Source: Candidatus Obscuribacteraceae bacterium (lineage in GTDB: Bacteria; Cyanobacteriota; Vampirovibrionia; Obscuribacterales; Obscuribacteraceae). Taken from it: 64,000 bases of DNA. The stretch covers positions 32,001-96,000 of the forward strand of contig JBGAHS010000004.1 of NCBI GenBank assembly GCA_044226015.1, read 5' to 3'. Numbering within the stretch: position 1 is the first letter of the stretch; each line of letters starts with the position of its first letter. The notes under the pieces are model-generated. The model saw only the letters and a list, made by a program, of their open reading frames with translations. It ran no database searches and had not been told where the DNA came from. The position numbers and the translations under genes are program-made. This document shows, piece after piece, positions 1-64,000 of the stretch.

Positions 1-136
1 GCAAAGACTGATCTCTGAAAGCCTCTGTTTGCAGTGCATAACAGATTTCCATCTGCAGAGAAATGAAAGCTCGTGTCTTAGCTGACAATCATTCTCATTA
101 TCTCAATACAAGGCAAACATTGTGTATATAAAGGAC

Positions 137-412
137 TTATCCTTTAACGGCAGTCATTACAACCGGTTGGCGACCCTTTTGAACGTAGGCGCGAACCAAA
201 TTTTTCACTTCGCAATTGCTGTTCGATAAATCAACAATGTACGGGAGAACCTCTGGATTGAACTCCACCTTGTCGTAAGGGGTGCCTGATTCATCAACGA
301 ACTTGCCGCGGATCTCATAGTCGTTTTCGCACAGATGTTTCACCGTGGGGTTCACGAAATATCCAATCGTTTGACCCAACCCAGTACTTACTCTTGCTTT
401 GACTTCACTCAT
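137..412 (-). CDS. hypothetical protein (91 aa)
   Basis: ATG start, globular-looking composition, divergent from the ferredoxin gene; no family recognised. Confidence 0.65.
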   Translation of the reverse strand: MSEVKARVSTGLGQTIGYFVNPTVKHLCENDYEIRGKFVDESGTPYDKVEFNPEVLPYIVDLSNSNCEVKNLVRAYVQKGRQPVVMTAVKG

Positions 413-612
413 GGTCTACATCATCCTTTTTGCAAATGGAAAGTATTCTTTCTCAATACCCATACGAAATTATCTCAGCATCCAAATTTCCGTCATTTGA
501 TTCAAGAAATGTGTTAAGAAATAGGAGGTGCAAACCGGTCGTGAGGAAGTCTCACGATAGTGGTAAAAGACCTATACATCGTTACCAAACGAGAAAGAAA
601 AGGAGACGGTAA

Positions 613-837
613 ATGGCCTACACAATCGTTGCGGATGTTTGCGAAGGCATCGCAGATTGTATTCCAGTTTGTCCAGTTGAATGTATCCACTGGGCAGAAG
701 GGAAGACAAACGTTAAGGGCACCAAGTACACCTACATCGATGATTCAACATGCATTGACTGTGGTGCTTGCTTGTCAGTATGCCCTATCGAAGGCGCCAT
801 TCTTGACGAGTGGAAGCCAGAGCTGCAAAAGCCCTAG
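613..837 (+). CDS. dicluster ferredoxin, probably [3Fe-4S][4Fe-4S], cyanobacterial type
   Basis: CEGIADCIPVCP and CIDCGACLSVCP motifs; SD AAGGAG upstream. Confidence 0.92.
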   Translation: MAYTIVADVCEGIADCIPVCPVECIHWAEGKTNVKGTKYTYIDDSTCIDCGACLSVCPIEGAILDEWKPELQKP

Positions 838-859
838 CCATTATAAGTCCCTATCGAAG

Positions 860-892
860 ATGGTGCCATCACATGTGGTGGCACCATTTTTC
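860..892 (+). terminator. intrinsic terminator after ferredoxin
   Basis: ATGGTGCCA...TGGCACCAT stem followed by a T-run. Confidence 0.75.
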
Positions 893-988
893 ATTGGGAT
901 TTTAGCGCTTTTCCAGTAGTCGGCGGAATTTGCTTGTGCTTTTCATCTCAGGCAAGCTGAGCACAATATCCGTGAGCGCGCCGAAGAG

Positions 989-1702
989 CTACCCGATGGC
1001 AACTTTCCAGAATTGGTCGGCTTGAACTCTGATCTGTTCCATTCTCTTTTGAAGTTCGGCCTGCAGTTGTGTCATCTCCTCATCACTGGCACCTTTTGGC
1101 ACCCGCATGGGTTCACCGTATATGTATACGATAGGTGTTGACCACCATGGCGCCATAAAACGATCCCATGACTTCATCCACCATGTACTGCGCGCACTGC
1201 AGACAAACGGAACTATGGGTGCCTGGGTCATTTCTGCCATACGAATGACTCCAGGTTTTACTTCAAAGATAGGTCCACGCGGACCGTCTACCATGAAAAC
1301 CAGGTCCTGATTGTTCTTTACAGCATCCATTAGCTCAAGCCCGCCCTTGACGGCTCCCTGCTTCGATGAACCTCTGGCTATGCTGAAGCCCAGGCGAATG
1401 CCAGCACGAGCGATCATTTCGCCGTCACGGCTCGGACTCATCAAAATTGTTAAGCGCCGTCTTGGATGCAGCCCGAGTGCTCCGACCATGCGTCCGTGAT
1501 AGAAGGACCATATGACCGGCTTGCGGTTTTCGCCCTCTGCAAGTACCTCTTGAGCACCCGGTGCGTAAAATTTGATAATTCGATAACTTCGATCAAAAAA
1601 GCCAGTTCCGTCACTGCAGACGACTTCCAGAAAATTCATCCGAATTGTGTCCAGGATTGGAAAACGGCTGAGCAGCTCTCTGATTTTTATGCGTCGACTC
1701 AT
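989..1702 (-). CDS. lysophospholipid acyltransferase-like protein (DUF374 type)
   Basis: YHGR, SPSRDGEMIA, RGSS and DGPRGP motifs. Confidence 0.88.
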   Translation of the reverse strand: MSRRIKIRELLSRFPILDTIRMNFLEVVCSDGTGFFDRSYRIIKFYAPGAQEVLAEGENRKPVIWSFYHGRMVGALGLHPRRRLTILMSPSRDGEMIARAGIRLGFSIARGSSKQGAVKGGLELMDAVKNNQDLVFMVDGPRGPIFEVKPGVIRMAEMTQAPIVPFVCSARSTWWMKSWDRFMAPWWSTPIVYIYGEPMRVPKGASDEEMTQLQAELQKRMEQIRVQADQFWKVAIG

Positions 1703-1844
1703 TGCTAAATTTCGATCCTGAACACACTTTTATGTTACATGACAATCCCCCATTCATTGCCAGTAGGGGCTATGTAGGGCATGGACATGATATTATTAAC
1801 CACTGCCTAAGAGTAAAACAAGATATCAAAGTGGAATTACAGGA

Positions 1845-2114
1845 ATGTCACTAGAAGCGAACAAGAAGCAAACAGTCATCGAAACACACAAGACACACGA
1901 CAAAGACACCGGTTCGCCGGAAGTTCAAGTCGCGATTTTGACTGAAAGAATCAATCAACTCACAGAACACCTTCGCTCACACTCAAAAGATTTTCACAGC
2001 AGACGCGGACTTTTGATGATGGTTGGAAAGAGAAGAAGACTTCTCCAATATCTGAGCAAGGAAGACCATAGTCGCTACAAAAACCTAATTGACAAGCTGG
2101 GATTGAGACGATAA
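1845..2114 (+). CDS. rpsO: 30S ribosomal protein S15
   Basis: [13 protein letters not shown]...[19 protein letters not shown]; directly upstream of pnp. Confidence 0.99.
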
Positions 2115-2122
2115 GTAATTGC

Positions 2123-2155
2123 AGGCGGGCAACCATCCCGCCTTCTTTTCTTTTT
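2123..2155 (+). terminator. terminator between rpsO and pnp
   Basis: AGGCGGG-caaccat-CCCGCCT stem plus long T-rich tail. Confidence 0.7.
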
Positions 2156-2277
2156 GGGGTCAAGAATCCAAGTCCTGTCATCCCAGTCAATTTTTTTCAA
2201 TTCCAGTTTATTTGCAGACCGCCTTGGGGGTCTGTTTTTCAGTATCAGGCTGTTTTTTTTATTAAGGTTCATAGAAG

Positions 2278-4431
2278 ATGTCAATAGAAATGCAAACAAA
2301 GACCCAATCCTTTTCAATAGAGATTGATGGCAAAACAGTAGAATTCACAACCGGAAGAATGGCAAAGCAAGCCAGCGGTGCAGTCGAAGTGAAGTGTGGA
2401 GACACAATGCTTCTCGTCACTTGCACAGCAGGTAAGACACCACGCGACGGTATCGATTACTTCCCACTGCTCGTAGACTTCGAAGAGAAGCTTTATGCAG
2501 TTGGCAGAATCCCGGGAAGTTTCACCCGGCGTGAAGGCAAGATGCCCGACAAAGCGATTCTCGTAAGCCGCTTAATCGACCGTCCGCTCCGCCCTCTTTT
2601 CAACTACAACTACAGAAACGATGTAATGGTAGTTGCAATTTGTATGAGTTCAGACCAGGTCAACCCACCAGACACCCTGGCTATGCTGGGTGCTTCGGTT
2701 GCAGTTGAACTCGCATCACTTCCTTTTAATGGCCCAATCGGTGCAGTAAGAGTGGGTCGCGTTGAAGGCAGATTCATCGCAAACCCAAGCTACGAACAAA
2801 TGGAAGCTTCCGATCTCGACCTCGTCGTTGCAGGCACCGAAAGCTCGATCATGATGGTTGAAGCCGGTTCGCAAATGGTCAGCGAGCGCGACATGCTCGC
2901 TGCTATCGATTATGCTCACAACGCAATCAAGCGTCAGTGCGAAGCTCAGAATGCTTTCATGAAGCAGTTGGGCATCGAGAAGTCCAACTTCGAAGGCGCT
3001 CCAAAGAATGAAGAATTGGACCGCATCATTCGCGAAAACACCACAGAAAAGTTGAAAGCTTCCATGGACGGTGTAACCGATAAAGCTGTCAGAAATGGTT
3101 TTATTGACGAAGCAAAAGCAGCTATTAATGAAGCGATTGCCGCGTTGCCAGAAGACCATCCACTGCGTAATGAAGCAAAATTGCCGATCGCAGCAATGCT
3201 TGAAGAGTACGAAGCAGAGTTGATGCGCGCTCAGGTTCTCGAAACCGGTAAGCGTGCTGACGGTCGTAGATGCGACGAAATTCGTCCGATTACTGTTGAA
3301 GTCGGCGTTGTTCCCCGCGCTCATGGCTCGGGTTTGTTTACACGTGGCACCACTCAGGTTCTCTCAGTTTGCACTTTGGGAACAGCAGGAGATGCGCAGA
3401 AGCTGGATTCAGTCGATCCACAAAAAGAACGTCGCTACCTGCACCACTACAATTTCCCGGGCTGGTCGGTAGGCGAAGTTAAGCCTAATCGTGGACCTGG
3501 CAGAAGAGAAATCGGACACGGCGCACTCGCTGAGCGCGCACTTACAGCGGCTCTTCCAAGCATGGATGAGTTCCCGTATGTAATTCGTGTTGTTTCAGAA
3601 GTACTCGAGTCAAATGGTTCTACTAGCATGGCGTCAACCTGCGGTTCGACCCTCGCTTTGCTCGACGCTGGCGTTCCACTCAAAGCACCAGTGGCAGGCA
3701 TCGCAATGGGCTTGATACTGGAAGGCGACCGCTTCGCGATTCTTTCGGACATTCAAGGTCTGGAAGATTTCCTCGGTGACATGGACTTCAAGGTCACCGG
3801 AACCCGCGATGGTATCACCGCCCTTCAGATGGACATCAAGATTGAAGGTATCTCTCTCGACATCATGAAGGTAGCGCTAGAACAGGCTCGCAAGGGACGC
3901 ATGCACATCCTCGATAAGATGGATGCAGTCATAGACCGTCCAAGAGCTGAGCTCTCCAAATGGGCTCCGAGAATCCTTACGATCCATATTGATCCAGATG
4001 ATATCGGAACCGTCATTGGACCAGGCGGTAAGATGATTCGTAAGATTATCGAAGAGACTGGTGCAACTATTGACATCGAAGATGATGGCACCGTTCGCAT
4101 CGCGTCAGTTGAAGCCGCTGGCGGCGAAGCTGCTCGCGACACAATTATCCGCATGTTGAAGAGAATCACTGTGGGTGAAGTTTATGCCGGACGCGTTACG
4201 CGCATCATTCCAGTCGGAGCTTTCGTTGAAGTTCTGCCAGGAAAAGAAGGCATGGTCCATATTTCGCAACTCGAAAACCGTCGCGTAGAGAAGGTTGAAG
4301 ACGTTGTGTCAGTTGGACAGAGAGTCATTGTAAAGGTCAAAGAAATTGACGACAGAAACAGAGTGAATCTGACGATGAAAGGCGTTAGCGCTGAAGAGCG
4401 GGCCGCTATTGAAGGCGTCAGCAAAAACTAA
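2278..4431 (+). CDS. pnp: polyribonucleotide nucleotidyltransferase
   Basis: Two RNase PH domains (RREIGHG, SNGSTSMAS, DFLGDMDFKVTG), KH (IGPGGK) and S1 domains. Confidence 0.99.
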   Translation: MSIEMQTKTQSFSIEIDGKTVEFTTGRMAKQASGAVEVKCGDTMLLVTCTAGKTPRDGIDYFPLLVDFEEKLYAVGRIPGSFTRREGKMPDKAILVSRLIDRPLRPLFNYNYRNDVMVVAICMSSDQVNPPDTLAMLGASVAVELASLPFNGPIGAVRVGRVEGRFIANPSYEQMEASDLDLVVAGTESSIMMVEAGSQMVSERDMLAAIDYAHNAIKRQCEAQNAFMKQLGIEKSNFEGAPKNEELDRIIRENTTEKLKASMDGVTDKAVRNGFIDEAKAAINEAIAALPEDHPLRNEAKLPIAAMLEEYEAELMRAQVLETGKRADGRRCDEIRPITVEVGVVPRAHGSGLFTRGTTQVLSVCTLGTAGDAQKLDSVDPQKERRYLHHYNFPGWSVGEVKPNRGPGRREIGHGALAERALTAALPSMDEFPYVIRVVSEVLESNGSTSMASTCGSTLALLDAGVPLKAPVAGIAMGLILEGDRFAILSDIQGLEDFLGDMDFKVTGTRDGITALQMDIKIEGISLDIMKVALEQARKGRMHILDKMDAVIDRPRAELSKWAPRILTIHIDPDDIGTVIGPGGKMIRKIIEETGATIDIEDDGTVRIASVEAAGGEAARDTIIRMLKRITVGEVYAGRVTRIIPVGAFVEVLPGKEGMVHISQLENRRVEKVEDVVSVGQRVIVKVKEIDDRNRVNLTMKGVSAEERAAIEGVSKN

Positions 4432-4455
4432 TCGCTCATTGATCTATCAATATTT

Positions 4456-4483
4456 AGAGGGCTCTTTCGAGAGCCCTCTTTTT
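4456..4483 (+). terminator. intrinsic terminator after pnp
   Basis: AGAGGGCTCT-TTCG-AGAGCCCTCT followed by Ts. Confidence 0.9.
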
Positions 4484-4654
4484 CATGCTTACTTAAATGA
4501 TCAGCTGTGCTTCCGCCATGAGAACGAGGGTGCTATCCATTTGGATATCTAAGCGATGAGTGATGGGATCCATCCTCCTCCAGACCAGCACCGGCTCTCC
4601 TTCCCAATGAAACGGGATTCTGCAGAAGAGCTAAAGGAAATGGTCTCGAGAGCA

Positions 4655-4688
4655 GAAATGAAAGAGGGGGAGAACTGCTTCTCCCCCT
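4655..4688 (-). terminator. intrinsic terminator after hup
   Basis: GGGGGAGAA-ctgc-TTCTCCCCC stem; T-rich tail on the minus strand. Confidence 0.75.
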
Positions 4689-4719
4689 GCTACTACTATT
4701 TTTCTTGGCCGACCATTGA

Positions 4720-4998
4720 CTATTTGACGCGGTCTTTGAATTCTTTTCCTGCCTTGAACGCCGGCACTCTTTGTGCGGGGACGTGAATCTTTGGTCCACC
4801 CGGGTTCTGAGGATTGTTGTTTTCTCTTGCCTGTCTGTTTCGTGGTTCAAACGCTCCGAAACCAACCAGTGTAACTCGCTCGCCAGCGGCAACTTTTTCG
4901 ACAATCACTTCGGTGAGCACACCGATCATTTCTTCTACCGACTTCTTTGTATTGTTTGTTCTAGCCGCAATTTCTGCAGCCAAATCTGCTTTGTTCAC
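4720..4998 (-). CDS. hup: HU-family DNA-binding protein
   Basis: (M)NKADL...VTLVGFGAFE...VPAFKAGKEFKDRVK; GTG start at 4998 with SD GGAGGAG. Confidence 0.95.
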   Translation of the reverse strand: MNKADLAAEIAARTNNTKKSVEEMIGVLTEVIVEKVAAGERVTLVGFGAFEPRNRQARENNNPQNPGGPKIHVPAQRVPAFKAGKEFKDRVK

Positions 4999-5378
4999 TG
5001 AGACTCCTCCACTCGGCATACGAGCTAATTCACGTAACCCGCAAGGATACAGCACTCTGGGGCACAGGACAAGCCCAGAACTGATAAATTTCGCCGCTTA
5101 ACAAGCCGCAAATCGGGGTGCTTGCAAAGTGATATTGGGCGGGTTGCTAAGCGGGTCCGGCATAAGTTTCAAAAAAATCTTTGCAAAGATAATTAGCTCG
5201 CATCGACATCTTTGCAACTGGCTCGATGCACCACCCCGTTTGAAAAGTGGCGTTCAAAAGCCCTATTATTTTGGGGGTAGATCGATGATTTTGAACTGCG
5301 TAAAATTACGATATTTTCCCCTTGGATCGTGTGAGATCCCGAATTTTTTTGGGAACAAATACAGAGTAGCGGATTAGA

Positions 5379-5783
5379 GTGAGAGAAACGTTGACAGAGA
5401 CGGCTTCAGCAACAAAGCAGACTGACTCGAGACACGTGTCGTTTACTGCGGCAAATGCTGCAGAATCGAAGAAAGCAACATCTACTCTCGTTCTTGATGT
5501 GCAGACGGTGACACCACTTGCTGATTACTTTGTGATTACAGGCGGACAATCGTCTACCCAGGTCAGAGCTATTGCAGACGCGATAGTTGAAGAGTTGGGA
5601 AAACTCGGACTTCGAGCGAAGTCAATCGAGGGTAAGACAGAGGGTCGTTGGGTTCTACTGGATTTTGAGAACATCATAGTTCACATCCTCCAGGAGGACG
5701 AACGAAACAAATACAAGCTCGAACAATTCTGGAACCACGCCTTAATCGTGGACCGACAAGAATGGTACCGAGAAGCAGACTGA
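5379..5783 (+). CDS. rsfS: ribosome silencing factor
   Basis: LADYFVITGG, QVRAIAD, WVLLDF..IIVHI..Y.LE.FW motifs. Confidence 0.96.
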   Translation: MRETLTETASATKQTDSRHVSFTAANAAESKKATSTLVLDVQTVTPLADYFVITGGQSSTQVRAIADAIVEELGKLGLRAKSIEGKTEGRWVLLDFENIIVHILQEDERNKYKLEQFWNHALIVDRQEWYREAD

Positions 5784-5842
5784 TAGAAACGGCCGACCAA
5801 GGAGACCAAAGGCAGTAATGCCTGTGTCATTAGGGGAACGAT

Positions 5843-6994
5843 ATGAGCTTCAGAACAAGACTTCAAACATTCGTCGAGAATCGCCAAAAGATTCAAATCT
5901 GGTACGGAATGGGATGCCATAACACGGTTACCGGGCGTGTTCTTAACGTTGATCACGACCACATTGACATGGAATCGTATTCCCATGAAAGCGATGGTCA
6001 GATCCACATTCGCCGAATTCTGGTGCCTCTGCATTTGATTCTGCACATCGACATCACAAGTGCCGAAGTTGAAGATTCTGATGAAGACATCACTGTCAGC
6101 TTTGACGCCGAAAAAAATAGTACGCCAGCGCTGGCAGTTGTAGACCTGCCGGAGCCACCCCGTGGATACGCGGTGAGAGTGCTTTCGCAATTGAATGCAT
6201 CATTCTCCAATCGGTTTTCCAGAATGTGTCCAGGACCAGGTGGAATTTACTTCGCTGTTGACGGCAGCGTATGGCATATCGATTCCGCTGGACAGATGAC
6301 TGAATATGCTCGCATTCGCGGCAACACAACAATTTCAGGTCTACGTTTCGACCGCAAGAGCGTTCTTTACGTAGCAACAATTCAGGGAACGGTTTACAAA
6401 ATCGACCCGAACAAGAGTGGCAGAGTTCTCGCCCAGCTCGATGGCAGCTTGACCGGCGGCGGCACTTTCCTCTCAGACCTGGTGCTCACACAGAGTGATG
6501 ACGTGGTTGTATCAAACTTCCCCTCCAACACTGGTGGCATCTTCAAGATTGACCGCGCAGGTGACTACGAAGTCGTGGTCGGCGGAGCAGGTCATGGAAC
6601 TCAGGGGCTACTCATCGACCAGGACGGTCATCTCTGGGGACTAGAGCACTCAACAGGCTCAGTGGTGAAACGAACACTCGAAGGTAGAGAGCTGGCTAGA
6701 GTGCAAGTGGCGGAACCGGAAGCCTTTAACTTCGCGGATGGATTTGATGGCAACCTCGCTATCGACAGCCTCGGACGCATCTATGTGACAGCTGGACGCT
6801 CGGGAATGGTTTATCGCGTCAATCGTGACGGCAAGGTAGATACTTTCCTCAGCGGATTGGTCAACCCGACCGGGGTTACCTTCAGCCAGGACGGAACACT
6901 CTTCGTACTCGAAGCAGGACGTTCCAGAGTACTGCGAATCATCGCCCTCGACAAAGCTGACAGAGCTGCTTCTGAAAAAAGCGCCCTGAGCTAA
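5843..6994 (+). CDS. N-terminal Sm/LSm-like domain fused to an SMP-30/NHL-type beta-propeller
   Basis: Propeller blades (GLRFDRKSVLYVA, GNLAIDSLGRIYVT, GLVNPTGVTFSQDGTLFV); ~70-aa N-domain then acidic linker. Confidence 0.75.
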   Translation: MSFRTRLQTFVENRQKIQIWYGMGCHNTVTGRVLNVDHDHIDMESYSHESDGQIHIRRILVPLHLILHIDITSAEVEDSDEDITVSFDAEKNSTPALAVVDLPEPPRGYAVRVLSQLNASFSNRFSRMCPGPGGIYFAVDGSVWHIDSAGQMTEYARIRGNTTISGLRFDRKSVLYVATIQGTVYKIDPNKSGRVLAQLDGSLTGGGTFLSDLVLTQSDDVVVSNFPSNTGGIFKIDRAGDYEVVVGGAGHGTQGLLIDQDGHLWGLEHSTGSVVKRTLEGRELARVQVAEPEAFNFADGFDGNLAIDSLGRIYVTAGRSGMVYRVNRDGKVDTFLSGLVNPTGVTFSQDGTLFVLEAGRSRVLRIIALDKADRAASEKSALS

Positions 6995-7014
6995 GCGGGC
7001 AAAATGAAATTCGA

Positions 7015-7046
7015 GGGGCGGTGCGAAAGCATCGCCCTTTACTTTT
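7015..7046 (+). terminator. intrinsic terminator
   Basis: GGGCGGTGC-GAAA-GCATCGCCC stem plus T-rich tail. Confidence 0.8.
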
Positions 7047-7295
7047 GATGATGATTTGATTCAGTGAATGAGCTTATCGAATTCTTCTGCAATGCATTTG
7101 GATTCTTTCGCTTTTTGCGAATCTCTCGATTCAACTTTGAGTGAGTCGATCTGGAAATTTGTCGCGCTTTCGCAGTACATTCATTCTAAATCGAATGATG
7201 CCTGCTAATGTCCCGTCTTGTGTGACACGTTTGGCTATAGCCCATCCATGTTCATCAGATGGGTCTGAATTAGGTCAGTCACTGTCTTCTCGTTT

Positions 7296-7745
7296 TCATG
7301 CGGGGTGCTTATCCAGCGCTTCTTTCAATCGGGAGAAAACAACTTTACCCCAGGCATATTCGAAGTACTTACGACCTTCCTGCCAATCCGCACCATCACC
7401 CCAGCCAGCCTGAATAAGCTTGAGCTTGCTACCCGTGCCTCTGGGCAGGAATTTGAGAATTACAATCGTTCTCTGCTCTCTTATTTCAGGCAGGTCTTCG
7501 GGAAAATTCCAGGTGAAACTGAGCATTTTTTCGTGCTCGACTGCCATTACTCTCTGTCCGTCTGCGCCTCGTTTTCCTGGCGGATTGTCTGGAAAGAAGA
7601 AGATTTCGAAGGGACCGTCCGGTTTGATTTCGATCTTGCAGGCGGGTGCAAGGAATGAGCGCAAGCCCTCTTCAGTTGTCCAGGCTTTCCAGACTTCAGG
7701 GACAGACGCATCCAGATCGATTTCCAGCTCTAGTGCTTCCATCAC
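7296..7745 (-). CDS. SRPBCC/Aha1-like domain protein
   Basis: ASVPEVWKAWT..EGL..F, LSFTW, GW motifs. Confidence 0.88.
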   Translation of the reverse strand: MMEALELEIDLDASVPEVWKAWTTEEGLRSFLAPACKIEIKPDGPFEIFFFPDNPPGKRGADGQRVMAVEHEKMLSFTWNFPEDLPEIREQRTIVILKFLPRGTGSKLKLIQAGWGDGADWQEGRKYFEYAWGKVVFSRLKEALDKHPA

Positions 7746-7768
7746 GAACTCCTTTGCCAGGCACGAAA

Positions 7769-9673
7769 CTATTTGGTCGCTGCGAGAACCGATTCCTCTT
7801 TGTAGAGAGATTCAATCAATTCCTTGTATTTGTTTTTGAGCACATTGCGTTTTATCTTGAGTGTAGCCGTCAATTCGCCATTCTCAACAGATAGCTCTTG
7901 CGAAAGGATGGAGAAGTTGCGCACTCGCTCGTAGTCTGCAAGAACTGCACATTTCTTGTTGATTTCGCTCTTAAGATATTTGTTGAACTCAGTATGTCCG
8001 GTGAGTTCAGCGAAGTCTTTGTAGACCCAACCTTTTTCATTTGCAAATTCGCAGCTAGCCTGCTCGTCAAGCGTTAGCAAGGCTACTAGAGTCTTCTTCT
8101 TATCACCGAACACAATAGCTTGCGAAATCAGCGGAATGGTTTTGAGCACGTTTTCGATTTTTTGAGGAGCAATATTTTTTCCGGCGGAGTTAACGATGAT
8201 GTCTTTCTTGCGATCTGTAATTTTCAAATAACCGTCGCTATCAACTTCGCCAATATCACCAGTGCAGAACCATTCGTCGTTGAAGACTTCAGAAGTCATA
8301 TCTTCAGCCTTGTAATAGCCTTTGAATATGCTTGGTCCCTTAAAGCAGATTTCTCCATCTTCAGCGATTTTGATTTCAACGCATTTGATTTTAGGTCCAA
8401 CTGTTCCAAACTTATTTTTGTCCATGCGATTAACATTTGTCGGCGCAGCTGTTTCTGTGAGTCCATAGCCTTCCAAAACTGAGATGCCAACGACGTTGAA
8501 GAATTCAACTACTTCTCTGGTGGCTGGTGCTCCACCGGTGACAATTAGGCGAAGTTTAGGACCAATGCGCTCTCTCAGTTTGCTGAGAACCAGCTTTTCA
8601 GCTAGCCAGTATTTTGCTTTCAACAAGGAACCCACTTTTCTCGAAGAGTTCTTGTGATTTTGAACTTCTTTGCCAACTTCAAGCGCCCATTCGATCATTT
8701 TTCTGGCTCTGCCAGAAGCACCATCGATGCCCGCACGGACTTTGCTGTAAATCTTGTCGAGAATACGTGGGACGACGAGCATGGCAGTCGGCTGCGCTTC
8801 CCCCATGTTCTTTGCCACATGTTCAATGCCTTCGGCATAAGCACATGTGCATCCACTGTATATCCAGTAGTATTCTCCACAAATTCTTTCAAAAACGTGG
8901 GAGAGAGGTAGGAAGGATAAAAACGTGTCTTCACCACCAATTGGCAGTATTTCTGGCAGATCTTCCAGCACGCTGAGTATGTTGTCGTGTGTGAGCATCA
9001 CTCCTTTAGGAGTGCCCGTGGTGCCAGATGTGTAGATGATTGTGGCGAGCTTTTCTCTGCTGTGTTCATTGAGCCTGCTCTCTAACAGCTCTTCTTTCTT
9101 TTCGAGTGCACGTCCTAGCTCGAGGAGATGCTCTACTCCAATGAGCAAATCAGCGTCGACACCTAGCTCTGTAATCGACTTACCTTTTCCAGGTGCCGTC
9201 ATCAGAACGAGTTTCTCTACTTTTGGAATCTTTGCTTTGACAGAGAGTATTCGATTGAGCAATTGCTCGTTGTAAACGAAGACAACTTTCGCTTCGGAGT
9301 TGTTCAGAATGTGTTCAAGGTCCGAACTTGAGCTGGTTGGATATATCGGAACAGACACACCACCTGCGGTGATAATTGACATATCGGCTGCAACCCAGTG
9401 ATGCGAGGTCGGCGCCAGGATGGCGGCAGTTTCGCCTGACTGCAGGCCCAGGGACATGAGTCCATAAGCCATATCTCTGACCAGCATACTGAAGTCTTGC
9501 CAGTTCATATCACGATATGGTGCGCGATTCTCTTTGTAGCGCAACGCCGTTTTACTAGCTGATTGTGCAGCTCGTTCTTGCAGAAGATGGGCTAGAGACT
9601 GTGCCACGAATTGCTCCTTTGACGCTTGATGGTCTGTAGACCGTTCAATTGAAAGCGAATGTTCCAAGTTCAT
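7769..9673 (-). CDS. long-chain fatty acid--CoA/ACP ligase
   Basis: YTSGTTGTPKG, LPLSHVFER, EGYGLTET, TGDIG, LTATLKIKR. Confidence 0.95.
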   Translation of the reverse strand: MNLEHSLSIERSTDHQASKEQFVAQSLAHLLQERAAQSASKTALRYKENRAPYRDMNWQDFSMLVRDMAYGLMSLGLQSGETAAILAPTSHHWVAADMSIITAGGVSVPIYPTSSSSDLEHILNNSEAKVVFVYNEQLLNRILSVKAKIPKVEKLVLMTAPGKGKSITELGVDADLLIGVEHLLELGRALEKKEELLESRLNEHSREKLATIIYTSGTTGTPKGVMLTHDNILSVLEDLPEILPIGGEDTFLSFLPLSHVFERICGEYYWIYSGCTCAYAEGIEHVAKNMGEAQPTAMLVVPRILDKIYSKVRAGIDGASGRARKMIEWALEVGKEVQNHKNSSRKVGSLLKAKYWLAEKLVLSKLRERIGPKLRLIVTGGAPATREVVEFFNVVGISVLEGYGLTETAAPTNVNRMDKNKFGTVGPKIKCVEIKIAEDGEICFKGPSIFKGYYKAEDMTSEVFNDEWFCTGDIGEVDSDGYLKITDRKKDIIVNSAGKNIAPQKIENVLKTIPLISQAIVFGDKKKTLVALLTLDEQASCEFANEKGWVYKDFAELTGHTEFNKYLKSEINKKCAVLADYERVRNFSILSQELSVENGELTATLKIKRNVLKNKYKELIESLYKEESVLAATK

Positions 9674-9842
9674 TATATTCAGTTATCGAGAGGTCTCAAA
9701 TTGTCCCAATCTCATGAACAGTGCCAATAGCTGACAACTTCGAAAGGCTGGTCATTTCAAGCTCGTAAAGAGTTTTTTCATATTGAAACAAAGGCAATAG
9801 AATGTGCTTTTCTTAAGCAAGTTTTCTGAGCGTTCGTTAAGC

Positions 9843-10703
9843 CTATTTCCTGCGTGATTTGTCTAATTCATCAATCCAGTTTTTGATTTCATCAGCGACT
9901 TCGTCAACCTGAGGGTCAAACATGAGGTCATGCCAGGCGTCTGTCATGTGAACGTGCTTTTTGAAGGGTGCCGTCAGGCGCTTGAACAGGCGCTCATTTA
10001 CCTCATTGTTTACGACTTTTTCCTGTCCTGCGGTTATCATCAATATTGGAACATTCACGGACTTCAGATTTGCAAGTACGTGTTTTGATAACTTGAGTAA
10101 CTCAAAAAGCATATACCCAGGTACAGCTACTTTCTTGGAAGTGTCGTTGTCCAGCCAAGTTAGGACATTTTTGTCTCTCGTAACTATTTCAAATCCATAT
10201 GGCAATGCGACTTCTTTCTGAGGACTCAGAAGTGCAGAGAGAACTGATCTGATTTTGTACGGAAGTGAAAAAGTTTTTGGATGCCCGTCAAATCCTGGTG
10301 AAAATATTACGATGCCATCTGGCTCAACTAAAGCGCTGCTCGCCATAACAACGAGCCCGCCCATACTGTTTCCCATCAGATAAAACGGCAAAGTCGCATA
10401 CTTCTTTTTGATCGAATTTACCAGCTCAACCAGATCAGAAATCCAATCGCGGTATGAATGCAACCCTTTGTCAGAGCGTGATCCAAAACCTTTCTGATCG
10501 TATGCAATGACAAAAAAATGTCGAGAGGCTAACTCTTTTGCTGCTGCTTCAAACCATCCACTATGCGCTCCCAGCCCGTGCACAAGCAGTGCTACAGCGG
10601 ATGATTCGTCGACGTTTCCCCATGTGCGCACGCGGAATTTCTCTGCCTGAATACTAAATTCTTCGAACTTGCAAGATGGGTCTAGAACTAAACTTGGTAT
10701 CAT
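9843..10703 (-). CDS. alpha/beta hydrolase, lysophospholipase/monoacylglycerol lipase type
   Basis: VHGLGAH, YDQKGFGS, nucleophile GNSMGG, WH near the C-terminus. Confidence 0.9.
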   Translation of the reverse strand: MIPSLVLDPSCKFEEFSIQAEKFRVRTWGNVDESSAVALLVHGLGAHSGWFEAAAKELASRHFFVIAYDQKGFGSRSDKGLHSYRDWISDLVELVNSIKKKYATLPFYLMGNSMGGLVVMASSALVEPDGIVIFSPGFDGHPKTFSLPYKIRSVLSALLSPQKEVALPYGFEIVTRDKNVLTWLDNDTSKKVAVPGYMLFELLKLSKHVLANLKSVNVPILMITAGQEKVVNNEVNERLFKRLTAPFKKHVHMTDAWHDLMFDPQVDEVADEIKNWIDELDKSRRK

Positions 10704-10724
10704 CGCTCTTCTCTGTGCTTCTAA

Positions 10725-12191
10725 CTAACGTTCTTTTACGACTGGCAATTCCCTTATCAATCTGCCCTTCCAATAGATCAACACTGATAGCTGGTGCTCA
10801 GCTCTGACGATATTCGGACAAGAAAAGTAAAGCACTCTTGTCTGTCCTGCTAGCATCGGATGGCTACTTCCTGCTGCAGAAACAGTCACGGTGCCCATCT
10901 TCTTCTTTGATGTTTTGTCATAAAAAGCGACTGTCAAAGAAAGATCAGCAATAGGGTCGCTGCCAATATTCTTTAGTTTAATTTCCCCTTCCGGAGTAAA
11001 GCTCCCCTTAGACAGCCAGATTCGCGAGGTCGCCAATGAAATAGGCGGATTGCCGGGCAGGCTATCAGGATTCTCAGTTGCCTTAATAGGTTCAGCTTCA
11101 GGGTTCAATTCTTTTTGTAGGGCTTTGATCATTTCTGCCACTCGCTCTATGCGGCTCTTGACGCTGAGTGATTCCTCAAGCTTGTTCTTCTTAGTCAGCT
11201 CAAGTTGCCAATCGACAAGCGCTGACTCAAGATTCTTCATCAAGTCGAGGTCCTTGGGCGAAAGATTGCTGGCTTCCTCCAGTGCTCTAACTGCGCCGGC
11301 ATAGTTAGCTAATTTCATATCGATTGACGCCAGCATTTGATAATTTTCGACGCTGTGCTCTTTATCTGCAAGCTCAGAAGCGGCTTCTTGTGCGCCCTGG
11401 TAGTCTTCGGTTTTAATTGAGAGGTCTATTAATTTGTGGCGCGCTTCAAGATTGTTTGGGTCAGCTTTGCAAACAAGTTTCAAATGTGTGTTAGCTTTTG
11501 CGCATTCGCCATTTTTTGTATAGAGATTTGCAAGTGCAATTCTGCTAGCTGGCTCATCGGCAAAGGTCAGGCTCTTTTCCAATAATTCTATGGCTTTGTT
11601 ATCGTTGCCTTCTTGTGTTTCTTCAATAGCCGCTTGTTGTCGGTATAGTTCTGCTAGCGTATGTGTTTGTTTGTCTGAGCGTGAGCCTTCCATGCTCGCA
11701 AGTGTTTCTAGATGCGAAATCGCTTGAGCGATTTCCCCCTTTTTTGCCTCATCGTCTGACCATTCTGTATAGATTGTTTTTCTTTCTTCTAGAAAATCGG
11801 TGCTTGGACAGAGAGGAATGGTCGAGTTCAGAAGCTTTTCTGCTTCACCAAAATCGAACCTTTGTCGGTAATACTTTGAGAAATTCAAAACAATGGGCGT
11901 AATTGTCTGGCAAGAAATTTTTTGCTTAATCGCCGTATCTAATGCAGTTCTTCCTTCTGCGAGTCTGTCAGTACTCAGGTAACATTGCGCCAACCAGGGA
12001 AGGTACATGCTGCTATCGGGCTGTTTTTGAGCCAGGTCTTCAAGAATAGGCAAGGCCGCCGCCGCGCGATTCGCTTTAATCAACGAAATCGCTTCTTCCA
12101 GAGGCGTTTGAGGAATATGTATGAAAAAAGCAAGAGGAGCCAACAAGAGCACGAGCAAGATCCAGAGCCACTTAGGAGGCTTTCGCTTCAC
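10725..12191 (-). CDS. membrane-anchored TPR protein with a C-terminal beta-sandwich-like domain
   Basis: N-terminal TM segment, TPR-like helices, beta-rich C-terminus (GEIKLKNIGS..LSLTVAFYD). Confidence 0.8.
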   Translation of the reverse strand: MKRKPPKWLWILLVLLLAPLAFFIHIPQTPLEEAISLIKANRAAAALPILEDLAQKQPDSSMYLPWLAQCYLSTDRLAEGRTALDTAIKQKISCQTITPIVLNFSKYYRQRFDFGEAEKLLNSTIPLCPSTDFLEERKTIYTEWSDDEAKKGEIAQAISHLETLASMEGSRSDKQTHTLAELYRQQAAIEETQEGNDNKAIELLEKSLTFADEPASRIALANLYTKNGECAKANTHLKLVCKADPNNLEARHKLIDLSIKTEDYQGAQEAASELADKEHSVENYQMLASIDMKLANYAGAVRALEEASNLSPKDLDLMKNLESALVDWQLELTKKNKLEESLSVKSRIERVAEMIKALQKELNPEAEPIKATENPDSLPGNPPISLATSRIWLSKGSFTPEGEIKLKNIGSDPIADLSLTVAFYDKTSKKKMGTVTVSAAGSSHPMLAGQTRVLYFSCPNIVRAEHQLSVLIYWKGRLIRELPVVKER

Positions 12192-12388
12192 AGTAGCTGA
12201 CGAACTTGTATTCGATTCGTCGTGTAGGTTTCCGGCTATGACGACTCTCCCGCTCTCGTTTCTTGTATCTGTTTATTAAATCATGAACTTAGACTGCCAG
12301 GCGTTGCGCTGTTTCTGCGCTTACCGTGTGCATATAATTGCTAAGTGTTAGACTATCAGCAAGATATAGCGAAAGGGATGCCTGTCTA

Positions 12389-12856
12389 ATGGAAAGTGCT
12401 GAAACACCTCCTTGCAAGCACGAGTATGTCCGAATTTTTCAGCGAAAGCTGAAAGGGCTCGAACGACGATTAGTTTCGACTAAAGCTTACCTGCCGGTCG
12501 GTTTCAAAATGGCTGACTTCGGCCATTTGAGTGAAGGCAGCTTCTGTTTCTGCACAAAGTGTCGAGCCAGGCTCTTTCCCAAGCGCACAGCTGCGGAGAA
12601 AGCTCAAGCCCGACTCGCCAACCAGGCGAAAATGGCTGCCGCTGCAGAGGCAAGAGAAGCAGACTACGATTCTGATAGTTCTGTTGAAGACTTTGTTGAC
12701 AGTTTGCTGGCTGAAGACGCTGAAGAAGAGGATGATAAGAAAAATTCAGCTGCTTCAATATCTGTGGAAGAACTTGAAATTGTGCCTACAGAACTGGAAG
12801 AGCTAGCTGAAAGTGGGTCTGATCTTTCAGAAGAAGACGAGTCCGACGACGGTTAG
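12389..12856 (+). CDS. hypothetical protein with putative Zn ligands and an acidic tail
   Basis: CKH...FCFCTKC; Asp/Glu-rich C-terminal half; ATG 12389 preferred. Confidence 0.75.
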   Translation: MESAETPPCKHEYVRIFQRKLKGLERRLVSTKAYLPVGFKMADFGHLSEGSFCFCTKCRARLFPKRTAAEKAQARLANQAKMAAAAEAREADYDSDSSVEDFVDSLLAEDAEEEDDKKNSAASISVEELEIVPTELEELAESGSDLSEEDESDDG

Positions 12857-12898
12857 TTCGCGCTATCTGCAACAATTGCATCTTGATGGGAGGATAAA

Positions 12899-13036
12899 AT
12901 GAATTCAGCAGGGTTACTTATGAAGCTCTTTCTAGCGCTGATTGCGTTTCCGCCATTTTATATAGTCGCAAAATATTTGCGTTGGTGCAGTAAACAAGAA
13001 CAAGATAAGATTGAACAGGACGAAGAAGAGTCCTAA
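12899..13036 (+). CDS. small single-TM protein (45 aa), not in the ORF track
   Basis: SD GGGAGG then ATG; MNSAGLLMKLFLALIAFPPFYIVAKYLRWCSKQEQDKIEQDEEES. Confidence 0.65.
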   Translation: MNSAGLLMKLFLALIAFPPFYIVAKYLRWCSKQEQDKIEQDEEES

Positions 13037-13177
13037 TTTAGGCTCTTGCCTTCGTTTGCACCGCACATTTTCAGCAATTTGTGGGAAGATGAGTACAGGG
13101 GCTACGAATTTTACTATTTGACTTTACTTCCAGTTTGAGCACTTTTGTGTAGTCCTCGCCCGGCTGGTGACAATAAA

Positions 13178-13771
13178 ATGGCACGATACCTGGCAAGAAT
13201 TATCAGAGCTGTCGTCGTCTCCATTTTTGGGGTTGGCGGTGGCATTGGCATGCTCGCCTTTATTGCTCTGGTTGTCCTGCGGTCAGACCAGATAACAGCA
13301 ATAGAAATGGCAATTCAGTCAGCGATTGTCATCGGGCTGGCGTTTGGTTGCTTTATGGCACTTGTATTCCTTCTGACTGATTTGACCATGCGCTTGACAG
13401 TAGCCCACGGTCGTTATGAAGAAATTTGGGAACTTGAGCAAACCCGAACCATAGAGCTTAAAGGCAGTCTTCGAGATGTCAGACGCCTCTGTCGTGAGGC
13501 ACTGCTGGCGGTGCCAAATTTAAAGTCTGTGGCAGAGGAAAGCGACCAACCGGGGCTAACTGCATCAACGGGAAACAGCTGGCGTTCGGCTGGCGAACAA
13601 GTCGAAGTAAGCTTTGAACCAGTAGAGGAAAATCGCTGGATGATTAAATGCGAGAGTCACTGTACCCAAAAGAATATCGCATACGATTACGCGAAGAATT
13701 ACGAAAATGTGGAGAGCTGGTTACGCCGTCTTTCCAAGCTTCGAGAAGACCAGGAAAAAGCTCTTGGGTGA
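13178..13771 (+). CDS. hypothetical membrane protein (2 TM plus soluble domain)
   Basis: Two hydrophobic segments, then WRSAGEQVEV-type domain. Confidence 0.8.
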   Translation: MARYLARIIRAVVVSIFGVGGGIGMLAFIALVVLRSDQITAIEMAIQSAIVIGLAFGCFMALVFLLTDLTMRLTVAHGRYEEIWELEQTRTIELKGSLRDVRRLCREALLAVPNLKSVAEESDQPGLTASTGNSWRSAGEQVEVSFEPVEENRWMIKCESHCTQKNIAYDYAKNYENVESWLRRLSKLREDQEKALG

Positions 13772-13827
13772 AATGTGACGATCAGCTGGCAAATTTGGTG
13801 GTTTAGTGATGCCACTGTATTTGATGC

Positions 13828-14208
13828 CTAAGTTTTTTTTCTCAGGTCTGGAACTAGTAGATTGAATGGAAGATTTGATTTCGTATTGGTGTGCAAAAAC
13901 ATATGCCTGTCGCCTTCTTTTCCCATGTACCGACAGACTACTGTTTCTCCTACAGTGAACGCTGTCGCAGAATTCAGCACACCTAACCATCCAGTGCTTG
14001 GAACGAACACCGAATAACTTTGTTGATCAACAGCAATGATTTTGCATTGAAACAGTGGAATGCTCTTCTTATTACTTTTTGAGGCGGACATGGGCGATAT
14101 GCTTGATGGAAGGCGCTCGTGCAATATCTCTTTAGCCTCTTCTTCGGAAAGACCGAGAATGCTTGCTAACTTAGCAATGCTGCTTTGCTTATCGAATTGC
14201 TCAGCCAT
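13828..14208 (-). CDS. hypothetical protein, possible OB-fold-like C-terminal part
   Basis: SD GGGAG and ATG; beta-rich segment CKIIAVDQQSYSVFV..FTVGETVVC. Confidence 0.6.
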   Translation of the reverse strand: MAEQFDKQSSIAKLASILGLSEEEAKEILHERLPSSISPMSASKSNKKSIPLFQCKIIAVDQQSYSVFVPSTGWLGVLNSATAFTVGETVVCRYMGKEGDRHMFLHTNTKSNLPFNLLVPDLRKKT

Positions 14209-14393
14209 GAGTTTAACTCCCGTCTCTATAGATTATCGCAGTTTTGCCTTGCCTTTGTTCTAAATTACAGTCTGTTAGAAGAGCCTATTTTGCCTTCCCC
14301 TTTCGTATAACAAGAATTGCTTACTTGTAAACATCTAGGCAATCAAATAAAAATGTGAAAGACTTTTGTGCGGCTATTTTGGAGGTCTTTTGT

Positions 14394-15599
14394 TTGAAGA
14401 AGTATTCCTTATTTCTGGCAGCTTTTGCTTTGATGCTTGCTTCGCCCAATATCTCCCTGGCAGAAGGCTCTAACAAGATTTCATTCAAAACCCTCTGGTC
14501 CGCGCCAAACACGGAAATATCGAGCGCAAGTTTTTTCAAGAATGGCAAGTCTATTCTGATCTGCAGGCGCGCTCATATGCCTGACGGACACGAGGCGGAA
14601 GCTTACGGAGAAAAGGAAATCATAGCGATGGATGCCCGCGCTAAGAAAGATCCTCGCTGGAATGATCCCGAAGTAGTTTCTATATCGATACCGCAGGGAA
14701 AAGCAGAGAAGATTGACTTTGGCTGGAATCCGGTCAGCTCGCGAGATGATAGCCGAGTGTTCTACTCAAGCCAGAAAACCTCTATCACGGGCAAGCGCGT
14801 GTTAGCGAAAACCCAGGAGATGAATGAAATTTGCGCTTATGATAATTTGACTAAGAAGATTTCAGTCTTGGCAAAACCAGCTAAAGGCTATCTCGATACG
14901 CCGATGCTGAGCCCTGATGGGCGAAGCTTAGCATACGAAATTTGTGATGTGGTAAATGGCGATTATGGTGGATGCGTTGGTTTAGGTTTGATTGATCTCA
15001 GTACCGGTAAATTCAAAGCTGGAGTAAAACCAGCAGAGCACCACAAGCTACCCGACTTGATTCGAACACCATTCTGGGCGGAAGATCAGTTGATTGCAGT
15101 GCGAGAAATTCCCTTGAAACCTGGTGTTTACATGTCCGATGCCTATGCCAAAGAAATTGTCAATTGCACGAATGGCGTGAAAGTTCTTTATAAAAGCAAA
15201 GCTAATTCTGAAGCCGATTTCAAAGCAAAGCTTTCCTCTGACAATATGATTGAGGTTTTTGACGACGAAAAGCATCTGAAACTTGATACTAAGACTGGTA
15301 AACAGATTCGGATTGAGGACCGTCGAACGCCTCCATACATTTATAGTCCTGACAAAAAGTTCCGTATTCTTCAAACCGATAACATTGAAGTGCAAGCTGT
15401 TAAAACAGGCAAAGTGATAGTGAAGCTGAAGAATCCGGTGGATCCTTCGGCTGACGGGTGTCTTGATCCACAACTCATCTGGTCTGCTGACTCAAGTATG
15501 CTTGCTCTAATTGTTGATAAAGCAAAAAATGTGAAAGGGCAAATGGTGTTCGATCGCAGCGAATTAAAAATTCTAGACCTGCGCAATGTGAAAATTTAA
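14394..15599 (+). CDS. secreted TolB/PD40-like beta-propeller protein
   Basis: Signal peptide; P.LSPDGRSLAY, YSPDKK, WSADSSMLA; TTG start after SD GGAGG. Confidence 0.75.
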   Translation: MKKYSLFLAAFALMLASPNISLAEGSNKISFKTLWSAPNTEISSASFFKNGKSILICRRAHMPDGHEAEAYGEKEIIAMDARAKKDPRWNDPEVVSISIPQGKAEKIDFGWNPVSSRDDSRVFYSSQKTSITGKRVLAKTQEMNEICAYDNLTKKISVLAKPAKGYLDTPMLSPDGRSLAYEICDVVNGDYGGCVGLGLIDLSTGKFKAGVKPAEHHKLPDLIRTPFWAEDQLIAVREIPLKPGVYMSDAYAKEIVNCTNGVKVLYKSKANSEADFKAKLSSDNMIEVFDDEKHLKLDTKTGKQIRIEDRRTPPYIYSPDKKFRILQTDNIEVQAVKTGKVIVKLKNPVDPSADGCLDPQLIWSADSSMLALIVDKAKNVKGQMVFDRSELKILDLRNVKI

Positions 15600-15654
15600 G
15601 ACGCCGCGTGATGCTATCATAAGGTGGTTTAGCGCAGTCAGGTCAAGGCAATTC

Positions 15655-16647
15655 GTGAGCCAATTTGATGAAAATGAACCGGTAGAAGAAGTTCAATCAG
15701 CGGGTTCTTCGGAGATTGGTAGCAGTCAGGGGCTAACGATTAAAGTTCCTGCTGCTGTGGGAAATTTTGGTCCTGGTTTTGAAACCTTCGGTTTAGCTGT
15801 AAATCTCTATCTCCGTGTGTCCGTAAAGGTTCAGGCTCCGAGAAAAAAACAAGGTATTGAAATTGTTCTGAGGGGTAGTATCGCTGAGCAAGTTCCGAGT
15901 GACTCCACTAACTTGATTGCTAAAGTCATTGAACATGCCTGGCCGCAAGATCCTCGTCTCCTGTCGTGCTTGAGCGTCACTATAGAGTCAGGCATTCCAG
16001 TTTCTGTTGGACTGGGGTCGAGTGCCACTGCCACTATATCTGGTGTTACAGCAGCACTAGCGTTGAGTGGAATTCCTTTGGAAAAGGGACGAATATTTGA
16101 CCTCGTGTTGAAAGTCGAAGGGCACGCTGAAAGCGCTTGTGCCTCTGTTTTTGGGGGATTTACCCTCTGTGCTCCTAACATAATTCCGGGCGATTATCTG
16201 CCAAGGAAATTGGTCTGGCCTGATAAGTGGAAACTAATAGCGGTGATGCCGCAATATAAGGTTTCTTCCAAAAAGGCCCGGGCTGCGCTTCCCGCATCTG
16301 TTAGCTATAAAGATGCGATAATGAATGTTCAGAGAGCCGCACTGCTTGTAGAAGCAGTGGCAGCTGGCGACGATGAGGGAATGCGAGCTGCTTTGAGGGA
16401 TCGCCTGCATGAGCCTTATAAAGGAAAGCTTGTGCCAGAATTAGCAGATCTTAGAAAATACCTTCAAGAAAGCGATGCGCTGGGAACGGTACTTAGTGGA
16501 AGCGGTCCGACCATGCTGACAATTGTGAATGAACGCTACAAGACGGGTGTAATTCAACAGTTGGAGTCCTGGGTTGAAGGTCAAAAGACTCCATGCCAGC
16601 TTATGGAATTACAAGTTGATACAGATGGCTTGATTGTGGACTCGTGA
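15655..16647 (+). CDS. thrB: homoserine kinase family (GHMP), divergent active site
   Basis: VPAAVGNFGPGFE, IPVSVGLGSS, LSGSGPT. Confidence 0.8.
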   Translation: MSQFDENEPVEEVQSAGSSEIGSSQGLTIKVPAAVGNFGPGFETFGLAVNLYLRVSVKVQAPRKKQGIEIVLRGSIAEQVPSDSTNLIAKVIEHAWPQDPRLLSCLSVTIESGIPVSVGLGSSATATISGVTAALALSGIPLEKGRIFDLVLKVEGHAESACASVFGGFTLCAPNIIPGDYLPRKLVWPDKWKLIAVMPQYKVSSKKARAALPASVSYKDAIMNVQRAALLVEAVAAGDDEGMRAALRDRLHEPYKGKLVPELADLRKYLQESDALGTVLSGSGPTMLTIVNERYKTGVIQQLESWVEGQKTPCQLMELQVDTDGLIVDS

Positions 16648-16916
16648 GCTTCCGGTAATCAGCGTCCCAATACGCGAAACAGTGTACGAAAATCCGCAAA
16701 AATTAGTACTCATAAACACTTTGGGCTGCACCATGAGAACAATTCCACCATTAACGGGCGTTAATGAGTGTGTGATTGAACAGTGTATCTTGCCAAAATT
16801 TTGCCACAATTAAATCACTGGGACCTTTTACTCATTAAATGAAATTCGCGACAAGCATCTACCTTGTTCGCGCGGCGTCGGCTCAGTCAATTCAGTTACG
16901 GGGAGCGGATTGGACA

Positions 16917-18116
16917 ATGGGCAACGAAAATGTTCGTGATAATTCTGAAGCAGCTGTGCGTGATAAATCCAGAGAAGGGTCTGAAGAAAGACAAGCAACT
17001 GGTGCATTGCAAGAACAAGCAAATGATATTCGCAAAAACGAAAGACCTTCGGCAATAGCTGCTGACGAAAAATCTCTCGGCTTGCCAACGCTTTCTCTCG
17101 TTGACACCACCCCTGGTGCAAAAGACCTCTTCGACATGCATCAGGGCGCTGTTGATAAGAAAACTGCTGCTGAGCGAGTTGATGATGTCAGAAACGGTGG
17201 TCAGAAGATATTAGACCCCGACAAAACTTCTTCCAAGCATCTGACGGAAGCACAGGAAAAAGATGGACTCGTTCAATCAAAGGAAGGACCATATCAGGTA
17301 GCAGAACGTTTGTTGGGTAAGAGTGCATCACAAGAAGAGAAGATGGCGCTAGTGAAGGCTATGAGAAGCCAGTACAACGAGGAGACTGCTAACAAAGATC
17401 CCCATATGAAGAGCCTTTCTGTTGGTCGCAGCCTCCTGAACGAGCAGAACTATGACAAAGTCATTGCTAATATCAAGGACGAAGCTCTCCAGAAGAGCGT
17501 AGTTTCTAAGTTAGAGCAAAAGCAAAACAACGAGCCAAAGAAAGTTGAGCCTAAGCAAGATGACCAGAAAAAACTCGAACCTAAGGTTGAGCCAAAAGTA
17601 GAACCAAAAGTTGAGCCAAAGGTTGAGCCTAAAGTAGAACCTAAAAAAGAAGATCCAAAAGACTCCAAAGCTGAGCCTGGCAAGGATGCTCCAAAGCCTG
17701 AAAAGGCAGAACCGGTAGAGCAAAAGCTTGGGCCGTTAGGCTCGAAGTTTATTCCAGTTACAGAGAAGCAACCAGAAAAATCCACTATTGCTTCAGTTTA
17801 CAGCTCCGGTCATACGACGGCTTCTACCCGTCATTTCAATCCCAATGAGCCTACTGTCGCCATCAAACCAGAGGTTGCTAAAGCCATGGGGCTCCGTTTC
17901 GGAGACGTTATAAAAATAACGCGCGGGGAAAAGAGCACGGAAGCCGTGTACACCGATGCTGGTCCGTTCGTTAAGGGACGCGCAATTGACCTTTCTACAG
18001 CTGTAGGACGAAGACTCGGAATTACTTCTGATGGTATCGGAATCGCTCCCGTTAAGTTCGAGAAGATCGGAAGAGAGCCAGGTTTCATGGGGCACTCCAA
18101 AAGAAAACGCCACTAA
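16917..18116 (+). CDS. polar leader + LysM-like domain + EPK linker + RlpA-like DPBB lytic transglycosylase
   Basis: ASVYS..TAS...DAGPFVKGRAIDLS; no signal peptide or lipobox. Confidence 0.85.
   Translation: MGNENVRDNSEAAVRDKSREGSEERQATGALQEQANDIRKNERPSAIAADEKSLGLPTLSLVDTTPGAKDLFDMHQGAVDKKTAAERVDDVRNGGQKILDPDKTSSKHLTEAQEKDGLVQSKEGPYQVAERLLGKSASQEEKMALVKAMRSQYNEETANKDPHMKSLSVGRSLLNEQNYDKVIANIKDEALQKSVVSKLEQKQNNEPKKVEPKQDDQKKLEPKVEPKVEPKVEPKVEPKVEPKKEDPKDSKAEPGKDAPKPEKAEPVEQKLGPLGSKFIPVTEKQPEKSTIASVYSSGHTTASTRHFNPNEPTVAIKPEVAKAMGLRFGDVIKITRGEKSTEAVYTDAGPFVKGRAIDLSTAVGRRLGITSDGIGIAPVKFEKIGREPGFMGHSKRKRH
17574..17645 (+). repeat. 12-bp coding tandem repeat, (V/L)EPK x6
   Basis: GTTGAGCCAAAA-type units with synonymous variation. 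Confidence 0.9.
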
Positions 18117-18332
18117 GAAGCAGGTGAAAAGTGCCAGCAATGACACTTCTTTCCACGCGGTCATTTCTTGATGAAGGTCTGATTGCCGGTAGAGATTTCA
18201 TTTAGTTAATCAATTCTATCGTTGGCAACCTGAGCAATTGCAGCTCGTTCTTGGTTAAAGCATGAGAGCCATCACCGGGAATTGTGGAATAGTCTCAGAG
18301 TATAATCTCTGGGCTGATTGGAGTTGTGAGGA

Positions 18333-19421
18333 ATGACCGAACAGGGCGCAATTGCTCTACCTTCTGTGGAATCTCGAGTCTTTGGAGTACTCTCTGATGG
18401 AACCGAGATTCGAGAATACACATTGCGAAATTCTCGTGGGATGGTTTTGAAGGTCATAAATTATGGCGCTGTCATTACAGAGTGCCTGGTTCCCGATCTC
18501 CATGGTGAGACAGTCAACGTCTGTCTGGGTTTTGATAATTTGGAATCGTATGTTGCCAAACATCCTCGCTTTGGCTCAACCATTGGGCGATATGCTAATC
18601 GAATAAGTAACGCCCAGTTCAAGCTTGACGGTAAGACCTATAAGCTTGCGGCTAATAAGGGCACTAGTACCATCCATGGTGGCAATGTTGGTTTTGACAA
18701 GAAGGTTTGGAAGGTCGAAGATACTGGACACACTCCAGCAAATGCTTGGATAGAAATGAGCTACCTTAGCCCCGACATGGAAGAGGGGTTTCCTGGAAAT
18801 TTGAAGGTTGAGATTACTTTCGCACTAGATGAGAGCAATTCTGTTTTCATTAAATACAGAGCGAAGTCAGATAAGCCTACTCCTGTAAATTTGACTAACC
18901 ACAGCTATTTCAATCTTGCAGGCGCTGGCAACGGAAATGTCCTATCTCACGTGGTCAGTTTCAACTCGAATTTATACACTCCTTTGAATGACAGCCTTGT
19001 TCCGACGGGAGAAATAGCTCCTGTGGACAACACTCCGTTCGATTTCAGGCGTCTCACGAAGATAGGCGCTCGAATCGAAAAGGCAGGCGGGTACGATCTG
19101 AATTACATCATTAATGGGAGCCCTGGAGTCATAGGAAGCGCAGGTGCGGTCATCGATCCAGATTCTGGGCGTGTTTTGAGCGTATACACAGACCAGCCAG
19201 CCTTCCAGTTCTTTACTGCCAACTCTTTTGATGGCTCCATCGTAGGAAAGGGTGGCGCCTACAACGCCTATGCAGGATTTTGCATCGAAACTCAGCATTA
19301 TCCAGACAGCGTGAACCAGCCATCGTTTCCCAACACAATTCTGCGTCCCGAAGAAGAGTTTTCCTCAGTAACACAGTACGCCTTTTCAAATATGCCCCAC
19401 GGCTGGATCTTCTTCGAATAG
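18333..19421 (+). CDS. galM: aldose 1-epimerase
   Basis: GRYANRI, HGG, GFPG, NLTNHSYFNL, CIETQHYPD. Confidence 0.96.
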   Translation: MTEQGAIALPSVESRVFGVLSDGTEIREYTLRNSRGMVLKVINYGAVITECLVPDLHGETVNVCLGFDNLESYVAKHPRFGSTIGRYANRISNAQFKLDGKTYKLAANKGTSTIHGGNVGFDKKVWKVEDTGHTPANAWIEMSYLSPDMEEGFPGNLKVEITFALDESNSVFIKYRAKSDKPTPVNLTNHSYFNLAGAGNGNVLSHVVSFNSNLYTPLNDSLVPTGEIAPVDNTPFDFRRLTKIGARIEKAGGYDLNYIINGSPGVIGSAGAVIDPDSGRVLSVYTDQPAFQFFTANSFDGSIVGKGGAYNAYAGFCIETQHYPDSVNQPSFPNTILRPEEEFSSVTQYAFSNMPHGWIFFE

Positions 19422-19525
19422 TCTCAGCTGGCTGCTGTTTCTATAACCGCTTTCACGATTTCACAATCAGCTAACGTTGTGCGTCTAAATTGTTTAGAAC
19501 AGGGCACCGGAATTTGAGGTGAGTG

Positions 19526-20299
19526 ATGAGCGCTAAATATAGAAATAGAAAGAAAGGCAGAAGAGTAAACGGCAGTGTTCTTTTTGAGTCTGCAGCCGGC
19601 ATGACCGTTATTAGTATTTTCTTGGTGCTTGTTTCTGCCTTTGCGGTTAACACTTTCAGCTATATGGTTTATGGAGCAAAGATTCAAGTCATTGCAAATG
19701 CAGTTGCGAAGCAGGTAAGCAATCGTACATTCTGGTTGGGTGCTCGTCGCCCGCTATTTCAGCGCACCGGCAGTGGTCTAGCAAAGACTAGAGAACTTGC
19801 AAATGACTATGCGAAAAGACTTGGTGAAATTTACGGTTTGCCAATTTCTCCTGTAGTCACTTTTCCTGATGCGCCTGATGAACAGGTTAACGGTGTTGCG
19901 TTTACTCCTGTTACCGTGTCAATGTCGCAGATTCCGCTGCCGTTTAAGTTTCGTTCTATCTTTCCTGAGTTCTTTAGTGTTTCAGCAGTTGGTATCGCAT
20001 CCGAACAAGTCGATGCCCCTCCGGCGTTCATTCGGCTTGGATTTAAGCTAATAGATCCTTCTGTATCTAATCCCTCCGTTACTAACAACACGCAGGTCGT
20101 TATGATTCCCGCCTATGGTTTTCAAACCGACTCAGGACTGACAAGCGCCAATCTCGGTGGCACTAGTAATAACAATGATGTGGTAGGTAATCAGCCAGAT
20201 CCTCGCTACTGTTTGTGGGCTGGGATAAATGGACAACTGCGCTCGAATGCGCCATACATTACGGGACCGAACGGAAAACAAATTCTTTCGTTCAATTGA
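19526..20299 (+). CDS. TadE/Flp-type pseudopilin-like protein, paralog 1
   Basis: Basic leader RRVNG|SVLFE then hydrophobic helix (class III signal). Confidence 0.72.
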   Translation: MSAKYRNRKKGRRVNGSVLFESAAGMTVISIFLVLVSAFAVNTFSYMVYGAKIQVIANAVAKQVSNRTFWLGARRPLFQRTGSGLAKTRELANDYAKRLGEIYGLPISPVVTFPDAPDEQVNGVAFTPVTVSMSQIPLPFKFRSIFPEFFSVSAVGIASEQVDAPPAFIRLGFKLIDPSVSNPSVTNNTQVVMIPAYGFQTDSGLTSANLGGTSNNNDVVGNQPDPRYCLWAGINGQLRSNAPYITGPNGKQILSFN

Positions 20300-20380
20300 A
20301 ATGTCCCTGGTGTCCGCTTTTTCGAGAGGGGATCTCTGATTGATTCTCAAATGAGTCCCAGAAACAAATCAGCTTTATTC

Positions 20381-20411
20381 AAAGAGTCCACTCAGCTGGA
20401 CTCTTTTCTTT
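20381..20411 (+). terminator. intrinsic terminator between the pseudopilin paralogs
   Basis: AAAGAGTCCA-ctcagc-TGGACTCTTT then TCTTT. Confidence 0.8.
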
Positions 20412-20505
20412 GGAATCGTTCTTTCAGAAAGAGCAGCTTATGTCACAGATGGCTAACGTTTCTCTGTTAACTTATTAACACTGAAGGGAATCTGAGGTGA
20501 GACGA

Positions 20506-21282
20506 ATGCGAAGCAAGGGAATCATGAGAAAGAGCCGAAAAAACAATGGCGCTACTTTAGCTGGAGTTGCTGCTGTTTTGTCGGTTGCTAGCGTTCTGTT
20601 TTTGCTTGTAGCTGCCGTCTGTTTGAATGGATATGCCTTTTACGACTACACTGGAAAAGCTCAAGTCATAGCAGAAGAGGTCGCCAAACTTGTTGGACGA
20701 CGTAGCTATTTTCTTGGCGCTGCACGTCCGCAATTTCAGGCGGCAAACGCTGGTGAAAGCCAGAAACTGGCTCAAAGCTATGCAGAGCATTTAGCGGATG
20801 TACTTCACATTCCACACTCTGCCGGTATCAACATCAAGGTACTATCGAACGAATTGCAAGATTCAAATCTTTCGATGACCAAGGTCCAGGTGGAGTTGAG
20901 CAATGTTAGTTTACCCGCCGATATCGCTGGCGTGCTTCCGAAGATGGCCGATATTAAAGCTGTTGGCGTTGCATCAGGTGCGTCGGAGGCACCCCCAGCG
21001 TTTGTTCGTTTTGGTTTCAAACTAATCGACCCTTCACAATCGAATCCATCCGTTACCGATGCTACGCAGGTTGTGATGTTGCCTGCCTACGGTTTTCAAA
21101 CTGATTCCGGACTGAATTTTGCTAACCTGGGTGGAACAGCAAATAACAATGATGTTGCAGGCAATCAACCAGACCCAAGTGCTTGCTTATGGGCTGGTAT
21201 AAATGCCTCTCCAGATGCCCTGCGATCAAACGCTCCCTATGTTACAGGACCTGATGGTAAGCGCATAACAGCGTTCAACTAA
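20506..21282 (+). CDS. TadE/TadG-type pseudopilin-like protein, paralog 2
   Basis: RKSRKNNG|ATLAG plus hydrophobic helix; C-terminal ~95 aa highly similar to paralog 1. Confidence 0.7.
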   Translation: MRSKGIMRKSRKNNGATLAGVAAVLSVASVLFLLVAAVCLNGYAFYDYTGKAQVIAEEVAKLVGRRSYFLGAARPQFQAANAGESQKLAQSYAEHLADVLHIPHSAGINIKVLSNELQDSNLSMTKVQVELSNVSLPADIAGVLPKMADIKAVGVASGASEAPPAFVRFGFKLIDPSQSNPSVTDATQVVMLPAYGFQTDSGLNFANLGGTANNNDVAGNQPDPSACLWAGINASPDALRSNAPYVTGPDGKRITAFN

Positions 21283-21311
21283 ACAGTTTTTTCTGGCTCA
21301 TCCTGCAGGTA

Positions 21312-21983
21312 TCAGATCTTGATCTGGTACCCGTATCCCCTTACGTTTAGTATCTGAATTTTGGAGCCGATTGAGCTAAGTTTCTCCCTAAGGCTTGTAA
21401 GAAATACTCGGATGGTACCGCTGCTGATATCAACAGAATCGGGCCAGGCAGTCGCTCTCAGTTCTTCATGAGCAATTATTCGCTTTTGGTTTGAAAAAAG
21501 CAATGCCAATACATCGCATTCTCTTTTGCTCAGTTGAATTGAGTTTCCGTTGCATGAGACCTTACTGGATCCGCTAGACAATTCGAGGTCGCCACAGGAA
21601 ATTGATCCTGGCTCATCGATAGGAGCCCTACGCAAAACTGCTCGAATGAAACCATTGAGTTCTAAATGGTCAATTGGTTTTGTAAGGTAACGATCGGCTC
21701 CGCTGTCAAATCCTTTAACTTTGTCAGGAGAAGAGCTTCTTGCAGTTAGCATTATTACAGGAGTTGCGCCGCCCGATTGTCGGTATTTTTGCAAGAGTTC
21801 AGGACCTGTCATGCCAGGCATTTCCCAGTCGAAGATCAAAACATCATAGTCGTATGTCTTGATAAAGTCCCAGGCTTCTTCAGCCGTACTGCAGCAGTCA
21901 ACGCCATGACGTTCTTGCTGCAAAATATCTCTCACAAGCTCTCTTGTGTCTTTGTCATCGTCAACGATCAAAACTTTGGCCAT
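21312..21983 (-). CDS. OmpR-family response regulator
   Basis: VLIVDDD, IFDWEMP, YLTKP; winged helix ending NVRGYGY. Confidence 0.95.
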   Translation of the reverse strand: MAKVLIVDDDKDTRELVRDILQQERHGVDCCSTAEEAWDFIKTYDYDVLIFDWEMPGMTGPELLQKYRQSGGATPVIMLTARSSSPDKVKGFDSGADRYLTKPIDHLELNGFIRAVLRRAPIDEPGSISCGDLELSSGSSKVSCNGNSIQLSKRECDVLALLFSNQKRIIAHEELRATAWPDSVDISSGTIRVFLTSLREKLSSIGSKIQILNVRGYGYQIKI

Positions 21984-21992
21984 ATCAATTAC

Positions 21993-23465
21993 TCAAAGGG
22001 CTTCTATCTCAGCTGCAGGTACTGTGAACCAGAATGTACTGCCTTGAGAATTACTATCGACTCCGATTTTACCACCGTGCAAATCAACGAGCATTTTTGC
22101 AATCGGTAAACCAAGACCTGTGCTGCCTTTCTTGGAGCGCTTATCGTCTGGAACCTGCTCGTATGGAAGAAATATGACTTCTCTGAAATTCTCTGGAACG
22201 CCAGGTCCATGGTCCTGAATTCTTACTTTCAGAAAGGATTCTTCTCTCTCGTAGTCTATTTCTATAGCTGTATCTTTGCCAGTGAACTTAATTGCATTGC
22301 CGAGCAAATTGATGATTACTTGTGCTAGTCTTTCGGGATCAGCAACAATCATTTCATTGCAGCTCTCTGCCTTTAACTGCACACTCTTTGCTTTTGCGAT
22401 CGGCTCAAGTTCGTTGATACAGTCTTCAACCACATCATCGATTCTCACAGATGACAGAGTAAGTTTCAACTTTCCGGATTTCAGTTTTTCCAGATCAAGG
22501 ATGTCGTTCACGAGACCTGTTAGTCGTTTTACGACCCGGACTGAGCTCTCCAGTCTATATTCCTGATCATCATTCAGCTCCCCGTAAACACCCGAGCAGA
22601 GCGCGCCCAGTGCTAAATTTAGAGCTGCTAGTGGATTACGAAGGTCGTGGGTCACCATCGCCACAAGCTGTTCTTTTCGTGCTTCAATTTCTCGTAGCTC
22701 ATTTGTCATTTTATGAAAGAATCTGTCGAGTGCTGCCAACTCGTCTTTTCCTTCAAGCGGAGGATTGAGCTTTTCTCCAGACGGTAGTTTGTTTGTATTA
22801 TCGATAATTACGTTGAAACGTTTTGCGAAATCCCTGGCGAACAAAAGCAAGAGTCCTGCGCTCATCAACATGTTGATCAAAAAACCGCCGATAACTGCTG
22901 ACAGGAACAATGTTCTTCCTTGTTTGATGCTCTTGCTTTCGTCGTAACTGGTTCGAGTTCGTTGAGAAAGAATCGATTCAATATCGCTAAGCAGCTCTCC
23001 TACGTCACTCTGAATTTCAAGCGCCTTAAGCTGTTTGCTTCCAATTGAAGAGGCGTCGAGATCCATACTCTGTCTGACTTCTATAAGTTCTCCCAGAACC
23101 TTTTTCAAACTTCGTGAAGTCTTTTTTGCGCTTGCTCCTTCCACATTGTTTTGTGTGGCAAGCAAGTTCATTACCTCAGTTTTTCTCTCAAGCTTTTCGT
23201 AAACACTATCGAATCCCTTTAGAAATGTCTTGTCTCGTGAATAAGCGAAAGCTGAAATCATTCCGATTGCTCGATAACAAAGCGTGGAAGTCGTCATCAG
23301 ATCTGTAGTCTGATTGCGATATTGGAGGTCTCTAAAGTTGATCTGTTCCACTGTTCTAAAGGCGCCCAGAAGTACCAGTACAAATATGAACTGCGCCAAG
23401 ATTGGCGTAGCAAGAAGCAAAATTACCCGTTGAATAAAGGTCATGTCTGCGGCTGATAAATGCAA
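21993..23465 (-). CDS. membrane sensor histidine kinase (2 TM, HAMP, HisKA, HATPase)
   Basis: HDLRNPL, NLLGNAIKF, DHGPG, GLGL; start may be ATG 23444. Confidence 0.95.
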   Translation of the reverse strand: MHLSAADMTFIQRVILLLATPILAQFIFVLVLLGAFRTVEQINFRDLQYRNQTTDLMTTSTLCYRAIGMISAFAYSRDKTFLKGFDSVYEKLERKTEVMNLLATQNNVEGASAKKTSRSLKKVLGELIEVRQSMDLDASSIGSKQLKALEIQSDVGELLSDIESILSQRTRTSYDESKSIKQGRTLFLSAVIGGFLINMLMSAGLLLLFARDFAKRFNVIIDNTNKLPSGEKLNPPLEGKDELAALDRFFHKMTNELREIEARKEQLVAMVTHDLRNPLAALNLALGALCSGVYGELNDDQEYRLESSVRVVKRLTGLVNDILDLEKLKSGKLKLTLSSVRIDDVVEDCINELEPIAKAKSVQLKAESCNEMIVADPERLAQVIINLLGNAIKFTGKDTAIEIDYEREESFLKVRIQDHGPGVPENFREVIFLPYEQVPDDKRSKKGSTGLGLPIAKMLVDLHGGKIGVDSNSQGSTFWFTVPAAEIEAL

Positions 23466-23561
23466 AATTCACACGTTCTTAGTTAACTTTGCCCTGTTTT
23501 TGACACTCTAAATCGAGAATTAGTAAGCGTTTGTGGAAAGGAACTAAGAGGAGGAGCGAAC

Positions 23562-25673
23562 ATCAAGTCTATTAACGATGCCAGCCTCGAACAAAGAAAC
23601 ACTCTGCTTTGCCTCTTCGCTTTGCAGGTAGTTCTTAGTATTGGTCTGATTGCGTTGGCGAACTCGGCCTGGTTTTCGAAATACTATAACCTCAGAATGC
23701 GCGAAAATTGTATGGCGGGCTATCTAAATTCAAATGAGCGGGATCCGTCCCTGCTTTTAGATGCACTCAGGTACAGCTCTGCATCCGGCGAGTCGAACAG
23801 TGCAAACTTGACCGTATTGGAAGAACTGGCTATTTCGAGTGCAAGTAAAAATCTGCGTATGTCTGATTCCGCGCTTGCAAAGATTCGGATTCTTTCAAAT
23901 TCCAAAAGTGATTCTGCTGAAATCGCTCAGAAAAAGGAAGCTCGAATAAGACTGCATCGAGCTCTGGCATTCTTACAGCGGGAGGAAATTGACAGTGCCC
24001 AGAAGGAACTCAATTCTGTATTGTCGATTTTGCAGGGGCTGCCTGAGAAAAGCAAGAAGATTTTTCTAATTGCGCAGTACTTTTCCTGCGCAAGTACCTG
24101 TGCTCGGGCACGTGGAGATAGAGGTGCAGCTGCAGCATTTAGTTCCGCTCGAGATGGGCTCAAAGATCCAGTTCTGGCAAAACAGATTTATCTCAAATAT
24201 AAATTGCCTGGTTTTGAATCTGACTTCTCTGCCGATTATCGCGCACTATTTTATTTGGCGAAGTACCGGAGAAGCTCCAAGCAGAGTGAAAGGCAAATCG
24301 CTCTAACTCAAATGCGTCCTTATCTGACTGATGATGGGCTCAGCAAGTCTAGCAAAGCTGCTCTTTTGTTAGAGTTGGCATATCATGCAGCGAATACGCA
24401 AGATCTTGCTCTGGAAAACTTGCTATTGGCAGAATGGTTAAAGCTAAAGAGTCCATCGGCTCAGGCAAGTTTAGAAGAAATTGTAAGTCTCTCGCCCTTG
24501 CTTGATATAGCTGCAAGCACAGGCAATAGTGCTGCAGGTATTGATCTCTTAGAGCACTACGTTGAAGCTGTTGAATTGAAGAAGATAAGACCTGAAGCGT
24601 GGTCGGTATGGTTTGAAAATTTGGACGTATTTTGTTTGCAGGTTAAATTATTTCCGATTCCAGAAGCTTATCGAGAGCGAATTGATCGGATTTGCCAGAG
24701 GGTTCAAGCAATCGCTTTTTCCGATGGAAAGTCTTGTGCGTCAATCGAACTCATCAGGCTAGGACTTTTGGAAGATAAGGAAAAATTTGCTGATGCCGAA
24801 AAAGAATTCCTGCAGAAGGTGCTTGTGGATCGGCAATTTGAACGGTTGATGCCTGCTCCCGCACGATTTCTGATTTTCACTTCGTTGATTGATAGACTTT
24901 CAGTTGGTTTGCAAAGGAACTTCGGACCTGAAAGCCGGCGCCGATTTATTTCAGCTGTGCTCGCAAGCAATAAGCTGTCTAAGGAGGTTAAAGCAAACAC
25001 TGCAGTTTTAGCTGCAAAAATGGAGCACGATTATGATGCCAAATCTACGAGCAGAACTAATGAAATACTGCTTAAATATGCTAATGATCCAAGCTTGAAG
25101 CAACAACATTATGAGCTTGAGGACACGCTGTTGCGCTTTTATTGTTGGGCTGGAGATCTATCACACGGTGCCGAATTTTATTCTCGCATGAAATCTGAGT
25201 TGAAAGCAGAACCTGCGTTGCTGGTTTCACACTGTCATTCTGCGCTTAGCTGGTTGCGAGCGTTTCCATCGTACAAACCAGATTGGCACCAGGTTTGTGT
25301 CGAAAAGAAATTTCCCGATGCGATTTTTCGGGATGGATTTCAGCTTATAAAATATTTGAAAAACGATAAACAGCGTGTTGAATACACCTTATGGTTTGCC
25401 CAATATGAACTTTGTAGAGGAGACAAAGATGGCTGCATCAAGCTCTGCGATAGTATTCTGATGAACAGTGAGAACACTAAGTACAGCGTGTATTTCCCCG
25501 CAAAAATTCTGCGAGAACAGTTAGCTGGCAACAACAATCTGCCGCAAGGAAAGATCTCGTGTGTTAAAGGTACGAGGGATGAGCTGGCATGTCTCTGGTC
25601 TTTGCTATTCACTGCTGGATATAAATTGGAATCTGATCGAGTGAAGAATCTGACTGAGCGAATCGCAGAGTAG
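23562..25673 (+). CDS. large all-helical membrane-anchored hypothetical protein
   Basis: Long ORF (track start TTG 23622); strong SD points to in-frame ATC 23562; N-terminal TM. Confidence 0.7.
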   Translation: MKSINDASLEQRNTLLCLFALQVVLSIGLIALANSAWFSKYYNLRMRENCMAGYLNSNERDPSLLLDALRYSSASGESNSANLTVLEELAISSASKNLRMSDSALAKIRILSNSKSDSAEIAQKKEARIRLHRALAFLQREEIDSAQKELNSVLSILQGLPEKSKKIFLIAQYFSCASTCARARGDRGAAAAFSSARDGLKDPVLAKQIYLKYKLPGFESDFSADYRALFYLAKYRRSSKQSERQIALTQMRPYLTDDGLSKSSKAALLLELAYHAANTQDLALENLLLAEWLKLKSPSAQASLEEIVSLSPLLDIAASTGNSAAGIDLLEHYVEAVELKKIRPEAWSVWFENLDVFCLQVKLFPIPEAYRERIDRICQRVQAIAFSDGKSCASIELIRLGLLEDKEKFADAEKEFLQKVLVDRQFERLMPAPARFLIFTSLIDRLSVGLQRNFGPESRRRFISAVLASNKLSKEVKANTAVLAAKMEHDYDAKSTSRTNEILLKYANDPSLKQQHYELEDTLLRFYCWAGDLSHGAEFYSRMKSELKAEPALLVSHCHSALSWLRAFPSYKPDWHQVCVEKKFPDAIFRDGFQLIKYLKNDKQRVEYTLWFAQYELCRGDKDGCIKLCDSILMNSENTKYSVYFPAKILREQLAGNNNLPQGKISCVKGTRDELACLWSLLFTAGYKLESDRVKNLTERIAE

Positions 25674-25674
25674 C

Positions 25675-26703
25675 CTATTTCTTCTCAAACTTCGCCTTTG
25701 AACCTAGATATTTCTCGGCTTCGCCAGAATCTAACCATCGCCAGGAAGCCTCGTCGTTCTTGAGGGCTGCATCAAGGAAATGTAGCGTAATTACCTGTAT
25801 CATTTCTTGGTAATTGGCATCTGTTTCTTTTCCTGGACGGAAACTTCGTCCTCCAAATGTCGCATGGTCAGCTCCTATGAAATTTGCAAGATATTGATGT
25901 GGTGCAGATATGTTGTCGAACGGAATTCGCCGCTCACTGGCAGAGGTATTGCCGATTGGTGAGTTATCCTCAGTTCCAGTCAATAATAGACCTGGAATCT
26001 TGATTGTGCCGTAAACCTTTTGGGCGCCGTTGCCTTTTCCGGCTCCGGTGACGGGAGGGCACAAATACACTGCAGCGCTCACTCTCTTATCCGCTAGTGT
26101 GGCATCAGACCATCCTCCTCCCTGTCCGGCGATTGCCAGCGCAGTTCCAGCACCAAAGGAGTGTCCGCCAATAGCAATCTTCGCCAGATTTAACTGTCCC
26201 TTGAAGGGAGGTGTATTGCTATTTTTCTGAAGTTCATTTAGCACAAAAGTTATGTCCCCAGCTCGATCAATCCAGTTCTTTCCATTGGCTGCTGCCTGCA
26301 TTTTCGAAAAAAACGAGGCGCGATCAACCGTGTTGCCTGACTTCCAAACACCACTGTCGCTTCCCGGGTGCTGCACGAAGACGCAGAAGTAACCCTTGCT
26401 GGAAAGATAAGTTCCTAGATATTCGGCGGCTTCCCTCGAGCCACCGAGTCCATGAGAGAAAATAAAAATTGGAAATGGACCTGTGCCCTGCGGCAAATAC
26501 AGTTTTATTGGTATTGTTCTGTGCCGCTGTTCATCTGTCCATTCGAGATATTGTTGATTAGCCGTGTTGCTAGGCGCTTTGTTGAACCGTGCCTGAATTC
26601 TCTCACGCATTGTGGGCTCTTTCTCTGGAGTCGCTCCGATCGCACTCAAGGGTGTCAGCAGAATTAAAGACATCAAAAGTCCGGCAAGAAAAGGTTTGCG
26701 CAT
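25675..26703 (-). CDS. secreted alpha/beta hydrolase (PAF-acetylhydrolase/dienelactone hydrolase-like)
   Basis: Signal peptide, SHGLGGS, QHPGSD, GHSFG, TGTED, ADH. Confidence 0.9.
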   Translation of the reverse strand: MRKPFLAGLLMSLILLTPLSAIGATPEKEPTMRERIQARFNKAPSNTANQQYLEWTDEQRHRTIPIKLYLPQGTGPFPIFIFSHGLGGSREAAEYLGTYLSSKGYFCVFVQHPGSDSGVWKSGNTVDRASFFSKMQAAANGKNWIDRAGDITFVLNELQKNSNTPPFKGQLNLAKIAIGGHSFGAGTALAIAGQGGGWSDATLADKRVSAAVYLCPPVTGAGKGNGAQKVYGTIKIPGLLLTGTEDNSPIGNTSASERRIPFDNISAPHQYLANFIGADHATFGGRSFRPGKETDANYQEMIQVITLHFLDAALKNDEASWRWLDSGEAEKYLGSKAKFEKK

Positions 26704-26779
26704 TGTGTTTTTCCAAAAACCGACTTATTAGATTACACCGAGACTTGGAAAAAGTTGCGCCAAAGAATAATTAACTCGT

Positions 26780-28033
26780 TTATGACCCGTGCAGTCTCCG
26801 GTAAGCTGCCGTTCCTTTGACATTGGCCGCCGGAATGTAATTGTCTTTAGACCACCCTGCAACGAATCCATCTTTGGGTCCCATCATGGAAAGGAGAACT
26901 TTTGGAGTTACGGGCTTGAAGTGGCTGCTATTTGCTTTATCAGGGTCACCAATTATGTATTTACCGTCTGAAGTTTTTCCAGCAATGAAGATGTAATGCC
27001 CATTTCCAGTGTGCGGATTTTTTACGTGCCCGATAGCGGAGTGTCCCATAGCGAGTTCTTTGTCCAGATCTTTGAGTGTCTGTTCATCGACTTTCTTGTA
27101 GGAATATGCTTTTGCATTTAGCCCCAGTGTCTCAACTTTGTCCGCCATTGATTGCAGATCGCCTCTGTAGCCACGCCCTATCGTACCAGCCAGTTGTTTG
27201 AAGGACTGAGCTTGTTTTCCATAGTCTACCGGACGACCAGAAAACTGGTCGCTATATAGCATTGCAATTGAAAACGCTGAGCAAGATACTCCATCATCTT
27301 GCGCTTTGTAGAATACTTTTAGATCCTCAATTGACCTGGTTACGTTTAACTTCTTGTCTTGCGGAATGTTGAACCCCGGAAGCTTATCTTGTTGTTTGCT
27401 ATCTGTGCGAATATCGAGGAATGGAATTGTCTGATTTTGCTCTGTTTTTTTATCGTCGTTTCTTATTTCTAAGTATGGAAGTAGTGGTGAGGGGTGCTTT
27501 TGTTTTGCATCTGATGACTTTGCATCAGCCTGTTTTATATCTGCGGGCTTCGGGTCTGCTGGCTTTGTTTCAGAGGATTTTGAATCGGCCTGTCGGGCGT
27601 CTGATGAACCGCTATCGAGCTTTTTCTTTTCTGCATTTCTTGTATCAGCTGCGATTTTCGCGTCAGGTGTCTCTGCCGATTTGTTTTCATTCTTCTTGAT
27701 TCCCTCTCTAATCCACGACGGAACCTCTGCCGTAAGATTCTCGCTTTCATGCTTAGCCGAGGTGAAAGGACTTTTAGAGCTGGCAGGGTCTGCGTCGATA
27801 GACCATGGATTCTTTCGTCCAAATGGACTGTTGCGTGCCGACCCCATGTCTATCTGTAACTGAGGCAGATACGGCTGCTGACTTTGTGATTCTCTTGTAG
27901 TTTGGGAAAAATCAAGGCTGGGCGCATTGATAGAATCTCGCAAAAATCGAGATGCATCAAATTTGATTTCTTGATTCGATGGTGCTTGCGAATCAGTATC
28001 GCGATGGCTGGCACCCTGAGCCAGTTCTGACAT
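26780..28033 (-). CDS. polar leader + C39-like cysteine peptidase
   Basis: QDDGVSC (Q..C), GHYIFI (H), IIGDP (D); start MSELAQ at 28033. Confidence 0.82.
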   Translation of the reverse strand: MSELAQGASHRDTDSQAPSNQEIKFDASRFLRDSINAPSLDFSQTTRESQSQQPYLPQLQIDMGSARNSPFGRKNPWSIDADPASSKSPFTSAKHESENLTAEVPSWIREGIKKNENKSAETPDAKIAADTRNAEKKKLDSGSSDARQADSKSSETKPADPKPADIKQADAKSSDAKQKHPSPLLPYLEIRNDDKKTEQNQTIPFLDIRTDSKQQDKLPGFNIPQDKKLNVTRSIEDLKVFYKAQDDGVSCSAFSIAMLYSDQFSGRPVDYGKQAQSFKQLAGTIGRGYRGDLQSMADKVETLGLNAKAYSYKKVDEQTLKDLDKELAMGHSAIGHVKNPHTGNGHYIFIAGKTSDGKYIIGDPDKANSSHFKPVTPKVLLSMMGPKDGFVAGWSKDNYIPAANVKGTAAYRRLHGS

Positions 28034-28317
28034 CAGGTAAGACCTCACTGAGGAGATTGATATTGCAGCCTGAGTTTTACACAGAGGCTTTTGCTTTCTA
28101 ATTAGTAAATTTGCCGCGCCAAGTTGCAGAATAATTTTTCTTTGGTGCAAGAAACGTGCAAAATCGCTAGAAAGTGCTCTAAATTAGCTTGTTCTAGCCC
28201 ATTTCGGTTGTCGTCGATAGTCAAGTGCCCTCTGCTTAACGTTAATCATGAATGAAACTGCTGATTAGGCGACCTCTTAAGTGTTAGGATCTGCCCTACC
28301 GGAGAGGAGAATCAACA

Positions 28318-28656
28318 ATGCAATCAAGAATTGAATTCTTGTACCACACTTTACGCGCCCTGGAATCCGTCGAAATCCAAGTAGGGCAACTCAAAGAGGG
28401 CATTCAAGACTTGCATGACGATTGTGAGCGCCTTCAAGAGTATGGCGTGGAATCGAATGAAGTTGTTGATCAGAGAATAATTGACGCCCTGAGTATTCTT
28501 GATGAGTTGGTCGATTCTTTTGACAATATTCTTGCGAAGCCAGGTGATGATATCAAGACTCAAAGAGAAACAGATTATCGCTACTCTGTTCGAAAAGATG
28601 CAAAGACCGTTGAAATAGCTCTCAAAGAGCATGAACTTCAAGAGTCACATCGATAG
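28318..28656 (+). CDS. hypothetical acidic coiled-coil protein
   Basis: SD GAGGAG and ATG; heptad-like pattern. Confidence 0.75.
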   Translation: MQSRIEFLYHTLRALESVEIQVGQLKEGIQDLHDDCERLQEYGVESNEVVDQRIIDALSILDELVDSFDNILAKPGDDIKTQRETDYRYSVRKDAKTVEIALKEHELQESHR

Positions 28657-28714
28657 AATGACACCATGAGTGGTGGCACAATGCGCAGAATGTTGCGGCG
28701 TGAAGCTGAACTCG

Positions 28715-29176
28715 TCAACGCGAAAGCTTCGGATGCAATAGTATTCTGCTTTCGCAATGCAAGCGTAAGAGTCGGTAGGTTTCTCTGAAAGCCTTGATGT
28801 CACTGGTGTAAGGGTCGGCGATCTCAGAGTCCTCTGCAATCAAAGCCACTTTCTTCTTCGCGTTTTCGTCAGGAGCCGTTTTGAGGATGCAAGCAATGTT
28901 GTATGCGTCCATGCCAAAAATGTAATCAAACCGTTCGAAATCGCTCTTGAGCAACTTTCTTGCCCTGTGCTTGCTGATGTCTATACCATTTTCTCTGGCT
29001 ACAGCAATCGAGCGATAGTCCGCCGCATTTCCGATATTAAAGTCAGCCGTGCCAGCTGATTCAATAACTCCTAACAGGTTTCGCTCTGCATAAAGGTCTT
29101 TCATGATACCTTCGGCTAGAGGTGAGCGACAAATATTTCCGAGGCAGACAAAAAGAATATTCAAACAGCTCTCCAT
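28715..29176 (-). CDS. low-molecular-weight protein-tyrosine phosphatase
   Basis: CLGNICRS P-loop and DPY motif. Confidence 0.96.
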   Translation of the reverse strand: MESCLNILFVCLGNICRSPLAEGIMKDLYAERNLLGVIESAGTADFNIGNAADYRSIAVARENGIDISKHRARKLLKSDFERFDYIFGMDAYNIACILKTAPDENAKKKVALIAEDSEIADPYTSDIKAFRETYRLLRLHCESRILLHPKLSR

Positions 29177-29370
29177 AGACTTGAATTAGGAAACAAAGTG
29201 ATTCCTCTGTCGTCGAGGTTGTTCATTGTAATTAGGCTGAGCTCCTATCAAGACAGTGTTTAGCTTGTTTACATTTTGACTATTAGCCTGGCAATAGGCG
29301 GTCCAGATATAGTGAGCTTGTCAATTTCATGATACAGTAAAGCGAAAATTCTTAGGGAGATCTAGTTGAT

Positions 29371-30066
29371 ATGAAGTGTTCATCAGTGCTCTTAAGCCTG
29401 TTTTTGAGTCTCTCCTTTTCTGCAGTGGCTTTTGCTGCTGATGAACCGGCTGCGCCTGCAGCTCCAGCCGCCCCAACTACTCCAACTACTCCAACTAGCT
29501 CTGCCCCGGAAGCTCCAGCTAAGGCTGAAAAGTCCAAGGCTAAAGATGCTGAGAAGGAGAAGGAAAAAGAGTTAGCTAAAGAAAAAGCGGCTCAGAAGGC
29601 GGCAGAGAAAGCTGCGGAAAAAGCATCAAAGGAATCAAAAGCTGATTCCAAGCCGAAGGAAGCGGAAGCTCCGCCGACTGAAACATTAGTGGATCTCGCT
29701 ACAAAGCATGGGTACTCTGCTGCATGGGCTAACATGTTCAAGGGAGAGTGGAGCATCGCCGCGTGGATTCAAAATCTTGAAGCAAACAGTGCGCCGGTAA
29801 TAGAGACACAAGGGGTCGATGGGCACAGCTACATTCTTGGCTCAATGTGTAAGTCTAACGATTGCGCTAACGATAGGCTCATTGCCATTTTTAACGCTGA
29901 TCATAAGCGCGCATGGGGAGTTCAGATTACCATTCCAGCTGGTGTCGGCAAGGACGGTGAACGTCATCCGAAGAAGTACGCCAACTTAAAATATTATGGT
30001 AACCCTGATGTGAACATGAAGAAGGTTATCGCAGGTTTCCTGGAGAAGGATCCTACCTGGAAGTAA
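29371..30066 (+). CDS. ivy: Ivy-family lysozyme/lytic transglycosylase inhibitor with a long PAT/KAE-rich linker
   Basis: Signal peptide; YSAAW..M...W, CKSNDC loop, RAWG, YYGNPD. Confidence 0.8.
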   Translation: MKCSSVLLSLFLSLSFSAVAFAADEPAAPAAPAAPTTPTTPTSSAPEAPAKAEKSKAKDAEKEKEKELAKEKAAQKAAEKAAEKASKESKADSKPKEAEAPPTETLVDLATKHGYSAAWANMFKGEWSIAAWIQNLEANSAPVIETQGVDGHSYILGSMCKSNDCANDRLIAIFNADHKRAWGVQITIPAGVGKDGERHPKKYANLKYYGNPDVNMKKVIAGFLEKDPTWK

Positions 30067-30103
30067 GTTGATAAGGCTTGGTATCAATCTCGATACGCTT
30101 TGG

Positions 30104-30604
30104 CTACTGATCTGATTGCGACGAATCATCGAACTGGAGAAACCAATCTCTTGCCATTCTCATTTGGTTAGAGTATGGAAGGCTGCCGGATGCTTTCCAT
30201 TTACCCGACTCAGTTTCGTCTGGTTTTAGTTGAACTTGAATCGGCTCCACGATTGGAACGCCCTCTCGATTTACAAAGTAAATCTCGGGGCTGTGATTGC
30301 ATTTACTATCAAGAAAATTTGCCGGACGACTTTTGTCAATGGCTTGTTCTTTGACTTCAAGCTTGTACTCTAGCTCATCGAAACTTCCGTATTTGCCCTT
30401 ATTTGAGGAGTCATGATAGCGATTAGTCGTGAGTGTAGTTTTCAGGTTTGCGTTTCCAACTGTGACTTCCTTTTCGTCCCAGTCTCTAACAAACTTATTT
30501 TGACAAGAGCGAATGCTGTAGATCGACATAGCTGTGACAATGCTGGTCACTGCCAGCACGCGCATCCCTATGCGGCTAACGGATTGTTCCCTGAATAGGG
30601 ACAT
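30104..30604 (-). CDS. hypothetical protein with N-terminal membrane anchor
   Basis: SD GAGG and ATG; hydrophobic N-terminal segment. Confidence 0.7.
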   Translation of the reverse strand: MSLFREQSVSRIGMRVLAVTSIVTAMSIYSIRSCQNKFVRDWDEKEVTVGNANLKTTLTTNRYHDSSNKGKYGSFDELEYKLEVKEQAIDKSRPANFLDSKCNHSPEIYFVNREGVPIVEPIQVQLKPDETESGKWKASGSLPYSNQMRMARDWFLQFDDSSQSDQ

Positions 30605-30953
30605 ACTTCCTCTGCACCTTGCCTTTGTTTGTTGAATATTACAACAAACAAGGGGTTGTGTTCAGCAGTTCTTGACAGCGCTCTGCGAATTGCTAGAATA
30701 GACATGTGGTGACATAAGGAGATAGATCATGTTCAGGAGAAGACATAAGTAGAAGGCAGTGAGAGCCAAGCGGCTCCTGCGATGCTTTGTCTGAACATGC
30801 TCCAGTCCCAGAAATTCTAGGAAATGCATATTCATCAGGCGCGCTATTAAGGGTAGCTGACCTTTCACTGCCTAATTTTTTTCGAACGTGCAGTTAGTGG
30901 TGCAGTGATGCTTCGTTGACTCGTAGCCTCTGCACAAATTAGAAAGGTGATTT

Positions 30954-31748
30954 ATGATTTCAAACTTGCAGAGATCATTCAAAAAAATTGGTGCTGATTT
31001 GAAAATTGTTGGGGCTCGGCCCCGGCAGCTCACATCAATTCTGCTGGATGTCATCGAAACTGATGGTGATGAACTATTCGAAATTGCAATTCGAGATGAG
31101 CCTCGTGTGGATATGGAAATATCTGTTCTTGAGGTTCTTCCAAAGGAGAGACATCTCGTGCTTCTCGCTCGTGCGATGAATAACGATGGTGATCTCATAT
31201 CTAAAGAGCACTTCCTCTGTGGTCACGACGAGAGACATCTTTTTGTGGCAGCAGTTGACGGTGTTTCCACTGTCGCAGCAGCGAAAGATTCACTGAAACC
31301 GAATCACATTCGCGCACGTGAAACAGGTCTGAGCGCATTGAAACGAAATCGTCGCCACACCGAACTTTTTGTTCGTCAGGGCGAATGGTTCTTTGAGCCA
31401 GTGTTCGACCTTGCGCCACCGCCCATACGTGTTCGCCGAAATGAGCCCCTTGTAAGAGGTACGGGCAGTAAAGCCCATATTGCTCAATTCGCTTATCGTC
31501 AAGGTGGCGAAGCTGTTCGCGTTTGCAGGCAGTATCCAAATGGGTTAACTGAAGCGGAATACCGCGCCTTGATCGTGAGAGAACCACGCGCCAAGAATTT
31601 CAATTGGCGACACATGGTAAGAGACATGGATGTCTTTGTTACAGGAACCGTGCGGCATCCTGACCATGCGACCGTTGTTCTCCATGGTTGGCACCGAGTT
31701 TTTCTAAATCAGGAACGCCGATTTGCGAGTCTTGCATTTCTCGATTAG
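30954..31748 (+). CDS. hypothetical Arg/His-rich protein
   Basis: SD AAAGGTG; LCGHDERH, RQGEWFF, RNEPL, RHPDH segments; own terminator. Confidence 0.8.
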   Translation: MISNLQRSFKKIGADLKIVGARPRQLTSILLDVIETDGDELFEIAIRDEPRVDMEISVLEVLPKERHLVLLARAMNNDGDLISKEHFLCGHDERHLFVAAVDGVSTVAAAKDSLKPNHIRARETGLSALKRNRRHTELFVRQGEWFFEPVFDLAPPPIRVRRNEPLVRGTGSKAHIAQFAYRQGGEAVRVCRQYPNGLTEAEYRALIVREPRAKNFNWRHMVRDMDVFVTGTVRHPDHATVVLHGWHRVFLNQERRFASLAFLD

Positions 31749-31751
31749 TTG

Positions 31752-31790
31752 GAAAGGGCGGGGGAAACCTGCCCTTTCTATCTTTATTTG
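31752..31790 (+). terminator. intrinsic terminator
   Basis: GAAAGGGCGGG...CCTGCCCTTTC stem plus T-rich tail. Confidence 0.8.
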
Positions 31791-31846
31791 CTTTGCTCTC
31801 ATTTGATCAGTTTCTGTTTGAAATCAAATTTTCAGAGCTACGCTGT

Positions 31847-32842
31847 TCATGACTGCGATGGCAGTGCATGGCTTTGCAATTGAAGTTTGACATATACGGG
31901 CAAATGATCCGAACCTACATTGGGTCCTAAGTGGCGATCAATAACCGCGAAATCTTTGCTGACCAGGCAGTGGTCTATTGGTATCAATGGCGGTACCACA
32001 AGAAGTGCGTTCCAGGATGGCTGTATTCCCATGCCTTGTTCGCTGTCTTTCAAATTGCTGCTTGCTAGCAGCCTTTTGTAATAGGTTGACCAGGGGGTGG
32101 AATTTAAATCACCAATCAAAATCGTGGCTAATTTTGTATCCGCTAGCTCGCTTGCAAGGCGGCTGAATTCTTTGTTGCGATTTTGCCAGCGTTTTCGTCC
32201 CGAAGGAGATGGCGGGTGTTCTGAAATAATGAGAACGGACTCTCCGGCAAGCTTGCAGATGCCTCTTACGCCATAGCGTCTTTCTGAATTTGTTCTTGTT
32301 GGCTGCACTCTTTCGATAGGTACCTTGCTAAAAATCGCCGCACCGCCTGCGATGCCTTCATCGAAATGGAACTTATATTCAGGCAGCTCGTTGCTTATTC
32401 TCTTCATCCAGGTCTTGTTAACTTCGCTCAAGCAGATTATGTCTGCATTGCTTTGTTGCAAGTAAGCTATGGTTTTTGTATAGCTTCGGTTTCGATTTCC
32501 GTAGAGGTTCAAAGCCACCATGGTCAATTCGCTACGCGGGTTCTCACAGCTCTGTTTCGCATCAACTGGAAGGTAAAAAGGCACAATGTGCCAGAGGTTC
32601 ATTATTACGCCAAGGCACGCAAGAAAACTCCCTTTTCTGTTTTTCAGCAGAAACAGCGCTGAGAAACATAAGCCCAGTCCAATTGTCCAGACCATGCGCA
32701 ACTGATTGCACTGGTCTGAAAGATAGCCTATCGCTGGCGTAAAGCTGACCGATGAGATTGCTATCAAAAGAAGGGTAAGAACAATGATGCTGCTAATCAG
32801 AAGCAAGTGAGTAAGCCGCCATAGTGTTTTCATGCCATCCAC
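31847..32842 (-). CDS. membrane-anchored endonuclease/exonuclease/phosphatase family protein
   Basis: 3 TM; DIICLSE, GDLN, IDH, GSDHLP. Confidence 0.92.
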   Translation of the reverse strand: MDGMKTLWRLTHLLLISSIIVLTLLLIAISSVSFTPAIGYLSDQCNQLRMVWTIGLGLCFSALFLLKNRKGSFLACLGVIMNLWHIVPFYLPVDAKQSCENPRSELTMVALNLYGNRNRSYTKTIAYLQQSNADIICLSEVNKTWMKRISNELPEYKFHFDEGIAGGAAIFSKVPIERVQPTRTNSERRYGVRGICKLAGESVLIISEHPPSPSGRKRWQNRNKEFSRLASELADTKLATILIGDLNSTPWSTYYKRLLASSNLKDSEQGMGIQPSWNALLVVPPLIPIDHCLVSKDFAVIDRHLGPNVGSDHLPVYVKLQLQSHALPSQS

Positions 32843-32987
32843 CTTTGTCGTCTATTCTCAGGTTAGCACTATTGAAAGCAGGCTGGCGTAAAAGTACTGT
32901 TAGCAGGGTTAAGCCAGTGTAAATTGGCGGTCTTGACACTGGGCTTCATTCGCTTCAGACTAATTGCGATGGTTTCTCGGTGAGCTT

Positions 32988-33998
32988 GTGAAAAAGCAGA
33001 TTAGAATCAGGCGATTGGTAGGGCTTGTTTCCTTGATTGTGCTATTGGCTTCTTTCGTAGTGTTTGTAAGCGGTGCAGATTCTTTCGCGGGATTCATCGA
33101 TAAGAAAGGCACTATAGTTTTCCGAATTCCAGATGGTTGTGTTGCAGACGAGTTCAGTGAAGGACTGGTTGCGGTTCAAAAGGGCAACCGCTGGGGATAC
33201 ATGGACAAGAGCGGTCAATGGGTTATACCGCCACAGTTCAAGAGTGCTCGAAAATTTTCACAGGGGCTAGCTGCTGTGTTTCTTGAAAAAGAAAAATCAT
33301 TTGTCTTCATCGACAAAACGGCAAAGGGAGTCATTGAAGTTGATGCCACCACTGTTGGTGATTTTCATGAAGGGTTGGCTATGGTGGCAAAGGGTGAGTT
33401 AGTTGGCTATATTGATCGGTCAGGAGCCTTCGTCATTCCTCAAGAGTATCAATTCAAGGGCGAGCGCTATTTTTCGCTCGGTGTTGTTCCAGTGGCTCAG
33501 GCTAATCCGCTTCGGTGGTGTTACATCGACCGGTTTAACCATCCTGTTTTGAATAAGAGTTTCTACGGAGCGAAAGAAGTTGTGGACGGTCTAGCACCGG
33601 TATGTAGTAGAACTGGTTCCGAACGAAAGGAACTCTGGGGTTATCTGGGTACAAGCGGAAGCAAATTTGCAATCGAGCCTCAGTACCTTTCTGCTGAGCC
33701 GTTTTCTAATGGAATAGCCTGCGTTCAACAAGGTGATTCAAATGAAGCTTCGAACAACTATTTTTTCATCAATGAGAGAAATGAGAAATTGCCTTTGAAG
33801 TTTGCTCACTTATCCAGGTTTAGCGAAGGTTTGGCCGCTATTGCCCAGTTGGGTAAAGATGGGACGAAGAAGTATGGATTTGTGGATGGCAGTGGCAAAT
33901 ACGTAATTGAGCCTCGTTTTGATTTCGCGGGAAACTTTTCAGAGGGTCTTGCTTTTATTTCCAAGCTTAAACCGCACTTTTGGGGGATGTCTAATTGA
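32988..33998 (+). CDS. WG-repeat protein
   Basis: Repeated FSEGL..V...WGY.D..G..VI.P.F units; N-terminal anchor. Confidence 0.9.
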   Translation: MKKQIRIRRLVGLVSLIVLLASFVVFVSGADSFAGFIDKKGTIVFRIPDGCVADEFSEGLVAVQKGNRWGYMDKSGQWVIPPQFKSARKFSQGLAAVFLEKEKSFVFIDKTAKGVIEVDATTVGDFHEGLAMVAKGELVGYIDRSGAFVIPQEYQFKGERYFSLGVVPVAQANPLRWCYIDRFNHPVLNKSFYGAKEVVDGLAPVCSRTGSERKELWGYLGTSGSKFAIEPQYLSAEPFSNGIACVQQGDSNEASNNYFFINERNEKLPLKFAHLSRFSEGLAAIAQLGKDGTKKYGFVDGSGKYVIEPRFDFAGNFSEGLAFISKLKPHFWGMSN

Positions 33999-34023
33999 TT
34001 TCTGTTATGCGAGGTGCTTTAAG

Positions 34024-34971
34024 TTGAAGTCGTTTGCAAGTTTAATTGCAACTGTTCTGTTGCTTTCGTCGGCTTTTCCGCAGTTGTCTTTTGCACTGCC
34101 AAGCTCAGCAGAGGTGGAAAGCGCAATCAAGAAAGCTGCAATTTTTCCTGCGAAAAAGCAACTAACGGTCGGAAAGTTTGAAGATGGTGAACTTAGTGTT
34201 TCGACCTATGTTGAAGAGAGCAGCAGCGATCCCGATAAAGATTCTAAGATTGATGCGCTTCTCATAGCGAAAATATTGATAGGCACTTTCTCTGAAATCA
34301 AACGTGTAACTGTGAATTTCTATTCCCAGAGTAATTCGAGAATGCTTAAGCAAGCCACAATAACCAAGCCCGAAGTAATTTCTTTCGGTGCCGGTGACGT
34401 GAATAGCAGCGAGATTTTGTCTGAGATAAAACTGATTGATAAATCCACTGCCCTTAGTCCATCTAGTGTTCCCACAGCTGCACAGTGGGTGCGACATCAC
34501 GTATCAGGTCAGGATAGGTTTCCTGGACTTAGCTTTCAATATCCAAAAGCCTGGGTTCTAGAACAAGCCGATATCTCCGCTGGAAACAGCACGGCATTCC
34601 TCATAAAAAGCTCTGCTTCGACATACCATCCCGCGCTGATTGAGCTAAAGGCGTACAGAACGAAAGGCAATTTGAGTGTTTTCAAAGAAACTGGTGCTCA
34701 TGTGAGAGAACACCGTGAAGAGAGAGGCTACAAACCCATAGATGGGGGCGAAGCGACTTATGGCACGGCTAATTCAATAAAAGGTTATTTCGAGAATTAC
34801 TCTGTTGTGCAGGAAAAAGACAGAGTATACGAATACAGGTTTTACTTTGGCTGGCCAGGATTCATTTATGTATTTCGCTCTTCATCAACTCAACTGGACA
34901 AGAAAAATGTAGATGCGTTGTTTAAGTCGATTTTGCGGAGTGCACAGATAGATCGAGCCTCTGCCCATTGA
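34024..34971 (+). CDS. secreted hypothetical protein, possible PsbP-like C-terminal domain
   Basis: TTG after SD GAGGTG; signal peptide; SFQYPKAW and terminal F..IL.S helix. Confidence 0.65.
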   Translation: MKSFASLIATVLLLSSAFPQLSFALPSSAEVESAIKKAAIFPAKKQLTVGKFEDGELSVSTYVEESSSDPDKDSKIDALLIAKILIGTFSEIKRVTVNFYSQSNSRMLKQATITKPEVISFGAGDVNSSEILSEIKLIDKSTALSPSSVPTAAQWVRHHVSGQDRFPGLSFQYPKAWVLEQADISAGNSTAFLIKSSASTYHPALIELKAYRTKGNLSVFKETGAHVREHREERGYKPIDGGEATYGTANSIKGYFENYSVVQEKDRVYEYRFYFGWPGFIYVFRSSSTQLDKKNVDALFKSILRSAQIDRASAH

Positions 34972-35039
34972 ATGTACAATTTCAGGGAGCAGGCGAACTG
35001 TTGAATCGGTTTAGCGCGCGCTTTGGGGAAGGTCGAACG

Positions 35040-35552
35040 CTATTTTATTGGGTTCTTGATTCTTTCTGTTGCTGCCGCCACCAGTTGTGACGCATTTTCT
35101 GGGTGATCTTTAAACATGCTGGATGACCATAACTTTTCGGCATGTCCTGACTTAGGCAAACTGAATATCTCAATCTGGTCTAGAAGAACGAAACCACCGG
35201 ACTGAGAATATACAAGGCATAGCCCTTCAGATTTAGCTGCGACAAGGAAGCTCTTGCTTGGTGCGCCCCCAGGTTTTTGCACGCATCCTGACTGCCATTT
35301 CTCTCCATGGTCAGCCATGACTTCGTGAATTTCTTTGCTGTCTCGATTTTGTAGATAAAAGTCTTTAACGCTTTTGGGCAGGTCGCTTACCGACTTCAAT
35401 TCGGTAAATTTATCGTGTTCAAGTTGTTGAAGCAGCTCTGTGGTCATCTGGGTGGCTTCCTTTGCGAATACTCTTGGTTCGCCTGAAATTGAGAAAATGG
35501 AAAGCAATACTGCTGTAGAAACAGTAACTCTTCTCAAAAACGGAATAGACAT
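35040..35552 (-). CDS. secreted hypothetical protein
   Basis: SD AAGGA, signal peptide, two Cys. Confidence 0.7.
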   Translation of the reverse strand: MSIPFLRRVTVSTAVLLSIFSISGEPRVFAKEATQMTTELLQQLEHDKFTELKSVSDLPKSVKDFYLQNRDSKEIHEVMADHGEKWQSGCVQKPGGAPSKSFLVAAKSEGLCLVYSQSGGFVLLDQIEIFSLPKSGHAEKLWSSSMFKDHPENASQLVAAATERIKNPIK

Positions 35553-35597
35553 AAACTTGTCCTTGCAATAAATACGCTTAGACTGAATTCTAATACA

Positions 35598-36029
35598 TTA
35601 AACGCCAGTCTGCTGATTTACGCTGCGATTCTGCATCCGGATTGTTTGTCTCGGAACGCCACCTTTTGCATATCGTCGAAGTAGGGAGCGAACACGAGCT
35701 GAGAATTCTGGCATTTCAAAAGGAGCTGTCATGAAATCTTGAGCTCCGGCGTCAAGTCCTTTGATGGTGTCTTCGACACCGGGTCGAGGGCTGACCATGA
35801 TAATTGGCAGTTCGAGATTTGAATTCGAGAGTTTGCGGCATAGTTCTGAGCCATCCATGTCTGGAAGCGTTGAACTCATAACAGCTACGTCGTAATCATA
35901 ATCTTGTAGTTGTCTTAGAGCTTTCGTGCCACTAGGACTGATATCAACTTTATATCCTTCTTCAAGTAGCCAGTCGCGCATTGAATTTGCAATTGCGCTG
36001 TCGTTTTCGATGATGAGAATTCCAAACAT
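35598..36029 (-). CDS. stand-alone atypical (pseudo-)receiver domain protein
   Basis: OmpR-type receiver fold, but DVAVMSSTLP and MTAPF replace the D and K motifs; no output domain. Confidence 0.85.
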   Translation of the reverse strand: MFGILIIENDSAIANSMRDWLLEEGYKVDISPSGTKALRQLQDYDYDVAVMSSTLPDMDGSELCRKLSNSNLELPIIMVSPRPGVEDTIKGLDAGAQDFMTAPFEMPEFSARVRSLLRRYAKGGVPRQTIRMQNRSVNQQTGV

Positions 36030-36232
36030 ATACACCACGCCTTTGATAGCTAATTGACAACATTCTCTGAACATTGTCATTTTCACATGCCTTTACCGCA
36101 TAATAATCGGCAAAAGGTAAAATTCCCGTGAAATAGTTTGGGCTCGAACTCGTATAAATCCCAAGTGATATGGAATTACTTAAAGTATTTAAGGCGAGAT
36201 GATTGGAATTCGCTAATTTATTGCCGTCGTGT

Positions 36233-37870
36233 TCAATCTCGTTCGGGAAGCAGAATGCAGCCATCCATGCCGTTTAACGTCAGTTCGATCTCTCCGTTTG
36301 AAACCTGGAATTTAGATCCAGTTAATGGGTCTATCCATTTTGAACCCTCTGCGAACTTTGCACGTGATGCAGAGATAGCCACCGTGCTCTGAGATTCGCT
36401 TGCATTCAAGGCTACGATGGCGCTATCGTCATCGGTTTTTCGAGCAAAGCAATAAATGTTCTTCTCGTCGAACACGTTGAGAGAAACAAATTCTCCTGCT
36501 CTCAGGGCTTTGTGAGCCATTCTTATTTGAATTAGCTTGTGAACATAGTTGGCTAACTCATCGTTTGCATTTATTTTGTTCCAGTCAAAGGTTCGCCTGC
36601 AGTCAGGGTCTTTTCCACCCATCATGCCGTATTCATCTCCATAATAAATCGTTGGCACACCGATGTACGTCATTTGAAACAAGAATGCCAGTCGTGATTT
36701 TCTCGAATCTCCGCCTGCTCGCTCGGCGAATCTGCTTATGTCATGGTTTGAGAGATGATTACTCAAGGCTTGCTGAACCTGAAGTGGATATTTCTGTCTG
36801 CATGTCCTCAGCAATCGATCAAACTCGCTTGCTTTTATTTTCTTTGCTTTGTTGTCGTAGTTGACTCCGCATATCCACTGGCTGACGGGGTCGGTGAACC
36901 CCTCAAAGTTGGTGACCGTATCCCACTCGTTTCCAGAGTTTGTCCACGCACTGGCATCGTGCCAGAACTCCCCGAGAATGACAGAATTTGGCTTCACTGA
37001 TTTGACAGATTTTCTGAAGTCTTGCCAGATTTCGTGGTTGAACTTATCCAAACCTTGCTTACCATTTTTGTCCACGTATTGCGGGGCGTCAACTCTCCAG
37101 CCATCTATATTGAAAGGTTCTTTCAAATAGTATTGGGCCACGGAATCTTGTTTTCTGTATACCATGTCTTTGACTGCATCCGAGCCAAAATTGAGTTTAG
37201 GCAGGCTATCGTAAGTCAAAAACGATGCATATTTATCAGGCCATTTGAAAAAAGTATAGTACGAAGAATACTTACTTTCCTTCGATTCATAGGCGCCTGG
37301 TTCGTTGGTTTGAGAGTTAGCATAGGCATACTTATGGAACCATTTGTGTGAGTCTCCGGTGTGATTAAACACCGCATCTAGTATCAGATGACATTTTCCA
37401 TTCTCATCTGAATGAATGGCTTCGCTCAGTTTGATTAGTGTTTCATTGCTGCCGAGACATTTTGCGACTTGATAATAGTCGCTTGTGTCATATTTGTGAT
37501 TGCTGGGCGATTCAAAAACTGGATTCAGGTATATGATGTTAGCTCCTAGCTGTTTGCATATATACTTCAGCTTCTGCTTCACTCCGTCGAGATCGCCCCC
37601 ATAAAAAGTGAACGCAGGACTTTGTCCCTCTGGTGGAACTGGGCTTTCGCCCCATTTCTTTTCAATGCATGCGTTTCCGGCATAGGTGTATGCGCCGCTC
37701 TTTATGTTGTTACTGCTGTCTCCATCATAAAATCGGTCAGGAAATATCTGGTAAATGACTCCGTCAAGATACCATTGGGGAATGTCTGGCTTTGCCACTG
37801 CGGCTGTTTGAAACAGAACGAGTGCGCCAAAGCTTGTAGTCAATAGTTTCGTAAAAGTCGAGTGTCTCAT
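36233..37870 (-). CDS. secreted GH13 alpha-glycosidase (neopullulanase/maltodextrin glucosidase-like)
   Basis: YQIFPDRF, DAVFNH, GWRVDA, GEFW, SNHD, YYGDE; signal peptide from ATG 37870. Confidence 0.93.
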   Translation of the reverse strand: MRHSTFTKLLTTSFGALVLFQTAAVAKPDIPQWYLDGVIYQIFPDRFYDGDSSNNIKSGAYTYAGNACIEKKWGESPVPPEGQSPAFTFYGGDLDGVKQKLKYICKQLGANIIYLNPVFESPSNHKYDTSDYYQVAKCLGSNETLIKLSEAIHSDENGKCHLILDAVFNHTGDSHKWFHKYAYANSQTNEPGAYESKESKYSSYYTFFKWPDKYASFLTYDSLPKLNFGSDAVKDMVYRKQDSVAQYYLKEPFNIDGWRVDAPQYVDKNGKQGLDKFNHEIWQDFRKSVKSVKPNSVILGEFWHDASAWTNSGNEWDTVTNFEGFTDPVSQWICGVNYDNKAKKIKASEFDRLLRTCRQKYPLQVQQALSNHLSNHDISRFAERAGGDSRKSRLAFLFQMTYIGVPTIYYGDEYGMMGGKDPDCRRTFDWNKINANDELANYVHKLIQIRMAHKALRAGEFVSLNVFDEKNIYCFARKTDDDSAIVALNASESQSTVAISASRAKFAEGSKWIDPLTGSKFQVSNGEIELTLNGMDGCILLPERD

Positions 37871-37901
37871 ATGGCTCTCAAAGTAGAGAGCCCATTGTAC
37901 G

Positions 37902-39377
37902 TCATTTTGTATTGGACGACTTTTGCGCCTGCTCGAGAATCTTTGCGGGGTTATTATTCGGGTTGAGAAATTTGCTGAGAGCATTAACAACTTGCAGTGG
38001 ATTTCCCAGGGCTCGGGGAAGATCTTTTGCTGCACCTAAAATTGTTTCGCGCATGTAAGACGACATCTCCGCATTGTTTGAAACGGTGCCACTGAAAAAT
38101 ATAAGCGCCATTTCGTCGCCAGTCTCTTCACCCCAGGTTACTCGCTTTGGTGGATGATTTGGGTTTCTAAAATTGTCCTCTGAATTGTCGTATGTGAATT
38201 CAGCTTGAACCACAGTTCCTTTCGGCAAATGTATGGGGGCTTTGTAAGCGTACTGCTCTTGCCAGTTGAAATCCCAATTTTTTATCCAAATCAGAGGTAC
38301 GGTTTTTCCCTCTGGTGTTTTCGCACTGGCTTTTATCTGTTTGCAAAGCAAATGTGCATGGGGTGTCACTTGTAAGAGATCGAAATCGTTCGGGACTGTG
38401 GTGCTTGTTGTGACTATGTGACTCTTTTCGTTCGCTGGAATATCGATTTTTCTGCTTCGAATCGTTAGCGGAAGCAATATTTTCTTTGGTGCGGTCGTCG
38501 AATAATAGATGCCCATTTCGAATTGGGCAGGCTCTTTCTTTCCGTCAGGGTGTAGATGAAGCTGCACAACCAGGTCTGAGTCTTTTCGGAGTATGCGTGC
38601 AACTCCATCTGGCAGTGGAAGCATGCTGTTGCCGGGTGCCCAACCTCCCAGAGAGCCTGTTGGCAGAAAACCTGGACCTCCAAAACTTGGAAATCCCTGC
38701 TCACTGCTTTCCGCATCCTTCTTTCTTGCCTCACCTAAATTGTCCAGGAAGAACAAGGCATGGTGCATAACCTTAGGGTTGGCTGGGTGAAATTCGACAT
38801 GTGAAACAAATTTATTATCGACATTCTTAATTGGAAACACAAAACAACGATAGATGTCTGGACCATCTGCTGGCACCATATATGGTTCTGTCATTTTGAT
38901 GATCATGTCGGGCTTGCCGCCACGCCATTTGCCTGCTGCCATGGTTTGAGGTTTAGGGGCTGTGGAGAGATCTCCCGATGGGGCGCCATTTTTTATCCAT
39001 GTCTTTATGGACGCTAGTTCAGCATCGCTCAAGGCTCGTTCATTTTGAAATTGCCCAAATTCCTTTGTTGGTTTCCATGGTGGCATATAGCCGGACTCGA
39101 TTACAGCGGAGATCGTGCTGACACGCTTTTTCACATCAGCATAATTATCTAGCGCGAACGGTGCGACACCATTGCTCTGATGGCAGTTCGCACATTTCTC
39201 ATTGAACAAGTGCGCCATGTCTTTTGCATAGTCGAGCTGTTCGGTTTTTGTCTGTGCTTTTGCTTCTTTTGTAACGGGTGCCTCTGCATCTTTCGCTAGT
39301 ACTATCTGCGTACTTAGCAGTAGTGCACATAATGCTGCAAGCTGATGACTTAGGCGAGGGCGTGATTTGCAGAACAT
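37902..39377 (-). CDS. cytochrome c + copper type II (PHM/DBH-like) monooxygenase
   Basis: Signal peptide, CANCH, MHH, HLH, PHAH, WDFNWQ, DEM. Confidence 0.88.
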   Translation of the reverse strand: MFCKSRPRLSHQLAALCALLLSTQIVLAKDAEAPVTKEAKAQTKTEQLDYAKDMAHLFNEKCANCHQSNGVAPFALDNYADVKKRVSTISAVIESGYMPPWKPTKEFGQFQNERALSDAELASIKTWIKNGAPSGDLSTAPKPQTMAAGKWRGGKPDMIIKMTEPYMVPADGPDIYRCFVFPIKNVDNKFVSHVEFHPANPKVMHHALFFLDNLGEARKKDAESSEQGFPSFGGPGFLPTGSLGGWAPGNSMLPLPDGVARILRKDSDLVVQLHLHPDGKKEPAQFEMGIYYSTTAPKKILLPLTIRSRKIDIPANEKSHIVTTSTTVPNDFDLLQVTPHAHLLCKQIKASAKTPEGKTVPLIWIKNWDFNWQEQYAYKAPIHLPKGTVVQAEFTYDNSEDNFRNPNHPPKRVTWGEETGDEMALIFFSGTVSNNAEMSSYMRETILGAAKDLPRALGNPLQVVNALSKFLNPNNNPAKILEQAQKSSNTK

Positions 39378-39386
39378 TTTCTTTTC

Positions 39387-39971
39387 CTATTCTTGAGCTT
39401 CCAAAAAGCAACCTACTGCTACTGTGCTGGTTGTTTTGATGGGCTTGTGTTCCACATACGCAAGGACTGCATCTGCGAGATCATTGGTTCTAATGACTGT
39501 TCTCCTCTGACCTATGCCAGCGTAGCGATCATCAATTCGTCCTCTGTAAATGACCTTGCCTTCTTTGAGGAGAAAAGCTTCGGGGGTTACTCGGGCAGCA
39601 AGAAGCTTTTGCAGTAGACCGTTTTCATCAACAACAATTCGAGCTGTTGGATGGTACTTGCTTAAAAATGTTTGTGCCTGTTTGCTTTCAGATTTGCTGA
39701 CTACGAGATTGAATTCGATCTCTTTTCGGAACTTTTGTGAGAGCGATTCTATTGTCGGAAATGACTCTATGCAAATTGGGCACTCGGGTGAAAAGTAGAT
39801 TACGACTCTGTCAGTTTTCATCAGCATGGAAGCATCTGCAGCTGATTCGATGCGTGTGAGTTCTTCTGTCCTCTGGGCTGTGGGGGTGGGTGCAGAATTA
39901 GACGCCAATGGGTCCGCTAGAAGGCTCAAAAGGAGTGTCACGGCAATTTTGAATAGAGGTTTGTTTTTCAT
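39387..39971 (-). CDS. secreted redoxin (thioredoxin-fold, AhpC/TSA-like)
   Basis: SPECPIC, TPEAF, YRGRIDD, terminal GC. Confidence 0.88.
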   Translation of the reverse strand: MKNKPLFKIAVTLLLSLLADPLASNSAPTPTAQRTEELTRIESAADASMLMKTDRVVIYFSPECPICIESFPTIESLSQKFRKEIEFNLVVSKSESKQAQTFLSKYHPTARIVVDENGLLQKLLAARVTPEAFLLKEGKVIYRGRIDDRYAGIGQRRTVIRTNDLADAVLAYVEHKPIKTTSTVAVGCFLEAQE

Positions 39972-40074
39972 TCACTTAGTCTCCCCATACTTCTACACGG
40001 GCTATCTGGAAAAGTTGTGCTTTCCGAATTTAATTAATTCAGAGCTATAATTGCGTAGTCTTTTGGTTTCATGT

Positions 40075-41247
40075 ATGGCTAGAATTTTATTCTTGAGTGA
40101 GCGTTTCCCTCCCGATATCGGTGGGCTAGCGGCAAGCACTGCCCGCATTTCGAAATGTCTTGCTGGCTCTGGGCACGATGTAGATGTCTTGGCCTGGAGT
40201 CGACATCTACAGGCAGCCCAACTCGAAGACTGCTCCAACTCCGCCGAAGGCGAAGAGACCGGACTGACAGTCTATAAGCAAGGACTCTATCGCAATTGGG
40301 ACCTGACAATGGCGGCAGCCATTAACGTAATCGACTGGTTGCACGAGAAGCATCCTTACGATCTTATCTGGGGGCATTACCTTAGCAAAGCCGGGTTTCT
40401 CGCCGTCTGGGTGGGTGAAAACAAAAACATACCGTCAATTGTTAGTGCCAGAGGCAATGACATCGACACGGAAGTCTTCCCCCCTGGAGATTTTGCAAGA
40501 TTGCAATGGACCCTACAAAGAGCCAGTGCAGTTAGCGCGGTAAGCAGAGATCTTGCTTCCAAAATTCGCGTTATTGCTCAAAGAGATGATGTGCGGGTAA
40601 TTCATAATTCGGTCGATGCTGAGCAGTTTCGTCCAGATTTTGGGGACGCGAGCTTGCGGCAAAATTTGGGGATAGCTGCTGACGAGGTGATTTTGGGGTT
40701 TGCTGGAGAACTGCGCGAGAAAAAAGGCATGCAATTTTTGCTTGAAGCTTTCAAGCAAGTTAAGGAGGCTATGAATGCGGTTCTCCTTATTATTGGCGAG
40801 GTCCGCCAACAGCAAAAGGTCAACTTGCAATTATTTGCTGCGGAAAATCCAGATGCCGCCTCCCGAGTAATAATTACGGGACACTTGCAAGAAGCGCGAG
40901 TGATATCTGAGCATTTGAATCTGTGTGATTTGTTCTTGCTTCCTTCAATTATGGAAGGTTTTCCGAATTCTTTGCTTGAGGCCATGTCTTGCGAAAGACT
41001 GTGTCTCGCCAGCGATGCGGGTGGTATTCCCGAGCTTTTGGAGCATGAGAAGAATGGATTCATCATTAAGAAGACACATTTGAATCATTTGTCCACTGCT
41101 ATTCGAGAATCATTGCAGCTTCCAGATGTAGAGAAGCGTCGCCTGGTTTCTGCGGCAAGAGATACAGTACTGAACAGGTTCAATCTAGAAATTGAAAGGG
41201 CTCAGCTAACTGAGCTCGTGGATGCTTTGCTTAGCAAAAAGCGGTAA
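40075..41247 (+). CDS. GT4 glycosyltransferase
   Basis: FPPDIGG, RGND, REKKG, EGFPNSLLEA. Confidence 0.93.
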   Translation: MARILFLSERFPPDIGGLAASTARISKCLAGSGHDVDVLAWSRHLQAAQLEDCSNSAEGEETGLTVYKQGLYRNWDLTMAAAINVIDWLHEKHPYDLIWGHYLSKAGFLAVWVGENKNIPSIVSARGNDIDTEVFPPGDFARLQWTLQRASAVSAVSRDLASKIRVIAQRDDVRVIHNSVDAEQFRPDFGDASLRQNLGIAADEVILGFAGELREKKGMQFLLEAFKQVKEAMNAVLLIIGEVRQQQKVNLQLFAAENPDAASRVIITGHLQEARVISEHLNLCDLFLLPSIMEGFPNSLLEAMSCERLCLASDAGGIPELLEHEKNGFIIKKTHLNHLSTAIRESLQLPDVEKRRLVSAARDTVLNRFNLEIERAQLTELVDALLSKKR

Positions 41248-42416
41248 GCTTCGAGAATCTTGGCGCGAGCGTTGTCCAGAGAAAATTCTTTTTCAATCTT
41301 CTGTCGTGCCGCTTTAGCAAGATGTTCAGTTTGATTGCGATCCTCCACAATCATTTTGATCGCATCTTTCAAAGAACCGGCAGAGTCTGGTTTGCACAAG
41401 TGAATTACTGGTGGAATTCCAGCAATTTCTTGCACCACGGGTAGCGTCGTTGAAAGTACTGGACGACCAACCGCCATTCCTTCTACTATCTTAAGGGGGC
41501 AACAGCCTTGTTCTGCGTTGCGATCATTATTAGAGAGTGGTGCAAGCACTATGTCACACTCATGCATCAGTGGAATTAGCTCCGCTTGCGTTCGGGCAGG
41601 TAAGATCTCGACCCAATTGTCGAGCTGTTTTTTAGAAATTAGTTCGCCAATTTTTGCAATCTGCTGTGGGCGAGCTGCGGCCACAATTGTCAACTTACTT
41701 GCAATGCCTTCGGCATTCAAGACTGCTGTTGCATCAATTGCTGTGTTGACGCCCTGCCAGGCTGAAAGAGTCCCGAAGTAGAGAAGGTGCAGAATATCCT
41801 TCTGGGCATTGAGGGGCTCAAATTGAAACAAGCTGAGGTCTACGGCATTCGGAATCACTTTGATTTTGCTATCTAGATTTGCATGCTTCTGCGTTAGAAA
41901 AGCTTTGCTCAATTGGCTCGTTGTAATAATTAGGTCACTTTTCTCAAGGCACAATTCCTCTTGTCCTAGTAGCTTTTGCATGAATTCAAAATCGTCTGCG
42001 ACTCGAGGATACCTGTATTTAAGCTCGATAGAAGGCAAAGCATTTACTTCGAATACAAGTGCATTGCAGTATTTACTTTTGTCCTTTGCAAATATAAGAC
42101 CCTCAAAAGGTGAGCGAAAATGCACAATGTCGAAATACTTGTTTTTGCAAGCAATCTCAAGAAAGCGTCTGAAGTTGTTTATCCTGTCGATCAAATTCTG
42201 GCCGGGTGCTGGAATCAAGATTTGTTCAATTCCGGTTTCCAGTAATCTGCATTGAATGGGGGTTCCGTTTGGATACTCTTCTGTATTCGCCACTGTGCAG
42301 AGCTGTAATGACCCAAATTCCTCTGCTAGAAATCTGGATATCTGCAATATATGAACAGCTGCCCCTTTGGGGGAAGGCAGCACATCAAATGAGACATAAA
42401 GTATTTTTGGACCCAT
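41202..42416 (-). CDS. GT4 glycosyltransferase
   Basis: PKGAAVHI, IPNAVD, GTLSAWQG, CCPLKIVEGMA. Confidence 0.92.
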   Translation of the reverse strand: MGPKILYVSFDVLPSPKGAAVHILQISRFLAEEFGSLQLCTVANTEEYPNGTPIQCRLLETGIEQILIPAPGQNLIDRINNFRRFLEIACKNKYFDIVHFRSPFEGLIFAKDKSKYCNALVFEVNALPSIELKYRYPRVADDFEFMQKLLGQEELCLEKSDLIITTSQLSKAFLTQKHANLDSKIKVIPNAVDLSLFQFEPLNAQKDILHLLYFGTLSAWQGVNTAIDATAVLNAEGIASKLTIVAAARPQQIAKIGELISKKQLDNWVEILPARTQAELIPLMHECDIVLAPLSNNDRNAEQGCCPLKIVEGMAVGRPVLSTTLPVVQEIAGIPPVIHLCKPDSAGSLKDAIKMIVEDRNQTEHLAKAARQKIEKEFSLDNARAKILEAYRFLLSKASTSSVS

Positions 42417-42475
42417 TAAACTGCTTTACTTAGTGACATGCTGGCGTAAAATCATAGTGTATTTTGGAGTCAAAG

Positions 42476-43327
42476 ATGTCAATCAATAGCTCAGAAGCTG
42501 GAACTGAGGTGCCCACCTCTGCTGAGGCTCTTCCGAGCGTAAAAAAAGAGATCTTTTCTTGTTCTGCAAATATAGCCCAAATGGAAGCTCAGTTAAAAGC
42601 TTTGCATAGTTTGGACAAGCTTGCCGAAAAGAAGGGAAAGAACGCATTAGGATTTTTTGTTCTGGCAGTGCTTTCTATTTTTGTTTTGCCTGCCAAACTT
42701 TCACATATTGGCGCGGCTGTTTCAGCTGGTTTGATCCTATTTACCTTTATATATTGGCGAAAATGGGCTAAGAAGAATTATCCAGATGAGCGATATTTGC
42801 TTGCTCAAGGTCTGTTAGATCTGGTTTCTCGTGATGCAAACGCTGAGGACTTAATAACTGCTCGCATTGATTTTTCTGGTTTAAGAACTGGAAAAAATGC
42901 TGTCGAAAAAAGAAGTGATAGAACAGTCTATTCACTTGAGTGGCTTCTTGTTTCGGGCAAGTTTGCCGATGGTTCAAAGTACACAATGCAGGTTTCCGAA
43001 CAAACACACGTCAAATTCAGAAAGGGAAAAATCAAGCCCAAAGGATATACCTTTGCACTCACACTCGTGTTTTCCAAGAAGACTTATGGTCAGCTCCAGA
43101 TTGATCAAAATCATGCTTTGGCGCAACTGCAATTGCCTTTTCATGCGCGCGTAAAATCGTTTCGCGCAAAAGGAAATGCAATCAGAATTGTTGCCAAAAC
43201 GGGGGCAATCTATGGTGAGGGAGAAGGAATTACCAGAGAGCTGATTACAATGGCAAAATATCAGTTGATCAGTGCTTATGAGATGATGAAATCGGGACAG
43301 GCTCCCGTCTCGGTCGCTAGCAAGTAA
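42476..43327 (+). CDS. hypothetical 2-TM membrane protein with a basic soluble domain
   Basis: SD GGAG; two hydrophobic helices. Confidence 0.75.
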   Translation: MSINSSEAGTEVPTSAEALPSVKKEIFSCSANIAQMEAQLKALHSLDKLAEKKGKNALGFFVLAVLSIFVLPAKLSHIGAAVSAGLILFTFIYWRKWAKKNYPDERYLLAQGLLDLVSRDANAEDLITARIDFSGLRTGKNAVEKRSDRTVYSLEWLLVSGKFADGSKYTMQVSEQTHVKFRKGKIKPKGYTFALTLVFSKKTYGQLQIDQNHALAQLQLPFHARVKSFRAKGNAIRIVAKTGAIYGEGEGITRELITMAKYQLISAYEMMKSGQAPVSVASK

Positions 43328-43349
43328 GATTAGTACAGAGGAACCAATC

Positions 43350-44141
43350 GTGAAATCAAAGAAGGCAATAAGTTCTCAGTTCGGTTGGGTGGGCAATTCT
43401 CTTGCGTCTTTTCTCGTTCTTGCATTTCTGTCCCAGCTTACAGCTTGCTCAGTTGACAAAAAGATGACAACTACCGGGTCTGAATCAACTCCAGAAGCAA
43501 GTCAAACTTCAGTGAATCAAACAGCTGTGAAGCCTGCTGAAGAACCTGAATCGCTGAAGCAGATAGATATTGATATTCCGAAGGAAGACTTGAAGAACGA
43601 TACTCTTAGTTCAGTCACCTTTAAGAATGCCGAACATGCGATTGCCTTCAAGATGATGCATAACAAAGATGGTGGCGCGATTATTGACGATACCGGCAAG
43701 GTAAAATTCTCTTTTGTCGAAGACCACAAAGAGAAAGCCAGACGGCTTATTCGTGTTAAAGATGGCAAAGGCGCAGTAATTGGTGTGGTGTCAGTTGTCG
43801 GGGTGGATTTGATTGAGCTTGCTGACGCAAACAAATACAAGCAGTACGCCTTGAAGTTCGATGGTGAGCGCGTGTTTAAGCTTAAGGATGCCGAAAATAA
43901 CGTTCTCTATAAAATCAAGGACGAGTCCTATGGCGTAAAAATTGAAACTGCTGATGGCACTGTAGCCGGCAAGGTTAAGGTTAAGGAAGAGAAGGTGACC
44001 TTAAAAAATGCATCAAATGAATTAGTACTTTCCACACGTTCAGAAGTGCCTGCTCCAGCTTTAGCCTGTTTTGCAATGGACAAGCTAGGTGAGAAAGAAA
44101 AGTATTCGCTGGCTTACTCTTTGATGTTTTTGAGGTTGTAG
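43350..44141 (+). CDS. putative lipoprotein with beta-hairpin repeats
   Basis: Lipobox-like LTAC; repeated (L/V)KD..G/N.V units. Confidence 0.75.
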   Translation: MKSKKAISSQFGWVGNSLASFLVLAFLSQLTACSVDKKMTTTGSESTPEASQTSVNQTAVKPAEEPESLKQIDIDIPKEDLKNDTLSSVTFKNAEHAIAFKMMHNKDGGAIIDDTGKVKFSFVEDHKEKARRLIRVKDGKGAVIGVVSVVGVDLIELADANKYKQYALKFDGERVFKLKDAENNVLYKIKDESYGVKIETADGTVAGKVKVKEEKVTLKNASNELVLSTRSEVPAPALACFAMDKLGEKEKYSLAYSLMFLRL

Positions 44142-44142
44142 T

Positions 44143-44415
44143 ATGCCAGACCATAATTCACTTCCCTGTAGATACAAAGTTGGGTTTCTGTTCAAGCGAA
44201 TTTGCGGAAGGTTGAGCCGGGAAGGTTGCAACTTTTGTCAGGGAATGGCGCGCGACCCAAACCTCGATGAGGACTATGACCCATATTTCAATGACCGAAG
44301 AATCTATAACCGAAATTCAAGTTATTACAGGTCATACGATTTTACCGATTACGATGCGTACAATTTCGAGTCCGAATCAGACACAAATTACGAAAATGAT
44401 TTAGATGCCAGCTGA
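44143..44415 (+). CDS. small protein with 4 Cys and a Tyr/Asp-rich acidic tail
   Basis: Starts 1 bp after the upstream stop; overlaps the next ATG by 11 bp. Confidence 0.7.
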   Translation: MPDHNSLPCRYKVGFLFKRICGRLSREGCNFCQGMARDPNLDEDYDPYFNDRRIYNRNSSYYRSYDFTDYDAYNFESESDTNYENDLDAS

Positions 44416-45457
44416 CACCTGGTTGATTTATGCAATGGGTGGTGGATGGGGGCATTTGACGCGTTCATTGAGCCTGGCAAAAGCTGCTGCAATCAGGCAT
44501 CATGTTCTTATTATCAGCAACTGTAGTTATCTCGATTACATGCAAAATGATCCTAATTGGACCCGCCTGACTAAAGGTCTTAGCATTGAAATCAGGAATT
44601 GCGCGCACTTTAATTCAAGAGACAATAAAGCAGAACTTACTGAGTTGATTGAACGGGAAGTTGCAGATTTGAGCTGTTCTACCTTCATTGTAGATAGCTT
44701 CCCTAGAGGGCTGTTGGGTGAATTGCAGAGTGTTTTGTCCCGCCGCAAAAAAACAGCTAAGACAGTCTTGGTACATCGCGATCTGAATCCAGCTTATGCA
44801 GAGCAGTACAATCTACGAGAATTTGTTCAGTCAAATTTTGATTTGGTTCTCAATCCTGGTGAAGGAACGCGCGCGCTATTCCAAGAGTTTGCCGTTGAAT
44901 CTGCACCCTGGCTAATTCGTGACTCAGCAGAGTTGGATTCAGTAAACGACGAGCGAATAAACTGTTGGTTTGAACCAGGGAAAAACACAATTCTTATTTG
45001 TCCATCTGGCAGAGATATAGAAATGGAGCAGTACGTGAGAATAGCTGAGTGTCTCGCTGTTCGATTTGAAGCATGCAACTTTTTGCTGCTAAACAATGGA
45101 CTGTCTCGCAATAATGAGAGATCAAATTTGAGGCAGGTGAAATATTGGCCAGCGATTGATTTGCTCGCTTCGTCCAGTCTTGTTGTTGGTTCTGGAGGCT
45201 ATAACATTTCCAATGAATGCCGAGCATTAGGAGTGCCGCTTCTAGCGTATGCTCAATCACGTATGTATGATCGCCAGAAGCTGCGGTTGCTCGCTTTCAA
45301 TCAGGCGATCTTTTCATCTGAGTCTGAACTCGTTGACCTTGTTGAGAAAACAGTTTCTTCAACAAACGACCAGCGTCAAAAGGCTACATTCGATAACGGT
45401 GTGTATTCTGCCGTGCGGGAAATTGAACGATTGCAAGGGTGTATGAGACAATTGTGA
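44405..45457 (+). CDS. GT-B glycosyltransferase (GT28/GT1-like)
   Basis: YAMGGGWGHLTR, VDSFP.G, GSGGYN..E, DRQ. Confidence 0.85.
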   Translation: MPADTWLIYAMGGGWGHLTRSLSLAKAAAIRHHVLIISNCSYLDYMQNDPNWTRLTKGLSIEIRNCAHFNSRDNKAELTELIEREVADLSCSTFIVDSFPRGLLGELQSVLSRRKKTAKTVLVHRDLNPAYAEQYNLREFVQSNFDLVLNPGEGTRALFQEFAVESAPWLIRDSAELDSVNDERINCWFEPGKNTILICPSGRDIEMEQYVRIAECLAVRFEACNFLLLNNGLSRNNERSNLRQVKYWPAIDLLASSSLVVGSGGYNISNECRALGVPLLAYAQSRMYDRQKLRLLAFNQAIFSSESELVDLVEKTVSSTNDQRQKATFDNGVYSAVREIERLQGCMRQL

Positions 45458-45467
45458 AACATCAATT

Positions 45468-46397
45468 GTGAGTACGAACATGAAGCGAGCGATTTCAAAG
45501 ACAATGTGGTTCTTATCTCTGGCGCTGCCGCTGCTTTTAGTTGAGTCCACGCCGACTTCGGCAAAGAACTATATCTTCAGGACTTCCAATACTCCTGCGC
45601 GAGTTCAGTCTCTGGGTGTGGACACGGTCAATGCTGTCATAACCATTGGAAATCAGCGCCACTACGGGTTGTTTATAGTAAATAGTCCAAAGGGAAGCGA
45701 ACTGGGCGATGACATGTCTTTGAAATCTGGGCAGGTGTTACTTACTCTTGATGGTTACTCGGTATTGACTGCAAAGCAAGCTGAGAATTGGATTGCGCAC
45801 CGACCGCACAAGCCACTCGTGTTTACCTTTGCTATGATCGTAAACGGGGTTCCAAAAGTATTTACCCGAGAAATTGCATCCAAAAGCACGTTGAATCCTG
45901 GCTCACAGAATGTTGCTTCTTCCAGCAATTCTAGACCTGACCCTGCAGAGCGAGACTATTCCACTAGCGAACTCGAATCAGAATGCATTTCGATGATTAA
46001 TGAGAGTCGCCGAAGAGGCGGTCTTGGACCCGTAGTCCAGGACTCGCAGCTGGCAGGATTAGCTCGAAAATACGCTGACTACATGGCTCAACACAAAGAG
46101 GGCTACGAAATTACAGTGAGCCGAAGCCCTCATGTGGACCTGCAGGGACGATCACCACAAGAGCGTGCCAATGAGTATGGTGTCAACCGACCTATCGCCG
46201 AAAACATCGGACGTGCATCTAGAGGACCATTCGAATTAGACATCAAGCAACTGCGCAATCTACACAAATCTATGATGGATGAAGGTCCGGGTGGCGGTCA
46301 CTACGAAACAATCATGAATCCGAATGCCAGAATGGTTGGCGTGGGGGTGGCTAGAATTTCAGGCAGGTTTTATTTGACCGAAGAATTTTCGAATTGA
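45468..46397 (+). CDS. secreted PDZ-like + CAP (SCP) domain protein
   Basis: INESRR, AENIG, GHYETIMNP..VGVGV; PDZ-like N-terminal region. Confidence 0.85.
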   Translation: MSTNMKRAISKTMWFLSLALPLLLVESTPTSAKNYIFRTSNTPARVQSLGVDTVNAVITIGNQRHYGLFIVNSPKGSELGDDMSLKSGQVLLTLDGYSVLTAKQAENWIAHRPHKPLVFTFAMIVNGVPKVFTREIASKSTLNPGSQNVASSSNSRPDPAERDYSTSELESECISMINESRRRGGLGPVVQDSQLAGLARKYADYMAQHKEGYEITVSRSPHVDLQGRSPQERANEYGVNRPIAENIGRASRGPFELDIKQLRNLHKSMMDEGPGGGHYETIMNPNARMVGVGVARISGRFYLTEEFSN

Positions 46398-46491
46398 TGT
46401 AGTCGAGCCGGTTCTTGCACTTCTCCGGCTGATCCGTCCCACTTACTTTCTTTGTCACCAAGGTTCATCGACAACCGGGTTGGCTTGTATT

Positions 46492-46519
46492 CCACAAAAT
46501 CTTAATGCCTCTTGAATTA
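46492..46519 (+). promoter_or_regulatory. conserved upstream motif, copy 1 (CCACAAWWTCTTAATGCC-N4-GAATTA)
   Basis: 22 of 28 positions identical to 47731-47758. Confidence 0.6.
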
Positions 46520-46543
46520 GCATCAGATTAGGGGTTTGGGGGC

Positions 46544-47716
46544 ATGGCTATGGTGAGATCTTCGGAAAATTCTGGGGCTGAACGGGCGGAGAGAAACGCC
46601 TCAGAGCAAAAGGGAACAGAGTCTTCAGTCCATCAGGAAATTACTCAATCGCGCCAGACGGCAACTCAAGATGGTGTGCAACAGAAAGAGCAGAGCAAAA
46701 ACGATACCAATCGGTTGGAGAATCAGGGACAACTTCCGAGTCTAACCTTAGCCGACCAAGATACAAATGATGCAAAAACTCGCGGCATGAAAGCTGCGGA
46801 AAGCCCAGATTCCGCTAAGGAAGGAACCGATAAAAATAAGAGTGGCAGCCCTGAAGCAGCTAAGCAAACCAAGGAATCAAAACCCGAAACTCAAGAGAAT
46901 AAATCAGAAGCTGCAGAAATGCTCGGCGACTTTTCAATCTCTCCGGAGTCATCATCTTCGGCTGCCGGTGATGACAGAACAAAAGTAGCGGATTCGCCCG
47001 TTCATCCCTTTAACGCAACAGCTAGCGAATACAAAGACATGCTACGGTCTGGACCGAAAAAAGGTATTGATCGCATTTGTTCGACCGATGCCCAATCGCC
47101 AGCAGTAAGTAAGCAAGAAATACAAAACACCTGTGGAATTGATTTGAAATCGAAATTCCCCGAAGTGAAAGCGGGTGTTGTTCAGGTTTATGGCGAAGGT
47201 GGTCGAATTGGTACCGGTTTTCTGGCCTGCGAGAAGAACAATTGCCAAATCGTCACTGATGAACATGTCGTGGGCAGTGGAACGCAAGTGATGCTCGTAA
47301 AAGATGGAAAGGCAGCGCCTGGTACCGTCACGGGGCGCGATTCTGCAAGTGACCTTGCGAGCATTTCTTTTGATGCTAAACGTCTTCCGGGTCTAAAACC
47401 TCTTCCCCTGGGAACTGGAACGGACCTGGCTGTTGGCGCACCAGTGTTTGCTGTTGGGCATGGAAAGCAATTGCCAGAGCAATCAGTCATTCCAGGACAA
47501 ATTACAAACGCCTCAGTTGATATCAAAACGAGAGATGGTGCTTTATATGCTAACCAATTTGATTCGGATATGAAAGCCGTTCCGGGGCATTCGGGAAGCC
47601 CTGTACTGGACCGTGACGGTAAGGTAGTTGCTGTAATAGGAAGCAGTGGTAGAACTGGTAGCTCTGGTCCCAAAGTTGAAAAAGTAAAAGAACTGCTCAG
47701 AAAATCTACTCATTGA
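46544..47716 (+). CDS. polar leader + trypsin-like (S1) serine protease
   Basis: Triad TDEHVV / DLA / PGHSGSP; no signal peptide, no PDZ. Confidence 0.9.
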   Translation: MAMVRSSENSGAERAERNASEQKGTESSVHQEITQSRQTATQDGVQQKEQSKNDTNRLENQGQLPSLTLADQDTNDAKTRGMKAAESPDSAKEGTDKNKSGSPEAAKQTKESKPETQENKSEAAEMLGDFSISPESSSSAAGDDRTKVADSPVHPFNATASEYKDMLRSGPKKGIDRICSTDAQSPAVSKQEIQNTCGIDLKSKFPEVKAGVVQVYGEGGRIGTGFLACEKNNCQIVTDEHVVGSGTQVMLVKDGKAAPGTVTGRDSASDLASISFDAKRLPGLKPLPLGTGTDLAVGAPVFAVGHGKQLPEQSVIPGQITNASVDIKTRDGALYANQFDSDMKAVPGHSGSPVLDRDGKVVAVIGSSGRTGSSGPKVEKVKELLRKSTH

Positions 47717-47730
47717 GAAATCCGTACGTG

Positions 47731-47758
47731 CCACAATTTCTTAATGCCGATCGAATTA
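47731..47758 (+). promoter_or_regulatory. conserved upstream motif, copy 2
   Basis: CCACAATTTCTTAATGCCGATCGAATTA. Confidence 0.6.
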
Positions 47759-47902
47759 TCGTTTTTATCTAAAGGTTCGCACACTTACTAAGTTTAGCTT
47801 GACAGGTTCATTTCCAGCAGTACTCACCGCTGGTTTTAGGACTGAGTAAAACATCGGGAAATAGCACTCTTCCTCTGCTTGGAAGAGCAAGGCAGGTTTG
47901 TA

Positions 47903-49600
47903 ATGGCAAAAGAAGAAACAGAAAAATCAAAAGAGTCTTCAAGGGAAAGAGAAACAGAACCAGCAGCAGCAAGCGCTGGTGAAAGGTTCCAAAAGGAAGT
48001 TGAGTCGACTCGTCAGGAACAGCGCGATTCAGCTAACCCAGCCAGTGACATCCGCAAGCAGTCTGAGGACTCAAAACTCAATGCAACGAGTCAACCCCAA
48101 GACACGGCAAGTCAGCATTTGCCAAAAATGGACCTCGTCGATGGCGCAAATAAAGATTCATCGCGTGGTCTGAAGACGGATCTTCCTGGTAGCGCAAAAT
48201 CCGGCTCAGAGACTCAAACTCGTGGTGACTCTGGTGGCTACTCGGTCGAAAAATTTGACGCAGAGGGAAATCGCCGTGAAGTTCGCAACACAGACAAAGA
48301 CGGCAAGCCAGTATTTGAAGGCAAGTTCGACAGCAGTGGCAAGCTTGAGGAGGGCAAGTACTATCAGAACGGAAAACTAAGTGAGACTCAAACTCGTGGT
48401 GACTCTGGTGGCTACTCAGTCGAGAAATTTGACGCAGAGGGAAATCGTCGCGAAGTTCGCAACACAGACAAAGACGGCAAGCCAGTATTTGAAGGCAAGT
48501 TCGACAGCAGTGGCAAGCTTGAAGAGGGCAAGTACTATCAGAACGGAAAACTTAGCGAGACTCAAACTCGTGGTGACTCTGGTGGCTACTCAGTCGAGAA
48601 ATTTGACGCAGAGGGAAATCGCCGTGAAGTTCGCAACACAGACAAAGACGGCAAACCAGTATTTGGAGGTAAGTTTGACAGCAGTGGCAAGCTTGAAGAG
48701 GGCAAGTACTATCAGAACGGAAAACTTAGCGAAACACATACTCGCAATGAGTCAGGTGGTTATTCTATCGAACAAGCTAACAAGCCGGAATCGCGTAATC
48801 TCAACGAACAGCAAGTTAAGGATGCCCATGTACGAAAGGGTGAAGGTCCTTATCAGGTCGCTTCTCGGCTTCTTGGTGACGAAGCTAGCCAGAAAGAAAA
48901 GGTCGCACTCGCATTAGCTTTTAAAGGACAATACGACAAAGAAACCGCCCATAAAGACCCAGAAATGCGGCACCTGAAAACTGATCGCAGCATGCTGAAC
49001 GAAAGCAACTACAAAGAAGTAATGGAACGAATCGGCAATGATTCCTTGCGTGAGAGCATTAATACAAAACTCAGTCAAACTAACAAACACCCAGGACAAG
49101 AACAAATCGGAAGCAGAGAGCCCAAGACAGAGCCCAAAGCTGACCATCATAAAGCAGAGCCTCAAAGAGAAGGAACGGGCAAAATCGATAGATCGAGGTT
49201 TGATCAAGAACTAAAAGATCCCAAAGTGATGGCCGCATTTGCTGGCAGAATGCACAGCGAAGTAGGCAGCCAGGGAAAAGCAGCTCAACTAGCTTTCGCC
49301 GAGGAAGTAATGAATAGAGCTACTTCAAGAGGGCAATCGCTTATGCAAGCATTGAGTGGTCGCTATTACCCCACTTCCACCCCCGGACGTTCAGACAATC
49401 CTTCCTATGTTGAAACAATTAACAAAGCATGGAAAGAAGGTACTGACACTACCCATGGTGCAACAGGAAACGCTAGCGGAAAAGTAGGTTTTGGTCGAGG
49501 AGGATTTCAAACTGTCAAGATCGGTGGCGAAAAATTCGGAATGGAAGCTAACGACGTAGCCGCCGGTTGGCTCCAGAAATACCAGAAACTGAAGGCATAG
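47903..49600 (+). CDS. polar leader + 58-aa repeats + LysM-like domain + SleB/CwlJ-like cell wall hydrolase
   Basis: SEVGSQG...EEVMNR, GTDTTHGAT and KIGGEKF resemble Hydrolase_2 motifs. Confidence 0.75.
   Translation: MAKEETEKSKESSRERETEPAAASAGERFQKEVESTRQEQRDSANPASDIRKQSEDSKLNATSQPQDTASQHLPKMDLVDGANKDSSRGLKTDLPGSAKSGSETQTRGDSGGYSVEKFDAEGNRREVRNTDKDGKPVFEGKFDSSGKLEEGKYYQNGKLSETQTRGDSGGYSVEKFDAEGNRREVRNTDKDGKPVFEGKFDSSGKLEEGKYYQNGKLSETQTRGDSGGYSVEKFDAEGNRREVRNTDKDGKPVFGGKFDSSGKLEEGKYYQNGKLSETHTRNESGGYSIEQANKPESRNLNEQQVKDAHVRKGEGPYQVASRLLGDEASQKEKVALALAFKGQYDKETAHKDPEMRHLKTDRSMLNESNYKEVMERIGNDSLRESINTKLSQTNKHPGQEQIGSREPKTEPKADHHKAEPQREGTGKIDRSRFDQELKDPKVMAAFAGRMHSEVGSQGKAAQLAFAEEVMNRATSRGQSLMQALSGRYYPTSTPGRSDNPSYVETINKAWKEGTDTTHGATGNASGKVGFGRGGFQTVKIGGEKFGMEANDVAAGWLQKYQKLKA
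48206..48772 (+). repeat. 174-bp coding tandem repeat, about 3.25 copies
   Basis: Equivalent codons at 48209, 48383, 48557 and 48731; nearly identical DNA. Confidence 0.97.
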
Positions 49601-49658
49601 AATTTTTTACCACAATTGACTAATCGTGCAGTACCACACATGGGTTGAAAGGACTGAG

Positions 49659-51926
49659 CTATTTCCAGGTTCTAAGTTGCTTAACTGTATCCATATCTCT
49701 TTGTGCGAATTCCATTTTGCCCATCTTTTCGTAAGCTTCAGCTCGTCCAAGAAAGGCCTGAATATGCTTGGGGTCTAGTTTGATTGCCTCGCTAAAGTCT
49801 TGAACAGCCAGGTCGTAGTTTGAAAGACAGTTGTATGCGATTCCTCTGTTTGTATAAGCAATGGTGAATTTTGGATCAAGCTTGATTCCAGCTGTAAAAT
49901 CTGCGATTCCCTCTTTGATTTGACCAATTTGGCAGTAGTCCAATCCTCGAAATACATAGAACATTGCTACCTTAGGATTTAACGCGATCGCTTTGTTGAA
50001 AAAGGGAATTGCATCACGAAGCTTGCCCAGATGTTGAAGCGTTGAACCCAAACTGAAGTAGACGCCTCCGACATTGCAACCAAGTTCAATAGCCTTGTTA
50101 AGATCGCTTTGTGCTAATTCATATTGTCCTAACTGCATTAGTGCAGCGCCCCTATCCATGTATGCCCAATAAGATTTTGGGTTTAATTTCAAGACAATGT
50201 TATAGTCGTCTACTGCCTGTCGAAATTGACCCAGCCTTCCGCGGTTTAATGCCCTATTGAGAAAATGCTGTGCCACATCAGGACTTAGCTCAATGGACTT
50301 GTCGTAGTATGTAATTGCCTCTTGGAACTTTCCCTTGCTCTGTAAAGCAAATCCCAAATCATTGTATGCGGCTCCCAGATTCTTCTTATCCGAACCCAGG
50401 CTAATGGCCGTTCGTAAATCAGCAATAGCTTTGTCATATTGACCCAAATCAATATAGCTGAGAGCCCTATTGTGGATGTCGATAAAGTTTGGCGCGCAGA
50501 GTTTTAATGCTTGATTTAGATCCTCGATACTCTCTTGATTTTTCCCCGCTCTACCAAGTACTGAGCCGCGTATGCTTAACGCATCCGAGTTAGCCTTTTC
50601 AAGTTTTATTACTTTGTTGAGGTCAGGAAGCGCTTGTTTGTCCTGTCCTAGCTTAATGTACGCTACAGCGCGATTGAGGTAAAAAAGGGCAACGTTTGGG
50701 GACAATGCGATCGCCTTATCAAAGTCTTCTTTCGCCTCTTTGTACCGCTTCAGCTGTTTAAGAGCATCGCCACGGTTATTGAAAGCAATCGCATTCTTTG
50801 GGTCAATGCTGATCGCCTTTGTAGAATAGCTTATTGTCTCCTCGTAGTTCTTGAGTCTGCTGTAAACGCATCCTAAAGCCGTGTATGCCATAGAACAGGT
50901 GGGATTAAGAGTGATGCATTTTTTGAGATCTGCCATCGCACTTTCAGTGTCGTTAATTTCTAGATACGAATGAGCTCTTCTGTAATAAAGCTCCATTTCA
51001 TCTGGCTTGATTTTGATTCCTTGATCGAAATCGGCAATTGCATTTTTGAATTGCTTGCAGTCTGAGTAACTTGTTCCTCTGACCATGTAGGCATCCCATC
51101 TTTTGGGATTAAGTTCGATTGCCTTGTCGCAATCTTTTATGGCTTCTTTGAATTTTCCGAGCCTTTCGTAGCAGAATGCGCGCTCTTCATAAGTTGTGTC
51201 GCTGTCTTCACCAAGTTGAATTACTTGAGTGAATCCATCTAGAGCTTTTTGCCGCTCTTGCATGCGCGCGTATGCCATTGAGCGATTCTCTATAACCCAA
51301 GCAACTCTTGGCAGAATCTTCAGTGATTTTTCTGCTTCTTCCACGCACAATTTGTATTCTTGCATTTCGCAATAAGCAGAGGAGCGCAATCCATGAACAA
51401 GCGATGAGTTAGGCATAATTGCAAGAGCCTTATCATAGTCAATCATGGCAAGCTTGTATTGGCGAAGTTTTTTATAAGCCAGCCCTCGCCAGCAGTAAGT
51501 CAGCCAGAAATCGGGAAGCTCTGAAATCACATTGTTGAACTTCTCGATAGCTCGTTTGTATTCCGCTTTGTTGAGTAGGGTGAAGCCTTCGTCGAGGTCT
51601 GCCTTCGTTTGGCTTGTTATCGAGTCTGCAGGAAGCAGGACATTTGCAGGTGGTTCGGGGCTGGAAAACGCTCCGATAATCAGCTGGACGCTGCTAGGCA
51701 TCGTGCTGGCGCTGTCCTTTTCTGTCGGGAGCTTTATTTGAGGGCTGCCGCTGCTTTGCGCACCTTTGTCAAGATCAGATTCATCGGATTTGACAGAAGC
51801 GGCTATTGTGGTGTTCGCTTCTGTTTTGGGACCGCTCTTCGGTTCGAGAGCTTGGGCCGAGCCTGTACAAAAGAGGACAAATATCTCAGAGACCACTATT
51901 TTCTGTTTTAATTCCAAACGCATCAA
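49659..51926 (-). CDS. secreted long TPR-repeat protein
   Basis: Signal peptide; many 34-aa AY.NRG..A..D...AI.L.P units. Confidence 0.95.
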   Translation of the reverse strand: MMRLELKQKIVVSEIFVLFCTGSAQALEPKSGPKTEANTTIAASVKSDESDLDKGAQSSGSPQIKLPTEKDSASTMPSSVQLIIGAFSSPEPPANVLLPADSITSQTKADLDEGFTLLNKAEYKRAIEKFNNVISELPDFWLTYCWRGLAYKKLRQYKLAMIDYDKALAIMPNSSLVHGLRSSAYCEMQEYKLCVEEAEKSLKILPRVAWVIENRSMAYARMQERQKALDGFTQVIQLGEDSDTTYEERAFCYERLGKFKEAIKDCDKAIELNPKRWDAYMVRGTSYSDCKQFKNAIADFDQGIKIKPDEMELYYRRAHSYLEINDTESAMADLKKCITLNPTCSMAYTALGCVYSRLKNYEETISYSTKAISIDPKNAIAFNNRGDALKQLKRYKEAKEDFDKAIALSPNVALFYLNRAVAYIKLGQDKQALPDLNKVIKLEKANSDALSIRGSVLGRAGKNQESIEDLNQALKLCAPNFIDIHNRALSYIDLGQYDKAIADLRTAISLGSDKKNLGAAYNDLGFALQSKGKFQEAITYYDKSIELSPDVAQHFLNRALNRGRLGQFRQAVDDYNIVLKLNPKSYWAYMDRGAALMQLGQYELAQSDLNKAIELGCNVGGVYFSLGSTLQHLGKLRDAIPFFNKAIALNPKVAMFYVFRGLDYCQIGQIKEGIADFTAGIKLDPKFTIAYTNRGIAYNCLSNYDLAVQDFSEAIKLDPKHIQAFLGRAEAYEKMGKMEFAQRDMDTVKQLRTWK

Positions 51927-52125
51927 TCATTCTCTCAGAGTCTCTTTAGCATACTATCATTTGTACTCACACTTTCCGTGTGGTCAGATTTGGAATCTGT
52001 CGAGCATTTTGAAATTTTGGCTTGCAAAACGTTCTTGGGGCAATTCTTTCTCTAGTAGACTTGAGCAAAACGCTTAGTACGACAGTTTATGGGGCAAGAA
52101 ATGGATAATTCCGAGTTTTAGACCA

Positions 52126-54591
52126 TTGAAACAGAGTAGTCCGACCATCATTTGCAAGAAGTGTCCGCAGTGCAGTACCAACTACTCTGCAGACGGCGTT
52201 GAAACGCACTGTCAACATGACGGAAATTTGCTCCAGAATATTTACAGCGACCCCTGGCTCGGTTCCACACTGGCTAATCGCTATAACATTATCAGCGCTG
52301 CAGGAAGTGGCGGCTGGGCAACGGTCTATATGGCAGAACAAGTTTCACTTAACCGCAAAGTCGCAGTGAAAATACTTGAGCGTCGTTTGCTGGATAACGA
52401 GAACTTGATCAAGCGATTCACCCGAGAGGCGCAGGCTCTGAGTTCATTGCAGCATTCTTCCATTGTTTCCATCGTAGATTTTGGAGTGGTGCCGCAGCCT
52501 TATATCGTAATGGAGTGGTTGCCCGGACCAGACATGTCTGAGTTCATTCGAGATTATGGGATGAAGACCTCGTTCAGTCAGAAACTAGCTTTATGCAAAG
52601 AACTTCTTGAGGGTCTGCAGCATGCTCATGCAGCAGGAATAGTTCATCGTGACCTGAAACCGTCTAACATAAAAATCGTTTTCTCCGCTCAGCGAAAGAT
52701 ACACGCCAAAATTCTCGACTTTGGTCTGGCAAGGCTAGTTTCTTCTGGTGATGATCAAGTTACTAGAACAGGTGAGTGTGTTGGAAGCCCAGCCTACATG
52801 AGCCCGGAGCAGTGCCAGGGTAGACCGATCGGCGAGACCAGTGATATCTATTCGCTGGGGTGCATCATGTATGAGCTTTTCGCTGGAAGGCAAATGTACG
52901 TCAGGCAAACGGTCGAGGAGTATTTCGCAGCTCATATAGCAGAGCGCCCTCCGGCACTCTTTGCTAATGCAAGCCCAGAGCAAAAAGTATTAGAGCAAAT
53001 CGTATCCAAATGTTTGAGCAAGAAGCCTGAACAAAGATATAAATCAGCTACGCAGTTATTGCAAGCTTTAGACGAACTTGCCCAAGGCAAGCTTGTTGGG
53101 AATTCTCCGCAAGGAAATCGTAAGCCCCTTCTTCTTGTGCTTTCTGGTATTGCCCTTGCCATACTGGCGGGGTCGTTCTTTGTGCTTAAGCCTGATAAGG
53201 CCCAAACCGGTGCAAAAATTGCATCTGCAAATGTTGACGCCGGCAAGTCCAAATTAGAGAGCGCGCTGAGCAAGCCAACTAAAGCATCTGCAATCTCTCC
53301 AAGCATTGTTGCAGCGACGGAGAGTAAGACGGATTCTAGTACTTCTTCTGGCAACAACGGCAAGGTCAAGGAGGCTGAGAATCTCGGACAAGATGCGGTT
53401 GAGCATGTTTCAAAAAGCAAATCCAGTGCTACAGAGACAGCCTCTGCCACTCTTGTGTCGTCTGCAAAAAATCTAGCAGAAGGCGGTTCTAAGCAAAATG
53501 CTATTCAAGTTTTCAACAAAACAAGACTTCAGCCAATCATGCCTTCAGAAAAAATTGCATACTCTAAGGCGCCTCTAGCCTCATCTTCTAAGAGCCCAAG
53601 AGAGAAAGAATTGGGTCTGCCTCATGAACCTTCTGTTCAATCGATGCAAAATAGGCTTAATTCGGAAAAAAGTGAGCCCGCCAATCTGCCTGAGTCGGAA
53701 TCGCACTTTCGTTCTAGCAGTCTCACCTGGCACGATACCGGACGTAATAAAGACATTCGTATAAACTTCTTTCGTCCCGATGCTGCAAATTCAACCATTC
53801 GCCCGGTTGTTTTGCTTGCTTCAACAAATATGAAAGTGCAAGACGAAGGCAATTGGCTAGTAAGCAGTTGGTTGAAGTCCGGTTATTTTGTAATTGTCTA
53901 TGACCCCGACAATGTTCCAAATCCTATAAATCCGACACATCATACGGTTAGTTTAGCTGCTCGCGAACGCGCTAGCGATATTTCATTTGTCATAGCGCAT
54001 TTCCGTCAGCAATGGAAAGATAAAGATCCGCTGGTTCAAAATGCACAAAGCAGTGTCTTCGTTTGTGCTGAGCGTGCACTTGCCGTCTCGGTGCTTGCTA
54101 CAGCCAGTGCTGTTCCCGAAAGTAGGATTTGGCGAGGGTTTAAACCTCTCCGCGCTGGTATAAAAGGAATTATCTTGCTCTCACCTTCTTATATGGGTGA
54201 TTTTCAAGTTTACGAGCGTATTGAGCAGCCACTACTGGTGGTGTCTTTTGCCGACGACCCAGGCACGCCTCGTTGGGACGAGGAATTGATGGGTCCGGCT
54301 GCTTTCACCCGTTCTGTGAATGCTCCAAGGTTTCATATCTTACTCTCAAGGTCCAGGCTTCTCAACTTCCTTGGCGAAGGAACGCATGAAGATGAACAGG
54401 CTTCAGTGTCGGTCGTTTGCAAGAATTTTGTCGAGGCTATTCTGGGTAACAGGAAAGCAACAGAATTTCTATGCGGAGACGGGGCCGTAAAATGCGTCGG
54501 CAAGCCTAACGAGTATTATTTCAAACTTGCAGAATCGGGAGACGAAGAAACCCTTCTTTCAGGAGGTGGGAAACTTGAAGACCATAAATGA
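52126..54591 (+). CDS. Hanks-type Ser/Thr kinase with TM and a degenerate alpha/beta-hydrolase ectodomain
   Basis: Cys-rich N-terminus; GSGGWATVY, VAVK, HRDLKPSN, DFG, YMSPEQ; TM; hydrolase-like C-terminus. Confidence 0.93.
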   Translation: MKQSSPTIICKKCPQCSTNYSADGVETHCQHDGNLLQNIYSDPWLGSTLANRYNIISAAGSGGWATVYMAEQVSLNRKVAVKILERRLLDNENLIKRFTREAQALSSLQHSSIVSIVDFGVVPQPYIVMEWLPGPDMSEFIRDYGMKTSFSQKLALCKELLEGLQHAHAAGIVHRDLKPSNIKIVFSAQRKIHAKILDFGLARLVSSGDDQVTRTGECVGSPAYMSPEQCQGRPIGETSDIYSLGCIMYELFAGRQMYVRQTVEEYFAAHIAERPPALFANASPEQKVLEQIVSKCLSKKPEQRYKSATQLLQALDELAQGKLVGNSPQGNRKPLLLVLSGIALAILAGSFFVLKPDKAQTGAKIASANVDAGKSKLESALSKPTKASAISPSIVAATESKTDSSTSSGNNGKVKEAENLGQDAVEHVSKSKSSATETASATLVSSAKNLAEGGSKQNAIQVFNKTRLQPIMPSEKIAYSKAPLASSSKSPREKELGLPHEPSVQSMQNRLNSEKSEPANLPESESHFRSSSLTWHDTGRNKDIRINFFRPDAANSTIRPVVLLASTNMKVQDEGNWLVSSWLKSGYFVIVYDPDNVPNPINPTHHTVSLAARERASDISFVIAHFRQQWKDKDPLVQNAQSSVFVCAERALAVSVLATASAVPESRIWRGFKPLRAGIKGIILLSPSYMGDFQVYERIEQPLLVVSFADDPGTPRWDEELMGPAAFTRSVNAPRFHILLSRSRLLNFLGEGTHEDEQASVSVVCKNFVEAILGNRKATEFLCGDGAVKCVGKPNEYYFKLAESGDEETLLSGGGKLEDHK

Positions 54592-54955
54592 TTATGAGCG
54601 TTTGCGCTCGTGGTACCTGGCCCGTTTGCGCAAGCTATCTCTAGAGAATGTGGCAGTACAAGGCATGACACCTGCGTCATTAATTCAGGCGGATCGCGAA
54701 AATATCGAGAAAATTATTCTCAAGTCTCAGGCAAGGAACAATGGAGAAAAAAGCAGGAAGCAGTTGGGAGTGGAACTACTTTTGCATTTCGTTCTGGTAT
54801 TGATTGTGGTATCAGTCTATCTACCTTTGCCCGCCTATGGCTTTTCACTTTCACAGTCAGCTGACCTGGCGTATCTTTCTATTGTGCTTTTGTTTATGAT
54901 TGAACCCTTGTTTGCTTTTCTCCGGAAAAACGAAAGCTCTGACCCAGCGCAATAG
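54575..54955 (+). CDS. small 2-TM membrane protein coupled to the kinase
   Basis: SD AGGAGG then TTG 54575, overlapping the kinase stop. Confidence 0.65.
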   Translation: MKTINDYERLRSWYLARLRKLSLENVAVQGMTPASLIQADRENIEKIILKSQARNNGEKSRKQLGVELLLHFVLVLIVVSVYLPLPAYGFSLSQSADLAYLSIVLLFMIEPLFAFLRKNESSDPAQ

Positions 54956-54987
54956 ACACAGATAAGTTATTCAAGCTCTACTACCAG

Positions 54988-56316
54988 TTAAAACAGTCTG
55001 GGTATCTTGAAGTAGAATTTTGAACCGCGCCCTTCCACGCTTTCTAATTCCAGGTTTGAATGATGAGCCTCTAATAGTAATCTGCAGATAGGAAGTCCTA
55101 ACCCGCTTCCGCTGGACGCATCTTCTGACCTTACTTGTTTGAAGCGATCAAAAATGGATTTGCGATTTGCAAGAGGAATTCCGCGACCTTGATCCTCAAC
55201 ACTAATTAGCAAGTAATCAGGACCATCTTCAGCCGCCAGCCGCACTCGTTTGCCAGAATCAGTGAATTTTATTGCATTTGCTAGAAGGTTCAACAAGACC
55301 TGTATCATCCTGTCGCGATCAACAAATACGCGAGACTGTGAGCCTTTTACTTCGATAAGAATGCCTTTCTTTGAAGCAAGTGGCTCTGCCGTTTTATACA
55401 CATCTTCGAAAAGCTCGTTGATGGAAATTTCGCCTTGTTCGAGAGTGAGTTTTCCTGCTTCTAATCGATCTAAGTCGAGCATTTGTTCAATTAGCCTGAG
55501 AACTCGAGCAAGAGATCTTCCAGCATTATCTATCATGACGAAAAGCTGTTTGTCTGGATCGTTCCTTTCCTTAAGGTTCAGCTCAAGTCTCTCCAGCACC
55601 AGCATCACGGCATTTAGAGGAGAGCGTAGATCATGCGAGATCATTGATATAAATTCTTGCTTTGCTCTTTCCAGATTTTTTCGATCACAGATGTTTCTTG
55701 CTATGCAGAAAAAAGTGGACGAACTTTCTGACCATTCAATCGCCCATTCCAGATCCATCAAATCGCCTTCGGAAGTGGCTAGCCGGTTCTCGGTTGCAAC
55801 ATTTCCCTGTGCTCGACATTTTTCTAGTGCTTGAAGAAACCTCTGTCGATCTTCCTGGTATATGTAGCGTAGAAGTTCCTTTCCGATAAGCCCCGCTGGC
55901 GGGTATCCCCATTGTTCATATACGATGGGATTTACAGCAACGAATTTATAATTGTCCGAAATTGAACAGATAACCTCTGCAGCCTGGTCTGCTATCAGGC
56001 GTTCTTTTTCTATAGACTCGCTAATTGCCTGTTTTACCTTCTTATCTAACTCTGCGATGCTCTTGGATGCAGTTTCAGAAGCCGAATAAGTTTCGACGGT
56101 TTCAGCTAAAGCTGCAAGTGGAGAGAGAATCGAGCCGCTGACGAATTTGTAGAGATGTTTGAAATAAAGAGCTGCCGATAGGAAATTCAAGAGCAGCGCG
56201 AATCGTAGCCAGTGATCTTCATGCTGACTCAAAAGCAAACCAAGCAGAACCGTCATGGCGAGCTGCCCAAGGAAACCGCTTACTAAAAGAATCTGCAATT
56301 GTTTTGCTATCTTCAC
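54988..56316 (-). CDS. PAS-domain sensor histidine kinase
   Basis: 2 TM, PAS (WGY....LIG), HDLRSPL, NAIKF, DQGRG, GLGL. Confidence 0.95.
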   Translation of the reverse strand: MKIAKQLQILLVSGFLGQLAMTVLLGLLLSQHEDHWLRFALLLNFLSAALYFKHLYKFVSGSILSPLAALAETVETYSASETASKSIAELDKKVKQAISESIEKERLIADQAAEVICSISDNYKFVAVNPIVYEQWGYPPAGLIGKELLRYIYQEDRQRFLQALEKCRAQGNVATENRLATSEGDLMDLEWAIEWSESSSTFFCIARNICDRKNLERAKQEFISMISHDLRSPLNAVMLVLERLELNLKERNDPDKQLFVMIDNAGRSLARVLRLIEQMLDLDRLEAGKLTLEQGEISINELFEDVYKTAEPLASKKGILIEVKGSQSRVFVDRDRMIQVLLNLLANAIKFTDSGKRVRLAAEDGPDYLLISVEDQGRGIPLANRKSIFDRFKQVRSEDASSGSGLGLPICRLLLEAHHSNLELESVEGRGSKFYFKIPRLF

Positions 56317-56392
56317 TTCTTGTTTGATGTTGTAAACTAAGTCTACGGCTCAGCGCGATTATGGTATCAAATAATGACTACGAGAAGCAGAG

Positions 56393-57070
56393 ATGCCTAA
56401 AATATTGCTGGTAGAGGATGACGTGGAATTTTCCCGCGTGTTAGTCAATTTGCTTACAGAGCAACAGTACGTTGTTGAGCATGTCCTCACGGGCGCGGAT
56501 GCTGATGCCAGGCTTGGGCACTGCTGTTATGACGTGATTATTTTGGATTGGCAGCTTCCTGACAGCTCGGGACCTCGAATATGTCGAAATGCTCGCCAGA
56601 AGGGAATAGAAACCCCCATTCTGATGCTTACGGGAATGAGTGCTAAGGAAAACAAGGTGCAGGGGCTTGATGATGGTGCCGACGATTATCTTACTAAGCC
56701 CTTTGATACCGGTGAGCTTTTCGCTCGTTTGCGCTCGCTAGTTCGACGAGCTAGTAAATCCAAGCAACTCAATTTGACTGCAGGTCCTTTGCGAATTGAT
56801 CCGCAGAGCCATCGTGTATATTTATTCGAAAAGGAAGTTCAGCTTTCCAAAACAGAATTTGCGCTTCTCGAGTTTTTATTGCGAAATAAGGGGCAGATCT
56901 TTGATGCCGACGCTTTGCTAGATAGGGTCTGGTCCTCTGACTCGGAGGTCTCCAGAGACCTGGTCAAAGTCTATATAAACAAGTTGCGCAGCAAGCTAAA
57001 GGTAGAAGGAGAGCCACCCCTCATTGTGACCGTGCACGGGGTGGGTTACAGGCTTGATTCCCCCGACTGA
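56393..57070 (+). CDS. OmpR-family response regulator
   Basis: LLVEDD, ILDWQLP, YLTKPF, TVHGVGY. Confidence 0.96.
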   Translation: MPKILLVEDDVEFSRVLVNLLTEQQYVVEHVLTGADADARLGHCCYDVIILDWQLPDSSGPRICRNARQKGIETPILMLTGMSAKENKVQGLDDGADDYLTKPFDTGELFARLRSLVRRASKSKQLNLTAGPLRIDPQSHRVYLFEKEVQLSKTEFALLEFLLRNKGQIFDADALLDRVWSSDSEVSRDLVKVYINKLRSKLKVEGEPPLIVTVHGVGYRLDSPD

Positions 57071-57246
57071 TTGCAAGCACGGCTGAGAAATTAATTCTAT
57101 GGGCTCGGTTTGCCGGGTGCTGCTTTGCCAGCAGTCTTGTTTGGACAAATGCGTTTATTCGCATATGAGTATGCGTTTTTGTCCATTTACAACTTTTTTA
57201 CTGGGAAAAATTATGCTCTTCTCATCTTGATGGGTGAGGAGGTTAA

Positions 57247-57798
57247 ATGAGCAAGGAATTCTTCAAGAAAGGAAATCGACGCGCAAGTTTGGGATCCGCA
57301 TCAGCGGAGTTGCCGCTTTGCCTTGCGATTTCTCTATTGATGTTTGCATTTCCTTTTACCGACTTGCTCTTCATTTCAGCGCGCTATGCGCTGGCTTTTG
57401 CAAGTTGTTCCGCAGCGGCTCGAGCTGCCGCAGCAGCTCCTGCTTTTATTACTAATCAACAAACATCATTATCTGCTGTCAATGTAAGCAAAGAAAAGCT
57501 CAGCGAGTGGTCCAGCAAATTCTCTGGAATTGCGCTGCAGCGATATACGACAGTTGTCCGCGGTTGCCCCATCCCAGCAGGTAAGAGCCCTACCGAATAC
57601 GCTAGTGTGCTTCCTCCGCAGGCTGCTGCAGACAGTGACTACGTTTATGTTTATGAAGTGCGTGCTTTGTTCAGCATAGAGCCATTGTTGAAACTCGATG
57701 GATTCTTATTCGGTCCGATACAGGGACTGAACGAGCCATTGCAAATTACCTGCGTGTGTCAGCGCGTTTGTGAAAAGCCAGAAACTCTGATCAAGTAA
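57247..57798 (+). CDS. TadE-like pseudopilin
   Basis: RRASLG|SASAE, hydrophobic helix, AARAAA. Confidence 0.78.
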   Translation: MSKEFFKKGNRRASLGSASAELPLCLAISLLMFAFPFTDLLFISARYALAFASCSAAARAAAAAPAFITNQQTSLSAVNVSKEKLSEWSSKFSGIALQRYTTVVRGCPIPAGKSPTEYASVLPPQAAADSDYVYVYEVRALFSIEPLLKLDGFLFGPIQGLNEPLQITCVCQRVCEKPETLIK

Positions 57799-57813
57799 TG
57801 CGGGGAAAATGAG

Positions 57814-59436
57814 ATGAAGACTTATCGTAGAAATCAAAAAGGACTAGTGGCGCTAATGGTGGCAGCGCTATCGCTCATTGTGCTGCTGATAGGTTTTTTT
57901 GCGGCGGAACTCTGGAAAGCAAATCTGGTGGCTTCGCATCTGCGTAACAGCTGCGATTCGGCAAGTGTTGCTGCTGCTGTTCGCCTTGTAAGCGCCCATG
58001 AGGATAACCCTGCTGAAGCTCGTTCTGCTGCGAAGAAGCTTGCGATCGAGGTTCTTAGATCCAATAGTGTTGCAGGCAACACTATGGAGAATGCTAGCGA
58101 GAGAAGTATAGACGAACTGCGCCAGTTGAGTCCTGGTGATGTTGCGTTCAACATCGATTTTCTCGATGAGAAGGGGCTTGCCTCGCCGACAGGCAAGCAT
58201 GTAAGAGTTCAAGCCGCTTACGGAACACCGCCACTTTCAGGGAAGCTCATAGGACTAAGTACATATCTTGTAAAAGCTGAGGGGCACTCAGCCGCAGCAA
58301 AATTAGACCTTGCATTCTGTCTCGACAATTCGTTGTCCATGGCTACTGATACACCTTGCGGGCTCTATCAGAGAATGCAAGATTATGGAGGTGCCGGCAG
58401 CAACCCAAATGGTGTCAACTATGTAACAGTTATGCCACCCGCTCTGCGCAACACTGCCGGCTCAGGTTTAATCGAACCTCTCTATTGTTCAGTTGCAAGT
58501 AAGAAGTTCCAATTTAATGCCACAATGCGCTGTCAGAGAGACAACATTGCTCTTGATCAGGGAACTTTGCCCGGAAATAAACCCGGCGACACGATAGCTT
58601 CAACTTCTTTTACCGATAGAGTTATCGTTCCTTCAAGCGGCGAATTCTCTAATCCTTTTGTAGCCCTGGAAGCTCAGCGTGGCAATCTTGATTCACTCGA
58701 TAATTTTGAAAAGAGTGGAGCCAAACAAGCATTGGCGGCATATGCTCCAGGTTTTAGTTGGCAACCGGGCAAGAAATACAAAGAGTTGTACGAGAAAGAA
58801 GCAGCGCCACTTGTTCAGCCCTATTCCAAGGCTAAGCAGGAAATCAAAAACTTCTTCGACCTTATGGAAAGAAACACGGACAGCCATTTTGCTCTAATTC
58901 CATTCTCGGCTGGGGCCGCCTCCGAGGAGGGTGGCAAGGCGCAGCAATGGAGAGTTGCTCCACGTGTGGGAGATGCGAATCAGACTTACTATCCTTTCGG
59001 AAAGGTTGAGCTGAACAAACATCAATCTAAATACAGTAAGGTGAAGTCTGAGATCGATACATATCGACTATTTGGTGGCACTGACACACCAGCTGCGATA
59101 AGAGAAGCAATTAAAACTCTATCTAACGACAATTTTTGCCGCTCTGATGCTAGAAAAGCCATGCTCGTTTTCACCGATGGTGAGCCCGCCGCTCCAAGCT
59201 ATCCCGATGGTGCGATTCCAGAGACTCTTAAAGCTGCAAAAGAAGCTGGCGCTAAAGGCATCACTATTTTTGCTGTTGGGTTTATTCATTCGGGTAGAGA
59301 TGCTACGGCTGAGAAGTGTTTGAACGATATGGTAAACAATGGTGCACCTGGAGGAAAAGCTTTTATTGTGCAAGACATAGAATCTCTGCACGATGTCTTC
59401 AGGCTGATGTCGCGACAGCTTGTAACTCTTGAGTAG
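57814..59436 (+). CDS. TadG-like pilus tip protein with vWA domain
   Basis: RRNQKG|LVAL; L...CDSASVAAA; MIDAS DNSLS, GGT, FTDG. Confidence 0.87.
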   Translation: MKTYRRNQKGLVALMVAALSLIVLLIGFFAAELWKANLVASHLRNSCDSASVAAAVRLVSAHEDNPAEARSAAKKLAIEVLRSNSVAGNTMENASERSIDELRQLSPGDVAFNIDFLDEKGLASPTGKHVRVQAAYGTPPLSGKLIGLSTYLVKAEGHSAAAKLDLAFCLDNSLSMATDTPCGLYQRMQDYGGAGSNPNGVNYVTVMPPALRNTAGSGLIEPLYCSVASKKFQFNATMRCQRDNIALDQGTLPGNKPGDTIASTSFTDRVIVPSSGEFSNPFVALEAQRGNLDSLDNFEKSGAKQALAAYAPGFSWQPGKKYKELYEKEAAPLVQPYSKAKQEIKNFFDLMERNTDSHFALIPFSAGAASEEGGKAQQWRVAPRVGDANQTYYPFGKVELNKHQSKYSKVKSEIDTYRLFGGTDTPAAIREAIKTLSNDNFCRSDARKAMLVFTDGEPAAPSYPDGAIPETLKAAKEAGAKGITIFAVGFIHSGRDATAEKCLNDMVNNGAPGGKAFIVQDIESLHDVFRLMSRQLVTLE

Positions 59437-59540
59437 TTCGCGCAGCCCTTTCGCTTTCACTTAGCCCAACTCAAATTCATATTACTAATCAATTCAATCT
59501 ATCTGCACAGAATTTACCGTTGTGAAAAAGGAGTCTCGAA

Positions 59541-60065
59541 ATGAAGAAATCGTCAATCCTCAGTTCAGTCTATTCTGCACAGGGGGTAGGGCGGCAGATT
59601 GGTAAGCGTTCCAGTCGCAGAAGTGTTGCCGGTAGAAATTGCCGCGGAACACTCTTTGCCGAACTTGCTGCCTCTCTTCCTATCTTCATAGCTATGCTTA
59701 CTTTAGGTCTTGATGCCAGTCTATGTGTTATGGCGCATTGCATCCTTGATGAGACCTGTGTTGATGCAGCGCGTGCTGCTTCTATGGCGCCTGATATTGA
59801 AACAGCATCAGCACGTGCTGCTGCTGTCGCGCGGATACATCAGCGCTCAGACATTGTGCCGACAGTAAGAATGGTGAAGTTTGACACCAAAGATGGCAAA
59901 TACCTTGATGGTCCTTACCTGGTGCTGGAAACTACGGTTAACTATAAGCTGCCATTTCCTATCATTGTTTTCTCTCAAACGATAACACCTGGTTCTATGG
60001 AATTGAAGCGGTTATATTCATATCCAATTCTTCCTGTAGCCCAGACCCCGCCAGCTTCTCCCTGA
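59541..60065 (+). CDS. TadE-like pseudopilin
   Basis: RNCRG|TLFAE, hydrophobic helix, DAARAA. Confidence 0.78.
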   Translation: MKKSSILSSVYSAQGVGRQIGKRSSRRSVAGRNCRGTLFAELAASLPIFIAMLTLGLDASLCVMAHCILDETCVDAARAASMAPDIETASARAAAVARIHQRSDIVPTVRMVKFDTKDGKYLDGPYLVLETTVNYKLPFPIIVFSQTITPGSMELKRLYSYPILPVAQTPPASP

Positions 60066-60115
60066 GCTTCAGTCGTTCGAAAGTGTGTGCCTTTCGTCGG
60101 GTGGACTGGGCGGAC

Positions 60116-60153
60116 AAACGGTTCTTGCACTATGCGGAGCGCAAGAACCGTTT
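60116..60153. terminator. probable bidirectional terminator between convergent genes
   Basis: AAACGGTTCTTGC...GCAAGAACCGTTT 13-bp stem. Confidence 0.75.
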
Positions 60154-60177
60154 CCTTTGATTTAGATTCGATGGATC

Positions 60178-61272
60178 TTATTTGCTTATGACGTTTGCAT
60201 GAATGTTTCTGAAATCACTAACAGTTGGCGCGGATGGTTTTGCTTTGCTTTCGACCCAATTGGTTGTGTACATGAGTGCGTTTGCACCATCCTTCTCAGT
60301 CATACTGTAATTCTTGTCGCCGGCCTTCCGAGTGGCGGGTTTTGAGTCAGCAGAGCTTAAAAAGGATTGCACATCTTGTGCTTTTGGAACCACAGCCGGT
60401 TTTGGCGGAGAGGCTTTATTATCACTTTCGGCTACTGCTTCTGCTGCGGCTGCTTTAATTAGTTTGGGGTACAACTTCTGGAAGAGTTTATTATTTGCAT
60501 AAACGTCCGCGGAATTTATTTTACCGTTGATGGCGAATGCCATTCCTACGATATCACTGCCAGTGGTGTCAACTTTACCAAGTTGTGTAATTACCTCCTG
60601 GCTGGCTTGCTTAACTTTTGCTGAGTCCATGGTCAATTCGAAGCTGCTTGGAGACGGCGCTGCGCAAGCGTTGCCTAATTTAGTCGAGAGCTTGCCTTGC
60701 ATTTTTGAGACTGACTCCCAAACAAAGCCCTGGTTGCCAGCTCTTTTCGCGGCTAACTTCAAGTCTTTACATGCAAGTTGATTTTTCGAAGAGTTGAAAC
60801 TAGCGGCTGACTCCGCACCTCTCTGTTGCCATCTTCCTTGTTCCACGCAAAATACAGGCAGTGGCTTGCTCGTTTTAGGTTGCAGCATCATGTCATATTG
60901 GATGGCTCTGTCTTGTTTGCCACCGCGCACAATATCACCTGATTGCAGAAAGACCACCTTGTCAGAGTTGTTAGTAACCTTCAGTTCATTGACATTGCTT
61001 GTTTCTTCAACCTTCACCATCTTTTGAGACAGCCCCTCATCCAATGTTAAGATCTCCTGTCCTTTCAAAGTTTCAGGACCTCTTATCAAATATATGCTCA
61101 GATTTTTGCTACAAATTGGCGCATCAATTTTATATTGACTCATGTTGTTAGCTTGAGTCGCCGGTTTGCTCTGTGCCTGAGCTGCAGGCGCGCTGTAGCC
61201 AGGTAACGTGCATTGCATCGTAGAAGCGAGCAATATACAGAAAGCAATTTTTTGCTTGACGGTTCCTTTCAT
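60178..61272 (-). CDS. secreted ARPP-1/DUF6569-like protein
   Basis: LTLDEGL, VNEL.V.N.SD..VFL..GDIV.GGKQDR, FCVEQGRW; signal peptide. Confidence 0.8.
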   Translation of the reverse strand: MKGTVKQKIAFCILLASTMQCTLPGYSAPAAQAQSKPATQANNMSQYKIDAPICSKNLSIYLIRGPETLKGQEILTLDEGLSQKMVKVEETSNVNELKVTNNSDKVVFLQSGDIVRGGKQDRAIQYDMMLQPKTSKPLPVFCVEQGRWQQRGAESAASFNSSKNQLACKDLKLAAKRAGNQGFVWESVSKMQGKLSTKLGNACAAPSPSSFELTMDSAKVKQASQEVITQLGKVDTTGSDIVGMAFAINGKINSADVYANNKLFQKLYPKLIKAAAAEAVAESDNKASPPKPAVVPKAQDVQSFLSSADSKPATRKAGDKNYSMTEKDGANALMYTTNWVESKAKPSAPTVSDFRNIHANVISK

Positions 61273-61437
61273 CTGAAAAGCCTCTCTCGGTACGGGCTGA
61301 ATTGCCCACACTGCAGTTTAGAAGAGCGGTAATGTCAAAATGGTGGAGATATGGATCATTTTCGATCAGGGTAAATACTGAGCACTCATGGGATAATTAG
61401 ACGTTGTATCGTCCAGAGAAGTCTATGTAGAGGTGTC

Positions 61438-62382
61438 GTGGTTAGAATAGAGTGCCGATGGCTGCATAGCCTTGCGCTTCGAGTTGTTTTCCTCGCACCG
61501 CTGTTACTCGTGATGACAGCTATACCCTTTCTTGCAAGCATAGCCAACGAGCCAGGAACTCAAATGAAGAAATGGAATTCGCTTCAGGCAATCGATATAC
61601 ATGCGCATATAGGAAGTTTCAAGGGCTTTGAGATGGGAAGGCAAGCGTTAATAGCCAACGTGAAACGCTACGGCATAAGAATGGCTCTGGTGTCGAATGT
61701 TGATGGTGCTGAGTTGCCAGGCATCACTGCTAACACAGGTCAACAAAAGGCTAACGAGGAAACTGAAAAGCTTGTTCTATCTGACCCACAACACTTCAGA
61801 GGTCTAATCTGGGTTACACCACATACTGCTAAATTGGAGTTAGCGAAGCATTTCATCGATTTGCGGCTGAAGGATGATGCTGATAAGCCCGTTTTTGTTG
61901 GAATGAAGTTTCATCCGGAGTTTGATCACTATTGGGCTGATGATTCTACCCTTGACCCATACCTGGACCTTTGCGAAGAAAACGGACTGGTTGCTGTCTT
62001 TCATTGCGGTGCACCTGGCTCTAAGTCTGAACCAGAACGCATCTACAAATCGGCAAAAAGACATCCGAAGGTTCCCGTAGTGCTTTACCATATGGGTTTT
62101 AATAGCGATCACCTTGATGCTATTTCAACAGTTGCTCAAGCTATCAAAAACAAAGATGCTGATCTGTACGTAGATACTGCGCAGTGCTCGACCACTGCCG
62201 TTGTCGCCGCTGTAAAACGATTGGGTGCTAATCGTGTGCTTTTTGGAACTGATGCAACATACTATGGCGGTGAACATTATCATCATTACGAAGAAATGAT
62301 AGATAAGCTTCGAGATGTTCTTTCCCCGCACGACTTTGCATTGGTCATGCGCGATAATGCGATAAGGCTTTTTCACCTTTAG
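61438..62382 (+). CDS. amidohydrolase_2 family metallohydrolase
   Basis: IDIHAH, GMKFHP, FHCG, YHMG, LFGTD. Confidence 0.92.
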   Translation: MVRIECRWLHSLALRVVFLAPLLLVMTAIPFLASIANEPGTQMKKWNSLQAIDIHAHIGSFKGFEMGRQALIANVKRYGIRMALVSNVDGAELPGITANTGQQKANEETEKLVLSDPQHFRGLIWVTPHTAKLELAKHFIDLRLKDDADKPVFVGMKFHPEFDHYWADDSTLDPYLDLCEENGLVAVFHCGAPGSKSEPERIYKSAKRHPKVPVVLYHMGFNSDHLDAISTVAQAIKNKDADLYVDTAQCSTTAVVAAVKRLGANRVLFGTDATYYGGEHYHHYEEMIDKLRDVLSPHDFALVMRDNAIRLFHL

Positions 62383-63482
62383 TTATTGGATTTGCTAGTT
62401 TGCCAATAACGGCGGACATCGATTTTCTCTAGCCCGCCGCCGCCCTTGACCCAGAATAAAGGCGCTTGCATATATGGAATATCGTGCTTTCCGAAGCCCA
62501 GGCTGTCCACAATCATGTCTGGATTGCTGTGAAAGCAAATGAAACTGCCGTCAAAGTCGCCAAAGTATTTGTTGCCCGCCACGCCATTTTCGCTAACTGC
62601 TAGCGCCATGTCCACGGGAATCCAACCTATATGCTCACAGTAGACTTCCGCTTTAACATGAAATTGACCTCGCATCGGAGTTGTACTATCCATGTCGGGC
62701 TCTGACTTCAGCCAACGACCGATCAATGGACGTGACGGAATGGAATTAGCTCTCATGATTGCACTAAACAAAAATGATAAGCCACCGCAATCGGTGGCAT
62801 TGCTTCTGCAAAGGTTTGAAACTGTTCTCAACTGGTTTTCATCAAAGTTATAAGAGTAGAGCTGCCTCAACTTTTGAAACACTCTCCAGGCAAAATCTAA
62901 GTCGCGCTCTTGAACTACTTTTCGTAGCCCTTTCTCCTGCATCCAATTTTGAAACTCCGGCGATTTGAAATCTAGAGTTTTCCCCGGAAGAAGATTCCAG
63001 TCTCTCTCTTGTATCGATAATATCTCTGATTGTCCGCTACCATTTACAAGCTTTTTAGCAAAGAGGCTCATTCTGTATTTTGCGGTGACCTTAAGGTGTT
63101 TTGTACCTTCAGAATTCTGCACCGGTACGATTATTTGAATTATTTTGCGGTGTAACTGACTCAGCTCGTCAACAAGGTTATATTCATGCGTTCTGCCAAA
63201 CACCATTACTTCGGCTCTTTTTAATTGCTGGCTGGTCTGCATTGTAGGAGGATATGGTTCATAAACTATCCACTCATTAGCGACTAGTTCTGGGGCTCGA
63301 ATGTCCATATCCAGTGCGCCATCGACTTCAGCTGCGCTCTTAAGTTCCAGATGGCATTCTTGCATTGGAAATTTGCTGATTTCATGAGCAAGTGCAGTAC
63401 GTTCTGGCATACCCGCGCAAAGAAACCACAGCATTGCCATTGCCAGCAATGAATAATGTATGGTCTTCGTCTTCACCAGCAT
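62379..63482 (-). CDS. secreted transglutaminase-like protein
   Basis: DCGG (C), FHVKAE (H), WIPVD (D). Confidence 0.88.
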   Translation of the reverse strand: MLVKTKTIHYSLLAMAMLWFLCAGMPERTALAHEISKFPMQECHLELKSAAEVDGALDMDIRAPELVANEWIVYEPYPPTMQTSQQLKRAEVMVFGRTHEYNLVDELSQLHRKIIQIIVPVQNSEGTKHLKVTAKYRMSLFAKKLVNGSGQSEILSIQERDWNLLPGKTLDFKSPEFQNWMQEKGLRKVVQERDLDFAWRVFQKLRQLYSYNFDENQLRTVSNLCRSNATDCGGLSFLFSAIMRANSIPSRPLIGRWLKSEPDMDSTTPMRGQFHVKAEVYCEHIGWIPVDMALAVSENGVAGNKYFGDFDGSFICFHSNPDMIVDSLGFGKHDIPYMQAPLFWVKGGGGLEKIDVRRYWQTSKSNN

Positions 63483-63487
63483 TCTGG

Positions 63488-64000
63488 TTATTTAGAGAAT
63501 AGCGCCTCTACGAATACCGGCGGCTCAAAGTCTCTGAGATCGTCTATTTTCTCGCCGAGACCGACTAACTTAACTGGCAAATTCAAGTCTTTGGCGATAC
63601 TGAATACGATGCCACCCTTTGCACTTCCATCAAGCTTACTTAGAATGACACCGGTCAGGGGGCAACTTTCGGCAAAAAGTTTTGCTTGCTGCAGTCCGTT
63701 TTGACCTACTGACGCATCGACTACTAGAAGCGATTCTACGCTGCATCCCTGAGCGTTTTTATCGAGAACTCCACGTATCTTTTTCAGCTCAGCCATAAGG
63801 TTTGCTTTGTTATGCAATCTACCTGCTGTGTCAATAATGAGCAGGTCGTAGGATTCTGCACGTGCACGCTCGATAGCCTTGTACACGACGGCGCCAGGGT
63901 CTGAACCATCAGGTAGTCTGACAATATCCACACCAGCGCGTTCTGCCCAAATTTCAAGTTGCGTCTCTGCTGCTGCTCTGAATGTATCGCCTGCTGCAAG
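63488..64000 (-). CDS. ftsY: SRP receptor FtsY, 3' part (5' end lies outside the window)
   Basis: DTFRAAA, DTAGRL, GQN, SKLDGSAKGG, GLGE..DL. Confidence 0.97.
   Translation of the reverse strand, partial: LAAGDTFRAAAETQLEIWAERAGVDIVRLPDGSDPGAVVYKAIERARAESYDLLIIDTAGRLHNKANLMAELKKIRGVLDKNAQGCSVESLLVVDASVGQNGLQQAKLFAESCPLTGVILSKLDGSAKGGIVFSIAKDLNLPVKLVGLGEKIDDLRDFEPPVFVEALFSK

Follow-up and report, generated by a model that had tools for sequence, protein, structure and literature searches.

Here, we identified a family of N-terminal leaders in Candidatus Obscuribacteraceae bacterium that stand at a fixed distance from the start ATG on many unrelated cargo proteins; the leader has a family-level range, and VirD4 and two VirB4 ATPases are found order-wide. 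The family came to light in a window of 64,000 nucleotides (the whole stretch of DNA analysed, positions 32,001 to 96,000 of contig JBGAHS010000004.1), which contains four leader-bearing genes. Judging from sequence patterns, the leader is probably an export tag, whatever the route. By elimination, we tentatively suggest that it may be read by the chromosomal type IV secretion systems (T4SSs) of the order, which would serve to bring lytic enzymes and toxins to nearby cells.

The leader comprises about 25 polar, mostly acidic residues, a short element A near residue 27 (consensus [AE]-S-x-[RK]-L-x-x-[DE]-[AV]), a variable spacer and an element B near residue 56 (LP-x-L-x-[LI]-x-D). The four genes in the window are gene 1 (16917..18116, plus strand, 399 aa), gene 2 (26780..28033, minus strand, 417 aa), gene 3 (46544..47716, plus strand, 390 aa, with an alternative ATG at 46550) and gene 4 (47903..49600, plus strand, 565 aa). 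Element A reads ATGALQEQA in gene 1 (16995..17021, plus), ASRFLRDSI in gene 2 (27929..27955, minus), ESSVHQEIT in gene 3 (46619..46645, plus) and AGERFQKEV in gene 4 (47975..48001, plus), lies at residues 25-35 and, from its residue pattern, would form a helix; the initial annotation had noticed this similar segment near residues 26-38. The four genes and their LP motifs were likewise as it had described them, with motif starts exactly at 17082, 27868, 46733 and 48119. Element B, whose pattern points to a strand, is LPTLSLVD in gene 1 (17082..17105, plus), LPQLQID in gene 2 (27848..27868, minus), LPSLTLAD in gene 3 (46733..46756, plus) and LPKMDLVD in gene 4 (48119..48142, plus). The RG[ML]K continuation is present in two of these genes but is not a feature of the family.

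Two of the four C-terminal assignments made initially were confirmed by Pfam: gene 1 ends in an RlpA-type DPBB (DPBB_1, lytic-transglycosylase-like; 17787..18056, plus, E 1.1e-6) and gene 3 in a trypsin-like protease (Trypsin_2; 47210-47635, plus, E 1.6e-22). The C39-like cysteine peptidase at the C-terminus of gene 2 gave a weak match below the cut-off (E 0.013), with Q..C/H/D residues seen by eye. Gene 4 consists of the leader, three to four 58-aa repeats, a domain in common with gene 1 (residues 93-215 of the latter, between leader and DPBB, LysM-like by eye) and a putative SleB/Hydrolase_2-like cell-wall hydrolase domain (49175..49597, plus). This last domain had no Pfam match; Hydrolase_2 appeared in 27 of 30 ESM Atlas matches (score 0.94), a Glu was invariant in the alignment, and Foldseek returned the SleB structures 4fet and 4f55 with target TM of 0.62-0.66 at non-significant E (>2). 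A purine-rich, Shine-Dalgarno-like stretch lies 5' of all four ATGs, the weakest being that of 47903, and relatives' leaders begin in the same register as the four called starts. A Sec or Tat signal uncovered by the true starts had been named as an observation that would speak against the initial reading; in-frame starts do exist further upstream (16839, 28150 and 47879), and by eye none of them adds a signal peptide.

So short and degenerate a motif might simply reflect polar N-termini of low complexity, common descent or an over-fitted model, an explanation that the genome-wide statistics refuted. In an in-sample model, the four window genes scored 23-35 and the next-best of 56 window open reading frames (ORFs) scored 5. 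The strict motif occurred 13 times per 1.34 M internal residues, so that 0.03 occurrences are expected in the N-terminal zones of the window; the corresponding P(>=4) of ~5e-8 is overstated because the motif was chosen post hoc, and a model trained on relatives is the fairer test. With this model, built from 38 relatives' leaders, the window genes ranked 2, 12, 14 and 26 among 5,868, and 28 proteins scored at least 12 versus 0-1 in each of eight composition-keeping shuffles. In this genome, 29 proteins scored above all 18,401 internal-Met controls, approximately 56 passed at an FDR of about 10%, and approximately 100 did so once the requirement for element B was dropped. Equal frequency of the motif in ordinary cytoplasmic proteins was another adverse outcome foreseen by the initial annotation; none of 64 conserved proteins reached a score of 8. 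The element-A pattern occurred in 14 of 32 seeds against 6.1 for shuffled sequences (post hoc P 0.0005), and its position relative to the ATG varies little (quartiles 22-30). The leaders are unrelated at the DNA level: only one of 1,540 leader pairs was alike, and the leader is therefore not a DNA repeat.

Two results did lean towards this explanation. In an unseeded Gibbs search, element A failed to emerge and the real total lay under that of the shuffles, which means that the sampler had not converged. A leader profile matched (E<=0.001) only 11 of 1.84 billion representatives, several of which were training sequences and one a repeat artefact. Separately, a first ungapped leader model was over-fitted, and an HMM from the four window leaders alone retrieved almost no further matches. 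In favour of the main reading, when homologues were picked by C-terminal domain alone, the leader was present in 17 of 70 at p<1e-3. No Pfam family covered the leader, nor did any NCBIfam family in a run on 74 leaders; a scan of genome contigs gave one irrelevant match, PHROGs nothing useful for 15 proteins, and PDB sequence searches no matches.

A leader model gave 63 matches, of which five were removed by eye before the Pfam search and two afterwards (PfkB and TPR), leaving 56 members. One of the five was tRNA-synthetase-like, and another later proved to be a calpain paralogue that may be real. The polar, signal-less N-termini described for the window genes proved general, since the maximal 11-residue hydropathy within the first 45 residues did not exceed 1.24 in any of the 56 members. 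Element A is commoner than the LP element; additional internal LP copies were not enriched (2.5 versus 2.2 per 10,000 aa), and no shared C-terminal motif was seen by eye.

The 56 members fall into 38 cargo clusters and combine a constant N-terminal part with variable toxic C-termini, as in polymorphic toxins. Among 54 members searched against Pfam, 17 matched wall-hydrolase, protease, RHS, LysM, ChaN/HopBA1-like or toxin-deaminase families and 28 had no match at all. Annotated cargoes are chiefly wall hydrolases, proteases and RHS giants; FHA domains also occur, as do non-lytic members (PfkB, thioredoxin-like and HEAT). The element-A-only set (approximately 110 proteins listed) yielded seven clear matches among 40 hand-picked proteins, namely M4, S53 pro-domain, S41, glucosaminidase, glycoamylase, LysM and EEP phosphatase. 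Paralogues bearing a hydrophobic N-terminus rather than the leader numbered four versus one for DPBB, two versus one for M28, and five versus at least five for trypsin. Directly behind one member, a BURPS668_1122 deaminase toxin gene, comes a SUKH/SMI1 immunity gene (gap 0). Considering ORFs of at least 100 aa, this was the one clear immunity pair among the 56 members, together with two small, unassigned downstream ORFs. Only 14 of the 56 members have a same-strand gene close downstream, and the products of these genes were not enriched for signals (5/14 versus 960/2,453); clustering of members' neighbours revealed no common chaperone or immunity family.

Within the family, the leader was detected in 65 of 103 genomes, and none of 95 genomes of the class outside the order yielded it. 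It was not found in G001, in genera g22 (0/6) and g5 (0/3) or in family f2 (0/3), although a T4SS is present there. The genome-wide statistics, the kinds of cargo, the toxin with its immunity partner and the confinement to one family give good support to the idea of a lineage-specific leader on polymorphic lytic effectors, put forward from the window alone. The interpretation as a whole is partly supported, and its export or chaperone-binding component is what we infer from sequence.

VirD4 and two VirB4 ATPases are near-universal across the order, with VirD4 in 98 and C1-type VirB4 in 103 of 107 genomes, and the genome under study encodes both, as expected if it has T4SS substrates. The ATPases resemble the monoderm CD1110/CD1115 types. 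A gene for a DUF2225 zinc-finger protein adjoins both virB4 genes, and VirB4 and DUF2225 were present in 25 of 25 order genomes and in none of 95 class genomes outside. The match of leader and T4SS at the order level is a single evolutionary event. Melainabacteria are diderm; a search covering VirB10/TrbI gave no clear outer-membrane core, only four weak, scattered TrbI matches below the cut-off, and the C1 locus encodes one weak OEP-like protein. A Replic_Relax gene adjoins virD4 in G000 and G031, which suggests DNA transfer. None of 20 relatives' scanned T4SS loci had a leader gene adjoining virB4 or virD4; the one candidate near the C1 locus of this genome is a 97-aa ORF that has element A but not B, and relatives' extra C1-type virB4 copies are orphans with no leader genes alongside among the matches listed.

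If the T4SS reads the leader, the polar segment would be disordered and keep the protein away from the Sec pathway. Element A would fold into a short amphipathic helix and element B into a beta-strand, and both would bind the VirD4 coupling protein or else an adaptor, the candidate being the DUF2225 protein. The cargo would then cross the envelope in one step, wall hydrolases and proteases would lyse or digest the target, and cargoes toxic in the cytoplasm would require adjacent immunity genes. The broader proposal, that the order-wide monoderm-type T4SS might be a protein-injection weapon with an N-terminal helix-plus-strand tag and 100 or more cargoes per genome, seems doubtful.

The initial annotation had advised looking for a co-occurring secretion machine, and T4SS and Tad were indeed present. 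Export through Tad, through type IV pilus/secretin systems or through a machine not yet recognised is an unlikely role for the leader, more so than the broad weapon proposal. The genome does carry two Tad loci, one type IV pilus locus and two secretins, TadE/TadG-like genes lie within the C1 VirB4 locus itself, and Myxococcus Tad pili are used in contact killing. TadA occurs in 99 of 107 order genomes, mostly at 87-98% identity; because T4SS and Tad genes alike belong to the order's core, co-occurrence cannot cleanly separate the two systems. On the other hand, TadA is also found outside the order (3/5), where the leader was not found, and secretin-based routes normally load cargo that Sec or Tat has already brought into the periplasm, whereas the leader proteins bear no such signals. 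The T3SS/flagellar and eCIS machines also suggested at the outset, and the T6SS added to the comparison here, fared much worse; disordered N-terminal leaders with a chaperone-binding strand are typical of T3SS and eCIS cargo, and the RHS and FHA domains among members would agree with machines of these kinds. A leader for T6SS, eCIS or T3SS/flagellum is very improbable and largely refuted: the VipB/TssC sheath of T6SS was found in 0 of 107 order genomes with a working positive control, and the T3SS/flagellar gate FHIPEP in none of G000 and 1 of 107. The phage/eCIS sheath was not found in G000 (with positive control), and the T4 gp19 tube was found in 0 of 107, in a search that had no positive control. 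For T7SS, the only FtsK matches were VirB4 and an HAD-fused ATPase, and no WXG/LXG was seen in members.

Alternatively, the leader could be an intracellular tag (chaperone-binding, self-inhibiting, condensate-forming or localising) on enzymes that stay inactive until lysis or vesicle release, which we consider about as unlikely as the Tad and pilus routes. Such a tag would accord with two short-N-terminus, signal-less M4 proteases without the leader in the same genome and with the scarcity of adjacent immunity genes beside wall hydrolases. However, one leader serves 38 unrelated cargo clusters and is therefore no fold-specific pro-peptide; S53 members have it ahead of their own pro-domain; the RHS giants and the toxin with its immunity partner point to other cells as the destination; and encapsulin (PF04454) was not found in G000 (92% complete), with a positive control.

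Whatever its role, the leader offers a way, through sequence, into a large set of proteins, most of them unannotated (over half without a Pfam match), in an uncultured sister group of Cyanobacteria. As an export tag, it would predict that 1-2% of the proteome is an arsenal of toxins and enzymes, and would bring within experimental reach both possible attacks by Obscuribacterales on other cells and the cargo of the lineage-wide chromosomal monoderm-type T4SSs. If T4SS delivery is true, common sludge, soil and freshwater bacteria would be unrecognised contact-dependent predators, with a tag that reads out the whole effector arsenal of Obscuribacterales. An N-terminal T4SS tag would be unusual, the opposite of the C-terminal T4SS tags.

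Polymorphic toxin systems such as LXG/WXG100, MIX and RHS join a constant N-terminal trafficking part to a variable C-terminal toxin, and the RHS repeats and the BURPS668_1122 deaminase with its SUKH immunity gene are shared with them. Unlike in LXG/WXG100, MIX, T3SS and eCIS, the leader here matches no Pfam or NCBIfam family, and the corresponding machines were not found. No literature on this leader or on any Obscuribacterales T4SS was found, subscription papers and supplements being outside the scope of the search. For Vampirovibrio chlorellavorus, which belongs to the same bacterial class, hydrolases were proposed to enter prey via a T4SS; that system is T-type and partly plasmid-borne, with no signal proposed in the available text (PMC4451040). 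In contrast, the VirB4s here are chromosomal and CD1110/TraC-like, and none was found in the 95 genomes of the class that lie outside the order.

The chromosomal T4SS of Patescibacteria, MPF-FATA-like according to the available text, is similar in being lineage-wide and vertically kept, with a monoderm-type VirB4 and coupling protein, many-copy VirB2-like pilins and a proposed co-option from conjugation (PMC12102498). It differs in phylum and envelope, and the available text describes no common substrate leader; the words Cyanobacteri-, Melainabacteria and Vampirovibri- are absent from the main text (PMC12102498). A precedent for the T4SS reading is offered by Xanthomonas, whose T4SS delivers wall hydrolases via a VirD4-binding tag; this best-studied of antibacterial T4SS tags, the XVIPCD, is a folded C-terminal domain of ~120 aa on ~13 effectors (X-Tfe) per genome that are, in the available text, always paired with immunity genes (PMC8740702). 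The tag described here is N-terminal, ~60 aa long, mostly polar and carried by 56-100 proteins, most of which lack a visible immunity gene; no Pfam match to an XVIPCD-like C-terminal domain was obtained in members. VirD4 as the receptor was shown for X-Tfe and is what we infer here, and both systems appear to share one tag on variable wall hydrolases and other toxins together with a chromosomal T4SS (PMC8740702).

The initial annotation had proposed that four open reading frames in the window, 16917..18116 (+), 26780..28033 (-), 46544..47716 (+) and 47903..49600 (+) (genes 1 to 4, respectively), share a signal-less leader, and both the frames and the leader motifs were found where they had been described. 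The N-termini of all four are polar, mostly acidic and devoid of a hydrophobic signal, and the leader comprises element A ([AE]-S-x-[RK]-L-x-x-[DE]-[AV]) and element B (LP-x-L-x-[LI]-x-D). Regarding the cargo domains, DPBB (gene 1) and trypsin (gene 3) had clear Pfam matches and C39 (gene 2) was weak in Pfam. The SleB assignment of gene 4 was not recovered by Pfam but was supported by ESM Atlas and by Foldseek with a predicted model, for which SleB catalytic domains were the only matches with appreciable probability. In gene 4, the leader and the catalytic part are separated by three to four near-identical 58-aa repeats (48200-48800, +) with weak MORN_2/PepSY_2 matches. An Ivy lysozyme-inhibitor domain occurs in a protein with a signal peptide (29371-30066, +) located 1.3 kb from gene 2; this protein is a candidate for general protection against wall hydrolases.

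Close homologues of proteins from the genome containing the window (G000; 8.19 Mb, 92% complete) bear the labels Candidatus Obscuribacter, Obscuribacterales or Melainabacteria, and the genome was accordingly assigned to the order Obscuribacterales. It was searched with a model of the two-part leader (polar start, element A, spacer and element B) based on 32 hand-picked seeds, with leave-one-out testing. Twenty-nine proteins scored above every one of the 18,401 internal-Met controls. At ~10% FDR there were 63 proteins, of which seven were removed and 56 kept as members. The position of element A in these members is residue 27 (quartiles 22-30) and that of element B residue 56 (quartiles 52-60), and 49 of the 56 have a net negative charge before element A. 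An element-A-only model with relatives as seeds yielded ~100 proteins (~6 false expected), just 34 of which overlapped with the first set. With a model built from 38 relatives' leaders, 28 proteins scored at least 12 versus 0-1 in composition-keeping shuffles, and the window genes ranked 2, 12, 14 and 26 of 5,868, although this test is only partly independent because a G000-derived HMM had been used to find the relatives, which include some orthologues. If the leaders were a DNA repeat, they should be alike in nucleotide sequence; only 1 of 1,540 pairs was, and this explanation is ruled out. The leaders are attached to 38 unrelated cargo clusters, and a score of 8 or more was reached by none of the 64 conserved proteins used as controls. 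The leader is a real family, undescribed in the literature searched.

A Pfam scan of the 54 members outside the window assigned 17 to known families (ChaN/HopBA1-like, RHS, M28, glucosaminidase plus amidase, EDR1-type peptidase, trypsin, clostripain, calpain, YkuD, LysM and toxin-deaminase) and nine to other or weak families, and 28 matched nothing; relatives contributed additional DPBB, weak CHAP, weak NlpC/P60 and RHS-LysM cargo. Among 81 proteins of 15 cargo families, a leader was scored in 28 and a hydrophobic N-terminus was present in 16; many of the remaining 37, which had neither, show an A-like segment by eye. Proteases are expanded in this genome and mostly signal-less (21 trypsin-like, 12 M4, 11 S53 and 9 calpain-like). 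In one case (G000:C11:437411-439689; locus L028), the gene for a leader-bearing BURPS668_1122-type deaminase toxin has a SUKH/SMI1 immunity gene immediately downstream, and this pair sits within a run of other leader-like genes. Giant leader proteins of 3,000-7,750 aa with RHS and/or FHA domains are encoded at G000:C11:406381, C12:364671, C9:323699 and C5:113839, and small ORFs after two of these genes may be immunity genes. For most members, which are scattered single genes, no shared neighbour gene was found in the G000 neighbourhoods.

At E<=0.1, the leader HMM matched 65 of 103 Obscuribacteraceae genomes (nine of these 65 had supplied training sequences; chance expectation ~0.1 match per genome) and none of three sister-family genomes. 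At E<=0.01, matches were present in 10 of 25 genomes of the order Obscuribacterales and in none of 95 Vampirovibrionia genomes outside the order, which are smaller. Seventeen of 70 homologues chosen via the C-terminal domain of gene 4 carry the leader; most others have polar, signal-less starts that by eye resemble diverged versions, and it is absent from the four most distant. Therefore, the leader drifts between genera, and its apparent absence elsewhere may reflect divergence. A genome of the same genus but half the size (G001; 4.2 Mb, 91% complete) has no detectable leader; it retains VirD4, TadA and both VirB4s.

Of the secretion machines suggested, T4SS-like and Tad loci are present, and T3SS/flagellar export was found in 1 of 107 order genomes. 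The eCIS markers sought, a sheath in G000 and a tube protein in the 107 genomes (the latter search lacking a positive control), were not found, nor were EssC and encapsulin in G000; T6SS was found in none of the 107. Export-type loci in G000 include two Tad, one type IV pilus, two secretins and two T4SS-like loci. One T4SS-like locus (G000:C10:63000-87000; L075, L076) encodes Replic_Relax, VirD4, VirB4 and DUF2225, together with genes resembling VirB3, VirB6, VirB8 and VirB2, which were identified from their position and by eye; the other (G000:C1:171000-205000; L073, L074) contains a second VirB4 and TadE/G-like genes. Both are chromosomal, with one VirD4 and two VirB4 in all, and highly conserved across the order: VirD4 occurs in 98 and the C1 VirB4 in 103 of 107 genomes (identity ~70-95%), and VirB4 and DUF2225 in 25 of 25 order genomes but in none of the 95 class genomes outside the order. 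The range of TadA reaches outside the order. No description of these two loci was found in the literature searched, and genome-survey supplements could list their genes.

The DUF2225 zinc-finger protein (L075:13038-13721; L162) adjoins the C10 virB4, and a paralogue adjoins the C1 virB4 in many relatives. In G000, the C1 virB4 (G000:C1:183271-185976; L073) is interrupted by an in-frame double stop. This is probably an assembly error or a strain variant, since nearly all relatives have an intact gene and public contigs from two studies have different letters at this site. Extra C1-type virB4 copies with 55-69% identity occur in several relatives (L113, L115, L116, L117, L118, L119, L120, L132); most are orphans lacking other T4SS genes, and one genome (G006) has a tandem pair. 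VirB2-like pilin genes, near-identical and at least seven in number, lie at G000:C6:245000-292000 and C3:86000 with two leader genes interspersed; they were recognised by eye, without a Pfam match. Three long proteins (C7:664808, C9:248904 and C4:152798) contain this pilin segment as a fusion, and C1:951942 is a fusion with the C10 pilin.

We consider it quite probable that the leader is an export tag by some route. In the favoured reading, the tag would be read by the coupling protein of the T4SS or by DUF2225 acting as an adaptor, on the model of XVIPCD-VirD4 recognition in Xanthomonas (PMC8740702) and of the T4SS predation model of Vampirovibrio (PMC4451040). The tag, its cargo, its range and the machines were observed directly in the sequences, and the helix and strand structure, receptor, export, target and lifestyle are inferred. 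Export of the cargo via the T4SS is a tentative reading, with slightly less than even chances. Against it, genomic linkage of leader genes to virB4/virD4 was not found, the machine occurs in genomes where the leader is undetected, a relaxase-like gene adjoins virD4, a clear outer-membrane core was not found, few members have an immunity gene, and the Xanthomonas precedent is a C-terminal tag.

With respect to known systems, the leader corresponds to no family model. Among 1.84 billion representatives searched, 11 matched; several of these are training sequences and one is a repeat artefact, and the two new ones that were inspected have the same leader type. The words Melainabacteria and Obscuri- are absent from a 2025 T4SS review (PMC12857230). 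The nearest T4SS ATPases are the CD1110/CD1115 monoderm types, below the cut-off, and in such ATPases the G000 loci resemble those described for Patescibacteria (PMC12102498). The leader set does not fall within X-Tfe, T3SS, T6SS or T7SS substrates, and behaves like a polymorphic effector system.
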